Positions 1 through 64,000 of a stretch of 64,000 nucleotides of DNA are shown in pieces. Position 1 is the first letter of the stretch; every line of letters begins with the position of its first letter. The DNA is from Lytechinus pictus (lineage: Eukaryota), in the NCBI RefSeq assembly GCF_037042905.1, contig NC_087250.1, positions 15,316,001 through 15,380,000 of the forward strand. The letters run 5' to 3'. The translations under genes and the position numbers were made by a program. Below the pieces are notes generated by a model. The model ran no database searches. It saw only the letters and a program-made list of their open reading frames with translations, and was not told the origin of the DNA.

Positions 1-420
1 AGTTAAAAATGTGTTCAGTGTTTTCACAGTGCATTAAAAATGTGTTCTGTGTGTTCACATTGTGATCAGTGTTTTCACAGTGCGTTAAAAATGTGTTCAC
101 AGTATGATCACATTTTTTCAGGGCATTAACAGTGTGTTCACAGTGCGTTAACAGTACATTCACAGCGTGTTCACAGTGTTTTCACATTGTGCTCAGTGTT
201 TTCACAGTGTTTTCACCGTGCATTAACAGTGTGTTCAGTGTTTTCACAGTGCATTAATAGTGTTTTCACATTGTGCTAACAGTGTGTTCACAGTGTTCTC
301 ACAGTGCATTAACAGTGTATTAACAGTGTTTTCACGTTGTGTTAACAGTGCTTACACAGTGTGTTCAGTGTATTCACATTGGGATCACAGTGGGTCCACA
401 GTGCTTTAACAGTGTATCCA
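1..420. repeat. Degenerate intronic minisatellite of ~9-13 bp units (CACAGTGTGTT / CACAGTGTTTT / AACAGTGCATT)
   Basis: The CAGTG/CACAGTG motif recurs continuously from the window start to about 420. Confidence 0.85.
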
Positions 421-457
421 CCTAAACATGCGTTTGACTCTCACAGCTTCAAATAAT

Positions 458-517
458 TTTAGCCCAGACTTAATGTAGTCCAAGGCTTAAGTTAAACCGG
501 CATTCAGAATACAGGCC
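458..517. mobile_element. Isolated right end of the GGCCTGTATTC-type MITE family
   Basis: TAAGTTAAACC...GAATACAGGCC resembles the right end of the element at 5944-6255. Confidence 0.5.
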
Positions 518-555
518 AATGGCATTAACCAAATGGCCTTTGACCTTTTCTGCAG

Positions 556-716
556 GTGCTGTACACGTATTGGAGCACGGGGAGACGTACACTCTCACGT
601 TCCCTAACGCATATGGAAGGTCCATACTCACGATACCGTGGATGGAGTTAGGGGGAAAGGTTCTGATACAGTGCGCAAAGTCAAATTATTCAGCTTCGAT
701 TGTCTTCCACACCAAG
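556..716 (+). CDS. OSBPL11: OSBP-related protein (OSBPL10/11 subfamily), internal coding exon
   Basis: Acceptor ttttctgcAG ends at 555 and donor GTaata starts at 717. Peptide (G)[53 protein letters not shown] matches the ORP9/10/11 lipid-binding domain (RSILTxPWxELGGK, FHTK). Upstream exons lie outside the window. Confidence 0.93.
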
Positions 717-1579
717 GTAATATGGTTTGCTTTTCCAGCCCATCAGAGGAAATTATTTTATTATTTTTTCGTGGGGAGGGGTCACTGCCATTGAAGAGTG
801 GATAGCATCTTGAGAATCGTCCTAAAAAACACACTCTAAATGAGGATTCAAGGGCAGGCTTGTTGGACACTCGAAACATGGATTTTGTGGAGATGTCCCT
901 GATTTGTGAATTTCATACTCTATTTTATTTGTATTTTAGGCTATCGTGATTTTGGGGACTTTCTTCCTCATTTTTGGCATTTATTACACTCTATGCGGAT
1001 TATGCCTGTTCTGTGCATACCCGCAAAAAACACACATTTTTTAAAGGAATGTGATGAAATAATGCCTCGAATCAGGGAAAAGTCAGGGAATTTTGATTGG
1101 CCCATTATCATAAGCAGTAAGTGAGACTCTGTTGCATATCAAAACAAAATCCATTAGATTACTGCCTATGGTGTTGTTAGTGTGCACTCTCTGACTGCAA
1201 TATAAGTAGCTGTAGTGCATGACCTAAATAATGCCTCTTTAAACATGATTGTGTGCACTAAGAAAAATAAAAGGTGTAGCATTGTAAGGAATAAGTTGAA
1301 ATAATCGTCATGGAATGCTTTGGGGCTACCATCTTTTCTAAAGTCACCCGACAAGTTTTTTCCACAAATAATGTTTACAAACATTTTGAAAATCAATATT
1401 CTACATACATGTATAGCAGAATAATGAGTTTTGCTTTAACAGCATAATTGACCACTGAGCATAAAAATGTAGCCCTTGAAATCAAATAAGCCCCAAAAAG
1501 TCGGCAATCGCCCCATTGTGGCACAAAATAGTATCTAAAAGTAAAAATAAAAAAATGATTTCCCACCCTGTTTTTTTAG

Positions 1580-1696
1580 CCCTTTTATGGAGGCAAAGTT
1601 CATAGGTTAACAGCGGAGGTCAAGAATCCAGCCAGTCAGACGATCTGTAAGGTCAACGGGGAATGGAATGGAACTTTGGAGTTCAACTACTCATCT
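1580..1696 (+). CDS. OSBPL11: OSBP-related protein, internal coding exon (117 bp, phase 0/0)
   Basis: tttttttAG|CCC...TCT|GTaagt. Peptide [39 protein letters not shown] continues the FHTK-PFYGGK motif in frame. Not in the ORF track. Confidence 0.93.
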
Positions 1697-2193
1697 GTAA
1701 GTATATTTGGCCAATGAGGATTCCAAATGATAAAACAAATAACGCACAGAACTTGGTGTGCTAATGGAAATGCAGTGGACACAAGGTTTCTTTTGATAGC
1801 TGCCACACAGTTCAAGGGCCCAGTGAGCACCATCTGAATTTATTTTCACACATTCGATTCAATTCAATTTATTTTATTTTAATTTTTAGATAATAAACAT
1901 AAGAACAAACTTATGCATACGTAATATACAAAGCAGATCAGAGTTCATAATAGATACTTCAGTTACAAATAATATTATGCAAAGTGATTGGTAGTAAATA
2001 AGTCATAGTTTCAAAACACATTTTGATAATATAATGATTAAAATTTACAGGCCATAGTAATGAAAATGACAGAGCAAGTGCATTATTTGTTTTATATAGT
2101 AGTGACACAGTCTCTGAATAGTCTTTTTGAATATTTTGCTGTGTTTCACTGCATATTTGAAATAATTTTGTTTTTCCTTGGTGAATGAGTGAG

Positions 2194-2939
2194 CAATTCT
2201 CGCTACCCCAAATAGGAACAAATATCTCATAATGCGCGAGACGAGATAATTTTCACTCCGTCGGGTCGTCATCACCACTTCCGGTTCAGAGTCATGCTCG
2301 CGCGAGGTTCGCGATACTGAGTTCTCCACTACGCTGAAATCGATGCCAATCAGCGTAATATGTACAGATTATAATACTTTTTATCTAATTTGGTCAGTTT
2401 TGATTCCATTTGAATTATGAATATAAAAAAAATATATATTTTACGTGAAAATAATTTTCATTCATGTTTTTATTTGGTTATAAAAAAGTAAAAAAACATT
2501 TGAATATCTTAAAATTTTGCATTTAGCGACCGGCCTGACATCACGATCGTATTCCACTAGACGCTAAATATATACAGCATTCATTCCGTTCAATTTTTCG
2601 TCGACCACAAAATGGATAAAAAATCAGTTTCGGAACTTAAAAAAATCTTAACTGACAGAGGAATACCGTGCAATGGAAAGCCTTGGGCAGAATTAATGAC
2701 TTTAGCAGAAAAGGCCGTTAAACTGTATCGTGAAAGAGAGGGTTGTGATCACGAACTTTCCGAGCGAAAGCGACGTTGTGTTGTTGTGCATGACGGCACT
2801 GTTGATCTGAATGGCAAAACAGTGCATTGGACTTCCGAACAGGAAGTTGTAATACCGAAAAGCTATCCCATAATGCAATGCGCGTTACAGGGATTTTCCC
2901 GGATCTCGGCGAAATCGCTATTTGGGGTAGCGAGAATTG
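2194..2939 (+). mobile_element. 746-bp internally deleted DNA transposon with perfect 22-bp TIRs, located in an intron
   Basis: CAATTCTCGCTACCCCAAATAG at 2194-2215 and its exact reverse complement at 2918-2939. No target-site duplication is evident. Confidence 0.85.
2612..2840 (+). pseudogene. Truncated transposon ORF with a SAP-domain-like N-terminus
   Basis: MDKKSVSELKKILTDRGIPCNGKPWAELMTLA fits the SAP pattern V.ELK..L..RG....G...EL. The frame runs on through the right TIR, so it is truncated. The end coordinate is approximate. Confidence 0.6.
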
Positions 2940-3115
2940 GTACTAAAAAAAGTGTGGTCTTAGTTTTCCTAGGATTATTACTTGACCATTGCTATTGGAA
3001 TTTCAACTCATGACTGTTCTTCCATATGAAGATATTATGATTCTCTTATGTGCAATATAAGCAATGTTTATTATTATTATTATTATAATTATGATTATTA
3101 CTATCTATTTTACAG

Positions 3116-3277
3116 GGGGAGCATAAAATCATTGATACGAGCAAGCAGTCTGGCTGTCCGAAGAGAGTCCGGCCGATCGGTATGCAAGGAGAGTACGAGT
3201 CCAGGAGATTATGGCAGAATGTGACCTCGAGCTTGAAGGTTGGGGATATCAACACAGCCACAGAACACAAGAGATAT
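3116..3277 (+). CDS. OSBPL11: OSBP-related protein, internal coding exon (162 bp, phase 0/0)
   Basis: ttttacAG|GGG...TAT|GTaagt. Peptide GEHKIIDTSKQSGCPKRVRPIGMQGEYESRRLWQNVTSSLKVGDINTATEHKRY carries the KRVRP, ESRRLW and ATEHK motifs. Confidence 0.93.
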
Positions 3278-3507
3278 GTAAGTACATGGGAGGCCGTCAG
3301 GGCTTGCCATTTTCAGGCCAAAATCGGTCAGAGTTTTGTTATGCCTTTAGATAAAACTATGGCTACGACCTTTTAATTTCATTTAAATCTGATGTAAATG
3401 TTGATCTTAAGCTTGCAATAACATGCCTTTATGATCAGTGTCTCTTCTGGGGAAACATAAGAACAACATCCTTTCTAAACATATCATTGTTTCTATTGGT
3501 TTTCTAG

Positions 3508-3630
3508 CTGGAAGAAAGACAAAGGCAGGAAAAGAAATTAAGAATGGAAACCAACACACCCTGGCGAACCAAGCTGTTCTCCCCCGCTCCTAACAATGGA
3601 TGGGTCTACAACCACATACTCAAGCATTAG
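3508..3630 (+). CDS. OSBPL11: OSBP-related protein, terminal coding exon
   Basis: ttttctAG|CTG. Peptide LEERQRQEKKLRMETNTPWRTKLFSPAPNNGWVYNHILKH* carries the LEERQR, PW.TK.F and GWVY motifs. TAG is at 3628-3630. Confidence 0.92.
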   Translation: MEERQRQEKKLRMETNTPWRTKLFSPAPNNGWVYNHILKH

Positions 3631-4247
3631 AGACGACGGCATGCAGGGTTGATCCATTCTGCATAGAGGAGGCAGGATGAAGAATTGATGATAGACATAA
3701 ATGCCCTAGCAAACCAGGCTGTTTTCCCCCGCTCCCAACAATTGACTAGTCTACAACCGTATACCGAAGCATTAGCCACTATTACATGCAGGGTTGATCC
3801 ATTCTGCATAGAGGGGACAGGATGAGAAATCAATGATAGAAACTAAAATGCCCTGAAAAAAGCAAGCTGTTTTCCTCTGCACCCAACAATGGAAGTATAC
3901 AACTGCATACTCAATCATTAGGGACTACTGCATAGAGGGATGACCCATTCTGCATAGAGGAGGCAAGATGAGAATTGATGACTGAGACTAAAATGCCCTG
4001 AAAACCAAGCTCTTCTCCCCTGCACCCAACGATGGCGGATTCTACAACCACATACTCAAGCACTAGAGACCACTGCATGTAAGGTTGATCCATTCTGCAC
4101 AGAGGGGGCAGGATGAGTAAAATAATCCTTAGAAAACCAACCTGTCCTCCCCTACACCAGACAATGGACGAGAGTGTGGCCGTATCATCAAGCATTAGAG
4201 ACCACTGCGATGCAGGGTTGATCCATTTAACATAGAAGAGGCAGGAT
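3559..4247 (+). repeat. About 145-bp tandem repeat (5 copies) that includes the last ~24 codons and stop of the OSBP gene
   Basis: Units start near 3559, 3704, 3851, 3996 and 4127. Shared motifs include AACCAAGCTGT, TACAACCACATACTCAAGCATTAG and GGGTTGATCCATTCTGCATAGAGG. Confidence 0.9.
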
Positions 4248-4519
4248 TTTTCATCAAACACAAAATTAATTTTGAACTAAATTAGGTCAGCTTAATAAAG
4301 TTTTCCAATATGATTCCTTCCTCATATGCTGTTATGTTTGCCAGCTCACAATATACGAACATTCTCCACCCCATGGGGAGGGGCTATTTAGTGAGGGTTA
4401 GTGTTTCTTTATTGTAGTCTTCTGATGATTCTTGCTTCAGATGTTATTTGTACAATGTTTGTACATTATCCACTCCAGGAGTGGGGGTTATTTTGTGAGG
4501 GTCTTTTTGTTTCTATGTT

Positions 4520-5740
4520 TAGTTGACATCAACTTTAATGATTCCTGCCTCAAAATTATGTTTGTATCCTATAACTTGCATTTGCCTGCTCTCATGATAT
4601 GTACACTCTCTGCTCCCCAGGAATGTCTCTTGACTATCTCTTGTCCTGTTTTGCACTGTAGTCAACTTGTGATTCCTGCCTTAATTGCTATTTGTGTCCT
4701 ATACATTGCATCAGCTTACTGATATGGTGTGTACACTCTCCACTCCCTGTGATTATCTCTTGAAACTTTCTTTCTCTATGCTACAATGTAGTCAACTTAT
4801 GATTCCTGCCTCAAAATGCCGTTTGTATCCTCTAACTTGTATTTGCCTGCTCACATGGTGTGTACACTCTCCGCTCCCTGGGAGTGTCTCTTGACAATCT
4901 CTTGTAAAGTGTTGTACTGTAGTCAACTTGTGATTCCTGCCTTTAATGCTATTTGTATTCTTTAACTTGTATATACCTGCTCAAACAATGGGTACATTCT
5001 CTGCTCCCTAGGTGTATTTTTTATAATCTCAAGTCCTGTGTTGCACTGTAGTCAACTTGTGATTTTTGCCATGTATGCTATTTCTGTCCAATAACTTGCA
5101 TCAGCTTACTGACAAGGTGTGTACACCCTCCGCTCCTTGTGAGTATCTCTTGACATGCTCTTTCCTATGCTACAATGTAGTCAATTTATTATTCCTGCCT
5201 CAAATGGTTTTGTATCCCTTAACTTGGATTTAACCTGTACAATGTGTGTACACACTCCACTCCCTGGGTTGTATTTCTTGACGATTTGTCATTTCTTGAT
5301 GATCTCTTTTCCTATTTTGCACTGTAGTCAATTTATGATTCCTGCCTCTAATACTATTTTTTCTGTTACTTGAATTTGCCTGCTCACAATGTATGTACAT
5401 TTTCCGCTCCCTGGGAGTATCTCTTGATGCTCTCTTTTCCGATTTTGCACTGTAGTCAACTCATGATTCCTGCCTTGTATGCTAACTGTCCTATAACTTG
5501 AATTGACCTGCTTACATGTTGTGTACTCTCTCCGCTCCCTAGGAGTGTCTCTTGACTGTCTGTTTCCTATTTGGGACTGTAGTCAACTTATGATTCCTGC
5601 CTTACAATGCTAGTTGCATACATAACTTGTATTTGCTTGGTACCTTTCCCACTCCCTGGGAGTATCTTTTCCTGTGATGCACTGTATTCAACATATTCCT
5701 GCTTCCAATGCTGTATGTATCTCCAGAACTTGTATTCTCT
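4520..5740. repeat. Diverged ~130-bp tandem repeat (about 10 copies)
   Basis: TGTAGTCAACTT(G/A)TGATTCCTGCC recurs near 4660, 4790, 4920, 5050, 5180, 5325, 5452, 5580 and 5685. Confidence 0.88.
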
Positions 5741-5827
5741 ACTGCTATTTCCTTTTTCTATTAGGTGTTTCCTAGGAGAGTAGATAAGAGATGTAGCTTA
5801 TGGTATTCACCCTGACGAAGTGTCACT

Positions 5828-6255
5828 GGCCCGTGTTCTAAACTGCGGTTCAATTTAAACCCTGGTCTAAAGTTGTTGTTTAACTACGGATAATCAAATA
5901 TGATGCAGATCAATAACGCCCTAGAATGCCCTATATACATGTTGGCCTGTATTCTGAACTCGGGTTTAAATTAAACCCTGGTTTAAAGTTGTGGTTTAAC
6001 TATAGAAAGCCAATTGGAGCACAAATCCCTTACAGTACACATCCAATTTATTAACTCATATGGCACCAAAATTGTTCAAAATTGTCTGGGAATGATAACT
6101 GAAGTATTTTTTTTAGTTATGAAAGCAAAATGAAAAAAAATAGTAAACATAAGAAATATACAAGATAAACAGAATTTTTTAATTTTTGGCTCGCCATGAT
6201 TTTAGCACAGATTTAGACCGTGGTCTAAGTTAAACCTGACTTACGAATACAGGCC
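5828..6255. mobile_element. MITE (5944-6255) preceded by a truncated left end of the same family (5828-~5900)
   Basis: TIR GGCCTGTATTC...GAATACAGGCC is 11 bp perfect and matches at 22 of 26 positions when extended. GGCCCGTGTTC...AAACCCTGGTCTAAAGTTGT at 5828 resembles the sequence starting at 5944. Confidence 0.75.
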
Positions 6256-6262
6256 TATAAAG

Positions 6263-6791
6263 ACACTGTGTGGCCCTGTACTTTCCAGCAAGGTGAACCC
6301 AACATTCCTGCTCTTGATACAGAACAAATAATCATTCACTGCAAACAGATTTGTGCTGAAAGTAGCACCACTCAGCTTCAATAGCTGACTACACCAGCAG
6401 GTGTTGAAACTACACCATGATGAAGTGTAATGACCTTCCATTTCCTGGTGTCAACTTGACACCGCATCCGGTGGTATACTTACACTTTGCTAGTGTTGTG
6501 TCAATAGGGACACTACTTGGCATTGACTTAGCACCACTGGTGTTAATTCTAATGGTGCAGCACTGGCCTAGGGGTAAAATGGGACGACACCGTGTGGTGA
6601 TACTTTGGTGTAAATTTACACCAATTTTTTTTTTTTCACCCAAGTAGTTGAACAGGGATTTTTTCTCTATTAAAAAATCAAAATGAACAAGAATCAGGAT
6701 TCCCCTATAAAAGGCTATTAGACTTTGACGTGACAACCATGGGTGTTACAAGCACGGTGTTGAATATTTAACACCCAACATTTCACAGTGT
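6263..6791. mobile_element. Possible decayed foldback-type MITE
   Basis: 8-bp inverted ends ACACTGTG / CACAGTGT and many internal ACACC/GGTGT motifs in both orientations. Boundaries are uncertain. Confidence 0.4.
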
Positions 6792-7562
6792 ATGGATGGA
6801 ACTAAAATTATGGCCTTTTTATTCCTTGCTATCCATAAGTATACCCTAGATTTTGACTACAGCTCCAACGTCAAGGTCACAACGGGCTATCAGGATTCTA
6901 TCATTTTCCCTGTTTGAAACTTGTATTCTTTTCGTATTCACGAAGGTAGGATCTTGTCAGTGCATCCAATCTTTATCTTCATAATAAATGCATTGTTTGC
7001 AACCGATAGTCGAATTGTGTATACTGTACAATATACCGGCAGTCAACTTTGAAGCTGCATTTTTTTTTTCATGATTGTTTTCCAAATTTTTGTTGATATG
7101 AGTGGTTGAGAAAAAAAAAACATTGCAGCTGAATTATCCGCTTTTTGCAAAATGAAAAAAGGAAAAAATAGATAATGAGGATATCAAAGGATTTTGTCTT
7201 ATTTGGGTAATGGCTTCTTCATCTGTGCAATAAATTAGAAATGGAATGTATTATGTAACATTGATATATGGATAAAATAAAACAATGGGTATGATTCTCT
7301 TGTTAGATTTTAGTGGCGGGTAAATGACAAGTGTTGGTATTCATGTTTGCGGGTGACACCGGTAAAATATTATACATGTTTATGTATATATCTATATTCA
7401 TAAATGGTTAACCAAAATATATGCATATATTATGAAATGATATCAAAGCCCCAATGATCATAAAGCTAAAGTGACTTGGTTTAACGTTTGTTCACACACA
7501 ATTATCACTGCAGTCAATCGTAGAAATGAACCCTGTGATCGATTTCTGAGCTTTATGAATCA

Positions 7563-8110
7563 GGGTCCTGTCTTACAAAGAGTTACGATTGATCCGATCA
7601 ATCGGATCCATCACTGTCACAATATTTTCTCCAGGAAATTTGCATGATGTCCTTTGTAAACAAAGAGAAGCACACTGAATTTTCAAGAAACAATGAATAT
7701 GATAATAATTAAAGATTTGTATAGCGCACATATCTGTCAATGACACTCAAGGCGCACAATAAACTACTTATATAATACAGAAAATAAAATTAATCAATTA
7801 GTATACATCATATCTAGAATATATTTTGAACAAGATGTTGACGTTGCTGGCTTTCCATAGTTGTGATTGATCGGATAAATCGTAACTCTATGGAAATCCA
7901 TCAGTGTCATAATTTTTCTACAGGAAATTTGCACAATGTCCTTTGTAAACAGAGAAGCACAGTGAATTTTCAAGAAAACAATGAATGCATGAATATGCAT
8001 CATAGTTAGAAGATATTTTGAACAAACATGCATAAAAAGATGTTTAAGTTGCTGGCCGTCGATAGTTGTGATTGATCAGATCAATCGCAACTCTTTGTAA
8101 GACAGGGCCC
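7563..8110. mobile_element. MITE with 41-bp TIRs and a duplicated internal body
   Basis: 7563-7603 matches the reverse complement of 8070-8110 at 38 of 41 positions. The internal block CAGGAAATTTGCA...TTTGTAAACA..GAGAAGCACA.TGAATTTTCAAGAAA occurs at about 7632 and about 7921. No clean TSD. Confidence 0.85.
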
Positions 8111-8758
8111 AAGTCTCTGATTGTATTATTTTAAGTTCTATATCATCATAATTATACAAGTTAAAAGTAGCACTTAAGAAATGTGTCTTTGTGTTTTATT
8201 GGTTTATTATTTATATTATACACTGAATGTTATTTATATCAATATGGCCAATTTGTTGGGTTTTTCGTTTCAACTAGTGAAAAAAAGTTGCTAGGTATGC
8301 CGATGAATTGCTCTGATGCTTGCTTGCAGCATAAAACTATCTTAATTGTAATGTATCTTCAGTGGTCTTACACATAATCATTGCAATCGATCATAAAAAT
8401 CGGATCTGTGATCAATTACCAAGTTTTATGTAACATCGCCCTGTACTAACAAGGCATTTGAATGAAAGTTATTAGTTTACATATAACATTTTGGTTCATT
8501 TTTCGTGTAAATTGATATGTATTTGATACAAGAGAGATATATGTATATGGCTAATATTGAGAGTAAAATAAGAGAAGTATAAGATCACTGATTTTGGTGG
8601 TATTCAAATGACAATTTTCAAACACATAATATTGTAGAGAATATAAACTTTATTAAATTACATGCTACATTGTGAAGTTTGATTTGTGTTTATATCATTG
8701 AATTCTAGGAGAAAAATATCTGTCAGCATATTTCATTGGATAGGGTTAAAGATTGAGG

Positions 8759-9420
8759 TACAGTGCAAGTCTGTTTTGATGGTTTAATTTCAATTGGTCT
8801 AATGCCAATTCTCCAATTACCAATTCGTCTACTATCACTTGGTCTACTATCAGTTAGTCCACTATCCACATCATCTAATTGCCTTTTTGTCCTCTCACCA
8901 TTTTGTCAATAACCAGTTGGTCTGGTAAGCATTTAGTCTATATATTGTTTGGTCTAATTGGACTAGGTGTTAATTGGGCAAAATGAATGAGAATAAAATG
9001 GATATTAGACCAACTGATTATGAGATGAAATGGACATCGACAAACTGGCGATTAGACGAAGTCATAATTGGACCAAATGGTTACAGGACCTAATGGTTAT
9101 TAGTTGAAATGTTGATGGACGGAATGGCATTAGACTTCAAGAAGGTAGACTATGAGATTGGTGGACAAGTTGGCAATAGACAAATTGGTAATTTACTGTA
9201 GTCTGATACCTACTTGGTCTAATTTGCACATGTTCTATTAATATTTGTACTGTATCAGATGAAAATGTGATTCATTAATAGTTCATTCACCCATAGAGAC
9301 TAAGGGTTTTTTTTATGGGAGTGAGCCCAACTGGAAATTAGACCAAATGGGCAATGGGCTAAATGACAAGAAGACCAGATGATTGGTTGAAAAACTCGGT
9401 GTATACTAATTGTGATTAGA
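8759..9420. repeat. Decayed foldback-like repeat of short TTGGTCTA / TAGACCAA units
   Basis: GGTCTA-type motifs dominate 8795-8960 and their complements (TAGAC, GACCAA) dominate 9005-9185. The pattern recurs weakly at 9215-9420. Confidence 0.6.
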
Positions 9421-9439
9421 CCATGTGAGATAAGACCAA

Positions 9440-10153
<714 letters not shown>

Positions 10154-10167
10154 AACTTCCACTACTA

Positions 10168-10654
10168 TAAGAATAATAAGTAGGAGGAGAAGAAAACGAA
10201 GAAGAAGGAGAAGAAGGAGGAGAAATAGAAGGAGGAGGAGAAGAAGAAGAAAGACAAAGGAATAGGAGGTGAAAAAAGAAGGGTGAATGATGTAGTGGGA
10301 GGTGAAAGAAGGGAGGAGGAGGAGAAGAAAAAGAAAGAAGAGAAGAAGACAAAGGAGTGGGAGGTGAAAGAAGGAGGAGAAAAAGAGAAGAAAAAGAAGG
10401 AGAAGAAGAAAAAAAGGGGGGGGGAAGAAGGAGTAGGAGTGAAAGAAGGAGGAGGGGAGAAGTTAATGGAGAAAGAAAATAAGAAGGAGGAGGAGAAGAA
10501 GAAATGGAAGTAGAGGAAGAAGATGAAGGAGGAGGAGAAGAAGAAGAGGAAGAAGAAGAATGATAAGAAGAAGAGGAATAAAAAGGATAAAAAAGAAAAT
10601 AAGGAGTAGGAGGTGAATGAAGGAGGAGAGAGAGGAGAAGAAGAACAACAAGAA
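10168..10654. repeat. Purine-rich (GAA/GGA) low-complexity tract abutting the array
   Basis: Directly visible; ends ...AACAAGAA|CTAG at the first unit of the array. Confidence 0.95.
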
Positions 10655-11876
10655 CTAGAACTGCAATCGTTTCCGAACGATGTGCATGCATTGACGCGTC
10701 TGATTGAAAGGTCAAGTCCACCTCAGAAAAATAGTGATTTGAATCAATAGGGAAAAATCAGACAAGCACAATGCTGAAAATTTCATCAAAATCGGACGTA
10801 AAATAAAAAAGTTATGACATTTCAAAGTTTCGCTTATTTTTAACAAAATAGTTATATGAACGAGCCAGTTACATCCAAATGAGAGAGATGATGATGTCAC
10901 TCACTCAAAATGGCGCATGCACTGTCATGCATGAATGATTTTAGAAAATGAAATAAAAGGTACACAATAATGCATCATGGACAACATGTCTACCAAATCG
11001 GAATGAATTTGGATGAGGAGCGGAGGCAGGGGAGGACTAAAAAAAATTACACGTTAATCGGATTTTGGTACATTTTGCCCTCCATAAGAAGTTACATTCT
11101 CGAGTCAAACAGATTTCGTCCATTTTTAGACCATATGGTCGCTTAACGAAGAGAGAGAAGGGAGAGAAAGACACACAGAGAGTGATATGAATAAGCATAC
11201 AAATTTCCCTGACAGTTCATTAACGTAACTCAGTGTAAAGTACGTATCAAAACGATGTGCATGCATAATACGTTATGGCATATAGACATTGTATACAATT
11301 CTGTTATTGATAATGTGTGCATTATGAGTGGTATACCATGTGTTCAGATTGGCTTATCTTGAAATTTTCTGTTGTAAACTATGTCGTATTTGGTATCACT
11401 GGAAAGAGCATTTCCATGCGGTGACATTGATACCCCTTTTTGTGTGCGCAAGCAATAGACCGGAAGTAAATGCCATATAAAGAAAGACATTAAAAATGAC
11501 AGTTTTTCACAATAATTTTAAGCTGACGTCAGCTCTACGTCAGTTTCTGTCACAAAAGGTTGACGAACGACTAAAGTATATATCAATACTCATATCTGCC
11601 AAGTTAGTAAGGATAAGATTCAATAATAAGGAAATAAGAGCAAGTTGAAGTTGTGCTGGCATTATAGTGCAATTTTGCTTATTTTGCTGATTTTCGGGAG
11701 CATTTTTCAGATATTTCGTCAGTGGTAAGGTATATATTTTTCTAAATGGCATGAAAGGGCATATCTTGAACACCCTAAATCTTAAAAAAGGTACGGGTTT
11801 GGCCATGCATGACGCAATGAGGAGCATTCAAAGATAAGCGTTTTTGAAACTTTAGAGGGCGCTATTTCAATACCGG

Positions 11877-11906
11877 CAAGGCCCTATATAAACATATAGG
11901 GCCTTG
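11877..11906. mobile_element. 30-bp palindromic insertion with 13-bp TIRs and an 8-bp TSD
   Basis: AATACCGG|CAAGGCCCTATAT-AAAC-ATATAGGGCCTTG|AATACCGG. The empty site TTCAATACCGGAAGG is seen in other units (for example near 27125 and 36032). Confidence 0.9.
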
Positions 11907-14250
11907 AATACCGGAAGGTCAATGATGCGTGAAAACTGACTCGTATGTATGATATGTTGCCAGTATTGATTCCTGAAAATTTGAGCTCGAATTGAATAAA
12001 AACTAGAAAGTTATGGCCATTTTACGATTTTTTGACTTTACATTTCAATAAATATGAAGTTTTTGAAGGAAGGCTATTTCAGATTGGAATTTAGGGCATG
12101 TAGATGGCATTTTGAAGGTCAGGTTATACGTCGCAGATGATGGAGCAACTCTTTGACTATCTATAGCAATTTGTTAGAAGTCTGTAGCATGCAGGATGCG
12201 GGAGTTAGGACGAGATTAGTAATGGTATGCAAATGGACTTGAAATTTACAAAATGGCGCCTTGATGGTCATGCATGAGTGATTTTGGAAAATGGAAGACG
12301 AGGTGCACAACTAGGGATGCTGGACAACATGTCTACAAAGTTTGGATGAATTTGGATGAGGGACGGAGCCAGGGTAGAGCTAACAAAAACCATGTGTTAA
12401 ACAAATGGGATTTGGTGGAAGAAGAAGAAGAAGAAGACGACGGACTAGAACTGCAATCGTTTCATTACGATGTGCATGCATTGACGTGTCTGATTGAAAG
12501 GTCAAGTCCACCTCAGAAAAATGTTGATTTGAATCAATAGGAAAAAATCAGACAAGCACAATGCTGAAAATTTCATCAAAATCGGATGTAAAATAAGAAA
12601 GTTATGACATTTCAAAGTTTCGCTTATTTTTAACAAAAGAGTTATATGAACGAGCCAGTTACATCCAAATGAGAGAGATGATGATGTCACTCACTCAAAA
12701 TGGTGCATGCACTGTCATGCATGAATGATTTTAGAAAATGAAATAAGAGATACGCAATAATGCATCATGGACAACATGTCTACCAAATCGGAATGAATTT
12801 GGATGAGGAGCGGAGGCAGGGGAGGACTAACAAAAATTACACGTTAATCAAAGTGGATTTTGGTACATTTTGCCCTCCATAGGAAGTTACATTCTCGAGT
12901 CAAACAGATTTCGTCCATTTTTAGACCAAATGGCCGCTCAACAAAGAGAGAGAAGGGAGAGAAAGACACAGAGAGAGTGATATGAATAAGCATACACATT
13001 TCCCGGACAGTTCATTAACGTAACTCAGTGTAAAGTACATAGCAGAACGATGTGCATGCATAATACGTTATGCCATAGACATTGTGTACAATGCTTTCGT
13101 TGATAATGTGTGCATTGTGAGTAGTATACCATGTGTTCAGATTGGCTTATCTTGAAATTTTCTGTTGTAACCTATGTCGTATTTGGTATCACTGGATAGG
13201 GCATTCCAATGCGGTGACATTGATACCACTCTTTTTTGTGCGCAAGCAATAGACCGGAAGTAAATGCCATATAAAGAAAGACATTAAAAATGACAGTTTT
13301 GCACAATAATTTTGAGCTGACGTCAGCTCTATGTCAGTTTCTGTCACAAAAGGTTAACGAACGGTTGAAATATATATCAATACTCATATCTGCCAAGTTA
13401 GAAAGGATAAACTTCAATAATAAGGAAATAAGAGCAAGTTGAAGTTGTGCTGGCATTATAGTGCATTTTTGCGTATTTTGCTGATTTTCGGGAGCATTTT
13501 TCAGATATTTCGTCAGTGGTAAGGTATATTTTTTTCTAAATGGCATGAAAGGGTATATCTTGAACACCCTAAATCTAAAAAAGGGTACGGGTTTGGCCAT
13601 GCATGACGCAATGAGGAGCATTCAAAGATAAGCGTTTTTGAAACTTTAGAGGGCGCTATTTCAGTAACGGAAATTTAGTGATGCGTGAAAAATGATTCCT
13701 ATGTATGATATGGTACCAGTATCAATTCCTGAAAATATGAGCTCAAAATGAATAAAAACAAGAAAGTTATGGCCATTTTACGATTTTTTGACTTTACATT
13801 TCAATAAATATGACGTTTTTGAAGGAAGGCTATTTCGGATTTGAATTTAGGGCATGAAGATGGCATTTTGAAGGTCAGGTTATACGTCGCAAATGATGGG
13901 GCAACTCTTTGACTATCTATAGCAATTTGTTAGAAGTCTGTAGAATGCAGGATGCGGGAGTTAGGACGAGATTAGTAATGGTATGCAAATGGACTTGAAA
14001 TTTACAAAATGGCGCCTAGATGGTCATGCATGAGTGATTTTGAAAAAAGGAAGACAAGGGGCACATCTAGGGATGCTGGACAACATGTCTACCAAGTTTG
14101 GATGAATTTGGATGAGGGACGGAGCCAGGGCAGAGCTAACAAACACCATGTGTTAAACAAATGGGATTTTGTGGAAGAAGAAGAAGAAGAAGAAGACTAG
14201 AACTGCAATCGTTTCATTACGATGTGCATGCATTGACGTGTCTGATTTAA

Positions 14251-14448
14251 AGGTCAAGTCCACCTCATAAAAATGTTGATTTGAATCAATAGGGAAAAAT
14301 CAGACAAGCAAAATGCTGAAAATTTCATCAAAATCGGATGTAAAAAAAGAAAGTTATGACATTTCAAAGTTTCGCTTATTTTTAACAAAAGAGTTATATG
14401 AACGAACCAGTTACATCCAAATGAGAGAGATGATAATGTCACTCACTC
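14251..14448 (+). mobile_element. Captured ~200-bp end of a TTAA-type (Kolobok-like) non-autonomous transposon; present in every unit, shown here for unit 3
   Basis: TTAA|AGGTCAAGTCCACC...AAATTTCATCAAAATCGGATGTAAAA...TCACTCACTC. TTAA is intact in units 3, 15 and 23. The family is recognised from memory of sea-urchin repeats and no partner TIR is present. Confidence 0.55.
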
Positions 14449-15568
14449 AAAATGGTGCATGAAATGTCATGCATGAATGATTTTAGAAAATGAAATAAGA
14501 GATACACAATAATGCATCATGGACAACATGTCTACCAAATCGGAATGAATTTGGATGAGGAGCGGAGGCAGGGGAGGACTAACAAAAATTACATGTTAAT
14601 CAAAGTGGATTTTGGTACATTTTGCCCTCCATAGGAAGTTACATTCTCGAGTCAAACAGATTTCGTCCATTTTTAGACCATATGGCTGCTCAACAAAGAG
14701 AGAGAAGGGAGAAAAAGACACAGAGAGTGATATGAATAAGCATACAAATTTCCCTGACACTTCATTAACGTAACTCAGTGTAAAGTACATAGCAGAACGA
14801 TGTGCATGCATAATACGTTATGCCATAGACATTGTGTACAATTCTGTTGTTGATAATGTGTGCAATGTGAGTAGTATACCATGTGTTCAGATTGGCTTAT
14901 CTTGAAATTTTCTGTTGTAACCTATGTCGTATTTGGTATCACTGGATAGAGCATTCCAATGCGGTGACATTGATACCACTTTTATTTGTGCGCAAGCAAT
15001 AGACCGGAAGTAAATGCCATATAAAGAAAGACATTAAAAATGACAGTTTTGCACAATAATTGTAACCTGACGTCAGCTCTATGTCAGTTTTTGTCACAAA
15101 AGGTTGACGAACGGTTAAAGTATATATCAATACTCATATCTGCCAAGTTAGAAAGAATAAGCTTCAATAATAAGGAAATAAGAGCAAGTTGAAGTTGTGC
15201 TGGCATTATAGTGCATTTTTGCGTATTTTGCTGATTTTCGGGAGCATTTTTCAGATATTTCGTCAGCAGTAAGGTATATATTTTTCTAAATGGCATGAAA
15301 GGGCATATCTTGAACACCCTAAATTTAAAAAAGGGTACGGGTTTGGCCATGCATGACGCAATGAGGAGCATTCAAAGGTAAGCGTTTTTCAGACTTTAGA
15401 GGGCGCTATTTCAATAACGGAAGGTCAATGATGCGTGAAAACTTACTAATATGTATGATATGGTACCAATATCAATTCCTTAAAATATGAGTTTGAAATT
15501 CATAAAAACAAGAAAGTTATGGCCATTTTACGATTTCTTGACTTTACATTTCAATAAATATGAAGTTT

Positions 15569-15621
15569 TTGTCTCACCTGCATAGCAGAGTGAGACTATA
15601 GGCGCCGCTTTTCCGACGGCG

Positions 15622-15664
<43 letters not shown>

Positions 15665-16558
15665 CGGCGGCGTCAACACCAAATCTTAACCTGAGGTTAA
15701 GTTTTTGAAATGACAGCATAACTTAGAAAGTATATGGACCTAGTTCATGAAACTTGGCCATAAGGTTAATCAAGTATTACTGAACATCCTGCCTGAGTTT
15801 CATGTCACATGACCAAGGTCAAAGGTCATTTAGGGTCAATGAACTTAGACCATGTTGGGGGAATCAACATCAAAATCTTAACCTAAGGTTAAGTTTTTGA
15901 AATGTCATCATAACTTAGAAAATATATGGACCTAGTTCATGAAACTTATACATAAGGTTAATCAAGTATCACTGAACATCCTGCATGAGTTTCACGTCAC
16001 ATGACCAAGGTCAAAGGTCATTTAGGGTCAATGAACTTTGGCCGAATTGGGGGTATCTGTTGAATTACCATCATAACTTTGCAAGTTTATGGATCTGATT
16101 CATGAAACTTGGACATAATAGTAATCAAGTATTACTGAACATCCTGTGCAAGTTTCAGGTCACATGATCAAGGTCAAAGGTCATTTAGGGTCAATGAACT
16201 TTGGCCAAATTGGGGGTATTTGTTGAATTACAGCCATAAATTTGAAAGTGTGTTGGTCTAGTTCATAAAACTTGGACATAATAGTAATCAAGTATCACTG
16301 AACATCCTGTGCGAGTTTCAGGTCACATGATCAAGGTCAAAGGTCATGTAAGGTCAAAGAACTTTGGCCACGTTGGGGGTATTTGTTAAATTGCCATCAT
16401 ATCTCTATAAGTGTATTGGTCTAGTTCATAAAACGTGGAAATAAGAGTAACCAAGTATCACTGAACATCTTGTGCGAGTTATAGTAGTTTTCAAAATCAG
16501 CACTGCTGCTATATTGAATCGCGTGATGCAGGTGAGACGGCCAGAGGCATTCCACTTG
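15569..16558 (+). mobile_element. 990-bp HINE/DINE-1-like element of a second family, inserted in unit 3
   Basis: TT, then subterminal IR GTCTCACCTGCAT (15571-15583) with local IR GTGAGAC (15590-15596), (GGC)n, 163-192 bp core tandem repeats, ATGCAGGTGAGAC (16526-16538), GCCagaGGC hairpin and CTTG end. It interrupts the host GAAGTTTTTGAAGG. Confidence 0.9.
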
Positions 16559-18734
16559 TTGAAGGAAGGCTATTTCGGATTTGAATTTAGGGCATGAAGA
16601 TGGCATTTTGAAGGTCAAGTTATACGTCGCAGATGATTGAGCAACTCTTTGACTATCTATAGCAATTTGTTAGAAGTCTGTAGCATGCAGGATGCGGGAG
16701 TTAGTACGAGATTAGTAATGGTATGCAAATGGACTTGAAATTTACAAAATGGCGCCTGGATGGTCATGCATGAGTGATTTTGGAAAATGGAAGACGAGGT
16801 GCACAACTAGGGATGCTGGACAACATGTCTACAAAGTTTGGATGAATTTAGATGAGGGACGGAGCCAGGGTAGAGCTAACAAAAACCATGTGTTAAACAA
16901 ATGGGATTTTGTGGAAGAAGCAGAAGAAGAAGAAGACTAGAACTGCAATCGTTTCATTACGATGTGCATGCATTGACGTGTCTGATTGAAAGGTCAAGTC
17001 CACCTCAGAAAAATGTTGATTTGAATCAATAGGGAAAAATCAGACAAGCACAATGCTAAAAATTTCATCAAAATCGGATGTAAAATAAGAAAGTTATGAC
17101 TTTTCAAAGTTTCACTTATTTTTAACAAAATAGTTATCTGAACGAGCCAGTTACATCCAAATGAGAGAGTTGATGATGTCACTCACTCACTATTTTGAAC
17201 GAGCCAGTTACATCCAAATGAGAGTGATGATGATGTCACTCACTCAAAATGGCGCATGCACTGTCATGTATGAATGATTTTAGAAAATGAAATAAGAGGT
17301 ACACACTAATGCATCATCGACAACATATCTGCCAAATGAATTGTGATGAGGAGCGGAGGCAGGGGAGGAATTAAAAAAAATTACATGTTAATCAAAGTGG
17401 ATTTAGGACATTATGCCCTCCATAGGAAGTTGCATTCTCGAGTCAAACAGATTTCGTCCATTTTTTTACCATGGCCGCTCAACAAAGAGAGAGAAGGGAG
17501 AGAAAGACACAGAGAGAGTGATATGAATAAGCATACACATTTCCCTGACAGTTCATTAACGTAACTCAGTGTAAAGTACATAGCAGAACGATGTGCATGC
17601 ATAATACGTTATGCCATAGACATTGTGTACAATTCTGTTGTTGATAATGTGTGCATTCTGAGTAGTATACCATGTGTTCAGATTGGCTTATCTTGAAATT
17701 TTCTGTTGTAACCTATGTCATATTTGGTATCACTGGAAAGAGCATTCAAATGCGGTGACATTGATACCACTTTTATTTGTGCTCAAGCAATAGACCGGAA
17801 GTAAATGCCATATAAAGAAAAACATTAAAAATGAAGGTTTTGCACAATAATTTTAAGCTGACGTCAGATTTTTGTCAGTTTCTGTTACAAAAGGTTGACG
17901 AACGGTTGAAGTATATATCAATACTCATATCTGCCAAGTTAGAAAGGATAAGCTTCAATAATAAGGAAATAAGAGCAAGTTGAAGTTATGCTGGCATTAT
18001 AGTGCATTTTTGCGTATTTTGCTGATTTTCGGGAGCATTTTTCAGATATTTTGTCAGCGGTAAGGTATATATTTTTCTAAATGGCATGAAAGAGCATATC
18101 TTGAACACCCTAAATCTAAAAAAGGGTACGGGTTTGGCCATGCATGACGAAATGAGGAGCATTCAAAGATAAGCGTTTTTGAAACTTTAGAGGGCGCTAT
18201 TTCAGTAACGGAAATTCAGTGATGCGTGAAAACTAACTCGTAAGTATGATATAGTACCAGTATCAATTCCTAAAAATATGAGCTCGAAATGAATAAAAAC
18301 AATAAAGTTATGGCCATTTTACGATTTTTTGACTTTACATTTCAATAAATGTGACGTTTTTGAAGGAAGGCTATTTCGGATTTGAATTTAGGGCATGAAG
18401 ATGGCATTTTGAAGGTCAAGTTATACGTCGCAAATGATGGGGCAACTCTTTGACTATCTATAGCAATTTGTTAGAAGTCTGTAGAATGCAGGATGCGGGA
18501 GTTAGGACGAGATTAGTAATGGTATGCAAATGGACTTGAAATTTACAAAATGGCGCCTAGATGGTCATGCATGAGTGATTTTGAAAAAAGGAAGACAAGG
18601 GGCACAACTAGGGATGCTGGATAACATGTCTACCAAGTTTGGATGAATTTGGATGATGGACGGAGCCAGGGCAGAGCTAACAAACACCATGTGTTAAACA
18701 AATGGGATTTTGTGGAAGAAGAAGAAGAAGAAGA

Positions 18735-20559
18735 CTAGAACTGCAATCGTTTCAGAACGATGTGCATGCATTGACGCGTCTGATTGAAAGGTCAAGTCTA
18801 CCTCAGAAAAATGTTGATTTGAATCAATAGGGAAAAATCAGACAAGCGCAATGCTGAAAATTTCATCAAAATCGGATGTAAAATAAGAAAGTTATGACAT
18901 TTCAAAGTTTCGCTTATTTTTAACAAAAGATTTATATGAACGAGCCAGTTAAATGAGAGAGATGATGATGTCACTCACTCAAAATGGCGCATGCACTGTC
19001 ATGCATGAATGATTTTACAAAATGAAATAAGAGGTACACAATAATGCATCATGGACAACATGTCTACCAAATCGGAATGAATTTAGATGAGGAGAGGAGG
19101 CAGGGAGGACTAACAAAAATTACATGTTAATCAAAGTGGATTTTGGTACATTGTACCCTCCAGAGGAAGTTACATTCTCGAGTCAAACAGATTTCGTCCA
19201 TTTTTAGACCATATGGCCGCTCAACAAAGAAAGAGAAGGGAGAAAAAGACACAGAGAGAGTGATATGAATAAGCATATAAATTTCCCTGACAGTTCATAA
19301 ACGTAACTCAGTGTAAAGTACGTAGCAGAACGATGTGCATGCATAATACGTTATGCCATAGACATTGTGTACAATTCTGTTGTTGATATTTTGTGCATTG
19401 TGAGTAGTATACCATGTGTTCAGATTGGCTTATCTTGAAATTTTCTGTTGTAACCTATGTCGTATTTGGTATCACTTGATAGGGCATTCCAATGCGGTGA
19501 CATTGATACCACTTTTATTTTTGCGCAAGCACTAGACCGGAAGTAAATGCCATATAAAGAAAGACATTAAAAATGACAGTTTTGCACAATAATTTTGAGA
19601 TGACGTCAGCTCTATGTCAGTTTCTGTCACAAAAGGTTAACGAACGGTTGAAGTATATATCAATACTCATATCTGCCAAGTTAGAAAGGATAAACTTCAA
19701 TAATAAGGAAATAAGAGCAAGTTCAAGTTGTGCTGGCATCATAGTGCATTTTTGCGTATTTTGCTGATTTTCGGGAGCATTTTTCAGATATTTCGTCTGT
19801 GGTAAGGTATATTTTTTTCTAAATGGCATGAAAGGGCATATCTTGAACACCCTAAATCTAAAAAAGGGTACGGGTTTGGCCATGCATGACGCAATGAAGA
19901 GCATTCAAAGATAAGCGTTTTTGAAACTTAAGAGGGCGCTATTTCAATACCGGAAGATCAATGATGCGTGAAAAGTATGTCGTAAGTATGATATGTTGTC
20001 AGTATCAATTCCTGAATATATGAGCTCGAATTGAATAAAAACAAGAAAGTTATGGCCATTTTACGATTTTTTGACTTTACATTTCAATAAATATGACGTT
20101 TTTGAAGGAAGGCTATTTCGGATTTGAATTTAGGGCATGAAGATGGCATTTTGAAGGTCAGGTTATACGTCGCAAATGATGGGGCAACTCTTTGACTATC
20201 TATAGCAATTTGTTAGAAGTCTGTAGAATGCAGGATGCGGGAGTTAGGACGAGATTAGTAATGGTATGCAAATGGACTTGAAATTTACAAAATGGCGCCT
20301 AGATGGTCATGCATGAGTGATTTTGAAAAAAGGAAGACAAGGGGCACAACTAGGGATGCTGGACAACATGTCTACCAAGTTTGGATGAATTTGGATGAGG
20401 GACGGAGCCAGGGCAGAGCTAACAAACACCATGTGTTAAACAAATGGGATTTTGTGGAAGAAGAAGAAGAAGAAGAAGAAGAAGAAGAAGAAGAAGAAGA
20501 CGACGGAATAGGAATACGGAACAAGAACAATGCATTGTCGCCGTTGGGCGTCAATGCAA
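18735..20559 (-). mobile_element. Representative full-length unit with both termini (1825 bp)
   Basis: Minus-strand order: TTGCATTGACGC (5' subterminal IR, also pairing with the nearby GCGACAATGCA), (TTC)n, body, GCGTCAATGCA (3' subterminal IR, 11 bp perfect), hairpin TGCAcATCGTT-loop-AACGATTGCA, then GTTCTAG. Confidence 0.85.
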
Positions 20560-23500
20560 AGAAGAAGAAGAAGAAGAAGACGACGGAATAGGAATACGGA
20601 ACAAGAACAATGCATTGTCGCCGTTGGGCGTCAATGCAAAGACGACGGAATAGGAATACGGAACAAGAACAATGCATTGTCGCCATTGGGCGTCAATGCA
20701 ACTAGAACTGCAATCGTTTCCGAACGATGTGCATGCATTGACGCGTCTGATTGAAAGGTCAAGTCCACCTCAGAAAAATCTTGATTGGAATCAATAGGGA
20801 AAAATCTGAAAAGCACAATGCTGAAAATTTCATCAAAATCGGATGTAAAATAAGAAAGTTATGACATTTCAAAGTTTCGCTTATTTTTAACAAAAGAGTT
20901 ATATGAACGAGCCAGTTACATCCAAATGAGAGAGATGATGATGTCACTCACTCAAAATGGTGCATGCACTGTCATGCATGAATGATCAAAATCGGATTTA
21001 AAATAAGAAAGTTATGACATTTCAAAGTTTCGCTTATTTCTAACAAAATAGTATTAATTATGAACGAGCCAGTTACATGCAAATGAGAGAGATGATGATG
21101 TCACTCACTCAAAATGGTGCATGCACTGTCATGCATGAATGATTTTAGAAAATGAAATAAGAGGTACACAATAATGCATCATGGACAACATGTCTACCAA
21201 ATCGGAATGATATGGATAAGCATACACATTTCCCTGACAGTTCATTAACGTAATTCAGTGTAAAGTACATAGCAGAACGATGTGCATGCATAATACGTTA
21301 TGCCATAGACATTGTGTACAATTCTGTTGTTGATAATGTGTGCATTCTGAGTAGTATACCATGTGTTCAGATTGGCTTATCTTGAAATTTTCTGTTGTAA
21401 CCTATGTCATATTTGGTATCACTGGAAAGAACATTCAAATGCGGTGACATTGATACCCCTTTTATTTGTGCTCAAGCAATAGACCGGAAGTAAATGCCAT
21501 ATAAAGAAAAACATTAAAAATGAAGGTTTTGCACAAAAATTTTAAGCTGACGTCAGATTTTTGTCAGTTTCTGTTACAAAAGGTTGACGAACGGTTGAAG
21601 TATATATCAATACTCATATCTGCCAAGTTAGAAAGGATAAGCTTCAATAATAAGGAAATAAGAGCAAGTTGAAGTTGTGCTGGCATTATAGTGCATTTTT
21701 GCGTATTTTGCTGATTTTCGGGAGCATTTTTCAGATATTTTGTCAGCGGTAAGGTATATATTTTTCTAAATGGCATGAAAGAGCATATCTTGAACACCCT
21801 AAATCTAAAAAAGGGTACGGGTTTGGCCATGCATGACGAAATGAGGAGCATTCAAAGATAAGCGTTTTTGAAACTTTAGAGGGCGCTATTTCAGTAACGG
21901 AAATTCAGTGATGCGTGAAAACTAAGTCGTAAGTATGATATGGTACCAGTATCAATTCCTGAAAATATGAGCTCGAAATGAATAAAAACAATAAAGTTAT
22001 GGCCATTTTACGATTTTTTGACTTTACATTTCAATAAATGTGACGTTTTTGAAGGAAGGCTATTTCGGATTTGAATTTAGGGCATGAAGATGGCATTTTG
22101 AAGGTCAGGTTACACGTCGCAGATGATGGAGCAACTCTTTGACTATCTATAGCAATTTGTAAGAAGTCTGTAGAATGCAGGATGCGGGAGTTAGGACGAG
22201 ATTAGAAATGGTATGCAAATGGACTTGAAATTTACAAAATGGCGCCTTGATGGTCATGCATGAGTGATTTTGGAAAATGGAAGACGAGGTGCACAACTAG
22301 GGATGCTGGACAACATGTCTACAAAGTTTGGATGAATTTGGATGAGGGACGGAGCCAGGGTAGAGCTAACAAAAACCATGTGTTAAACAAATGGGATTTG
22401 GTGGAAGAAGAAGAAGAAGAAGACGACGGACTAGAACTGCAATCGTTTCATTACGATGTGCATGCATTGACGTGTCTGATTGAAAGGTCAAGTCCACCTC
22501 AGAAAAATGTTGATTTGAATCAATAGGAAAAAATCAGACAAGCACAATGCTGAAAATTTCATCAAAATCGGATGTAAAATAAGAAAGTTATGACATTTCA
22601 AAGTTTCGCTTATTTTTAACAAAAGAGTTATATGAACGAGCCAGTTACATCCAAATGAGAGAGATGATGATGTCACTCACTCAAAATGGTGCATGCACTG
22701 TCATGCATGAATGATTTTAGAAAATGAAATAAGAGATACGCAATAATGCATCATGGACAACATGTCTACCAAATCGGAATGAATTTGGATGAGGAGCGGA
22801 GGCAGGGGAGGACTAACAAAAATTACACGTTAATCAAAGTGGATTTTGGTACATTTTGCCCTCCATAGGAAGTTACATTCTCGAGTCAAACAGATTTCGT
22901 CCATTTTTAGACCAAATGGCCGCTCAACAAAGAGAGAGAAGGGAGAGAAAGACACAGAGAGAGTGATATGAATAAGCATACACATTTCCCGGACAGTTCA
23001 TTAACGTAACTCAGTGTAAAGTACATAGCAGAACGATGTGCATGCATAATACGTTATGCCATAGACATTGTGTACAATGCTTTCGTTGATAATGTGTGCA
23101 TTGTGAGTAGTATACCATGTGTTCAGATTGGCTTATCTTGAAATTTTCTGTTGTAACCTATGTCGTATTTGGTATCACTGGATAGGGCATTCCAATGCGG
23201 TGACATTGATACCACTCTTTTTTGTGCGCAAGCAATAGACCGGAAGTAAATGCCATATAAAGAAAGACATTAAAAATGACAGTTTTGCACAATAATTTTG
23301 AGCTGACGTCAGCTCTATGTCAGTTTCTGTCACAAAAGGTTAACGAACGGTTGAAATATATATCAATACTCATATCTGCCAAGTTAGAAAGGATAAACTT
23401 CAATAATAAGGAAATAAGAGCAAGTTGAAGTTGTGCTGGCATTATAGTGCATTTTTGCGTATTTTGCTGATTTTCGGGAGCATTTTTCAGATATTTCGTC

Positions 23501-26500
23501 AGTGGTAAGGTATATTTTTTTCTAAATGGCATGAAAGGGTATATCTTGAACACCCTAAATCTAAAAAAGGGTACGGGTTTGGCCATGCATGACGCAATGA
23601 GGAGCATTCAAAGATAAGCGTTTTTGAAACTTTAGAGGGCGCTATTTCAGTAACGGAAATTTAGTGATGCGTGAAAAATGATTCCTATGTATGATATGGT
23701 ACCAGTATCAATTCCTGAAAATATGAGCTCAAAATGAATAAAAACAAGAAAGTTATGGCCATTTTACGATTTTTTGACTTTACATTTCAATAAATATGAC
23801 GTTTTTGAAGGAAGGCTATTTCGGATTTGAATTTAGGGCATGAAGATGGCATTTTGAAGGTCAGGTTATACGTCGCAAATGATGGGGCAACTCTTTGACT
23901 ATCTATAGCAATTTGTTAGAAGTCTGTAGAATGCAGGATGCGGGAGTTAGGACGAGATTAGTAATGGTATGCAAATGGACTTGAAATTTACAAAATGGCG
24001 CCTAGATGGTCATGCATGAGTGATTTTGAAAAAAGGAAGACAAGGGGCACATCTAGGGATGCTGGACAACATGTCTACCAAGTTTGGATGAATTTGGATG
24101 AGGGACGGAGCCAGGGCAGAGCTAACAAACACCATGTGTTAAACAAATGGGATTTTGTGGAAGAAGAAGAAGAAGAAGAAGACTAGAACTGCAATCGTTT
24201 CCGAACGATGTGCATGCATTGACGCGTCTGATTGAAAGGTCAAGTCCACCTCAGAAAAATCTTGATTGGAATCAATAGGGAAAAATCTGAAAAGCACAAT
24301 GCTGAAAATTTCATCAAAATCGGATGTAAAATAAGAAAGTTATGACATTTCAAAGTTTCGCTTATTTTTAACAAAAGAGTTATATGAACGAGCCAGTTAC
24401 ATCCAAATGAGAGAGATGATGATGTCACTCACTCAAAATGGTGCATGCACTGTCATGCATGAATGATCAAAATCGGATTTAAAATAAGAAAGTTATGACA
24501 TTTCAAAGTTTCGCTTATTTCTAACAAAATAGTATTAATTATGAACGAGCCAGTTACATGCAAATGAGAGAGATGATGATGTCACTCACTCAAAATGGTG
24601 CATGCACTGTCATGCATGAATGATTTTAGAAAATGAAATAAGAGGTACACAATAATGCATCATGGACAACATGTCTACCAAATCGGAATGATATGGATAA
24701 GCATACACATTTCCCTGACAGTTCATTAACGTAATTCAGTGTAAAGTACATAGCAGAACGATGTGCATGCATAATACGTTATGCCATAGACATTGTGTAC
24801 AATTCTGTTGTTGATAATGTGTGCATTCTGAGTAGTATACCATGTGTTCAGATTGGCTTATCTTGAAATTTTCTGTTGTAACCTATGTCATATTTGGTAT
24901 CACTGGAAAGAACATTCAAATGCGGTGACATTGATACCCCTTTTATTTGTGCTCAAGCAATAGACCGGAAGTAAATGCCATATAAAGAAAAACATTAAAA
25001 ATGAAGGTTTTGCACAAAAATTTTAAGCTGACGTCAGATTTTTGTCAGTTTCTGTTACAAAAGGTTGACGAACGGTTGAAGTATATATCAATACTCATAT
25101 CTGCCAAGTTAGAAAGGATAAGCTTCAATAATAAGGAAATAAGAGCAAGTTGAAGTTGTGCTGGCATTATAGTGCATTTTTGCGTATTTTGCTGATTTTC
25201 GGGAGCATTTTTCAGATATTTTGTCAGCGGTAAGGTATATATTTTTCTAAATGGCATGAAAGAGCATATCTTGAACACCCTAAATCTAAAAAAGGGTACG
25301 GGTTTGGCCATGCATGACGAAATGAGGAGCATTCAAAGATAAGCGTTTTTGAAACTTTAGAGGGCGCTATTTCAGTAACGGAAATTCAGTGATGCGTGAA
25401 AACTAAGTCGTAAGTATGATATGGTACCAGTATCAATTCCTGAAAATATGAGCTCGAAATGAATAAAAACAATAAAGTTATGGCCATTTTACGATTTTTT
25501 GACTTTACATTTCAATAAATGTGACGTTTTTGAAGGAAGGCTATTTCGGATTTGAATTTAGGGCATGAAGATGGCATTTTGAAGGTCAGGTTACACGTCG
25601 CAGATGATGGAGCAACTCTTTGACTATCTATAGCAATTTGTAAGAAGTCTGTAGAATGCAGGATGCGGGAGTTAGGACGAGATTAGAAATGGTATGCAAA
25701 TGGACTTGAAATTTACAAAATGGCGCCTAGATGGTCATGCATGAGTGATTTTGAAAAAAGGAAGACGAGGGGCACAACTAGGGATGCTGGACAACATGTC
25801 TACCAAGTTTGGATGAATTTGGATGAGGGACGGAGCCAGGGCAGAGCTAACAAACACCATGTGTTAAACAAATGGGATTTTGTGGAAGAAGCAGAAGAAG
25901 AAGAAGAAGACTAGAACTGCAATCGTTTCCGAACGATGTGCATGCATTGACGCGTCTGATTGAAAGGTCAAGTTTACCTCAGAAAAATCTTGATTAGAAT
26001 CAATAGGGAAAAATCAGACAAGCACAATGCTGAAAATTTCATCAAAATCGGATTTAAAATAAGAAAGTTATGACATTTCAAAGTTTCGCTTATTTTTAAC
26101 AAAATAGTTATATGAACGAGCCAGTTACATCAAAATGAGAGAGATGATGATGTCACTCACTCAAAATGGTGCATGCACTGTCATGCATGAATGATTTTAG
26201 AAAACGAAATAAGAGATACACAATAATGCATCATGGACAACATGTCTACCAAATCGGAATGAATTTGGATGAGGAGCGGAGGCAGGGGAGGACTAACAAA
26301 AATTACATGTTAATCAAAGTGGATTTTGGTACATTTTGCCCTCCATAGGAAGTTACATACTCGAGTCAAACAGATTTCGTCCATTTTTAGACCATATGGC
26401 TGCTCAACAAAGAGAGAGAAGGGAGAAAAAGACACAGAGAGTGATATAAATAAGCATACAAATTTCCCTGACAGTTCATTAACGTAACTCAGTGTAAAGT

Positions 26501-29500
26501 ACATAACAGAACGATGTGCATGCATAATACGTTATGCCATAGACACTGTGTACAATTCTGTTGTTGATAATGTGTTCATTGTGAGAAGTATACCATGTGT
26601 TCAGATTGGCTTATCTTGAAATTTTCTGTTGTAACCTATGTCGTATTTGGTATCACTGGATAGAGCATTCCAATGCGGTGACATTGATACCACTTTTATT
26701 TGTGCGCAAGCAATAGACCGGAAGTAAATGCCATATAAAGAAAGACATTAAAAATGACAGTTTTTCACAATAATTTTGAGCTGACGTCAGCTCTATGTCA
26801 GTTTCTGTCACAAAAGGTTGACGAACGGTTGAAGTATATATCAATACTCATATCTGCCAAATTAGAAAGGATAAACTTCAATAATAAGGAAATAAGAGCA
26901 AGTTCAAGTTGTGCTGGCATTATAGTGCATTTTTGCGTATTTTGCTGATTTTCCGGAGCATTTTTCAGATATTTCGTCAGTGGTAAGGTATATTTTTTTC
27001 TAAATGGCATGAAAGGGCATATCTTGAACACCCTAAATCTAAAAAAGGGTACGGGTTTGGCCATGCATGACGCAATGAGGAGCATTCAAAGGTAAGCGTT
27101 TTTGAAACTTTAGAGGGCGCTATTTCAATACCGGAAGGTCAATGATGCGTGAAAACTGACTCGTATGTATGATATGTTGCCAGTATTGATTCCTGAAAAT
27201 TTGAGCTCGAATTGAATAAAAACTAGAAAGTTATGGCCATTTTACTATTTTTTGACTTTACATTTCAATAAATATGAAGTTCTTGAAGGAAGGCTATTTT
27301 GAATTTGAATTTAGGGCATGAAGATGGCATTTTGAAGGTCAGGTTATACGTCGCAAATGATGGAGCAACTCTTTGACTATCTATAGCAATTTGTTAGAAG
27401 TCTGTAGCATGTAGGATGTCGGAGTTAGGACGAGATTAGTGATGGTATGCAAATGGACTTGAAATTTACAAAATGGCGCCTTGATGGTCATGCATGAGTG
27501 ATTTTGGAAAATGGAAGACGAGGTGCACAACTAGGGTTGTTGGACAACATGTCTACAAAGTTTGGATGAATTTGGATGAGGGACGGAGCCAGGGTAGAGC
27601 TAACAAAAACCATGTGTTAAACAAATGGGATTTTGTGGAAGAAGAAGAAGACGACGGAATAGGAATACGGAACAAGAACAATGCATTGTCGCCATTGGGC
27701 GTCAATGCAAAGACGACGGAATAGGAATACGGAACAAGAACAATGCATTGTCGCCAGTGGGCGTCAATGCAAAGACTAGAACTGCAATCGTTTCAGAACG
27801 ATGTGCATGCATTGACGCGTCTGATTGAAAGGTCAAATCCACCTCTGAAAAATGTTGATTTGAATCAATAGGGAAAAATCAGACAAGCACAATGCTAAAA
27901 ATTTCATCAAAATCGGATGTAAAATAAGAAAGTTATTACATTTCAAAGTTTCGCTTATTTTTAACAAAATAGTTATATGAACGAGCCACTTACATCCAAA
28001 TGAGAGAGATGATGATGTCACTCACTCAAAATGGTGCATGCACTGTCATGCATGAATGATTTAAGAAAATGAAATAAGAGGTACACAATAATGCATCATG
28101 GACAACATGTCTACCAAATCGGAATGAATTTGGATGAGGAGCGGAGGCAGGGGAGGACTAAAAAAAATTACATGTTAATCAAAGTGCATTTTGGTACATT
28201 TTGCCCTCCATAGGAAGTTACATTCTCGAGCTAAACAGATTTCGTCCATTTTTAGACCATATGGCCGCTCAACGAAGAGAGAGAAAGGAGAGAAAGACAC
28301 AGAGAGAGTGATATGAATAAGCGTACAAATTTCCCTGACAGTTCATTAACGTAACTCAGTGTAAAGTACGTACCAGAACGATGTGCATGCATAATACGTT
28401 ATGCCATAGACATTGTGTACAATTCTGTTATTGATAATGTATGCATCGTGAGTAGTATACCAGTGTTCAGATTGGCTTATCTTGAAATTTTCTGTTGTAA
28501 CCTATGTCGTATTTGGTATCACTGGAAAGAGCATTCCAATGCGGTGACATTGATACCACTTTTATTTGTGCGCAAGCAATAGACCGGAAGTAAATGCCAT
28601 ATAAAGAAAGACATTAAAAATGACAGTTTTGCACAATAATTTTAAGCTGACGTCAGCTCTTTGTCAGTTTCTGTCACAAAAGGTTGACGAACGGTTGAAG
28701 TATATATCAATACTCATTTCTGCCAAGTTAGAAAGGATAAGCTTTAATAATAAGGAAATAAGAGCAAGTTGAAGTTATGCTGGCATTATAGTGCATTTTT
28801 GCGTATTTTGCTGATTTTCGGGAGCATTTTTCAGATATTTCGTCAGTGGTAAGGTATATATTTTTCTAAATGGCATGAAAGGGCATATCTTGAACACCCT
28901 AAATCTAAAAAAGGGTACGGGTTTGGCCATGCATGACGCAATGAGGAGCATTCAAACGTAAGCGTTTTTGAAACTTTAGAGGGCGCTATTTCAATACCGG
29001 AAGGTCAATGATGCGTGAAAACTAACTCGTAAGTATGATATGTTGCCTGTAATAATTCCTGAAAATATTAGCTCGAATTGAATAAAAACAAGAAAGTTAT
29101 GGCCATTTTAGGAGTTTTTGACTTTACATTTCAATAAATATGAAGTTTTTGAAGGAAGGCTATTTCGGATTTGAATTTAGAGCATGAAGATGGCATTTTG
29201 AAGGTCAGGTTATACGTCGCAAATGATGGAGCAACTCTTTGACTATCTATAGGAATTTGTTAGAAGTTTGTAGCATGCAGGATGCGGGAGTTAGGACGAG
29301 ATTAGTAATGGTATGCAAATGGACTTGAAATTTACAAAATGGCGCCTTGATGGTCATGCATGAGTGATTTTGGAAAATGGAAGACGAGGTGCACAACTAG
29401 GGATGCTGGACAACATGTCTACAAAGTTTGGATGAATTTGGATGAGGGACGGAGCCAGGGTAGAACTAACAAAAACCATGTGTTAAACAAATGGGATTTT

Positions 29501-32500
29501 GTGGAAGAAGCAGAAGAAGAAGAAGAAGACGACGGAATAGGAATACGGAACAAGAACAATGCATTGTCGCCATTGGGCGTCAATGCAAAGACGACGGAAT
29601 AGGAATACGGAACAAGAACAATGCATTGTCGCCAGTGGGCGTCAATGCAAAGAAGACGACGGAATAGGAATACGGAACAAGAACAATACATTGTCGCCAG
29701 TGGGCGTCAATGCAACTAGAACTGCAATCGTTTCATTACGATGTGCATGCATTGACGTGTCTGATTTAGAGGTCAAGTCCACCTCATAAAAATGTTGATT
29801 TGAATCAATAGGGAAAAATCAGACAAGCACAATGCTGAAAATTTCATCAAAATCGGATGTAAAAAAAGAAAGTTATGACATTTCAAAGTTTCGCTTATTT
29901 TTAACAAAAGAGTTATATGAACGAGCCAGTTACATCCAAATGAGAGAGATGATGATGTCACTCACTCAAAATGGTGCATGCACTGTCATGCACGAATGAA
30001 TGGACAACATGTCTACCAAATCGGAATGATATGGATAAGCATACACATTTCCCTGACAGTTCATTAACGTAACTCAGTGTAAAGTACATAGCAGAACGAT
30101 GTGCATGCATAATACGTTATGCCATAGACATTGTGTACAATTCTGTTGTTGATAATGTGTGCATTCTGAGTAGTATACCATGTGTTCAGATTGGCTTATC
30201 TTGAAATTTTCTGTTGTAACCTATGTCATATTTGGTATCACTGGAAAGAGCATTCAAATGCGGTGACATTGATACCCCTTTTATTTGTGCTCAAGCAATA
30301 GACCGGAAGTAAATGCCATATAAAGAAAAACATTAAAAATGAAGGTTTTGCACAATAATTTTAAGCTGACGTCAGATGTATGTCAGTTTCTGTTACAAAA
30401 GGTTGACGAACGGTTGAAGTATATATCAATACTAATATCTGCCAAGTTAGAAAGGATAAGCTTCAATAATAAGGAAATAAGAGCAAGTTGAAGTTGTGCT
30501 GGCATTATAGTGCATTTTTGCGTATTTTGCTGATTTTCGGGAGCATTTTTCAGATATTTTGTCAGCGGTAAGGTATATATTTTTCTAAATGGCATGAAAG
30601 AGCATATCTTGAACACCCTAAATCTAAAAAAGGGTACGGGTTTGGCCATGCATGACGAAATGAGGAGCATTCAAAGATAAGCGTTTTTGAAACTTTAGAG
30701 GGCGCTATTTCAGTAACGGAAATTCAATGATGCGTGAAAACTAAGTCGTAAGTATGATATGGTACCAGTATCAATTCCTAAAAATATGAGCTCGAAATGA
30801 ATAAAAACAATAAAGTTATGGCCATTTTACGATTTTTTGACTTTACATTTCAATAAATGTGACGTTTTTGAAGGAAGGCTATTTCGGATTTGAATTTAGG
30901 GCATGAAGATGGCATTTTGAAGGTCAGGTTATACGTCGCAGATGATGGAGCAACTCTTTGACTATCTATAGCAATTTGTTAGAAGTTTGTAGCATGCAGG
31001 ATGCGGGAGTTAGGACGAGATTAGTAATGGTATGCAAATGGACTTGAAATTTACAAAATGGCGCCTAGATGGTCATGCATGAGTGATTTTGGAAAAAGGA
31101 AGGCAAGGGGCACAACTAGGGATGCTGGACAACATGTCTACAAAGTTTGGATGAATTTGGATGAGGGACAGAGCCAGGGCAGAGCTAACAAAAACCATGT
31201 GTTAAACAAATGGGATTTTGTGGAAGAAGAAGAAGAAGAAGACTAGAACTGCAATCGTTTCCGAACGATATGCATGCATTGACGCGTCTGATTGAAAGGT
31301 CAAGTTTACCTCAGAAAATCTTGATTAGAATCAATAGGGAAAAATCAGACAAGCACAATGCTGAAAATTTCATCAAAATCGGATGTAAAATAAGAAAGTT
31401 ATGACATTTCAAAGTTTCGCTTATTTTTAACAAAATAGTTATATGAACGAGCCAGTTACATCAAAATGAGAGAGATGATGATGTCACTCACTCAAAATGG
31501 CGCATGCACTGTCATGCATGAATGATTTTAGAAAATGAAATAAGAGGTACACAATAATGCATCATGGACAACATGTCTACCAAATCGGAATGAATTTGGA
31601 TGAGGAGCGGAGGCAGGGGAGGAATTAAAAAAAATTACATGTTAATCAAAGTGGATTTAGGACATTATGCCCTCCATAGGAAGTTGCATTCTCGAGTCAA
31701 ACAGATTTCGTCCATTTTTTGACCATGGCCGCTCAACAAAGAGAGAGAAGGGAGAGAAAGACACAGAGAGAGTGATATGAATAAGCATACACATTTCCCT
31801 GACAGTTCATTAACGTAACTCAGTGTAAAGTACATAGCAGAACGATGTGCATGCATAATACGTTATGCCATAGACATTGTGTACAATTCTGTTGTTGATA
31901 ATGTGTGCATTCTGAGTAGTATACCATGTGTTCAGATTGGCTTATCTTGAAATTTTCTGTTGTAACCTATGTCATATTTGGTATCACTGGAAAGAGCATT
32001 CAAATGCGGTGACATTGATACCACTTTTATTTGTGCTCAAGCAATAGACCGGAAGTAAATGCCATATAAAGAAAAACATTAAAAATGAAGGTTTTGCACA
32101 ATAATTTTAAGCTGACGTCAGATTTTTGTCAGTTTCTGTTACAAAAGGTTAACGAACGGTTGAAGTATATATCAATACTCATATCTGCCAAGTTAGAAAG
32201 GATAAGCTTCAATAATAAGGAAATAAGAGCAAGTTGAAGTTGTGCTGGCATTATAGTGCATTTTTGCGTATTTTGCTGATTTTCGGGAGCATTTTTCAGA
32301 TATTTTGTCAGCGGTAAGGTATATATTTTTCTAAATGGCATGAAAGAGCATATCTTGAACACCCTAAATCTAAAAAAGGGTACGGGTTTGGCCATGCATG
32401 ACGAAATGAGGAGCATTCAAAGATAAGCGTTTTTGAAACTTTAGAGGGCGCTATTTCAGTAACGGAAATTTAGTGATGCGTGAAAACTAACTCGTAAGTA

Positions 32501-35500
32501 TGATACGGTACCAGTATCAATTCCTAAAAATATGAGCTCGAAATGAATAAAAACAATAAAGTTATGGCCTTTTTACGATTTTTTTACTTTACATTTCAAT
32601 AAATGTGACGTTTTTGAAGGAAGGCTATTTCGGATTTGAATTTAGGGCATGAAGATGGCATTTTGAAGGTCAGGTTATACGTCGCAGATGATGGAGCAAC
32701 TCTTTGACTATCTATAGCAATTTGTTAGAAGTTTGTAGCATGCAGGATGCGGGAGTTAGGACGAGATTAGTAATGGTATGCAAATGGACTTGAAATTTAC
32801 AAAATGGCGCCTAGATGGTCATGCATGAGTGATTTTGGAAAAATGAAGACGAGGGGCACAACTAGGGATGCTGGACAACATGTCTACAAAGTTTGGATGA
32901 ATTTGGATGAGGGACGGAGCCAGGGCAGAGCTAACAAACACCATGTGTTAAACAAATGGGATTTTGTGGAAGAAGAAGAAGAAGAAGAAGAAGAAGAAGA
33001 CTAGAACTGCAATCGTTTCAGAACGATGTGCATGCATTGACGCGTCTGATTGAAAGGTCAACTCCACCTCAGAAAAATGTTGATTTGAATCAATAGGGAA
33101 AATTCAGACAAGCACAAAGCTGAAAATTTCATCAAAATCGGATGTAAAATAAGAAAGTTATGACATTTCAAAGTTTCGCTTATTTTAAACAGAATAGTTA
33201 TATGAACGAGCCAGTTACATCCAAATGAGAGTGATGATGATGTCACTCACTCAAAATGGCGCATGCACTGTCATGTATGAATGATTTTAGAAAATGAAAT
33301 AAGAGGTACACACTAATGCATCATCGATAACATATCTGCCAAATGAATTTGGATAAGGAGCGGAGGCAGGGGAGGAATTAAAAAAAATTACATGTTAATC
33401 AAAGTGGATTTAGGACATTATGCCCTCCATAGGAAGTTGCATTCTCGAGTCAAACAGATTTCGTCCATTTTTTGACCATGGCCGCTCAACAAAGAGAGAG
33501 AAGGGAGAGAAAGACACAGAGAGAGTGATATGAATAAGCATACAAATATCCCTGACAGTTCATAAACGTAACTCAGTGTAAAGTACATAGCAGAACGATG
33601 TGCATGCATAATACGTTATGCCATAGACATTATGTACAATTTTATTGTTGATAATATGTGCATTATGAGCAGTATACCATGTGTTCAGATTGGCTTATCT
33701 TGAAATTTTCTGTTGTAACCTATGTCGTATTTGGTATCGGTGGAAAGAACATTCCAATGCGGTGACATTGATAGCACTTTTATTTGTGCGCAGGCAATAG
33801 ACCGGAAGTAAATAACATATAAAGAAAGACATTAAAAATGACAGTTTTTCACAATAATTTTAAGCCGACGTGAGCTCTATGTCAGTTTCTGTCACAAAAG
33901 GTTGACGAACGGTTAAAGTATATATCAATACTCATATCTGCCAAGTTAGAAAGGATAAGCATCAATAATAAGGAAATAAGAGCAAGTTGAAGTTGTGCTG
34001 GCATTATAGTGCATTTTTGCGTATTTTGCTGATTTTCGGGAGCATTTTTCAGATATTTCGTCAGTGGTAAGGTATATGTTTTTCTAAATGGCATGAAAGG
34101 GCATATCTTGAACACCCTAAATCTAAAAAAAGGGTACGGGTTTGGCCATGCATGATGCAATGAGGAGCATTCAAAGATAAGCGTTTTTGAAACTTTAGAG
34201 GGCGCTATTTCAGTAACGGAAATTCAGTGATGCATGAAAACTAATTCCTATGTATGATATGGTACAAGTATCAATTCCTGAAAATATGAGCTCGAAATAA
34301 AAAAAAACAAGAAAGTTATGGCCATTTTACGATTTTTTGACTTTACATTTCAATAAATATGACGTTTTTGAAGGAAGGCTATTTCGGATTTGAATTTAGG
34401 GCATGAAGATGGCGTTTTGAAGGTCAGGTTAAATGTCGCAAATGATGGGGCAACTCTTTGACTATCTATAGCAATTTGTTAGAAGTCTGTAGAATGCAGG
34501 ATGCGGGAGTTAGGACGAGATTAGTAATGGTATGCAAATGGACTTGAAATTTACAAAATGGCGCCTAGATGGTCATGCATGAGTGATTTTGAAAAAAGGA
34601 AGACAAGGGGCACAACTAGGGATGCTGGACAACATGTCTACCAAGTTTGGATGAATTTGGACGAGGGACGGAGCCAGGGCAGAGCTAACAAACACCATGT
34701 GTTAAACAAATAGGATTTTGTGGAAGAAGAAGAAGAAGAAGAAGAAGAAGAAGACGACGGAATAGGAATACGGAACAAGAACAATGCATTGTCGCCAGTG
34801 GGCGTCAATGCAAAGACTAGAACTGCAATCGTTGCAGAACGATGTGCATGCATTGACGCGTCTGATTGAAAGGTCAAGTCCACCTCAGAAAAATGTTGAT
34901 TTGAATCAATAGGGAAAAATCAGACAAGCACAATGCTGAAAATTTCATCAAAATCGGATGTAAAATAAGAAAGTTATGACATTTCAAAGTTTCGCTTATT
35001 TTTGACAAAATAGTTACATGAACGAGCCAGTTACATCAAAATGAGAGAGATGATGATGTCACTCACTCAAAATGGTGCATGCACTGTCATGCATGAATGA
35101 TTTTAGAAAATGAAATAAGAGGTACACAATAATGCATCATCGACAACATGTCTACCAAATCAGGATGAATTTGGATGAGGAGCGGAGGCGGGGGAGGACT
35201 AACAAAAATTACATGTTAATCAAAGTGGATTTTGGTACATTGTGCCCTCCATAGGAAGTTACATTCTCGAGTCAAACAGATTTCGTCCATTTTTAGACCA
35301 TATGGCCGCTCAACAAAGAGAGAGAAGGGAGAGAAAGACACAGAGAGAGTGATATGAATAAGCATACAGATTTCCCTGACAGTTCATAAACGTAACTCAG
35401 TGTAAAGTACATAGCAGAACGATGTGCATGCATAATACGTTATGCCATAGACATTGTGTACAATTTTGTTGTTGATAAGTGTGCATTGTGAGCAGTATAC

Positions 35501-38500
35501 CATGTGTTCAGATTGGCTTATCTTGAAATTTTCTGTTGTAACCTATGTCGTATTTGGTATCAGTGGAAAGAGCATTCCAATGCGGTGACATTGATACCAC
35601 TTTTATTTGTGCGCAGGCAATAGACCGGAAGTAAATGCCATATAAAGAAAGACATTAAAAATGACAGTTTTTCACAATAATTTTAAGCTGATGTGAGCTC
35701 TATGTCAGTTTCTGTCACAAAAGGTTGATGAACGGTTAAAGTATATATCAATACTCATATCTGCCAAGTTAGAAAGGATAAACTTCAGTAATAAGGAAAT
35801 AAGAGCAAGTTGAAGTTGTGCTGGCATTATAGTGCATTTTTGCGTATTTTGCTGATTTTCGGGAGCATTTTTCAGATATTTCGTCAGTTGTAAGGTATAT
35901 ATTTTTCTAAATGGCATGAAAGGGCATATCTTGAACACCCTAAATCTAAAAAAGGGTACGGGTTTGGCCATGCATGACGCAATGAGGAGCATTCAAAGGT
36001 AAGCGTTTTTGAAACTTTAGAGGGCGCTATTTCAATACCGGAAGGTCAATGATGCGTGAAAACTGACTCGTATGTATGATATTTTACCAGTATCAATTCC
36101 CAAAAATATGAGCCCGAATTGAATAAAAACAAGAAAGTTATGGCCATTTTACGATTTTTTTACTTTACATTTCAATAAATATGAAGTTTTTGAAGGAAGG
36201 CTATTTCGGATTTGAATTTAGGGCATGAAGATGGCATTTTGAAGGTCGGGTTATGCGTCGCAAATCATGGAGCAACTCTTTGACTATCTATAGCAATTTG
36301 TTAGAAGTCTGTAGCATGCAGGATGGGGGAGTTAGGACGAGATTAGTAATGGTATGCAAATGGACTTGAAATTTACAAAATGGCGCCTGGATGGTCATGC
36401 ATGAGTGAATTTGGAAAAAGAAAGACGAGGGGCACAACTAGGGATGCTGGACAACATGTCTACCAAGTTTGGATGAATTTGGATGAGGGATGGAGCCAGG
36501 GCAGAGCTAACAAAAGCCATGTGTTAAACAAATGGGATTTGGTGGAAGAAGAAGAAGAAGAAGAAGAAGAAGACGACGGAATAGGAATACGGAACAAGAA
36601 CAATGCATTGTCGCTATTGAGCGTCTATGCAAAGACTAGAACTGCAATCGTTTCATTACGATGTGCATGCATTGACGTGTCTGATTTAAAGGTCAAGTCC
36701 ACCTCAGAAAAATGTTGATTTGAATCAATAGGGAAAAATCAGACAAGCACAATGCTGAAAATTTCATCAAAATCGGATGTAAAATAAGAAAGTTATTTGC
36801 ACTCCATAGGAAGCTACAATCTAGAGTCAACCATTTTAGACCACATTGCACCCCATAGGTTAAGTTCGTTTTTGCGTGAAACCGATCCCATAGACATTGT
36901 GTACAATTCTGTTGTTGATAATGTGTGCATTTTGAGCAGTATACCATGTGTTCAGATTGATTTATCTTGAAATTTTCTGTTGTAACCTATGTCGTATTTG
37001 GTATCACTGGAAAGATCATTCCAATGCGGTGACATTGATACCACTTTTATTTGTGCGCAAGCAATAGACCGGAAGTAAATGCCATATAAAGAAAGACATT
37101 AAAAATGACAGTTTTGCACAATAATTTTAACCTGACGTCAGCTCTATGTCAGTTTCTGTCACAAAAGGTTGACGAACGGTTAAAGTATATATCAATACTC
37201 ATATCTGCCAAGTTAGAAAGAATAAGCTTCAATAATAAGGAAATAAGAGCAAGTTGAAGTTGTGCTGGCATTATAGTGCATTTTTGCGTATTTTGCTGAT
37301 TTTCGGGAGCATTTTTCAGATATTTCGTCAGCGGTAAGGTATATATTTTTCTAAATGGCATGAAAGGGCATATCTTGAACACTCTAAATTTAAAAAAAGG
37401 TACGGGTTTGGCAATGCATGACGCAATGAGGAGCATTCAAAGGTAAGCGTTTTTGAAACTTTAGAGGGCGCTATTTCAGTAACGGAAAGTCAGTGATGCG
37501 TGAAAACTAACTCCTATGTATGATATGGTACTAGTATCAATTCCTGAATATATGGGCTTGAAATAAATAAAAACTAGAAAGTTATGGCCATTTTACGATT
37601 TTTTGACTTTACATTTCAATAAATATGACGTTTTTTAAGGAAGGCTATTTTGGATTTGAATTTAAGGCATGAAGATGGCATTTTGAAGGTCAGGTTATAC
37701 GTCGCAGATGATGGAGCAACCCTTTGACTATCTATAGCAATTTGTTAGAAGTCTGTAGAATGCAGGATGCGGGAGTTAGGACGAGATTAGTAATGGTATG
37801 CAAATGGACTTGAAATTTACAAAATGGCGCCTTGATGGTCATGCATGAGTGATTTTGGAAAATGGAAGACGAGGTGCACAACTAGGGATGCTGGACAACA
37901 TGTCTACAAAGTTTGGATGAATTTGGATGAGGGACGGAGCCAGGGTAGAGCTAACAAAAACCATGTGTTAAACAAATGGGATTTTGTGGAAGAAGCAGAA
38001 GAAGAAGACTAGAACTGCAATCGTTTCAGAACGATGTGCATGCATTGACGCGTCTGATTGAAAGGTCAACTCCACCTCAGAAAAATGTTGATTTGAATCA
38101 ATAGGGAAAATTCAGACAAGCACAAAGCTGAAAATTTCATCAAAATCGGATGTAAAATAAGAAAGTTATGACATTTCAAAGTTTCGCTTATTTTAAACAA
38201 AATAGTTATATGAACGAGCCAGTTACATCCAAATGAGAGTGATGATGATGTCACTCACTCAAAATGGCGCATGCACTGTCATGTATGAATGATTTTAGAA
38301 AATGAAATAAGAGGTACACACTAATGCATCATCGACAACATATCTGCCAAATGAATTTGGATGAGGAGCAGAGGCAGGGGAGGAATTAAAAAAAATTACA
38401 TGTTAATCAAAGTGGATTTAGGACATTATGCCCTCCATAGGAAGTTGCATTCTCGAGTCAAACAGATTTCGTCCATTTTTTGACCATGGCCGCTCAACAA

Positions 38501-41500
38501 AGAGAGAGAAGGGAGAGAAAGACACAGAGAGAGTGATATGAATAAGCATACAAATATCCCTGACAGTTCATTAACGTAACTCAGTGTAAAGTACATAGCA
38601 GAACGATGTGCATGCATAATACGTTATGCCATAGACATTGTGTACAATTCTGTTGTTGATAATGTGTGCATTCTGAGTAGTATACCATGTGTTCAGATTG
38701 GCTTATCTTGAAATTTTCTGTTGTAACCTATGTCATATTTGGTATCACTGGAAAGAGCATTCAAATGCGGTGACATTGATACCACTTTTATCTGTGCTCA
38801 AGCAATAGACCGGAAGTAAATGCCATATAAAGAAAAACATTAAAAATGAAGGTTTTGCACAATAATTTTAAGCTGACGTCAGATTTTTGTCAGTTTCTGT
38901 TACAAAAGGTTGACGAACGGTTGAAGTATATATCAATACTCATATCTGCCAAGTTAGAAAGGATAAGCTTCAATAATAAGGAAATAAGAGCAAGTTGAAG
39001 TTGTGCTGGCACTATAGTGCATTTTTGCGTATTTTGCTGATTTTCGGGAGCATTTTTCAGATATTTTGTCAGCGGTAAGGTATATATTTTTCTAAATGGC
39101 ATGAAAGAGCATATCTTGAACACCCTAAATCTAAAAAAGGGTACGGGTTTGGCCATGCATGACGAAATGAGGAGCATTCAAAGATAAGCGTTTTTGAAAC
39201 TTTAGAGGGCGCTATTTCAGTAACGGAAATTCAGTGATGCGTGAAAACTAACTCGTAAGTATGATATGGTACCAGTATCAATTCCTAAAAATATGAGCTC
39301 GAAATGAATAAAAACAATAAAGTTATGGCCATTTTACGATTTTTTTACTTTACATTTCAATAAATGTGACGTTTTTGAAGGAAGGCTATTTCGGATTTGA
39401 ATTTAGGGCATGAAGATGGCATTTTGAAGGTCAGGTTATGCGTCGCAGATGATGGAGCAACTCTTTGACTATCTATAGCAGTTTGTTAGAAGTTTGTAGC
39501 ATGCAGGATGCGGGAGTTAGGACGAGATTAGTAATGGTATGCAAATGGACTTGAAATTTACAAAATGGCGCCTAGATGGTCATGCATGAGTGATTTTGGA
39601 AAAAGGAAGACAAGGGGCACAACTAGGGATGCTGGACAACATGTCTACAAAGTTTGGATGAATTTGGATGAGGGACGGAGCCAGGGCAGAGCTAACAAAA
39701 ACCATGTGTTAAACAAATGGGATTTTGTGGAAGAAGAAGAAGAAGAAGAAGAAGAAGAAGACTAGAACTGCAATCGTTTCATTACGATGTGCATGCATTG
39801 ACGTGTCTGATTTAGAGGTCAAGTCCACCTCATAAAAATGTTGATTTGAATCAATAGGGAAAAATCAGACAAGCACAATGCTGAAAATTTCATCAAAATC
39901 GGATGTAAAAAAAGAAAGTAATGACATTTCAAAGTTTCGCTTATTTTTAACAAAAGAGTTATATGAACGAGCCAGTTACATCCAAATGAGAGAGATGATG
40001 ATGTCACTCACTCAAAATGGTGCAGTCACTGTCATGCATGGATGATTTTAGAAAATGAAATAAGAGGTACGCAATAATGCATCATGGACAACATGTCTAC
40101 CAAATCGGAATGAATTTGGATGAGGAGCGGAGGCAGGGGAGGACTAACAAAAATTACATGTTAATCAAAGTGGATTTTGGTACATTGTGCCCTCCATAGG
40201 AAGTTACATTCTCGAGTCAAACAGATTTCGTCCAGTTTTAGACCAAATGGCCGCTCAACAAAGAGAGAGAAGGGAGAGAAAGACACAGAGAGAGTGATAT
40301 GAATAAGCATACAAATTTCCCCGACAGTTCATTAACGTAACTCAGTGTAAAGTACATAGCAGAACGATGTGCATGCATAATACGTTATGCTATAGACATT
40401 GTGTACAATTCTGTTGTTGATAATGCGTGCATTGTGAGCAGTATACCATGTGTTCAGATTGGCTTATCTTGAAATTTTCTGTTGTAACCTAGGTCGTATT
40501 TGGTATCACTGGAAAGAACATTCCAATGCGGTGACATTGATACCACTTTTATGTGTGTGCAAGCAATAGACCGGAAGTAAATGCCATATAAAGAAAGACA
40601 TTAAAAATGACAGTTTTTCACAATAATTTTAAGCTGACGTCAGCTCTATGTCAGTTTCTGTCACAAAAGGTTGACGAACGGTTAAAGTATATATCAATAC
40701 TCATATCTGCCAAGTAAGAAAGGATAAGCTTCAATAATAAGGAAATAAGAGCAAGTTGAAGTTGTGCTGGCATTATAGTGCATTTTTGCGTATTTTGCTG
40801 ATTTTCGGGAGCATTTTTCAGATATTTCGTCAGTGGTAAGGTATATTTTTTTCTGAATGGCATAAAAGGGCATATCTTGAACACCCAAAATCTAAAAAAG
40901 GGTACGGGTTTGGCCATGCATGACGCAATTAGAAGCATTCAAAGGTAAGCGTTTTTTAAACTTTAGAGGGCGCTATTTCAATACCAAAAGATCAATGATG
41001 CGTGAAAACTATGTCGTAAGTATGATATGTTGCCAGTATTAATTCCTGAATATATGAGCTCAAATTGAATAAAAACAAGAAAGTGATGGCCATTTTACGA
41101 TTTTTTTACTTTACATTTCAATAAATATGAAGTTTTTGAAGGAAGGCTATTTCGGATTTGAATTTAGGGCATGAAGATGGCATTTTGAAGGTCAGGTTAT
41201 ACGTCGCAAATGATGGAGCAACTCTTTGACTATCTATAGCAATTTGTTAGAAGTTTGTAGCATGCAGGATGCGGGAGTTAGGACGAGATTAGTAATGGTA
41301 TGCAAATGGACTTGAAATTTACAAAATGGCGCCTTGATGGTCATGCATGAGTGATTTTGGAAAATGGAAGACGAGGTGCACAACTAGGGATGCTGGACAA
41401 CATGTCTACAAAGTTTGGATGAATTTGGATGAGGGACGGAGCCAGGGTAGAGCTAACAAAAACCATGTGTTAAACAAATGGGATTTTGTGGAAGAAGCAG

Positions 41501-44500
41501 AAGAAGAAGAAGAAGACGACGGAATAGGAATACGGAACAAGAACAATGCATTGTCGCCATTGGGCGTCAATGCAAAGAAGACGACGGAATAGGAATACGG
41601 AACAAGAACAATGCATTGTCGCCAGTGGGCGTCAATGCAACTAGAACTGCAATCGTTTCAGAACGATGTGCATGCATTGACGCGTCTGATTGAAAGGTCA
41701 ACTCCACCTCAGAAAAATGTTGATTTGAATCAATAGGGAAAATTCAGACAAGCACAAAGCTGAAAATTTCATCAAAATCGGATGTAAAATAAGAAAGTTA
41801 TGACATTTCAAAGTTTCGGTTATTTTAAACAAAATAGTTATATGAACGAGCCAGTTACATCCAAATGAGAGTGATGATGATGTCACTCACTCAAAATGGC
41901 GCATGCACTGTCATGTATGAATGATTTTAGAAAATGAAATAAGAGGTACACACTAATGCATCATCGACAACATATCTGCCAAATGAATTTGGATGAGGAG
42001 CGGAGGCAGGGGAGGAATTAAAAAAAATTACATGTTAATCAAAGTGGATTTTGGTATATTTTGCCCTCCATAGGAAGTTACATTCTCGAGTCAAACAGAT
42101 TTCGTCCATTTTTAGACCATGGCCGCTCAACAAAGAGAGAGAAGGGAGAGAAAGACACAGAGAGAGTGATATGAATAAGCATACAAATATCCCTGACAGT
42201 TCATAAACGTAACTCAGTGTAAAGTACATAGCAGAACGATGTGCATGCATAATACGTTATGCCATAGACATTATGTACAATTTTATTGTTGATAATATGT
42301 GCATTGTGAGCAGTATACCATGTGTTCAGATTGGCTTATCTTGAAATTTTCTGTTGTAACCTATGTCGTATTTGGTATCGGTGGAAAGAGCATTCCAATG
42401 CGGTGACATTGATACCACTTTTATTTGTGCGCAGGCAATAGACCGGAAGTAAATACCATATAAAGAAAGACATTAGAAATGACAGTTTTTCACAATAATT
42501 TTAAGCTGACGTGAGCTCTATGTCAGTTTCTGTCACAAAAGGTTGACGAACGGTTAAAGTATATATCAATACTCATATCTGCCAAGTTAGAAAGGATAAG
42601 CATCAATAATAAGGAAATAAGAGCAAGTTGAAGTTGTGCTGGCATTATAGTGCATTTTTGCGTATTTTGCTGATTTTCGGGAGCATTTTTCAGATATTTC
42701 GTCAGTGGTAAGGTATATACTTTTCTAAATGGCATGAAAGGGCATATCATGAACACCCTAAATCTAAAAAAGGGTACGGGTTTGGCCATGCATGACGCAA
42801 TGAGGAGCATTCAAACGTAAGCGTTTTTGAAACTTTAGAGGGCGCTATTTCAATACCGGAAGGTCAATGATGCGTGAAAACTAACTCGTAAGTATGATAT
42901 GTTACCTGTAATAATTCCTGAAAATATTAGCTCGAATTGAATAAAAACAAGAAAGTTATGGCCATTTTACGATTTTTTGACTTTACATTTCAATAAATAT
43001 GAAGTTTTTGAAGGAAGGCTATTTCGGATTTGAATTTAGGGCATGAAGATGGCATTTTGAAGGTCAGGTTATACGTCGCAAATGATGGAGCAACTCTTTG
43101 ACTATCTATAGGAATTTGTTAGAAGTTTGTAGCATGCAGGATGCGGGAGTTAGGACGAGATTAGTAATGGTATGCAAATGGACTTGAAATTTACAAAATG
43201 GCGCCTTGATGGTCATGCATGAGTGATTTTGGAAAATGGAAGACAAGGTGCACAACTAGGGATGCTGGACAACATGTCTACAAAGTTTGGATGAATTTGG
43301 ATGAGGGACGGAGCCAGGGTAGAGCTAACAAAAACCATGTGTTAAACAAATGGGATTTTGTGGAAGAAGCAGAAGAAGAAGAAGAAGACGACGGAATAGG
43401 AATACGGAACAAGAACAATGCATTGTCGCCATTGGGCGTCAATGCAAAGAAGACGACGGAATAGGAATACGGAACAAGAACAATGCATTGTCGCCATTGG
43501 GCGTCAATGCAACTAGAACTGCAATCGTTTCATTACGATGTGCATGCATTGACGTGTCTGATTTAGAGGTCAAGTCCACCTCATAAAAATGTTGATTTGA
43601 ATCAATAGGGAAAAATCAGAGAAGCACAATGCTGAAAATTTCATCAAAATCGGATGTAAAAAAAGAAAGTTATGACATTTCAAAGTTTCGCTTATTTTTA
43701 ACAAAAGAGTTATATGAACGAGCCAGTTACATCCAAATGAGAGAGATGATGATGTCACTCACTCAAAATGGTGCATGCACTGTCATGCATGAATGAGTTT
43801 AGAAAATGAAATATAAGGTACACAATAATGCATCATGGATAACATGTCTACCAAATCGGAATGAATTTGGATGAGGAGCGGAGGCAGGGGAGGACTAACA
43901 AAAATTACATGTTAATCAAAGTGGATTTTGGTACATTTTGCCCTCCATAGGAAGTTACATTCTCAAGTCAAAAGGATTTCGTCCATTGGGCCATTTTTAG
44001 ACCATATGGCCGCTCAAAAAAAAGAGAGAGAACAGTTCATTAACGTAACTCAGTGTAAAGTACATAGCAGAACGATGTGCATGCATAATACGTTATGCCA
44101 TAGACATTGTGTACAATTCTGTTGTTGATAATGCGTGCATTGTGAGTAGTATACCATGTGTTCAGATTGGCTTATCTTGAAATTTTCTGTTGTAACCTAT
44201 GTCGTATTTGGTATCACTGGATAGGGCATTCCAATGCGGTGACATTGATACCACTTTTTTTTGTGCGCAAGCAATAGACCGGAAGTAAATGCCATATAAA
44301 GAAAGACATTAAAAATGACAGTTTTGCACAATAATTTTGAGCTTACGTCAGCTCTATGTCAGTTTCTGTCACAAAAGGTTGACGAACGGTTGAAGTATAT
44401 ATCAATACTCATATCTGCCAAGTTAGAAAGGATAAACTTCAATAATAAGGAAATAAGAGCAAGTTGAAGTTGTGCTGGCATTATAGTGCATTTTTGCGAA

Positions 44501-47500
44501 TTTTGCTGATTTTCGGGAGCATTTTTCAGATATTTCGTCAGCTGTAAGGTATATTTTTTTCTAAATGGCATGAAAGGGCATATCTTGAACACCCTAAATC
44601 TAAAAAAGGGTACGGGTTTGGCCATGCATGACGCAATGAGGAGCATTCAAAGATAAGCGTTTTTGAAACTTTAGAGGGCGCTATTTCAGTAACGGAAATT
44701 CAGTGATGCGTGAAAAATGATTCCTATGTATGATATGGTACCAGTATCAATTCCTGAAAATATGAGCTCAAAATGAATAATAACAAGAAAGTTATGGCCA
44801 TTTTACGATTTTTTGACTTTACATTTCAATAAATATGACGTTTTTGAAGGAAGGCTATTTCGGATTTGAATTTAGGGCATGAAGATGGCATTTTGAAGGT
44901 CAGGTTATACGTCGCAAATGATGGAACAACTCTTTGACTATCTATAGCAATTTGTTAGAAGTCTGTAGAATGCAGGATGCGGGAGTTAGGACGAGATTAG
45001 TAATGGTATGCAAATGGACTTGAAATTTACAAAATGGCGCCTAGATGGTCATGCATGAGTGATTTTGAAGAAAGGAAGACGAGGGGCACAACTAGGGATG
45101 CTGGACAACATGTCTACCAAGTTTGGATGAATTTGGATGAGGGACGGAGCCAGGGCAGAGCTAACAAACACCATGTGTTAAACAAATGGGATTTTGTGGA
45201 AGAAGCAGAAGAAGAAGAAGAAGACTAGAACTGCAATCGTTTCAGAACGATGTGCATGCATTGACGCGTCTGATTGAGAGGTCAAGTCCACCTCAGAAAA
45301 ATGTTGATTCGAATCAATAGGGAAAAATCAGACAAGCACAATGCTGAAAATTTCATCAAAATCGGATGTAAAATAAGAAAGTTATGATATTTCAAAGTTT
45401 CGCTTATTTTTAACAAAATAGTTATATGAACGAGCCAGTTACATCCAAATGAGAGAGATGATGATGTCACTCACTCAAAATGGCGCATGTACTGTCATGC
45501 ATGAATGATTTTAGTAAATGAAATAAGAGCTACACAATAATGCATCATGGACAACATGTCTACCAAATCGGAATGAATTTGGATGAGGAGCGGAGGCAGG
45601 GGAGGACTAACAAAAATTACATGTTAATCAAAGTGGATTTTGGTACATTTTGCCCTCCATAGGAAGTTACATTCTCAAGTCAAAAGGATTTCGTCCATTG
45701 GGCCATTTTTAGACCATATGGCCGCTCAAAAAAAAGAGAGAGAAGGGAGAGAAAGACACAGAGAGTAATATGAATGAGCATACACATTTCCCTGACAGTT
45801 CATTAACGTAACTCAGTGTAAAGTACATAGCAGAACGATGTGCATGCATAATACGTTATGCCATAGACATTGTGTACAATTCTGTTGTTGATAATGTGTG
45901 CAATGTGAGTAGTATACCATGTGTTCAGATTGGCTTATCTTGAAATTTTCTGTTGTAACCTATGTCGTATTTGGTATCACTGGATAGGGCATTCCAATGC
46001 GGTGACATTGATACCACTTTTATTTTTGTGCAAGCAATAGACCGGAAGTAAATGCCATATAAAGAAAGACATTAAAAATGACAGTTTTGCACAATAATTT
46101 TGAGCTGACGTCAGCTCTATGTCAGTTTCTGTCACAAAAGGTTAACGAACGGTTGAAGTGTATATCAATACTCATATCTGCCAAGTTAGAAAGGATAAAC
46201 TTCAATAATAAGGAAATAAGAGCAAGTTGAAGTTGTGCTGGCATTATAGTGCATTTTTGCGTATTTTGCTGATTTTCGGGAGCATTTTTCAGATATTTCG
46301 TCAGTGGTAAGGTATATTTTTTTCTAAATGGCATGAAAGGGCATATCTTGAACACTCTTAATCTAAAAAAGGGTACGGGTTTGGCCATGCATGACGCAAT
46401 GAGGAGCATTCAAAGATAAGCGTTTTTGAAACTTTAGAGGGCGCTATTTCAGTAACGGAAATTTAGTGATGCGTGAAAACTCATTCCTATGTGTGATATG
46501 GTACCAGTATAAATTCCTGAAAATATGAGCTCGAAATGAATAAAAACAAGAAAGTTATGGCCATTTTACGATTTTTTGACTTTACATTTCAATAAATATG
46601 AAGTTTTTGAAGGAAGGCTATTTCGGATTTGAATTTAGGGCATGAAGATGGCATTTTGAAGGTCAGGTTATACGTCGCAGATGATGAAGCAACTCTTTGA
46701 CTATCTATAGCAATTTGTTAGAAGTCTGTAGAATGCAGGATGCGGGAGTTAGGACGAGATTAGTAATGGTATGCAAATGGACTTGAAATTTACAAAATGG
46801 CGCCTGGATGGTCATGCATGAGTGATTTTGAAAAAAGAAAGACGAGGGGCACAACTAGGGATGCTGGACAACATGTCTAAAAAGTTTGGATGAATTTGGA
46901 TGAGGGACGGAGCCAGGGTAGAGCTAACAAAAACCATGTGTTAAACAAATGGGATTTTGTGGAAGAAGCAGAAGAAGAAGACTAGAACTGCAATCGTTTC
47001 AGAACGATGTGCATGCATTGACGCGTCTGATTGAAAGGTCAACTCCACCTCAGAAAAATGTTGATTGGAATCAATAGGGAAAATTTAGACAAGCACAAAG
47101 CTGAAAATTTCATCAAAATCGGATGTAAAATAAGAAAGTTATGACATTTCAAAGTTTCGCTTATTTTAAACAAAATAGTTATATGAACGAGCCAGTTACA
47201 TCCAAATGAGAGTGATGATGATGTCACTCACTCAAAATGGCGCATGCATTGTCATGTATGAATGATTTTAGAAAATGAAATAAGAGGTACACACTAATGC
47301 ATCATCGACAACATATCTGCCAAATGAATTTGGATGAGGAGCGGAGGCAGGGGAGGAATTAAAAAAAATTACATGTTAATCAAAGTGGATTTAGGACATT
47401 ATGCCCTCCATAGGAAGTTGCATTCTCGAGTCAAACAGATTTCGTCCATTTTTTGACCATGGCCGCTCAACAAAGAGAGAGAAGGGAGAGAAAGACACAG

Positions 47501-50500
47501 AGAGAGTGATATGAATAAGCATACAAATATCCCTGACAGTTCATAAACGTAACTCAGTGTAAAGTACATAGCAGATCGGTGTGCATGCATAATACGTTAT
47601 GCCATAGACATTATGTACAATTTTATTGTTGATAATATGTGCATTGTGAGCAGTATACCATGTGTTCAGATTGGCTTATCTTGAAATTTTCTGTTGTAAC
47701 CTATGTCGTATTTGGTATTGGTGGAAAGAGCATTCCAATGCGGTGACATTGATACCACTTTTATTTGTGCGCAGGCAATAGACCGGAAGTAAATGCCATA
47801 TAAAGAAAGACATTAAAAATGACAGTTTTTCACAATAATTTTAAGCTGACGTGAGCTCTATGTCAGTTTCTGTCACAAAAGGTTGACGAACGGTTAAAGT
47901 ATATATCAATACTCATATCTGCCAAGTTAGAAAGGATAAGCATCAATAATAAGGAAATAAGAGCAAGTTGAAGTTGTGCTGGCATTATAGTGCATTTTTT
48001 CGTATTTTGCTGATTTTCGGGAGCATTTTCAGATATTTCGTCAGTGGTAAGGTATATATTTTTCTAAATGGCATGAAAGGGCATATCTTGAACACCCTAA
48101 ATCTAAAAAAGGGTACGGGTTTGGCCATGCATGACGCAATGAGGAGCATTCAAACGTAAGCGTTTTTGAAACTTTAGAGGGCGCTTTTTCAATACCGGAA
48201 GGTCAATGATGCGTGAAAACTAACTCGTAAGTATGATATGTTGCCTGTAATAATTCCTGAAAATATTAGCTCAAATTGAATAAAAACAAGAAAGTTATGG
48301 CCATTTTAGGATTTTTTTACTTTACATTTCAATAAATATGAAGTTTTTGAAGGAAGGCTATTTCGGATTTGAATTTAGGGCATGAAGATGGCATTTTCAA
48401 GGTCAAGTTATACGTCGCAAATGATGGAGCAACTCTTTGACTATCTATAGCAATTTGTTAGAAGTTTGTAGCATGCAGGATGCGGGAGTTAGGACGAGAT
48501 TAGTAATGGTATGCAAATGGACTTGAAATTTACAAAATGGCGCCTTGATGGTCATGCATGAGTGATTTTGGAAAATGGAAGACGAGGTGCACAACTAGGG
48601 ATGCTGGACAACATGTCTAGAAAGTTTGGATGAATTTGGATGAGGGACGGAGCCAGGGTAGAGCTAACAAAAACCATGTGTTAAACAAATGGGATTTTGT
48701 GGAAGAAGCAGAAGAAGAAGAAGACTAGAACTGCAATCGTTTCAGAACGATGTGCATGCATTGACGCGTCTGATTGAAAGGTCAAGTCCACCTTAGAAAA
48801 ATGTTGATTTGAATCAATAGGAAAAAATCAGACAAGCACAATGCTGAAAATTTCATCAAAATCGGATGTAAAATAAGAAAGTTATGACATTTCAAAGTTT
48901 CGCTTATTTTTAACAAAAGAGTTTTTATGAACGAGCCAGTTACATCCAAATGAGAGAGATGATGATGTCACTCATTCAAAATGGTGCATGCACTGTCATG
49001 CATGAATGATTTTAGAAAATCAAATTAGAGGTACACAATAATGCATCATGGACAACATGTCTACCAAATCGGAATGAATTTGGATGAGGAGCGGAGGCAG
49101 GGGAGGACTAACAAAAATTACATGTTAATCAAAGTGGATTTTGGTACATTTTGCCCTTCATAGGAAGTTACATTCTCGAGTCAAACAGATTTCGTCCATT
49201 TTTAGACCATATGGCTGCTCAACAAAGAGAGAGAAGGGAGAAAAAGACACAGAGAGTGATATGAATAAGCATACAAATTTCCCTGACAGTTCATTAACGT
49301 AACTCAGTGTAAAGTACATAGCAGAACGATGTGCATGCATAATACGTTATGCCATAGACATTGTGTACAATTCTGTTGTTGATAATGTGTGCATTTTGAG
49401 TAGTATACCATGTGTTCAGATTGGCTTATCTTGAAATTTTCTGTTGTAACCTATGTCGTATTTGGTATCACTGGATAGAGCATTCCAGTGCAGTGACATT
49501 GATACCACTTTTAATTGTGCGCAAGCAATAGACCGGAAGTAAATGCCATATAAAGAAAGACATTAAAAATGACAGTTTTTCACAATAATTTTAAGCTGAC
49601 GTCAGCTCTATGTCAGTTTCTGTCCCAAAAGGTTGACGAACGGTTATAGTATATATCAATACTCATATCTGCCAAGTTAGAAAGGATAAGCTTCTATAAT
49701 AAGGAAATAAGAGCAAGTTGAAGTTGTGCTGGCATTATAGTGCATTTTTGCGTATTTTGCTGATTTTCGGGAGCATTTTTCAGATATTTCGTCAGTGGTA
49801 AGGTATATATTTTTCTAAATGGCATGAAAGGGCATATCTTGAACACCCTAAATCTAAAAAAGGGTACGGGTTTGGCCATGCATGACGCAATGAGGAGCAT
49901 TCAAAGGTAAGCCTTTTTTAAACTTTAGAGGGCGCTATTTCAATACCGGAAGATCAATGATGCGTGAAAACTATGTCGTAAGTATGATATCTTGCCAGTA
50001 TTGATTCCTAAGAATATGAGCTCAAATTAAATAAAAACCAGAAAGTTATGGCCATTATACGATTTTTTAACTTTACATTTCAATAAATATGACGTTTTTG
50101 AAGGAAGGCTATTTCGGATTTGAATTTAGGGCATGAAGATGGCCTTTTGAAGGTCAGGTTATACGTCGCAGATGATGGAGCAACTCTTTGACTATCTATA
50201 GCAATTTGTTAGAAGTCTGTAGAATGCAGGATGCGGGAGTTAGGACGAGATTAGTAATGGTATGCAAATGGACTTGAAATTTACAAAATGGCGCCTAGAT
50301 GGTCATGCATGAGTGATTTTGATAAAAAGGAAGACGAGGGGCACAACTAGGGATGCTGGACAACATGTCTACCAAGTTTGGATGAATTTGGATGAGGGAC
50401 GGAGCCAGGGCAGAGCTAACAAACACCATGTGTTAAACAAATGGGATTTTGTGGAAGAAGAAGAAGAAGAAGACTAGAACTGCAATCGTTTCATTACGAT

Positions 50501-53500
50501 GTGCATGCATTGACGTGTCTGATTTAAAGGTCAAGTCCACCTCAGAAAAATGTTGATTTGAATCAATAGGGAAAAATCAGACAAGCACAATGCTGAAAAT
50601 TTCATCAAAATCGGATGTAAAATAAGAAAGTTATTTGCACTCCATAGGAAGCTACAATCTAGAGTCAACCATTTTAGACCACATTGCACCCCATAGGTTA
50701 AGTTCGTTTTTGCGTGAAACCGATCCCATAGACATTGTGTACAATTCTGTTGTTGATAATGTGTGCATTTTGAGCAGTATACCATGTGTTCAGATTGATT
50801 TATCTTGAAATTTTCTGTTGTAACCTATGTCGTATTTGGTATCACTGGAAAGATCATTCCAATGCGGTGACATTGATACCACTTTTATTTGTGCGCAAGC
50901 AATAGACCGGAAGTAAATGCCATATAAAGAAAGACATTAAAAATGACAGTTTTGCACAATAATTTTAACCTGACGTCAGCTCTATGTCAGTTTCTGTCAC
51001 AAAAGGTTGACGAACGGTTAAAGTATATATCAATACTCATATCTGCCAAGTTAGAAAGAATAAGCTTCAATAATAAGGAAATAAGAGCAAGTTGAAGTTG
51101 TGCTGGCATTATAGTGCATTTTTGCGTATTTTGCTGATTTTCGGGAGCATTTTTCAGATATTTCGTCAGCGGTAAGGTATATATTTTTCTAAATGGCATG
51201 AAAGGGCATATCTTGAACACTCTAAATTTAAAAAGGGTACGGGTTTGGCAATGCATGACGCAATGAGGAGCATTCAAAGGTAAGCGTTTTTGAAACTTTA
51301 GAGGGCGCTATTTCAGTAACGGAAAGTCAGTGATGCGTGAAAACTAACTCCTATGTATGATATGGTACTAGTATCAATTCCTGAATATATGGGCTTGAAA
51401 TAAATAAAAACTAGAAAGTTATGGCCATTTTACGATTTTTTGACTTTACATTTCAATAAATATGACGTTTTTTAAGGAAGGCTATTTTGGATTTGAATTT
51501 AAGGCATGAAGATGGCATTTTGAAGGTCAGGTTATACGTCGCAGATGATGGAGCAACCCTTTGACTATCTATAGCAATTTGTTAGAAGTCTGTAGAATGC
51601 AGGATGCGGGAGTTAGGACGAGATTAGTAATGGTATGCAAATGGACTTGAAATTTACAAAATGGCGCCTTGATGGTCATGCATGAGTGATTTTGGAAAAT
51701 GGAAGACGAGGTGCACAACTAGGGATGCTGGACAACATGTCTACAAAGTTTGGATGAATTTGGATGAGGGACGGAGCCAGGGTAGAGCTAACAAAAACCA
51801 TGTGTTAAACAAATGGGATTTTGTGGAAGAAGCAGAAGAAGAAGAAGACTAGAACTGCAATCGTTTTATTACGATGTGCATGCATTGACGCGTCTGATTG
51901 AAAGGTCAAGTCCACCTCAGAAAGATGTTGATTTGAATCAATAGGGAAAAATCAGACAAACACAATGCTGAAAATTTCATTAAAATCGGATGTAAAATAA
52001 GAAAGTTATGACATTTCAAAGTTTCGCTTATTTTTAACAAAAGAGTTATATGAACGAGCCAGTTACATCCAAATGAGAGAGATGATGATGTCACTCACTC
52101 AAAATAGTGCATGCACTGTCATGCATGAATGATTTTAGAAAATGAAATAATAGGTGCACAATAATGCATCATGGACAACATGTCTACCAAATCGGAATGA
52201 ATTTGGATGAGGAGCGGAGGCAGGGGAGGACCAACAAAAATTACATGTTAATCAAAGTGGATTTTGGTACATTTTGCCCTCCATAGGAAGTTACTTACTC
52301 GAGTCAAACAGATTTCGTCCATTTTTAGACCATATGGCCGCTCAACAAAGAGAGAGAAGGGAGAGAAAGACACAGAGAGTGATATGAATAAGCATACAAA
52401 TTTCCCTGACAGTCATTAACGTAACTCGGTGTAAAGTACATAGCAGAACGATGTGCATGCATAATACGTTATGCAATAGACATTGTGTACAATTTTGTTG
52501 TTAAATTTTTGTGGATTGTGAGCAGTATACCATGTGTTCAGATTGGTTTATCTTGAAATTTTCTGTTATAACCTATGTCGTATTTGGTATCAGTGGAAAG
52601 AGCATTCCAATGCGGTGACATTGATACCACTTTTATTTGTGTGCAGGCAATAGACCGGAAGTAAATGCCATATAAAGAAAGACATTAAAAATGACAGTTT
52701 TTCACAATAATGTTAATTTGACGTGAGCTCTATGTCAGTTTCTGTCATAAAAGGTTGACGAACGGTTAAAGTATATATCAATACTCATATCTGCCAAGTT
52801 AGAAAGGATAAGCTTCAATAATAAGGAAATAAGAGCAAGTTGAAGTTGTGCTGGCATTATAGTGCATTTTTGCGTATTTTGCTGATTTTCCGGAGCATTT
52901 TCAGATATTTCGTCAGTGGTAAGGTATATTTTTTTCTAAATGGCATGAAAGGGCATATCTTGAACACCCAAAATCTAAAAAAGGGTACGGGTTTGGCCAT
53001 GCATGACGCAATGAGGAGCATTCAAAGGTAAGCGTTTTTGAAACTTTAGAGGGCGCTATTTCAATACCAGAAGGTCAATGATGCGTGAAAACTGACTCGT
53101 ATGTATGATATGTTGCCAGTATTAATTCCTGAAAATTTGAGCTCGAATTGAATAAAAACTAGAAAGTTATGGCCATTTTACTATTTTTTGACTTTACATT
53201 TCAATAAATATGAAGTTTTTGAAGGAAGGCTATTTTGGATTTGAATTTAGGGCATGAAGATGGTATTTTTAAGGTCAGGTTATACGTCGCAAATGATCGA
53301 GCAACTCTTTGACTATCTATAGCAATTTGTTAGAAGTCTGTGGCATGTAGGATGCCGGAGTTAGGACGAGATTAGTAATGGTATGCAAATGGACTTGAAA
53401 TTTACAAAATGGCGCCTTGATGGTCATGCATGAGTAATTTTGGAAAATGGAAGACGAGGTGCACAACTAGGGATGCTGGACAACATGTCTACAAAGTTTG

Positions 53501-56500
53501 GATGAATTTGGATGAGGGACGGAGCCAGGGTAGAGCTAACAAAAACCATGTGTTAAACAAATGGGATTTTGTGGAAGAAGCAGAAGAAGAAGAAGACGAC
53601 GGAATAGGAATACGGAACAAGAACAATGCATTGTCGCCATTGGGCGTCAATGCAAAGAAGAAGAAGAAGAAGAAGACGACGGAATAGGAATACGGAACAA
53701 GAACAATGCATTGTCGCCGTTGGGCGTCAATGCAAAGACGACGGAATAGGAATACGGAACAAGAACAATGCATTGTCGCCATTGGGCGTCAATGCAACTA
53801 GAACTGCAATCGTTTCATTACGATGTGCATGCATTGACGTGTCTGATTTAGAGGTCAAGTCCACCTCATAAAAATGTTGATTTGAATCAATAGGGAAAAA
53901 TCAGACAAGCACAATGCTGAAAATTTCATCAAAATCGGATGTAAAATAAGAAAGTTATGACATTTCAAAGTTTCGCTTATTTTTAACAAAAGAGTTATAT
54001 GAACGAGCCAGTTACATCCAAATGAGAGAGATGATGATGTCACTCACTCAAAATGGTGCATGCACTGTCATGCATGAATGATTTTAGAAAATGAAATAAG
54101 AGGTACACAATAATGCATCATGGACAACATGTCTACCAAATCGGAATGAATTTGGATGAGGAGCGGAGGCAGGGGAGGACTAACAAAAATTACATGTTAA
54201 TCAAAGTGGATTTTGGTACATTTTGCCCTCCATAGGAAGTTACATTCTCGAGTCAAACAGATTTCGTCCATTTTTTGACCATGGCCGCTCAACAAAGAGA
54301 GAGAAGGGAGAGAAAGACACAGAGAGAGTGATATGAATAAGCATACAAATATCCCTGACAGTTCATAAACGTAACTCAGTGTAAAGTACATAGCAGAACG
54401 ATGTGCATGCATAATACGTTATGCCATAGACATTATGTACAATTTTATTGTTGATAATATGTGCATTGTGAGCAGTATACCATGTGTTCAGATTGGCTTA
54501 TCTTGAAATTTTCTGTTGTAACCTATGTCGTATTTGGTATCACTGGATAGGGCATTCCAATGCAGTGACATTGATACCACTTTTATTTTTGCGCAAGCAA
54601 TAGACCGGAAGTAAATGCCAAATAAAGAAATACATTAAAAATGACAGTTTTGCACAATAATTTTGAGCTGACGTCAGCTCTATGTCAGTTTCTGTCACAA
54701 AAGGTTAACGAACGGTTGAAGTATATATCAATACTCATATCTGCCAAGTTAGAAAGGATAAACTTCAATAATAAGGAAATAAGAGCAAGTTCAAGTTGTG
54801 CTGGCATTATAGTGCATTTTTTCGTATTTTGCTGATTTTCAGGAGCATTTTTCTGATATTTTGTCAGTGGTAAGGTATATATTTTTCTAAATGGCATGAA
54901 AGGGCATATCTTGAACACCCTAAATCTAAAAAAGGGTACGGGTTTGGCCATGCATGGCGCAATGAGGAGCATTCAAAGGTAAGCGTTTTTGAAACTTTAG
55001 AGGGCGCTATTTAGATACCGAAAGAGCAATGATGCGTGAAAACTAACTCGTATGTATGATATGTTGCGAGTATCAATTCCTGAAAGTATGAGCTCAAAAC
55101 AAATAAAAACAAGAAAGTTATGGCCATTTTACGATTTTTTGACTTTTCATTTCAATAAAAATGAAGTTTTTGAAGGAAGGCTATTTCGGATTTGAATTAA
55201 GGGCATGAAGCTGGCATTTTGAAGGTCAGGTTATACGTCGCAAATGATGGGGCAACTCTTTGACTATCTATAGCAATTTGTTAGAAGTCTGTAGAATGCA
55301 GGATGTGGGAGTTAGGACGAGATTAGTAATGGTATGCAAATGGACTTGAAATTTACAAAATGGCGCCTAGATGGTCATGCATGAGTGATTTTGAAAAAAG
55401 GAAGACAAGGGACACAACTAGGGATGCTGGACAACATGTCTACCAAGTTTGGATGAATTTGGATGAGGGACGGAGCCAGGGCAGAGCTAACAAACACCAT
55501 GTGTTAAACAAATGGGATTTTGTGGAAGAAGAAGAAGAAGAAGAAGAAGAAGAAGAAGAAGACGACGGAATAGGAATACGGAACAAGAACAATGCATTGT
55601 CGCCAGTGGGCGTCAATGCAAAGAAGACGACGGAATAGGAATACGGAACAAGAACAATGCATTGTCGCCATTGGGCGTCAATGCAACTAGAACTGCAATC
55701 GTTTCATTACGATGTGCATGCATTGACGCGTCTGATTGAAAGGTCAAGTCCACCTCAGAAAAATGTTGATTTGAATCAATAGGGAAAAATCAGACAAGCA
55801 CAATGCTGAAAATTTCATCAAAATCGGATGTAAAATAAGAAAGTTATGACATTTCAAAGTTTCGCTTATTTTTAACAAAAGAGTTATATGAACGAGCCAG
55901 TTACTTCCAAATGAGAGAGATGATGATGTCACTCACTCAAAATGGTGCATGCACTGTCATGCATGAATGATTTTAGAAAATGAAATAAGAGGTACACAAT
56001 AATGCATCATGCACAACATGTCTACCAAATCGGAATGAATTTGGATGAGGAGCGGAGGCAGGGGAGGACTAACAAAAATTACATGTTAATCAAAGTGGAT
56101 TTTGGTACATTTTGCCCTCCATAGGAAGTTACATTCTCGAGTCAAACAGATTTCGTCCATTTTTAGACCATATGGCCGCTCAACGAAGAGAGAGAAAGGA
56201 GAGAAAGACACAGAGAGAGTGATATGAATAAGCGTACAAATTTCCCTGACAGTTCATTAACGTAACTCAGTGTAAAGTACGGACCAGAACGATGTGCATG
56301 CATAATACGTTATGCCATAGACATTGTGTACAATTCTGTTATTGATAATGTATGCATCGTGAGTAGTATACCATGTGTTCAGATTGGCTTATCTTGAAAT
56401 TTTCTGTTGTAACCTATGTCGTATTTGGTATCACTGGATAGAGCATTCCCATGCGGTGACATTGGTACCACTTTTATTTGTGCGCAAGCAATAGACCGGA

Positions 56501-59500
56501 AGTAAATGCCATATAAAGAAAGACATTAAAAATGACAGTTTTGCACAATAATTTTAAGCTGACGTCAGCTCTATGTCAGTTTCTGTCACAAAAGGTTGAC
56601 GAACGGTTGAAGTATATATCAATACTCATTTCTGCCAAGTTAGAAAGGATAAGCTTTAATAATAAGGAAATAAGAGCAAATTGAAGTTATGCTGGCATTA
56701 TAGTGCATTTTTGCGTATTTTGCTGATTTTCGGGAGCATTTTTCAGATATTTCGTCAGCTGTAAGGTATATATTTTTCTAAATGGCATGAAAGGGCATAT
56801 CTTGAACACCCTAAATCTAAAAAAGGGTACGGGTTTGGCCATGCATGACGCAATGAGGAGCATTCAAAGATAAGCGTTTTTGAAACTTTAGAGGGCGCTA
56901 TTTCAATACCGGAAGGTCAATGATGCGTGAAAACTAAATCGTATGTATGATATGGTGCAAGTATAAATTCTTGAAAATATGAGCTCGAAATGAATAAAAA
57001 CAAGAAAGTTATGGCCATTTTACGATTATTTGACTTTACGTTTCAATAAATATGAAGTTTTTGAAGGAAGGCTATTTCGGATTTGAATTTAGGGCATGAA
57101 GATGGCATTTTGAAGGTCGGGTTATACGTCGCAAATGATGGGGCAACTCTTTGACTATCTATAGCAATTTGTTAGAAGTCTGTAGAATGCAGGATGCGGG
57201 AGTTAGGACGAGATTAGTAATGGTATGCAAATGGACTTGAAATTTACAAAATGGCGCCTAGATGGTCATGCATGAGTGATTTTGATAAAAAGAAGACGAG
57301 GGGCACAACTAGGGATGCTGGACAACATGTCTACCAAGTTTGGATGAATTTGGATGAGGGACGGAGCCAGGGCAGAGCTAACAAACACCATGTGTTAAAC
57401 AAATGGGATTTTGTGGAAGAAGAAGAAGAAGAAGACTAGAACTGCAATCGTTTCAGAACGATGTGCATGCATTGACGCGTCTGATTGAAAGGTCAAATCC
57501 ACCTCTGAAAAATGTTGATTTGAATCAATAGGGAAAAATCAGACAAGCACAATGCTAAAAATTTCATCAAAATCGGATGTAAAATAAGAAAGTTATTACA
57601 TTTCAAAGTTTCGCTTATTTTTAACAAAATAGTTATATGAACGAGCCACTTACATCCAAATGAGAGAGATGATGATGTCACTCACTCAAAATGGTGCATG
57701 CACTGTCATGCATGAATGATTTAAGAAAATGAAATAAGAGGTACACAATAATGCATCATGGACAACATGTCTACCAAATCGGAATGAATTTGGATGAGGA
57801 GCGGAGGCAGGGGAGGACTAACAAAAATTACATGTTAATCAAAGTGCATTTTGGTACATTTTGCCCTCCATAGGAAGTTACATTCTCGAGCTAAACAGAT
57901 TTCGTCCATTTTTAGACCATATGGCCGCTCAACGAAGAGAGAGAAAGGAGAGAAAGACACAGAGAGAGTGATATGAATAAGCGTACAAATTTCCCTGACA
58001 GTTCATTAACGTAACTCAGTGTAAAGTACGTACCAGAACGATGTGCATGCATAATACGTTATGCCATAGACATTGTGTACAATTCTGTTATTGATAATGT
58101 ATGCATCGTGAGTAGTATACCAGTGTTCAGATTGGCTTATCTTGAAATTTTCTGTTGTAACCTATGTCGTATTTGGTATCACTGGAAAGAGCTTTCCCAT
58201 GCGGTGACATTGGTACCACTTTTATTTGTGCACAAGCAATAGACCGGAAGTAAATGCCATATAAAGAAAGACATTAAAAATGACAGTTTTGCACAATAAT
58301 TTTAAGCTGACGTCAGCTCTTTGTCAGTTTCTGTCACAAAAGGTTGACGAACGGTTGAAGTATATATCAATACTCATTTCTGCCAAGTTAGAAAGGATAA
58401 GCTTTAATAATAAGGAAATAAGAGCAAGTTGAAGTTATGCTGGCATTATAGTGCATTTTTGCGTATTTTGCTGATTTTCGGGAGCATTTTTCAGATATTT
58501 CGTCAGTGGTAAGGTATATATTTTTCTAAATGGCATGAAAGGGCATATCTTGAACACCCTAAATCTAAAAAAGGGTACGGGTTTGGCCATGCATGACGCA
58601 ATGAGGAGCATTCAAAGGTAAGCGTTTTTGAAACTTTAGAGGGCGCTATTTCAATACCGGAAGATCAATGATGCGTGAAAACTAACTCGTAAGTATGATA
58701 TGTTGCCTGTAATAATTCCTGAAAATATTAGTTCGAATTGAATAAAAACAAGAAAGTTATGGCCATTTTATGATTTTTTTACTTTACATTTCAATAAATA
58801 TGAAGTTTTTGAAGGAAGGCTATTTCGGATTTGAATTTAGGGCATGAAGATGGCATTTTGAAGGTCAGGTTATACGTCGCAAATGATGGAACAACTCTTT
58901 GACTATCTATAGGAATTTGTTAGAAGTTTGTAGCATGCAGGATGCGGGAGTTAGGACGAGATTAGTAATGGTATGCAAATGGACTTGAAATTTACAAAAT
59001 GGCGCCTTGATGGTCATGCATGAGTGATTTTGGAAAATGGAAGACGAGGTGCACAACTAGGGATGCTGGACAACATGTCTACAAAGTTTGGATGAATTTG
59101 GATGAGGGACGGAGCCAGGGTAGAGCTAACAAAAACCATGTGTTAAACAAATGGGATTTTGTGGAAGAAGCAGAAGAAGAAGAAGAAGACGACGGAATAG
59201 GAATACGGAACAAGAACAATGCATTGTCGCCATTGGGCGTCAATGCAAAGAAGAAGAAGAAGAAGAAGACGACGGAATAGGAATACGGAACAAGAACAAT
59301 GCATTGTCGCCGTTGGGCGTCAATGCAACTAGAACTGCAATCGTTTCCGAACGATGTGCATGCATTGACGCGTCTGATTGAAAGGTCAAGTCCACCTCAG
59401 AAAAATCTTGATTGGAATCAATAGGGAAAAAATCAGACAAGCACAATGCTGAAAATTTCATCAAAATCGGATGTAAAATAAGAAAGTTATGACATTTCAA

Positions 59501-62500
59501 AGTTTCGCTTATTTTTAACAAAAGAGTTATATGAACGAGCCAGTTACATCCAAATGAGAGAGATGATGATGTCACTCTCAAAATGGCGCATGCAATATCA
59601 TGCATGAATGATTTTACAAAATGAAATAAGAGGTACACAATAATGCATCATGGACAACATGTCTACCAAATCGGAATGAATTTGGATGAGGAGAGGAGGC
59701 AGGGAGGACTAACAAAAATTACATGTTAATCAAAGTGGATTTTGGTACATTGTACCCTCCAGAGGAAGTTACATTCTCGAGTCAAACAGATTTCGTCCAT
59801 TTTTAGACCATATGGCCGCTCAACAAAGAGAGAAAAGGGAGACAAAGACACAGAGAGAGTGTTATGAATAAGCATACAAATTTCCCTGACAGTCATTAAC
59901 GTAACTCAGTGTAAAGTACATAGCAGAACGATGTGCACGCATAATACGTTATGCCATTGACATTGTGTACAATTCTGTTGTTGATAATGTGTGCGTTGTG
60001 AGTAGTATACCATGTGTTCAGATTGGCTTATCTTGAAATTTTCTGTTGTAACCTATGTCGTATTTGGTATCACTGGAAAGAGCATTCCCATGCGGTGACA
60101 TTGATACCCCTTTTAATTGTGCGCAAGCAATAGATCGGAAGTAAATGCCATATAAAGAAAGACATTAAAAATGACAGTTTTGCACAATAATTTTAAACTG
60201 ACGTCAGATTTTTGTCACTTTCTGTCACAAAAGGTTAACGAACGGTTAAAGTATATATCAATACTCATATCTGCCAAGTTAGAAAGGATAAGCTTTAATA
60301 ATAAGGAAATAAGAGCTAGTTGAAGTTGTGCTGGCATTATAGTGCATTTTTGCGTATTTTGCTGATATTCGGGAGCATTTTTCAGATATTTCGTCAGTTG
60401 TAAGGTATATATTTTTCTAAATGGCATAAAAGGGCATATCTTGAACACCCTAAATCTAAAAAAGGGTACGGGTTTGGCCATGCATGACGCAATGAGGAGC
60501 ATTCAAAGGTAAGTGTTTTTGAAACTTTAGAGGGCGCTATTTCAATAACAGAAAATCAATGATGCGTATAAACTATACCGTGTGTATGATATGGTACCAG
60601 TTTCAATTCCTGAGAATATAGGCTCAAAATGAATAAAAACAAGAAAGTTATGGCTATTTTACGATTTTTTGACTTTACATTTCAATAAATATGACGTTTT
60701 TGAAGGAAGGCTATTTCGGATTTGAATTTAGAGCATGAAGATGGCATTTTGAAGGTCAGGTTATTTGTCGCAGATGATGAAGCAATTCTTTGACTATCTA
60801 TAGCAATTTGTTAGAAGTTTGTAGCATGCAGGATGCGGGAGTTAGGATGAGATTAGTAATGGTATGCAAATGGACTTGAAATTTACAAAATGGCGCCTTG
60901 ATGGTCATGCATGAATGATTTTGGAAAATGGAAGACGAGGTGCACAACTAGGGATGCTGGACAACATGTCTACAAAGTTTGGATGAATTTGGTTGTGGGA
61001 CTGAGCCAGGGTAGAGCTAACAAAAACCATGTGTTAAACAAATGGGATTTTGTGGAAGAAGAAGAAGAAGAAGACTAGAACTGCAATCGTTTCAGAACGA
61101 TGTGCATGCATTGACGCGTCTGATTGAAAGGTCAACTCCACCTCAGAAAAATGTTGATTTGAATCAATAGGGAAAAATCAGACAAGCACAATGCTGAAAA
61201 TTTCATCAAAATCGGATGTAAAATAAGAAAGTTATGACATTTCAAAGTTTCGCTTATTTTAAACAAAATAGTTATATGAACGAGCCAGTTACATCCAAAT
61301 GAGAGTGATGATGATGTCACTCACTCAAAATGGCGCATGCACTGTCATGTATGAATGATTTTAGAAAATGAAATAAGAGGTACACACTAATGCATCATCG
61401 ACAACATATCTGCCAAATGAATTTGGATGAGGAGCGGAGGCAGGGGAGGAATTAAAAAAAATTACATGTTAATAAAAGTGGATTTAGGACATTATGCCCT
61501 CCATAGGAAGTTGCATTCTCGAGTCAAACAGATTTCGTCCATTTTTTTACCATGGTCGCTCAACAAAGAGAGAGAAGGGAGAGAAAGACACAGAGAGAGT
61601 GATATGAATAAGCATACAAATATCCCTGACAGTTCATAAACGTAACTCAGTGTAAAGTACATAGCAGAACGATGTGCATGCATAATACGTTATGCCATAG
61701 ACATTGTGTACAATTTTATTGTTGATAATATGTGCATTGTGAGCAGTATACCATGTGTTCAGATTGGCTTATCTTGAAATTTTCTGTTGTAACCTATGTC
61801 GTATTTGGTATCGGTGGAAAGAGCATTCCAATGCGGTGACATTGATACCACTTTTATTTGTGCGCAGGCAATAGACCGGAAGTAAATGCCATATAAAGAA
61901 AGACATTAAAAATGACAGTTTTTCACAATAATTTTAAGCTGACGTGAGCTCTATGTCAGTTTCTGTCACAAAAGGTTGACGAACGGTTAAAGTATATATC
62001 AATACGCATATCTGCCAAGTAAGAAAGGATAAGCATCAATAATAAGGAAATAAGAGCAAGTTCAAGTTGTGCTGGCATTATAGTGCATTTTTGCGTATTT
62101 TGCTGATTTTCGGGAGCATTTTTCAGATATTTGGTCAGTAGTAAGGTATATATTTTTCTAAATGGCATGAAAGGGCATATCTTTAACACCCTAAATCTAA
62201 AAAAGGGTACGGGTTTGGCCATGCATGACGCAATGAGGAGCATTCAAACGTAAGCGTTTTTGAAACTTTAGAGGGCGCTATTTCAATACCGGAAGGTCAA
62301 TGATGCGTGAAAACTAACTCGTAAGTATGATATGTTGCCTGTAATAAGTCCTGAAAATATTAGATCGAATTGAATAAAAACAAGAAAGTTATGGCCATTT
62401 TAGGATTTTTTGACTTTACATTTCAATAAATATGAAATTTTTGAAGGAAGGCTATTTCGGATTTGAATTTAGGGCATGAAGATGGCATTTTGAAGGTCAG

Positions 62501-64000
62501 GTTATACGTCGCAAATGATGGAGCAACTCTTTGACTATCTATAGGAATTTGTTAGAAGTTTGTAGCATGCAGGATGCGGGAGTTAGGACGAGATAAGTAA
62601 TGGTATGCAAATGGACTTGAAATTTACAAAATGGCACCTTGATGGTCATGCATGAGTGATTTTGGAAAATGGAAGACGAGGTGCACAACTAGGGATGCTG
62701 GACAACATGTCTACAAAGTTTGGATTAATTTGGATGAGGGACGGAGCCAGGGTAGAGCTAACAAAAACCATGTGTTAAACAAATGGGATTTTGTGGAAGA
62801 AGCAGAAGAAGAAGACTAGAACTGCAATCGTTTCAGAACGATGTGCATGCATTGACGCGTCTGATTGAAAGGTCAACTCCACCTCAGAAAAATGTTGATT
62901 TGAATCAATAGGGAAAATTCAGACAAGCGCAATGCTGAAAATTTCATCAAAATCGGATTTAAAATAAGAAAGTTATGACATTTCAAAGTTTCGCTTATTT
63001 CTAACAAAATAGTTTTAATTATGAACGAGCCAGTTACATGCAAATGAGAGAGATGATGATGTCACTCACTCAAAATGGTGCATGCACTGTCATGCATGAA
63101 TGATTTTAGAAAATGAAATAAGAGGTACACAATAATGCATCATGGACAACATGTCTACCAAATCGGAATGATATGGATAAGCATACACATTTCCCTGACA
63201 GTTCATTAACGTAACTCAGTGTAAAGTACATAGCAGAACGATGTGCATGCATAATACGTTATGCCATAGACATTGTGTACAATTCTGTTGTTGATAATGT
63301 GTGCATTCTGAGTAGTATAACATGTGTTCAGATTGGCTTATCTTGAAATTTTCTGTTGTAACCTATGTCATATTTGGTATCACTGGAAAGAGCATTCAAA
63401 TGCGGTGACATTGATACCCCTTTTATTTGTGCTCAAGCAATAGACCGGAAGTAAATGCCATATAAAGAAAAACATTAAAAATGAAGGTTTTGCACAATAA
63501 TTTTAAGCTGACGTCAGATTTTTGTCAGTTTCTGTCACAAAAGGTTAACGAACGGTTGAAGTATATATCAATACTCATATCTGCCAAGTTAGAAAGGATA
63601 AACTTCAATAATAAGGAAATAAGAGCAAGTTCAAGTTGTGCTGGCATTATAGTGCATTTTTGCGTATTTTGCTGATTTTCGGGAGCATTTTTCAGATATT
63701 TCGTCAGAGGTAAGGTATATTTTTTTCTAAATGGCATGAAAGGGCATATCTTGAACACCCTAAATCTAAAAAAGGGTACGGGTTTGGCCATGCATGACGC
63801 AATGAGGAGCATTCAAAGATAAGCGTTTTTGAAACTTTAGAGGGCGCTATTTCAGTAACGGAAATTCAGTGATGCATGAAAACTGAGTCCTATGTATGAT
63901 ATTGTACCAGTATCAATTCCTGCAAATATGAGCTCAAAATGAATAAAAACAAGAAAGTTATGGCAATTTTACGATTTTTTTACTTTACATTTCAATAAAT

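What the first reader, a model, noticed from the sequence alone, without database searches (positions are those of the whole stretch)
10655..64000. Possible self-targeting nested array: a rolling-circle element that inserts into its own microsatellite
Seen: taking the element as CTAG...TGCAA on the + strand, the 29 junctions fall into four classes. 17 are (GAA)nGA|CTAG, where the unit is cut inside its microsatellite. 2 are GACGACGGA|CTAG, cut at the AA of GGAATAGG. 7 are TGCAA|CTAG and 3 are TGCAA-AGA|CTAG. The ~61-bp terminal module occurs 21 times in stacks of 1-3, and each surplus module is preceded by a leftover A(GAA)n with n = 0, 1 or 6. Counting CTAG as an open bracket and each module as a close bracket, the depth never goes negative and is 9 at the window end. 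Established: Helentrons insert at TT without a TSD. Inference: every junction is compatible with an A|A (T|T) target. The element would thus carry its own landing pad and build a macrosatellite by nesting, later reshuffled by duplication. Caveat: the leftover lengths recur (n = 6 at 20560, ~53656 and ~59248), so few junctions are independent events.
Basis: partly seen in the sequence, partly recalled or inferred. Interest (0 to 1): 0.85.

Follow-up and report, generated by a model that had tools for sequence, protein, structure and literature searches.

The report
Self-nesting Helentron-type transposon array
More than 53 kb of this window is a one-way array of a 1.8-kb non-coding rolling-circle transposon whose copies seem to have landed repeatedly in or beside each other's own short GAA repeat, a possible way for a mobile element to build a giant satellite.

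Summary

The unit is a non-autonomous Helentron (HINE) by structure, but it lies on the minus strand. The 'module' is its 5' end (subTIR, complementary IR, then (TTC)n). 'CTAG' is its 3' end (subTIR, hairpin, short tail).

For nesting:
- Every junction restores a perfect (AAG)n when the insert is removed in silico.
- Shared polymorphisms are 20-fold depleted in both termini and sit in the hairpin loops.
- U10 and U27 are the same 1813-nt element in two different contexts.
- Six of seven independent breakpoints of recent identity blocks fall on element ends.
- Bracket-matched modules fit the host subfamily and microsatellite length in 7 of 9 cases (expected 3.5).

Against a clean nest:
- One bracket-type mismatch and one swapped pair of closers.
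- A 1995-nt block copied across two junctions by recombination.
- No age order between hosts and inserts.
- The never-negative depth is uninformative (45% of shuffles).

Every junction class can also be derived by exchange at AAGA(C) microhomology.

Verdict: self-nesting with a recombination overlay is the best reading (about 0.5). The right end of the array and the rest of the genome were not available.

The parts
10160..10654 (+). GA-rich, degenerate (GAA/GGA)n tract directly left of the first unit. It is the candidate original landing site. The first junction reads ...CAACAAGAA|CTAG.
   Evidence: Sequence read. TRF rows with periods 3, 18 and about 60-63. Only low-complexity matches to the unit's microsatellite.
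10655..64000 (-). Head-to-tail array of 30 units (U1-U30; U30 is cut by the window end) of a roughly 1.75-kb non-autonomous Helentron-like element. All units have the same orientation.
57436..59248 (-). U27, a complete element of 1813 nt running CTAG...TGCAA on the + strand. It sits inside the microsatellite of U26 [(AAG)6A| on its left, AG(AAG)6ACGAC plus a GTT module on its right].
   Evidence: Removing it in silico restores a B-type U26 with (AAG)13 and a GTT module.
27776..29588 (-). U10, the same element as U27: also exactly 1813 nt, with 14 mismatches and no gaps. Its context differs on both sides (module-AGA| on the left, AGACGAC-module on the right).
33001..33045 (-). It holds the 3' subTIR GCGTCAATGCA, the hairpin TGCA-C-ATCGTT/loop/AACGAT-TGCA and the tail GTTCTAG.
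   Evidence: Folds of all 30 heads. Inverted repeats I5 and I6. Polymorphism table.
34753..34813 (-). Example of the 61-nt 5' terminal module. In element orientation it reads T, subTIR TGCATTGACGCC, a 4-nt loop, IR GGCGACAATGCA, then TTGTTCTTGTTCCGTATTCCTATTCCGTCGTC.
34724..34753 (-). Example of the element's own microsatellite, (AAG)10 on the + strand and (TTC)n in element orientation. It lies directly inside the 5' module.
20499..20701 (-). Stack of three 5' modules after U5: U5's own GTT module, then A(GAA)6-GACGAC-GTT, then A-GACGAC-ATT.
53595..53797 (-). Stack of three modules after U24: its own ATT module, then n=6 GTT, then n=0 ATT. The two closers fit U22 (B) and U23 (A) as a set but stand in crossing order.
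12221..14215 (+). A 1995-nt block identical to 22207-24201. It covers the last 224 nt of U1/U6, the GACGACGGA|CTAG junction, the whole of U2/U7, the next cut junction and 19 nt of the next head. It is a recombinational copy, not a transposition.
   Evidence: exact matches; last mismatch at 12220, next at 14216.
20701..22247 (+). A 1547-nt block identical to 24182-25728. U6 is a recombinant: U8-type for its first 1546 nt and U1-type in its tail.
15673..16480 (+). Internal 163-192-nt tandem repeats that lengthen U3 to 2740 nt. They correspond to the 'central repeats' described for HINEs.
   Evidence: HINE description read in PMC7492417.

Best explanation
The block is a macrosatellite made of a non-autonomous Helentron (HINE) that lies on the minus strand. 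In its own orientation each element reads: 5'-T, subTIR TGCATTGACGCC, a 4-nt loop, IR GGCGACAATGCA, about 30 nt, (TTC)n, a 1.6-kb non-coding body with internal repeats, 3' subTIR GCGTCAATGCA, a 10-bp hairpin, GTTCTAG-3'.

The array was built mainly by repeated insertions of family members on the same strand. They went in at T|T sites within about 85 nt of a resident copy's 5' end. Most went into its own (TTC)n, some exactly at or 3 nt outside its 5' boundary, and one inside the module. No target duplication was made. Each insertion splits the host, so the host's leftover repeat and its 5' module are pushed behind the insert. That gives runs of module-less units followed by stacks of modules.

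Because TT occurs only on the (TTC)n strand, all copies share one orientation. Later homologous exchange and duplication inside the array reshuffled part of the nest.

Shown: the anatomy, the junction classes, the constraint on the termini, the recombination overlay and the partial bracket pairing. Inferred: that a Helentron transposase made the insertions, and why sites near the 5' end are preferred.
For: 1. HINE anatomy.
- The 5' subTIR starts at nt 2, with a complementary IR 4 nt downstream and the microsatellite next to it.
- The 3' subTIR lies 43 nt from the 3' end, followed by a hairpin that ends 7 nt from the end.
- Sources: compared with the hallmarks read in PMC4067079 and PMC7492417.
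- All 30 of 30 heads and 21 of 21 modules fold into the hairpins.

2. In-frame junctions. All 17 cut junctions end ...AAGA|. All 11 closers and the 3 'AGA|' pieces begin AG... directly after TGCAA. Removing an insert therefore restores a perfect (AAG)k+n+1 with no extra base.

3. Constraint on the termini.
- Sites with minor allele count of 2 or more: 344 of 1627 in the body, against 1 of 98 in the non-loop part of the termini (P = 6e-9). No 98-nt body window has fewer than 5.
- Five of the 6 common polymorphisms in the termini lie in the two hairpin loops.
- U14's module carries a compensatory C-G to T-A change at the closing pair.
- So the units diversified as transposing lineages, not by neutral decay in place.

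4. Same element, two sites. U10 and U27 are both exactly 1813 nt from CTAG to TGCAA, with 14 mismatches, and their contexts differ on both sides.

5. Block boundaries. Of the 8 boundaries of the 4 recent identity blocks, 6 fall within 20 nt of a head start, a cut or a module end. The other two are the two sides of one crossover inside U6.

6. Bracket pairing.
- The last 260 nt of the units define subfamilies.
- In complete units, type A goes with the ATT module and (AAG)7-8 (5 of 5). Type B goes with AGT or GTT and (AAG)10-14 (3 of 3).
- Bracket-matched closers fit the opener in type in 7 of 9 (P = 0.11). They fit in type plus k+n+1 in 7 of 9, against 3.5 expected (P = 0.015).
- Pairing a closer with the adjacent complete unit fits in only 3 of 11.

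7. Cut length. Within each subfamily the cut microsatellites are shorter than the complete ones (A: 6-7 against 7-8; B: 6-8 against 10-14). This is what a cut inside the tract predicts.

8. Precedent. Self-insertion near the 5' end, giving several short 5' termini, has been proposed for non-canonical Helitrons of Fusarium (passages of PMC5148889).
Against: 1. The nest is not clean.
- U6 is cut at GGA|ATAGG, yet its bracket partner (29655-29715) is a full module with an AGAA leftover.
- No TGCAA|ATAGG remnant exists in the window.
- The closers of U22 and U23 stand in crossing order.

2. Non-transpositional copying is demonstrated. There is a 1995-nt identical block across two junctions, and U6 is a recombinant unit. 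Exchange is therefore active in this array, and it could in principle create the junction classes at the shared AAGA(C) microhomology.

3. The same closer, A(GAA)6-GACGAC-GTT, recurs in three stacks, behind inner elements that differ by about 5%.

4. U15 and U23 are nearly identical (1 mismatch and 2 gaps in 1373 nt). Their bracket partners nevertheless differ in loop type and leftover (n=1 ATT against n=6 GTT).

5. No age order. The host has more private changes than its insert in only 10 of 29 pairs. Complete (innermost) units have 6.7 private changes per kb, against 4.9 in cut units.

6. Site restriction. All 29 insertions would lie in about 100 nt of a TT-rich 1.75-kb unit, so the target rule must be much narrower than TT.

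7. The never-negative depth is met by 45% of shuffles.

8. The pairing statistics rest on 9 pairs. These are not fully independent, and the length ranges were chosen after seeing the data.

9. No dispersed copy, empty site or autonomous partner could be examined.
Confidence: 0.5

Rival explanations
1. An ordinary tandem array remodelled by unequal exchange. A single HINE, or a precise tandem of it with the junction TGCAA-AGA|CTAG, was amplified in place. Out-of-register exchange or slippage between the AAGA(C) after a module and the AAGA(C) of a (GAA)n tract then deleted modules, giving cut junctions, or doubled them, giving stacks with n = 0, 1 or 6. A 3-nt loss gave TGCAA|CTAG and a 2-nt microhomology gave GGA|CTAG.
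For: - Every junction class shares A, GA, AAGA or AAGAC with the partner sequence.
- Recombinational copying with an interior breakpoint is demonstrated.
- Two stacks contain perfect local duplicates: period 80 at 20479-20642 and period 65 at 43382-43512, both 100%.
- A module-less junction is an absorbing state, which fits 19 of 29 junctions having no module.
- Contigs with TGCAA-AGA-CTAG and contigs with the AGA left out both occur in all four runs laid. The AGA-less share of depth at 34813 is 70% in X1, 5% in X3, 8% in X2 and 18% in X15.
- The age-order test is flat.
Against: - In-place divergence cannot explain the 20-fold lack of shared polymorphism in the termini, or its restriction to the hairpin loops.
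- Sister exchange puts a cut unit and its reciprocal doubled module on different chromatids. It therefore predicts no fit between bracket-matched openers and closers, yet 7 of 9 fit in type and in sum.
- Neighbouring modules in a stack have the same loop type in only 2 of 8 first pairs. Local duplication is therefore not the general source of stacks.
- Exchange at the 5-nt AAGAC predicts cut tracts as long as complete ones. Within subfamilies they are shorter.
- Six of 7 independent breakpoints of recent blocks sit on element ends.
- Only 2 of 29 junctions keep the supposed ancestral single module.
Confidence: 0.28
2. A nest-like topology made without a transposase. Replication template switching (the FoSTeS/MMBIR type) at AAGA microhomology copied segments bounded by ...AAGA|CTAG and TGCAA|AGA... 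into (GAA)n tracts of other units.
For: - All junctions carry 1-5 nt of microhomology.
- (GAA)n tracts are known to stall replication (general knowledge, not tested here).
- It would give the same in-frame restoration and the same bracket pairing as true insertion.
Against: - It needs both switch points to fall on the element's exact ends many times over.
- It does not explain the selective constraint on subTIRs and hairpin stems.
- It does not explain the TGCAA|CTAG junctions, which share only A.
Confidence: 0.08
3. Rolling-circle amplification of circular intermediates. Complete circles give TGCAA|CTAG concatemers. Circles that lost the 5' module by internal recombination give runs of module-less units. 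Partial templates give several 5' ends, as proposed for plant centromeric Helitrons.
For: - TGCAA|CTAG is the exact 3'-to-5' end joint expected of a circle.
- Arrays with several 5' ends and one 3' end are reported for Helitrons. This comes from Xiong et al. 2016, seen only as summarised in PMC12628747 and PMC5148889.
Against: - Concatemers of one circle should be near-identical. Neighbouring units here differ by 4-6% and belong to different tail subfamilies.
- In this window 3' ends (30) outnumber 5' ends (21), the reverse of the reported bias.
Confidence: 0.07
4. An assembly artefact: a collapsed or mis-joined repeat whose junction variety comes from assembly errors.
For: Long, similar repeats are hard to assemble. 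Nothing in the window itself points to error.
Against: - Contigs of public runs show both the TGCAA-AGA-CTAG and the TGCAA|CTAG joints. One X1 contig shows (GAA)n running into the head.
- In X1 the AGA-less share of depth (19.1 of 27.3) equals the window's 7 of 10. X1 may, however, be the sample the window was assembled from, so this is not independent support.
- Units carry coherent, distinct haplotypes.
Confidence: 0.03

Closest known systems
HINEs, the non-autonomous Helentrons (DINE-1 of Drosophila, HINE-Mo of a mite, Cg_HINE of the Pacific oyster). Passages of PMC4067079 and PMC7492417 were read.
   Same: - 11-12-nt subTIRs, one 1-2 nt from the 5' end and one about 43 nt from the 3' end.
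- An IR complementary to the 5' subTIR a few nt downstream.
- A microsatellite in the left flank.
- A 3' palindrome after the 3' subTIR.
- No coding capacity, and internal tandem repeats of about 160-190 nt.
- Junctions compatible with insertion between T and T.
   Different: - The described HINEs are dispersed, short elements with central repeat arrays.
- Here at least 30 whole elements sit in one co-oriented array, and the junctions lie in the elements' own microsatellite or at their own 5' end.
- The microsatellite is a trinucleotide, whereas 4-nt motifs predominate in Cg_HINE.
- No autonomous partner was seen.
Non-canonical Helitrons of Fusarium (FoHeli) with multiple 5' termini ascribed to self-insertion. 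Passages of PMC5148889 were read.
   Same: - Short (<200 nt) repeated 5' termini ahead of a single body and 3' end.
- A copy inserted 2 nt upstream of another copy's 5' end.
- Three copies in tandem, read either as insertion into the 5' end twice or as rolling-circle replication.
   Different: - Those are isolated cases of two or three ends, with no microsatellite involved.
- Here the process would be iterated about 30 times at one locus, through a repeat that the element itself carries. It gives runs of 5'-less units and compensating stacks.
Tandem arrays of truncated Helitrons in plant centromeres (Xiong, Dooner and Du 2016). Seen only as summarised in PMC12628747 and PMC5148889.
   Same: Arrays of Helitron-derived units with unequal numbers of 5' and 3' ends.
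   Different: - They are explained by rolling-circle amplification of truncated circles and have multiple 5' ends per 3' end.
- Here neighbouring units are 4-6% divergent, and 3' ends outnumber 5' ends.
Transposons that target microsatellites: a Helitron-like family of Lepidoptera that disrupts (GAAA)n (Coates et al. 2010, seen only as a title in the reference list of PMC4067079), and MuTAnT, which targets TA microsatellites (PMC4486113, search listing and start of abstract only).
   Same: Insertion into a simple repeat whose T-rich strand offers the target dinucleotide.
   Different: In those cases the targeted repeat is genomic. Here it would be part of the element itself, so the family is its own target.
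TE dimers and satellites formed through insertion-site preference (McGurk and Barbash). Seen only as summarised in PMC12628747.
   Same: Tandem TE copies arise because new copies land at or next to resident copies, and they can seed satellite arrays.
   Different: Those are dimers or short arrays of cut-and-paste or retro-elements. None involves nesting through an internal microsatellite.

Membership tests
HINE / Helentron (non-autonomous) | Subterminal inverted repeats of about 11-15 nt, 2-4 nt from the 5' end and about 38-60 nt from the 3' end. | tested here: met
   TGCATTGACGC starts at nt 2 of the 5' end. Its complement GCGTCAATGCA starts 43 nt from the 3' end (I5 and I6). The criteria were read in PMC4067079.
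HINE / Helentron (non-autonomous) | A short IR complementary to the 5' subTIR a few nt downstream, and a microsatellite in the left flank. | tested here: met
   GGCGACAATGCA lies 4 nt after the subTIR, with 11 of 12 positions paired. (TTC)4-14 begins 61 nt from the 5' end. The criteria were read in PMC7492417.
HINE / Helentron (non-autonomous) | A palindrome or stem-loop between the 3' subTIR and the 3' end, 8-35 nt from the end. | tested here: met
   The hairpin TGCA-C-ATCGTT/4-6-nt loop/AACGAT-TGCA ends 7 nt from the terminus, or 11 nt if only the inner stem is counted. It is predicted in 30 of 30 heads.
HINE / Helentron (non-autonomous) | Insertion between T and T without target-site duplication. 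| tested here: inconclusive
   All 29 junctions and the in-frame restoration of (AAG)n fit T|T. All of them lie inside the array, where microhomology-based exchange gives the same letters. No solitary insertion or empty site could be examined.
HINE / Helentron (non-autonomous) | An autonomous partner encoding Rep, helicase and endonuclease with the same termini. | not testable with these tools
   No whole genome is held. No long ORF or Pfam hit in the unit: the 95-aa ORF gave 0 families.
Classical satellite / macrosatellite formed by in-place tandem amplification | Uniform unit junctions, and divergence that accumulates evenly along the unit. | tested here: not met
   There are four junction classes and 0-3 modules per junction. 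The termini have 1 shared polymorphism in 98 sites, against 344 of 1627 in the body.
Nested transposon array (strict last-in, first-closed nesting) | Every split host is closed by its own matching remainder, in nested order. | tested here: inconclusive
   Seven of 9 testable host-remainder pairs fit in module type and microsatellite sum. There is one type mismatch (U6) and one crossing pair (U22/U23). Nine hosts remain open at the window end.

The most novel reading that the evidence does not exclude
A Helentron family that carries its own preferred target. Its transposase, acting on single-stranded DNA, inserts new copies at T|T in the (TTC)n tract or at the boundary next to a resident copy's 5' hairpin. 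The tract's tendency to expose a single strand, or transposase bound at the 5' end, might favour this. The family then grows as a self-nesting, strictly co-oriented macrosatellite that is largely confined to a few loci. This would be a 'safe-harbour' way of life for a DNA transposon, and a direct insertional route from mobile element to satellite DNA.
Probability: 0.4. Interest if true: 0.75.

Novelty: new variant of a known kind. Interest (0 to 1): 0.62.

Why it matters
How transposons turn into satellite DNA is usually explained by unequal exchange or rolling-circle amplification. This locus offers a third, testable route: repeated insertion of an element into the simple repeat that it carries itself.

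If that is right, it explains four things at once:
- the strict single orientation of the array;
- the runs of 5'-less units;
- the stacks of 5' ends, a pattern reported but unexplained in other Helitrons;
- why a family can stay active while doing little harm to host genes.

It would also give a natural substrate for studying target choice by Helentron transposases, which has not been studied at the bench.

If it is wrong, the locus is still a clear case of a whole HINE turned into a macrosatellite, with recombination hotspots at a GAA repeat.

Tried and rejected
1. Whole genome: none is held. The right end of the array, dispersed copies and a Rep/helicase partner could therefore not be sought.

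2. Two exact-pattern scans of metagenome contigs, one with the module end and one with the 3' subTIR-hairpin region: 0 loci each.

3. Earlier findings of this scan: nothing by genome, by sequence or by relatives.

4. Public runs.
- Only Logan contigs were available.
- The stretches 32900-33012 and 34714-34784 were skipped as repeats, so loose ends at the CTAG terminus were dropped.
- No loose end behind TGCAA (34813-34816) was among the 24 rows shown; 903 rows were not shown.
- Nothing about solitary copies can therefore be concluded, and depths cannot be turned into copy numbers.

5. The never-negative bracket depth as evidence: rejected, because 45% of shuffles meet it.

6. The age-order test by private mutations: parent exceeds child in 10 of 29 pairs. 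It is uninformative, because private counts depend on whether a close relative happens to lie in the window.

7. Pairing by the CAG interruption alone gave 3 of 5 (by hand). It was replaced by the 260-nt tail typing, because two CAG units (U8, U19) have B-type tails.

8. My first impression that cuts lie at the distal end of the microsatellite (pooled) did not survive splitting by subfamily.

9. The first self-BLAST printed nothing at the thresholds used and the second listed only four blocks. The first run-length script miscounted long gaps. Exact-match blocks were used instead.

10. tRNA scan of 1-20000: none. A tRNA-derived SINE origin of the abundant sub-repeat has no support.

11. A possible likeness between the left GA-rich tract (AAGACAAAGGAATAGGA at about 10250) and the module start was seen by eye. 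A fuzzy search with up to 6 errors found no match there, so it was dropped.

Full report
**Observation**

The head motif CTAGAACTGCAATCGTT occurs 30 times between 10655 and 62816. All 30 are on the + strand and none on the - strand.

- 17 are (GAA)nGA|CTAG.
- 2 are GACGACGGA|CTAG (12445, 22431).
- 7 are TGCAA|CTAG.
- 3 are TGCAA-AGA|CTAG.

The 61-nt module occurs 21 times, in 10 stacks of 3, 2, 3, 1, 1, 2, 2, 3, 2 and 2. The 11 surplus modules are each preceded by A(GAA)n, with n = 0 (4 times), 1 (4 times) or 6 (3 times).

Depth never goes negative and is 9 at the window end. However, 45% of 100,000 shuffles of the per-junction module counts also never go negative, so this point carries no weight.

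Units are 1373-2740 nt long and mostly 4-6% divergent. A few pairs are nearly identical: U2=U7, U6~U8, U15=U23 and U10~U27.

**What the unit is**

No long ORF and no Pfam family was found in the unit. No tRNA was found.

Read on the minus strand, the termini match the hallmarks of non-autonomous Helentrons. I read these hallmarks in passages of PMC4067079 and PMC7492417.
- The 5' end is T, subTIR TGCATTGACGCC, a 4-nt loop, IR GGCGACAATGCA, about 30 nt, and then (TTC)n.
- The 3' end is the subTIR GCGTCAATGCA, which starts 43 nt from the terminus. It is followed by the hairpin TGCA-C-ATCGTT/loop/AACGAT-TGCA and the tail GTTCTAG (inverted repeats I5 and I6).

The body carries internal tandem repeats of 157-192 nt and an old 169-nt internal duplication. 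HINEs are described with such central repeats.

**Constraint on the termini**

Among the 30 units, 344 of 1627 body sites carry a polymorphism shared by two or more units. Only 1 of 98 non-loop sites in the two termini does (Fisher P = 6e-9). No 98-nt window of the body has fewer than 5. Singletons are depleted much less (12% against 5%).

Five of the six common polymorphisms in the termini lie in hairpin loops. They are the module 'haplotypes' ATT, AGT and GTT and the head variants CGA, AGA and ATT. U14's divergent module carries a compensatory C-G to T-A change at the closing pair of the 5' hairpin.

This is what one expects if the units diversified as members of a transposing family. It is not expected from neutral decay of an array amplified in place.

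**Evidence for insertion and nesting**

1. All cut junctions end ...AAGA|. All 11 closers and the three AGA| pieces begin AG... directly after TGCAA. Taking out an insert in silico therefore restores a perfect (AAG)k+n+1, with no duplicated or missing base.

2. U10 (27776-29588) and U27 (57436-59248) are both exactly 1813 nt from CTAG to TGCAA and differ at 14 sites. Their contexts differ on both sides: module-AGA| against (GAA)6GA| on the left, and AGACGAC against A(GAA)6 on the right.

3. Four recent identity blocks have 8 boundaries in all. Six of these lie within 20 nt of a head start, a cut or a module end. The remaining two are the two sides of one crossover inside U6.

4. The last 260 nt of the units define subfamilies.
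- In complete units, type A always carries the ATT module and (AAG)7-8 (5 of 5).
- Type B carries AGT or GTT and (AAG)10-14 (3 of 3).
- I paired each cut unit with the surplus module that bracket matching assigns to it.
- The module type fits in 7 of 9 testable pairs (4.6 expected, P = 0.11).
- Type together with the restored repeat length fits in 7 of 9 (3.5 expected, P = 0.015).
- Pairing a surplus module with the complete unit next to it fits in only 3 of 11.
- The length ranges were set after seeing the data, and the pairs are not all independent. I count this as moderate support.

5. Within each subfamily, the cut repeats are shorter than the complete ones (A: 6-7 against 7-8; B: 6-8 against 10-14). 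This fits a cut inside the tract. It does not fit a deletion at its end.

**Evidence against a clean nest**

- U6 is cut inside the module (GGA|ATAGG), but its bracket partner is a complete module with an AGAA leftover. No TGCAA|ATAGG remnant exists in the window.
- The closers behind U24 fit U22 (B) and U23 (A) as a set but stand in the wrong, crossing order.
- A 1995-nt block (12221-14215 = 22207-24201) is identical from 224 nt inside one unit, through the GACGACGGA|CTAG junction and a whole unit, to 19 nt into the next head. The two junctions of that class are therefore one event copied by recombination.
- U6 itself is a recombinant of U8-type and U1-type sequence.
- The closer A(GAA)6-GACGAC-GTT recurs in three stacks, behind inner units that differ by about 5%.
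- U15 and U23 differ by 1 mismatch and 2 gaps, yet their bracket partners differ in type and leftover.
- Hosts do not carry more private changes than their inserts: 10 of 29 pairs. I regard that test as weak.
- All insertions would lie in about 100 nt of a TT-rich unit, so the target rule would have to be much narrower than TT.

**The main rival**

From an ancestral joint TGCAA-AGA|CTAG, exchange at the shared AAGA(C) would delete a module, giving (GAA)nGA|CTAG. It would also double one, giving TGCAA|AGACGAC. Out-of-register events would give n = 1 or 6.

This is formally sufficient for every junction class, and exchange is demonstrably active here. It does not explain the following:
- the constraint on the termini;
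- the fit of bracket-matched pairs, because the two products of a sister exchange end up on different chromatids;
- the shorter cut repeats within subfamilies;
- the mostly different loop types of neighbouring modules in a stack (the same in 2 of 8 first pairs);
- the concentration of block boundaries on element ends.

Rolling-circle concatemers are unlikely, because neighbouring units differ by 4-6% and belong to different subfamilies.

**Outside the window**

No genome is held. Two metagenome scans found nothing.

Contigs of four public runs from three coded organisms hold the family. At 34813, contigs with the AGA left out carry 70% of the depth in X1, 5% in X3, 8% in X2 and 18% in X15. Both module-to-head joints therefore exist elsewhere. 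X1 matches the window's 7:3 ratio and may be the source sample.

The termini were partly masked in that call, so nothing can be said about solitary copies. Unit offset of about 53-253 belongs to a far more abundant repeat in these runs.

**Literature**

- Self-insertion near the 5' end, giving several short 5' termini, has been proposed for non-canonical Helitrons of Fusarium. So have copies inserted 2 nt upstream of another copy's 5' end and three copies in tandem (PMC5148889, passages).
- Arrays of truncated Helitrons with unequal numbers of ends, and TE dimers formed through insertion-site preference, are summarised in PMC12628747 (passages).
- A Helitron-like family that disrupts (GAAA)n is known to me only as a title in the reference list of PMC4067079.
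- My searches listed no paper that describes iterated nesting of a Helentron through its own microsatellite. That is only as good as those four searches.

**Verdict**

The element is a HINE by structure.

The nesting reading is the best single explanation (about 0.5), but only with a recombination overlay. The exchange-only reading keeps about 0.28.

The finding is a new variant of a known kind. It is worth following up, because the right end of the array, a genome-wide census and haplotype comparison would settle it.

Noticed in passing
window 33053-33253 (unit offset about 53-253; the same part of every unit): In contigs of runs X2, X3 and X15 this sub-stretch has summed depths 10-100 times those of the rest of the unit. 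Hundreds of contigs break off at 33053, 33120, 33168 and 33186 into poorly agreeing flanks. The HINE seems to carry a piece of a far more abundant dispersed or tandem repeat.
   Followed up: partly
window 9439-10153 and 10160-10654: A long (ACT)n tract of about 238 copies is followed directly by a 500-nt degenerate GA-rich tract with a weak period of about 60 nt. The array starts at the end of that tract.
   Followed up: partly
window 474-794 (+) and 2561-3013 (+): Open frames with weak Pfam matches: Oxysterol_BP (25.4 bits, below the 28.9 cut-off) and SAP (21.2 bits, below 23.9). These may be exons or decayed fragments, so the array may lie beside or within a gene region.
   Followed up: partly
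window 3567-4247 and 4539-5603: Two further tandem-repeat blocks with periods of 145 and 128-130 nt (71-82% matches), unrelated to the array unit.
   Followed up: no
window 36572-36632 (U14's own module): This is the most divergent 5' module, with three private changes. Two of them form a compensatory C-G to T-A change at the closing pair of the 5' hairpin.
   Followed up: yes
window 36636-38008 and 50474-51848 (U15, U23); 29716-31242 (U11): These are shortened units: 1373 and 1375 nt with the same internal deletion, and 1527 nt. U15 and U23 are nearly identical, although 14 kb apart and in different junction contexts.
   Followed up: partly
unit offsets 252-418 and 1559-1725 (for example in U25, 53798-55686): An old internal duplication of 169 nt (77.5% identity). 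The second copy ends exactly where the microsatellite begins.
   Followed up: no
window 11540-11827 (-), repeated in U2 and U3: A 95-aa open frame on the element's own strand recurs in several units. It has no Pfam match and probably persists only because the units are similar.
   Followed up: partly

What the first reader, a model, noticed from the sequence alone, without database searches (positions are those of the whole stretch)
10655..64000. Possible self-targeting nested array: a rolling-circle element that inserts into its own microsatellite
Seen: taking the element as CTAG...TGCAA on the + strand, the 29 junctions fall into four classes. 17 are (GAA)nGA|CTAG, where the unit is cut inside its microsatellite. 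2 are GACGACGGA|CTAG, cut at the AA of GGAATAGG. 7 are TGCAA|CTAG and 3 are TGCAA-AGA|CTAG. The ~61-bp terminal module occurs 21 times in stacks of 1-3, and each surplus module is preceded by a leftover A(GAA)n with n = 0, 1 or 6. Counting CTAG as an open bracket and each module as a close bracket, the depth never goes negative and is 9 at the window end. Established: Helentrons insert at TT without a TSD. Inference: every junction is compatible with an A|A (T|T) target. The element would thus carry its own landing pad and build a macrosatellite by nesting, later reshuffled by duplication. Caveat: the leftover lengths recur (n = 6 at 20560, ~53656 and ~59248), so few junctions are independent events.
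Basis: partly seen in the sequence, partly recalled or inferred. Interest (0 to 1): 0.85.

Follow-up and report, generated by a model that had tools for sequence, protein, structure and literature searches.

The report
Self-nesting rolling-circle transposon array
A 56-kb repeat block is built from 31 copies of a small rolling-circle (Helentron-like) transposon that keep landing in or beside the starting end of copies already there, which shows one way that mobile DNA can build a large satellite-like array by nesting instead of local copying.

Summary
The window holds 30 heads, 21 terminal modules and junction classes of 17/2/7/3. I read past the window. The array ends 2.4 kb later with three full modules, then the predicted remnant TGCAA|ATAGGAATACGG, then purine-rich flank.

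Nesting by self-insertion is the best explanation.
- The array's first unit ends in the missing half of that remnant.
- Two small arrays with unique flanks are perfectly balanced: H H M M and H H M H M M.
- Genome-wide, left junctions (163) equal right junctions (160).
- The 31 units mix with copies from other chromosomes as freely as random labels would (19 label changes on the tree against 19.1 in shuffles). Neighbouring units are unrelated.

- The element's own strand is the minus strand (5'-TTGCA…CTAG-3').
- The hot spot is the region of the 5' terminal module, not the microsatellite alone.
- "Depth never negative" is not beyond chance (P = 0.26).
- Most units are independent insertions, not later duplications.
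- No Rep/helicase partner with these ends was found.

Small-scale self-insertion of Helitron2-type elements is already in print (PMC5148889). I rate this a new variant of a known kind.

The parts
10160..10654 (+). Purine-rich (GAA/GGA) compound microsatellite, the primary target of the outermost element. The same kind of sequence resumes right after the array end, 2393 bp beyond the window.
   Evidence: Sequence read (left flank; right flank 'ataaggaggaggatgaagaatgagg').
10655..64000 (-). The part of the nested array that lies in the window. It holds 30 of the 31 units (1373-2740 bp, mostly about 1750), all in one orientation. The whole array is 55,739 bp and ends at G000:C6:15382393.
10655..10714 (-). 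Example of the sense-strand 3' end (RTS). It has the subterminal inverted repeat GCGTCAATGCA, then a hairpin with a 4-bp outer stem (TGCA), a 1-nt bulge and an inner stem ATCGTT/AACGAT around a 4-nt loop. It ends in GTTCTAG-3'.
   Evidence: fold; hairpin ends 7 nt from the terminus; 30 copies; the variation is in the loop.
20641..20701 (-). Example of the terminal module, which is the sense-strand 5' end (LTS): 5'-TTGCATTGACGCC CAAT GGCGACAATGCA…CCGTCGTC. It folds into an 11-bp hairpin, and its first arm is the inverted repeat of the 3' subterminal GCGTCAATGCA.
   Evidence: -12.2 kcal/mol, z = -4.05.
10655..12444 (-). Outermost element, left part. It ends in (GAA)6 GACGACGGA, the first 9 nt of a module. 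The other 51 nt (ATAGG…TGCA) form the last feature of the array, at window-equivalent 66338-66393.
20457..20498 (+). Example of an intact (GAA)14 tract between body and module. On the sense strand this is (TTC)n just 3' of the LTS.
   Evidence: intact tracts are 12-45 nt in 32 units.
20499..20700 (-). Stack of 3 modules separated by A(GAA)6 and A.
27650..27771 (-). Stack of 2 modules.
29528..29714 (-). Stack of 3 modules.
34753..34812 (-). Single module followed by AGA|CTAG.
36572..36631 (-). Single module (3 mismatches) followed by AGA|CTAG.
41515..41639 (-). Stack of 2 modules.
43387..43511 (-). Stack of 2 modules.
53595..53796 (-). Stack of 3 modules.
55561..55685 (-). Stack of 2 modules.
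59188..59327 (-). Stack of 2 modules.
22207..24201 (+). A 1995-bp tract identical to 12221-14215. It is not bounded by element ends, so it is a gene conversion or duplication, and it copies the GACGACGGA|CTAG junction.

Best explanation
The repeat is a 1.8-kb non-autonomous rolling-circle transposon of the Helentron / Helitron2 kind. Its own strand is the window's minus strand: 5'-TTGCATTGACGCC… (a 60-nt hairpin module, the LTS), then (TTC)n, a 1.7-kb body, GCGTCAATGCA, a short hairpin, and GTTCTAG-3' (the RTS).

The 55.7-kb array was built mainly by repeated insertion of family members from around the genome. They landed in one orientation, in or beside the 5' terminal region of copies already present. 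Most landed at T|TC in the (TTC)n tract next to the LTS. Some landed inside the LTS and some exactly at its outer edge. Each such hit pushes the resident copy's LTS to the far side of the newcomer. The result is runs of module-less units on one side and stacks of orphan modules on the other, like brackets.

Shown: the anatomy, the complementary split halves, the balanced small nests, the equal genome-wide junction counts, the independent ancestry of the units, and the bias towards GAA tracts.

Inferred:
- A Helentron-type HUH Rep/helicase does the integration.
- The resident LTS, the single-strand-prone GAA·TTC tract, or both attract the integration.
- The imbalances (H H M, H M M, and 31 heads against 27 modules here) come from two processes: transposition of composites out of nests (starting at an inner or outer LTS and stopping at the first or a later RTS) and recombination between direct copies.
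- Occasional gene conversion made the four near-identical unit pairs.
For: 1. Right end of the array. After the window come 2 modules, 1 more unit, 3 full modules, the remnant TGCAA|ATAGGAATACGG…TGCA, and then purine-rich flank. The first unit ends in GACGACGGA|, which is exactly the missing 9 nt. The first and last features of the array together make one element that encloses everything else.

2. Small arrays with unique flanks on both sides are balanced bracket words.
- C3:16.76 Mb reads H (GAA)6GA|H…M|A(GAA)4 M (the left tract is 20 nt).
- C14:9.61 Mb reads H H M H M M.
- In C14b the split is in the rare phase (GAA|CTAG). That phase occurs 3 times genome-wide. The only leftover in the matching rare phase genome-wide (TGCAA|GAAGAAGAAG, 1 hit) lies in that same array.

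3. Conservation law. Genome-wide there are 163 left junctions AAGA|CTAG (56+/107-) and 160 right junctions TGCAA|AGA (53+/107-). Exact-pattern counts give 315 heads and 284 modules.

4. Independent origin of the units.
- Mean divergence is 5.74% within the window, 5.52% between the window and 26 units from 17 other loci, and 5.26% among those others.
- 10 of 31 window units have their nearest relative elsewhere, for example u19 and a solo on another contig at 0.4%.
- On the ML tree the label window/elsewhere needs 19 changes, against 19.1 ± 2.0 in 1000 shuffles. Starred branches alone force at least 9 changes.
- Adjacent units are no more alike than non-adjacent ones (5.98% against 5.73%).
- The right-hand neighbours of closely related units are unrelated in 31 of 32 pairs.
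- The module-less state is not clustered on the tree (16 changes against 17.2 ± 1.8).

5. All 29 internal junctions fall within about 95 bp of a 1.8-kb unit: in the tract, in the module or at the module's end. Exact-pattern counts put 163 AAGA|CTAG, 62 TGCAA|CTAG and 3 GACGACGGA|CTAG junctions among the 315 heads, so about 70% of heads abut another copy.

6. Target preference at 18 primary sites. A precedes CTAG in 18 of 18, and 4 of 18 lie in GAA-rich tracts against 1.5% of background (P = 1.4e-4).

7. The composite forms predicted by excision from a nest exist at loci with unique flanks: H M A(GAA)4 M (L039), H M plus a partial module (L038), and H H M (two loci). The model of Chellapan et al. 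2016 for Helitron2-like elements (PMC5148889, passages read) derives the forms with two 5' ends from self-insertion.

8. The anatomy matches the published Helentron/HINE description (PMC4067079, passages read; fold).
Against: - The array is not balanced. It has 31 heads against 26 full modules plus 1 remnant, so final depth is 4. Other arrays read from listed coordinates are 10/9, 14/16, 30/26 and 10/8. Extra processes must be invoked to explain this.
- Two dimers with unique flanks lack the outer module.
- The rare split GACGACGGA|CTAG and its remnant pair up in only 1 of 3 arrays that carry either. C2:63.18 Mb has the left half only and C4:25.67 Mb has the remnant only, by exact patterns.
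- Left-hand tract pieces are oddly uniform. They are 20 nt in 12 of the 23 measured and never under 18 nt, while intact tracts range from 12 to 45 nt. Split-left and intact lengths do not differ significantly (P = 0.17). This fits a fixed hot spot, but it would also fit an inherited junction.
- Module-bearing units have longer terminal branches than module-less ones on the tree. That is not what a simple 'inner is younger' rule predicts.
- 'Depth never negative' is not significant.
- No autonomous element with these termini was found, so the enzyme is inferred.
- No empty-site allele or read-level proof of any single insertion was obtained.
Confidence: 0.72

Rival explanations
1. Clustered truncated insertions without true nesting. 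On the sense strand, module-less units would be 5'-truncated copies, and orphan modules would be aborted copies that hold only the 5' end. Both would pile up next to resident ends because of target preference.
For: - Arrays are imbalanced, and H H M and H M M forms exist.
- The left tract is uniformly about 20 nt.
- Arrays of truncated Helitrons with many 5' ends are in print (Xiong et al. 2016, as summarised in PMC12628747, passages read).
Against: - This model gives no reason for 163 left junctions to equal 160 right junctions.
- It gives no reason for the split module halves to be complementary at the two ends of the array.
- It gives no reason for the rare-phase halves to co-occur in C14b.
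- It gives no reason for the perfectly balanced small arrays.
- At three heads that have no exact module nearby, the stretch where a module would lie held no element sequence, so they could not be scored for a solo of the form head-body-(GAA)6GA|unique flank.
Confidence: 0.12
2. Local amplification. One or a few founder copies were multiplied in place, by unequal crossing-over or by rolling-circle replication of a circle that had lost the module. The junction classes were then derived by slippage or deletion at the shared AAGAC microhomology.
For: - AAGAC is shared by GAAGAC|GACGG and TGCAAAGAC|TAG, so a module could be deleted that way (sequence).
- There are four near-identical unit pairs.
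- A 4066-bp higher-order period occurs in the C2:63.16 Mb array (coordinates).
- Head-to-tail Helitron arrays are known (PMC5876387, passage read).
Against: - Units are as diverse as the whole family and are interleaved with copies from other contigs.
- Adjacent units are not more alike than distant ones.
- There is no multi-unit duplication in this array.
- Pairs flanking TGCAA|CTAG differ by 4.1-11.4%.
- Stacks of modules and the remnant are not produced by deletion.
Confidence: 0.05
3. Integration of circles by homologous recombination. This applies to the TGCAA|CTAG class only. Element circles with a precise RTS-LTS joint would recombine with a resident copy and give tandem, chimeric units. 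Nesting would still explain the rest.
For: - Precise RTS-to-LTS circle junctions are documented for Helraiser (PMC5876387). Joined ends are documented for FoHeli1 (PMC5148889).
- Head-loop variants do not follow the body tree, which hints at chimeric units.
- There are 62 such junctions genome-wide.
Against: - It cannot make module stacks, split modules or module-less units.
- Insertion at the outer edge of the LTS explains the same junction without a second mechanism.
- Chimerism was not tested formally.
Confidence: 0.08
4. Assembly artefact. The array structure would come from mis-joined long reads in a repeat.
For: - Two stretches of 1995 bp are identical.
- No read-level confirmation was obtained.
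Against: - The same grammar recurs in at least nine other arrays on several contigs, including small ones with unique flanks.
- Units differ by about 5.7% on average, which is enough for unambiguous long-read assembly.
Confidence: 0.02

Closest known systems
Self-insertion and composite Helitron2-like elements of Fusarium (FoHeli), and a three-copy tandem in Metarhizium acridum (Chellapan et al. 2016, PMC5148889; passages read)
   Same: - The elements are of the Helitron2/Helentron type, with asymmetric terminal inverted repeats.
- Short duplicated 5' termini sit with a single 3' terminus. These are explained by one copy inserting near the 5' end of another, followed by excision from the outer 5' end to the first 3' end.
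[quoted passage not shown]
   Different: - The published cases are isolated, with 2-3 copies, and the mechanism is offered as a possibility.
- Here about 70% of some 315 copies abut another copy and arrays reach 31 units.
- The insertion hot spot is a microsatellite beside the LTS.
- Independent origin of the units and complementarity of the halves were tested here.
Helentron-associated interspersed elements (HINE / DINE-1) (Thomas et al. 2014, PMC4067079; passages read)
   Same: - The element is non-autonomous.
- A subterminal inverted repeat lies close to the 5' end and about 40 nt from the 3' end, with a short 3' palindrome.
- An internal microsatellite is present.
- The target is T-rich (TT) with no target-site duplication.
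   Different: - The termini here are 5'-TT…CTAG-3', as in the 'proto-Helentron' of Phytophthora described in that paper. With that boundary most primary targets are A|T.
- In the passages read, that paper uses 'nested' only for an inverted repeat within the 5' subTIR, and its only mention of tandem arrays concerns repeats inside elements.
- No autonomous partner was linked here.
Rolling-circle amplified arrays of truncated Helitrons in plant centromeres (Xiong, Dooner & Du 2016; known here only through the summary in PMC12628747, and a mention in PMC5148889)
   Same: Tandem arrays are made of Helitron parts, with unequal numbers of 5' and 3' ends.
   Different: - That model predicts arrays of sister copies from one circle, with many 5' ends and a single 3' end.
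- Here the units are unrelated lineages, and orphan 5' ends are matched by units that lack 5' ends.
Helitron-like elements of Lepidoptera that disrupt (GAAA)n microsatellites (Coates et al. 2010; title seen in the reference list of PMC4067079; paper not read)
   Same: A rolling-circle-type element is associated with purine-rich microsatellite targets.
   Different: Whether those elements carry the target themselves or nest is not known to me.
Transposon dimers formed by insertion-site preference as seeds of satellites (McGurk & Barbash, as summarised in PMC12628747; original paper not read)
   Same: Repeated insertion of one family at the same site produces tandem junctions that can seed a satellite.
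   Different: - In that model the dimers are then amplified by recombination.
- Here growth to 31 units appears to come mostly from further insertions, and the structure is nested, not simply tandem.

Membership tests
Helentron / Helitron2-type (HLE2) non-autonomous element (HINE) | Subterminal inverted repeats: one a few nt from the 5' terminus, its partner about 38-60 bp from the 3' terminus (PMC4067079) | tested here: met
   On the minus strand, TGCATTGACGC starts at nt 2 of the element. GCGTCAATGCA starts 43 nt and ends 32 nt from the 3' end (sequence). The repeat is 11 nt, against the published 12-15.
Helentron / Helitron2-type (HLE2) non-autonomous element (HINE) | Short palindrome 8-35 bp from the 3' terminus, and a palindrome at or near the 5' subTIR | tested here: met
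   The 3' hairpin ends 7 nt from the terminus, and its inner 6-bp stem ends 11 nt from it. The 5' hairpin has 11 bp and z = -4.05.
Helentron / Helitron2-type (HLE2) non-autonomous element (HINE) | Insertion within TT (T-rich target) | tested here: inconclusive
   The sense-strand 3' flank is T in 18 of 18 sites. The 5' flank is T in 18 of 18 if the element starts at TGCA. The nested junctions, however, require the start TTGCA, and then the primary sites are A|T in 13, T|T in 5, and one nest is C|T.
Helentron / Helitron2-type (HLE2) non-autonomous element (HINE) | No target-site duplication | tested here: met
   No direct repeat flanks any of the 18 primary sites.
Helentron / Helitron2-type (HLE2) non-autonomous element (HINE) | An autonomous partner (Rep + helicase + AP endonuclease) that shares the termini | tested here: inconclusive
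   The genome holds intact Helentrons. One 3462-aa frame carries OTU, Helitron_like_N, PIF1 and Exo_endo_phos domains. None of this family's terminal motifs lie within 2.3-7.3 kb of that frame, nor within 4-4.5 kb of a second family's frame. For a third family, the copies on C1 and C2 have no exact head or module nearby in the listed rows. Only one copy per family was read.
Canonical Helitron (HLE1) | 5'-TC start | tested here: not met
   The sense 5' end is TTGCA (or TGCA) in all copies read.
Canonical Helitron (HLE1) | 3'-CTRR end with a hairpin about 11 bp upstream, and insertion between A and T | tested here: met
   The 3' end is CTAG in 30 of 30 heads. The hairpin lies 7-11 nt upstream. 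The target is A|T at 13 of 18 primary sites if the 5' end is TTGCA. The same 5'TT…CTAG3' and A|T combination is described for a Phytophthora proto-Helentron (PMC4067079).
Nested / composite Helitrons by self-insertion (PMC5148889) | One copy lies inside another of the same family, with the split halves of the outer copy on either side | tested here: met
   See the window array ends, C3:16.76 Mb and C14:9.61 Mb.
Nested / composite Helitrons by self-insertion (PMC5148889) | Derived elements with two 5' termini and one 3' terminus at new loci | tested here: met
   L039 reads H M A(GAA)4 M, and L038 reads H M plus a partial module. Both have unique flanks.
Rolling-circle amplified array of truncated Helitrons (Xiong 2016 model) | Units are sister copies from one template | tested here: not met
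   Units are interleaved with copies from elsewhere (19 label changes against 19.1 in shuffles). Adjacent units differ by 6.0%.
Classical satellite grown by unequal crossing-over | Local homogenisation, with neighbouring units or higher-order blocks more alike than distant ones | tested here: not met
   Adjacent units differ by 5.98% and non-adjacent by 5.73% (P = 0.78). No offset shows a run of similar units. A 4066-bp period does occur in another array (C2:63.16 Mb).

The most novel reading that the evidence does not exclude
The 5' end of a resident copy, together with its (TTC)n tract, acts as a homing site for a Helentron-type HUH transposase. New copies from anywhere in the genome are then drawn into existing copies. 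The family recursively builds its own 'safe-haven' macrosatellites, and the microsatellite is an evolved landing pad, not a passenger. Excision from different pairs of ends within a nest would continually spawn new composite elements.
Probability: 0.3. Interest if true: 0.8.

Novelty: new variant of a known kind. Interest (0 to 1): 0.6.

Why it matters
Helitron-derived satellites are usually explained by rolling-circle over-replication or by unequal crossing-over. This array offers a third, testable route: recursive homing of independent copies into the 5' end of resident copies. That route leaves a bracket-like structure with a simple conservation law, in which left junctions equal right junctions.

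It would also give an animal example, on a large scale, of the self-insertion proposed for fungal Helitron2-like elements. It points to a target rule for Helentron-type transposases that could be tested: a T|TC step beside an LTS hairpin and a GAA·TTC tract.

For genome annotation, such blocks should be parsed as nests. Parsing them as tandem repeats mis-dates and mis-counts the insertions.

Tried and rejected
- **Bracket depth as evidence.** Permutation shows it is not significant.
- **Pairing module SNPs with unit haplotypes by bracket matching.** The module variant (AT/GT/AG) has no phylogenetic signal (10 changes against 11.1 ± 0.9, P = 0.23), so the test has no power.
- **Tract length.** Left-hand pieces are not significantly shorter than intact tracts (medians 20 and 24 nt, P = 0.17).
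- **Autonomous partner.** Two intact Helentron families were read around one copy each and no matching termini were seen.
- **Heads without an exact module nearby.** Five were sampled with 501-bp stretches. One is an old complete copy with a mutated module. One is in another register. Three show no element sequence at the expected place, so they are not informative about module-less solos.
- **Public reads.** Only runs kept as short Logan contigs with small word shares were offered. When laid on the right end of the array, contigs break at the repeats and none bridges the remnant junction, so they neither confirm nor contradict it.
- **Earlier findings of this scan.** There were none for this genome, this sequence or these words.
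- **Whole-genome file.** It was not available.
- One over-long pattern and one search term with an apostrophe were rejected as malformed.

Full report
**What is there.** The window lies at G000:C6:15316001-15380000 of an 812-Mb, 368-contig eukaryotic assembly. From 10655 to the window end it is filled with one 1.4-2.7-kb unit in a single orientation.
- I found 30 exact heads (CTAGAACTGCAATCG).
- I found 21 copies of the 60-nt terminal module in ten stacks of 1-3. Leftovers between stacked modules are A(GAA)n with n = 0, 1 or 6.
- The description is therefore exact.
- The claim that bracket depth never goes negative carries little weight. It holds in 26% of permutations of the per-unit module counts.

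**The unseen right end.** I fetched the 100 kb to the right of the window.
- The array goes on for 2.4 kb: two modules, one more unit, three full modules, and then TGCAA|ATAGGAATACGG…TGCA.
- After that the purine-rich sequence seen on the left flank (10160-10654) resumes.
- The remnant is the 51-nt distal part of a module. The proximal 9 nt, GACGACGGA, end the very first unit (12436-12444).
- So the first and last features of the 55,739-bp array make one element that has been split, with everything else inside it.
- The second GACGACGGA|CTAG junction (22431) sits in a 1995-bp tract identical to the first and not bounded by element ends, so it is a conversion copy.
- Totals are 31 heads against 26 modules plus the remnant. 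The array is nearly balanced, but not fully.

**What the unit is.** On the minus strand the unit reads, in order:
- 5'-TTGCATTGACGCC-CAAT-GGCGACAATGCA, an 11-bp hairpin with z = -4.05;
- …CCGTCGTC-(TTC)n, then the body;
- GCGTCAATGCA, then a short hairpin, then GTTCTAG-3'.

The 5' arm is the inverted repeat of the 3' subterminal GCGTCAATGCA. This is the layout published for Helentrons and their non-autonomous HINE/DINE-1 partners: a subTIR a few nt from the 5' end and about 40 nt from the 3' end, a 3' palindrome, an internal microsatellite and a T-rich target. The ends TT…CTAG match the 'proto-Helentron' described in the same paper (PMC4067079, passages).

The element's own strand is therefore the minus strand. 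The 'terminal module' is its 5' end (LTS) and the 'head' is its 3' end (RTS).

The genome has intact Helentrons. One 3462-aa open frame carries OTU, Rep, PIF1 helicase and AP-endonuclease domains. I found none of this family's terminal motifs around one copy each of two coding families, so the partner is unknown.

**Copies elsewhere.** Exact patterns find 284 modules and 315 heads genome-wide, in many arrays and as solos. I read 12 solitary copies, 3 doublets and 2 small arrays.
- At 18 primary sites CTAG is always preceded by A. After TGCAA comes T in 13 and A in 5.
- Four of the 18 sites lie in GAA-rich tracts, against 1.5% of A-preceded background positions (P = 1.4e-4).
- Two small arrays with unique flanks on both sides are perfect bracket words.
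  - C3:16.76 Mb reads H-(GAA)6GA|H…M|A(GAA)4-M (the left tract is 20 nt).
  - C14:9.61 Mb reads H H M H M M.
- In the C14 array the tract is cut in the other phase (GAA|CTAG, 3 cases genome-wide). The only leftover in the matching phase in the whole genome lies in that same array.
- That nest is an A|G target, so 'every junction A|A' does not hold outside the window.

**Nesting against local amplification.**
- A nest adds one left junction and one right junction per event. Genome-wide I count 163 AAGA|CTAG and 160 TGCAA|AGA, with matching strand splits of 56/107 and 53/107.
- The 31 units differ by 5.7% on average. That is no less than their distance to 26 units from 17 other loci (5.5%) or the distance among those (5.3%).
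- Ten of the 31 units have their nearest relative on another contig.
- On a maximum-likelihood tree the label 'window' needs 19 changes, exactly what shuffled labels need (19.1 ± 2.0). Well-supported branches alone force at least 9.
- Adjacent units are no more alike than distant ones.
- Units flanking the precise TGCAA|CTAG joints differ by 4-11%.
- The right-hand neighbours of closely related units are unrelated in 31 of 32 pairs.
- The module-less state is scattered over the tree.
- Only four near-identical pairs exist, and none extends to neighbouring units.

Most units are therefore separate arrivals, not local copies. It also argues against rolling-circle amplification of one template (the model of Xiong et al. 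2016, known to me through PMC12628747) and against unequal crossing-over as the main builder.

**Where the arrivals land.**
- All 29 internal junctions lie within about 95 bp of the 1.8-kb unit: in the tract, in the module or at its end.
- Left-hand tract pieces are narrowly 18-32 nt, and 20 nt in 12 of the 23 measured. Leftovers range from n = 0 to 8 and are mostly 0 or 1.
- So the hot spot is the boundary between tract and module.
- About 70% of all heads abut another copy: 163 + 62 + 3 of 315. This slightly overcounts, because a few AAGA|CTAG joints are primary hits in genomic GAA tracts.
- The 490-bp purine-rich flank next to this array has taken no further hit, while the short tracts inside the elements took many. 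I infer that the resident 5' end, not GAA alone, attracts insertions.

**The imbalances.** Forms with unique flanks exist that a nest should spawn if excision can start at either LTS and stop at either RTS: H M A(GAA)4 M and H M plus a partial module, and H H M at two loci with unrelated units. The forms with two 5' ends fit the composite model drawn for Fusarium Helitron2-like elements (PMC5148889, passages). Recombination between direct copies would give the same forms. I could not separate these two routes.

**What stays open.**
- The enzyme is unknown.
- It is unclear why the left-hand pieces are so uniform.
- It is unclear why the rare split and its remnant pair up in only one of the three arrays that carry either.
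- Module-bearing units have the longer terminal branches, which a simple 'inner is younger' rule does not predict.
- No allele without an inner unit has been seen.
- Public reads were no help.

**Verdict.** The finding is real and the nesting interpretation is well supported (0.72), with the corrections above. Self-insertion near the 5' end of Helitron2-type elements (PMC5148889), head-to-tail Helitron arrays (PMC5876387, passage) and Helitron-like elements in purine-rich microsatellites (title only) are all in print. My searches for Helentron or Helitron together with nested, tandem array, microsatellite, self-insertion or head-to-tail turned up no large nested arrays of this sort. I rate it a new variant of a known kind, with interest 0.6.

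Noticed in passing
window 9439-10153 and 10160-10654: An (ACT)n microsatellite of about 238 copies runs directly into a ~490-bp GAA/GGA-rich tract. The array sits in a compound microsatellite region.
   Followed up: partly
window 16-415, 3567-4247, 4539-5603: Three unrelated tandem repeats (periods 11/22/33 bp, 145 bp and 128-130 bp) lie left of the array.
   Followed up: no
window 15673-16480; 20832-21143; 24313-24624: There are internal tandem duplications inside units. Periods of 192 and 163 bp make unit 3 2740 bp long. A 157-bp duplication occurs in units 6 and 8, which also form the most divergent branch of the tree.
   Followed up: no
window 36636-38008 and 50474-51848; 29716-31242: There are short deletion variants of the unit: 1373 and 1375 bp (0.1% apart from each other) and 1527 bp.
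   Followed up: no
window ~10775-10880 and L016 ~3100-3600 (right flank): A ~100-bp piece of the unit body ('…tttcatcaaaatcggatgtaaaataagaaagttatgacatttcaaagtttcgc…') recurs in both orientations in the unique flank 0.7-1.2 kb right of the array. The body shares a segment with another dispersed repeat.
   Followed up: no
G000:C11:24747294-24757679 (L048, L044, L049): An intact Helentron frame of 3462 aa carries OTU protease, DUF6570, Helitron_like_N, PIF1 helicase and a C-terminal Exo_endo_phos endonuclease. It also has a match to Herpes_teg_N (PF04843, E = 2e-10) in the N-terminal part.
   Followed up: partly
G000 contigs C10 (41 kb-400 kb) and C12 (7.85-8.28 Mb): Clusters of five to six copies of one Helentron family with open frames of about 3250-3340 aa, spaced 30-180 kb apart.
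   Followed up: no
G000:C2:63164657-63176855: In another array of the same family, a head-head-module block repeats four times with an exact 4066-bp period. This is a higher-order duplication of the kind that is absent from the window's array (coordinates).
   Followed up: no
G000:C5:8873151-8873408: A large (~55 kb) array on C5 ends on its module side with five consecutive TGCAA|AGA joints, which implies a stack of at least five or six modules. This is the deepest terminal stack seen.
   Followed up: no
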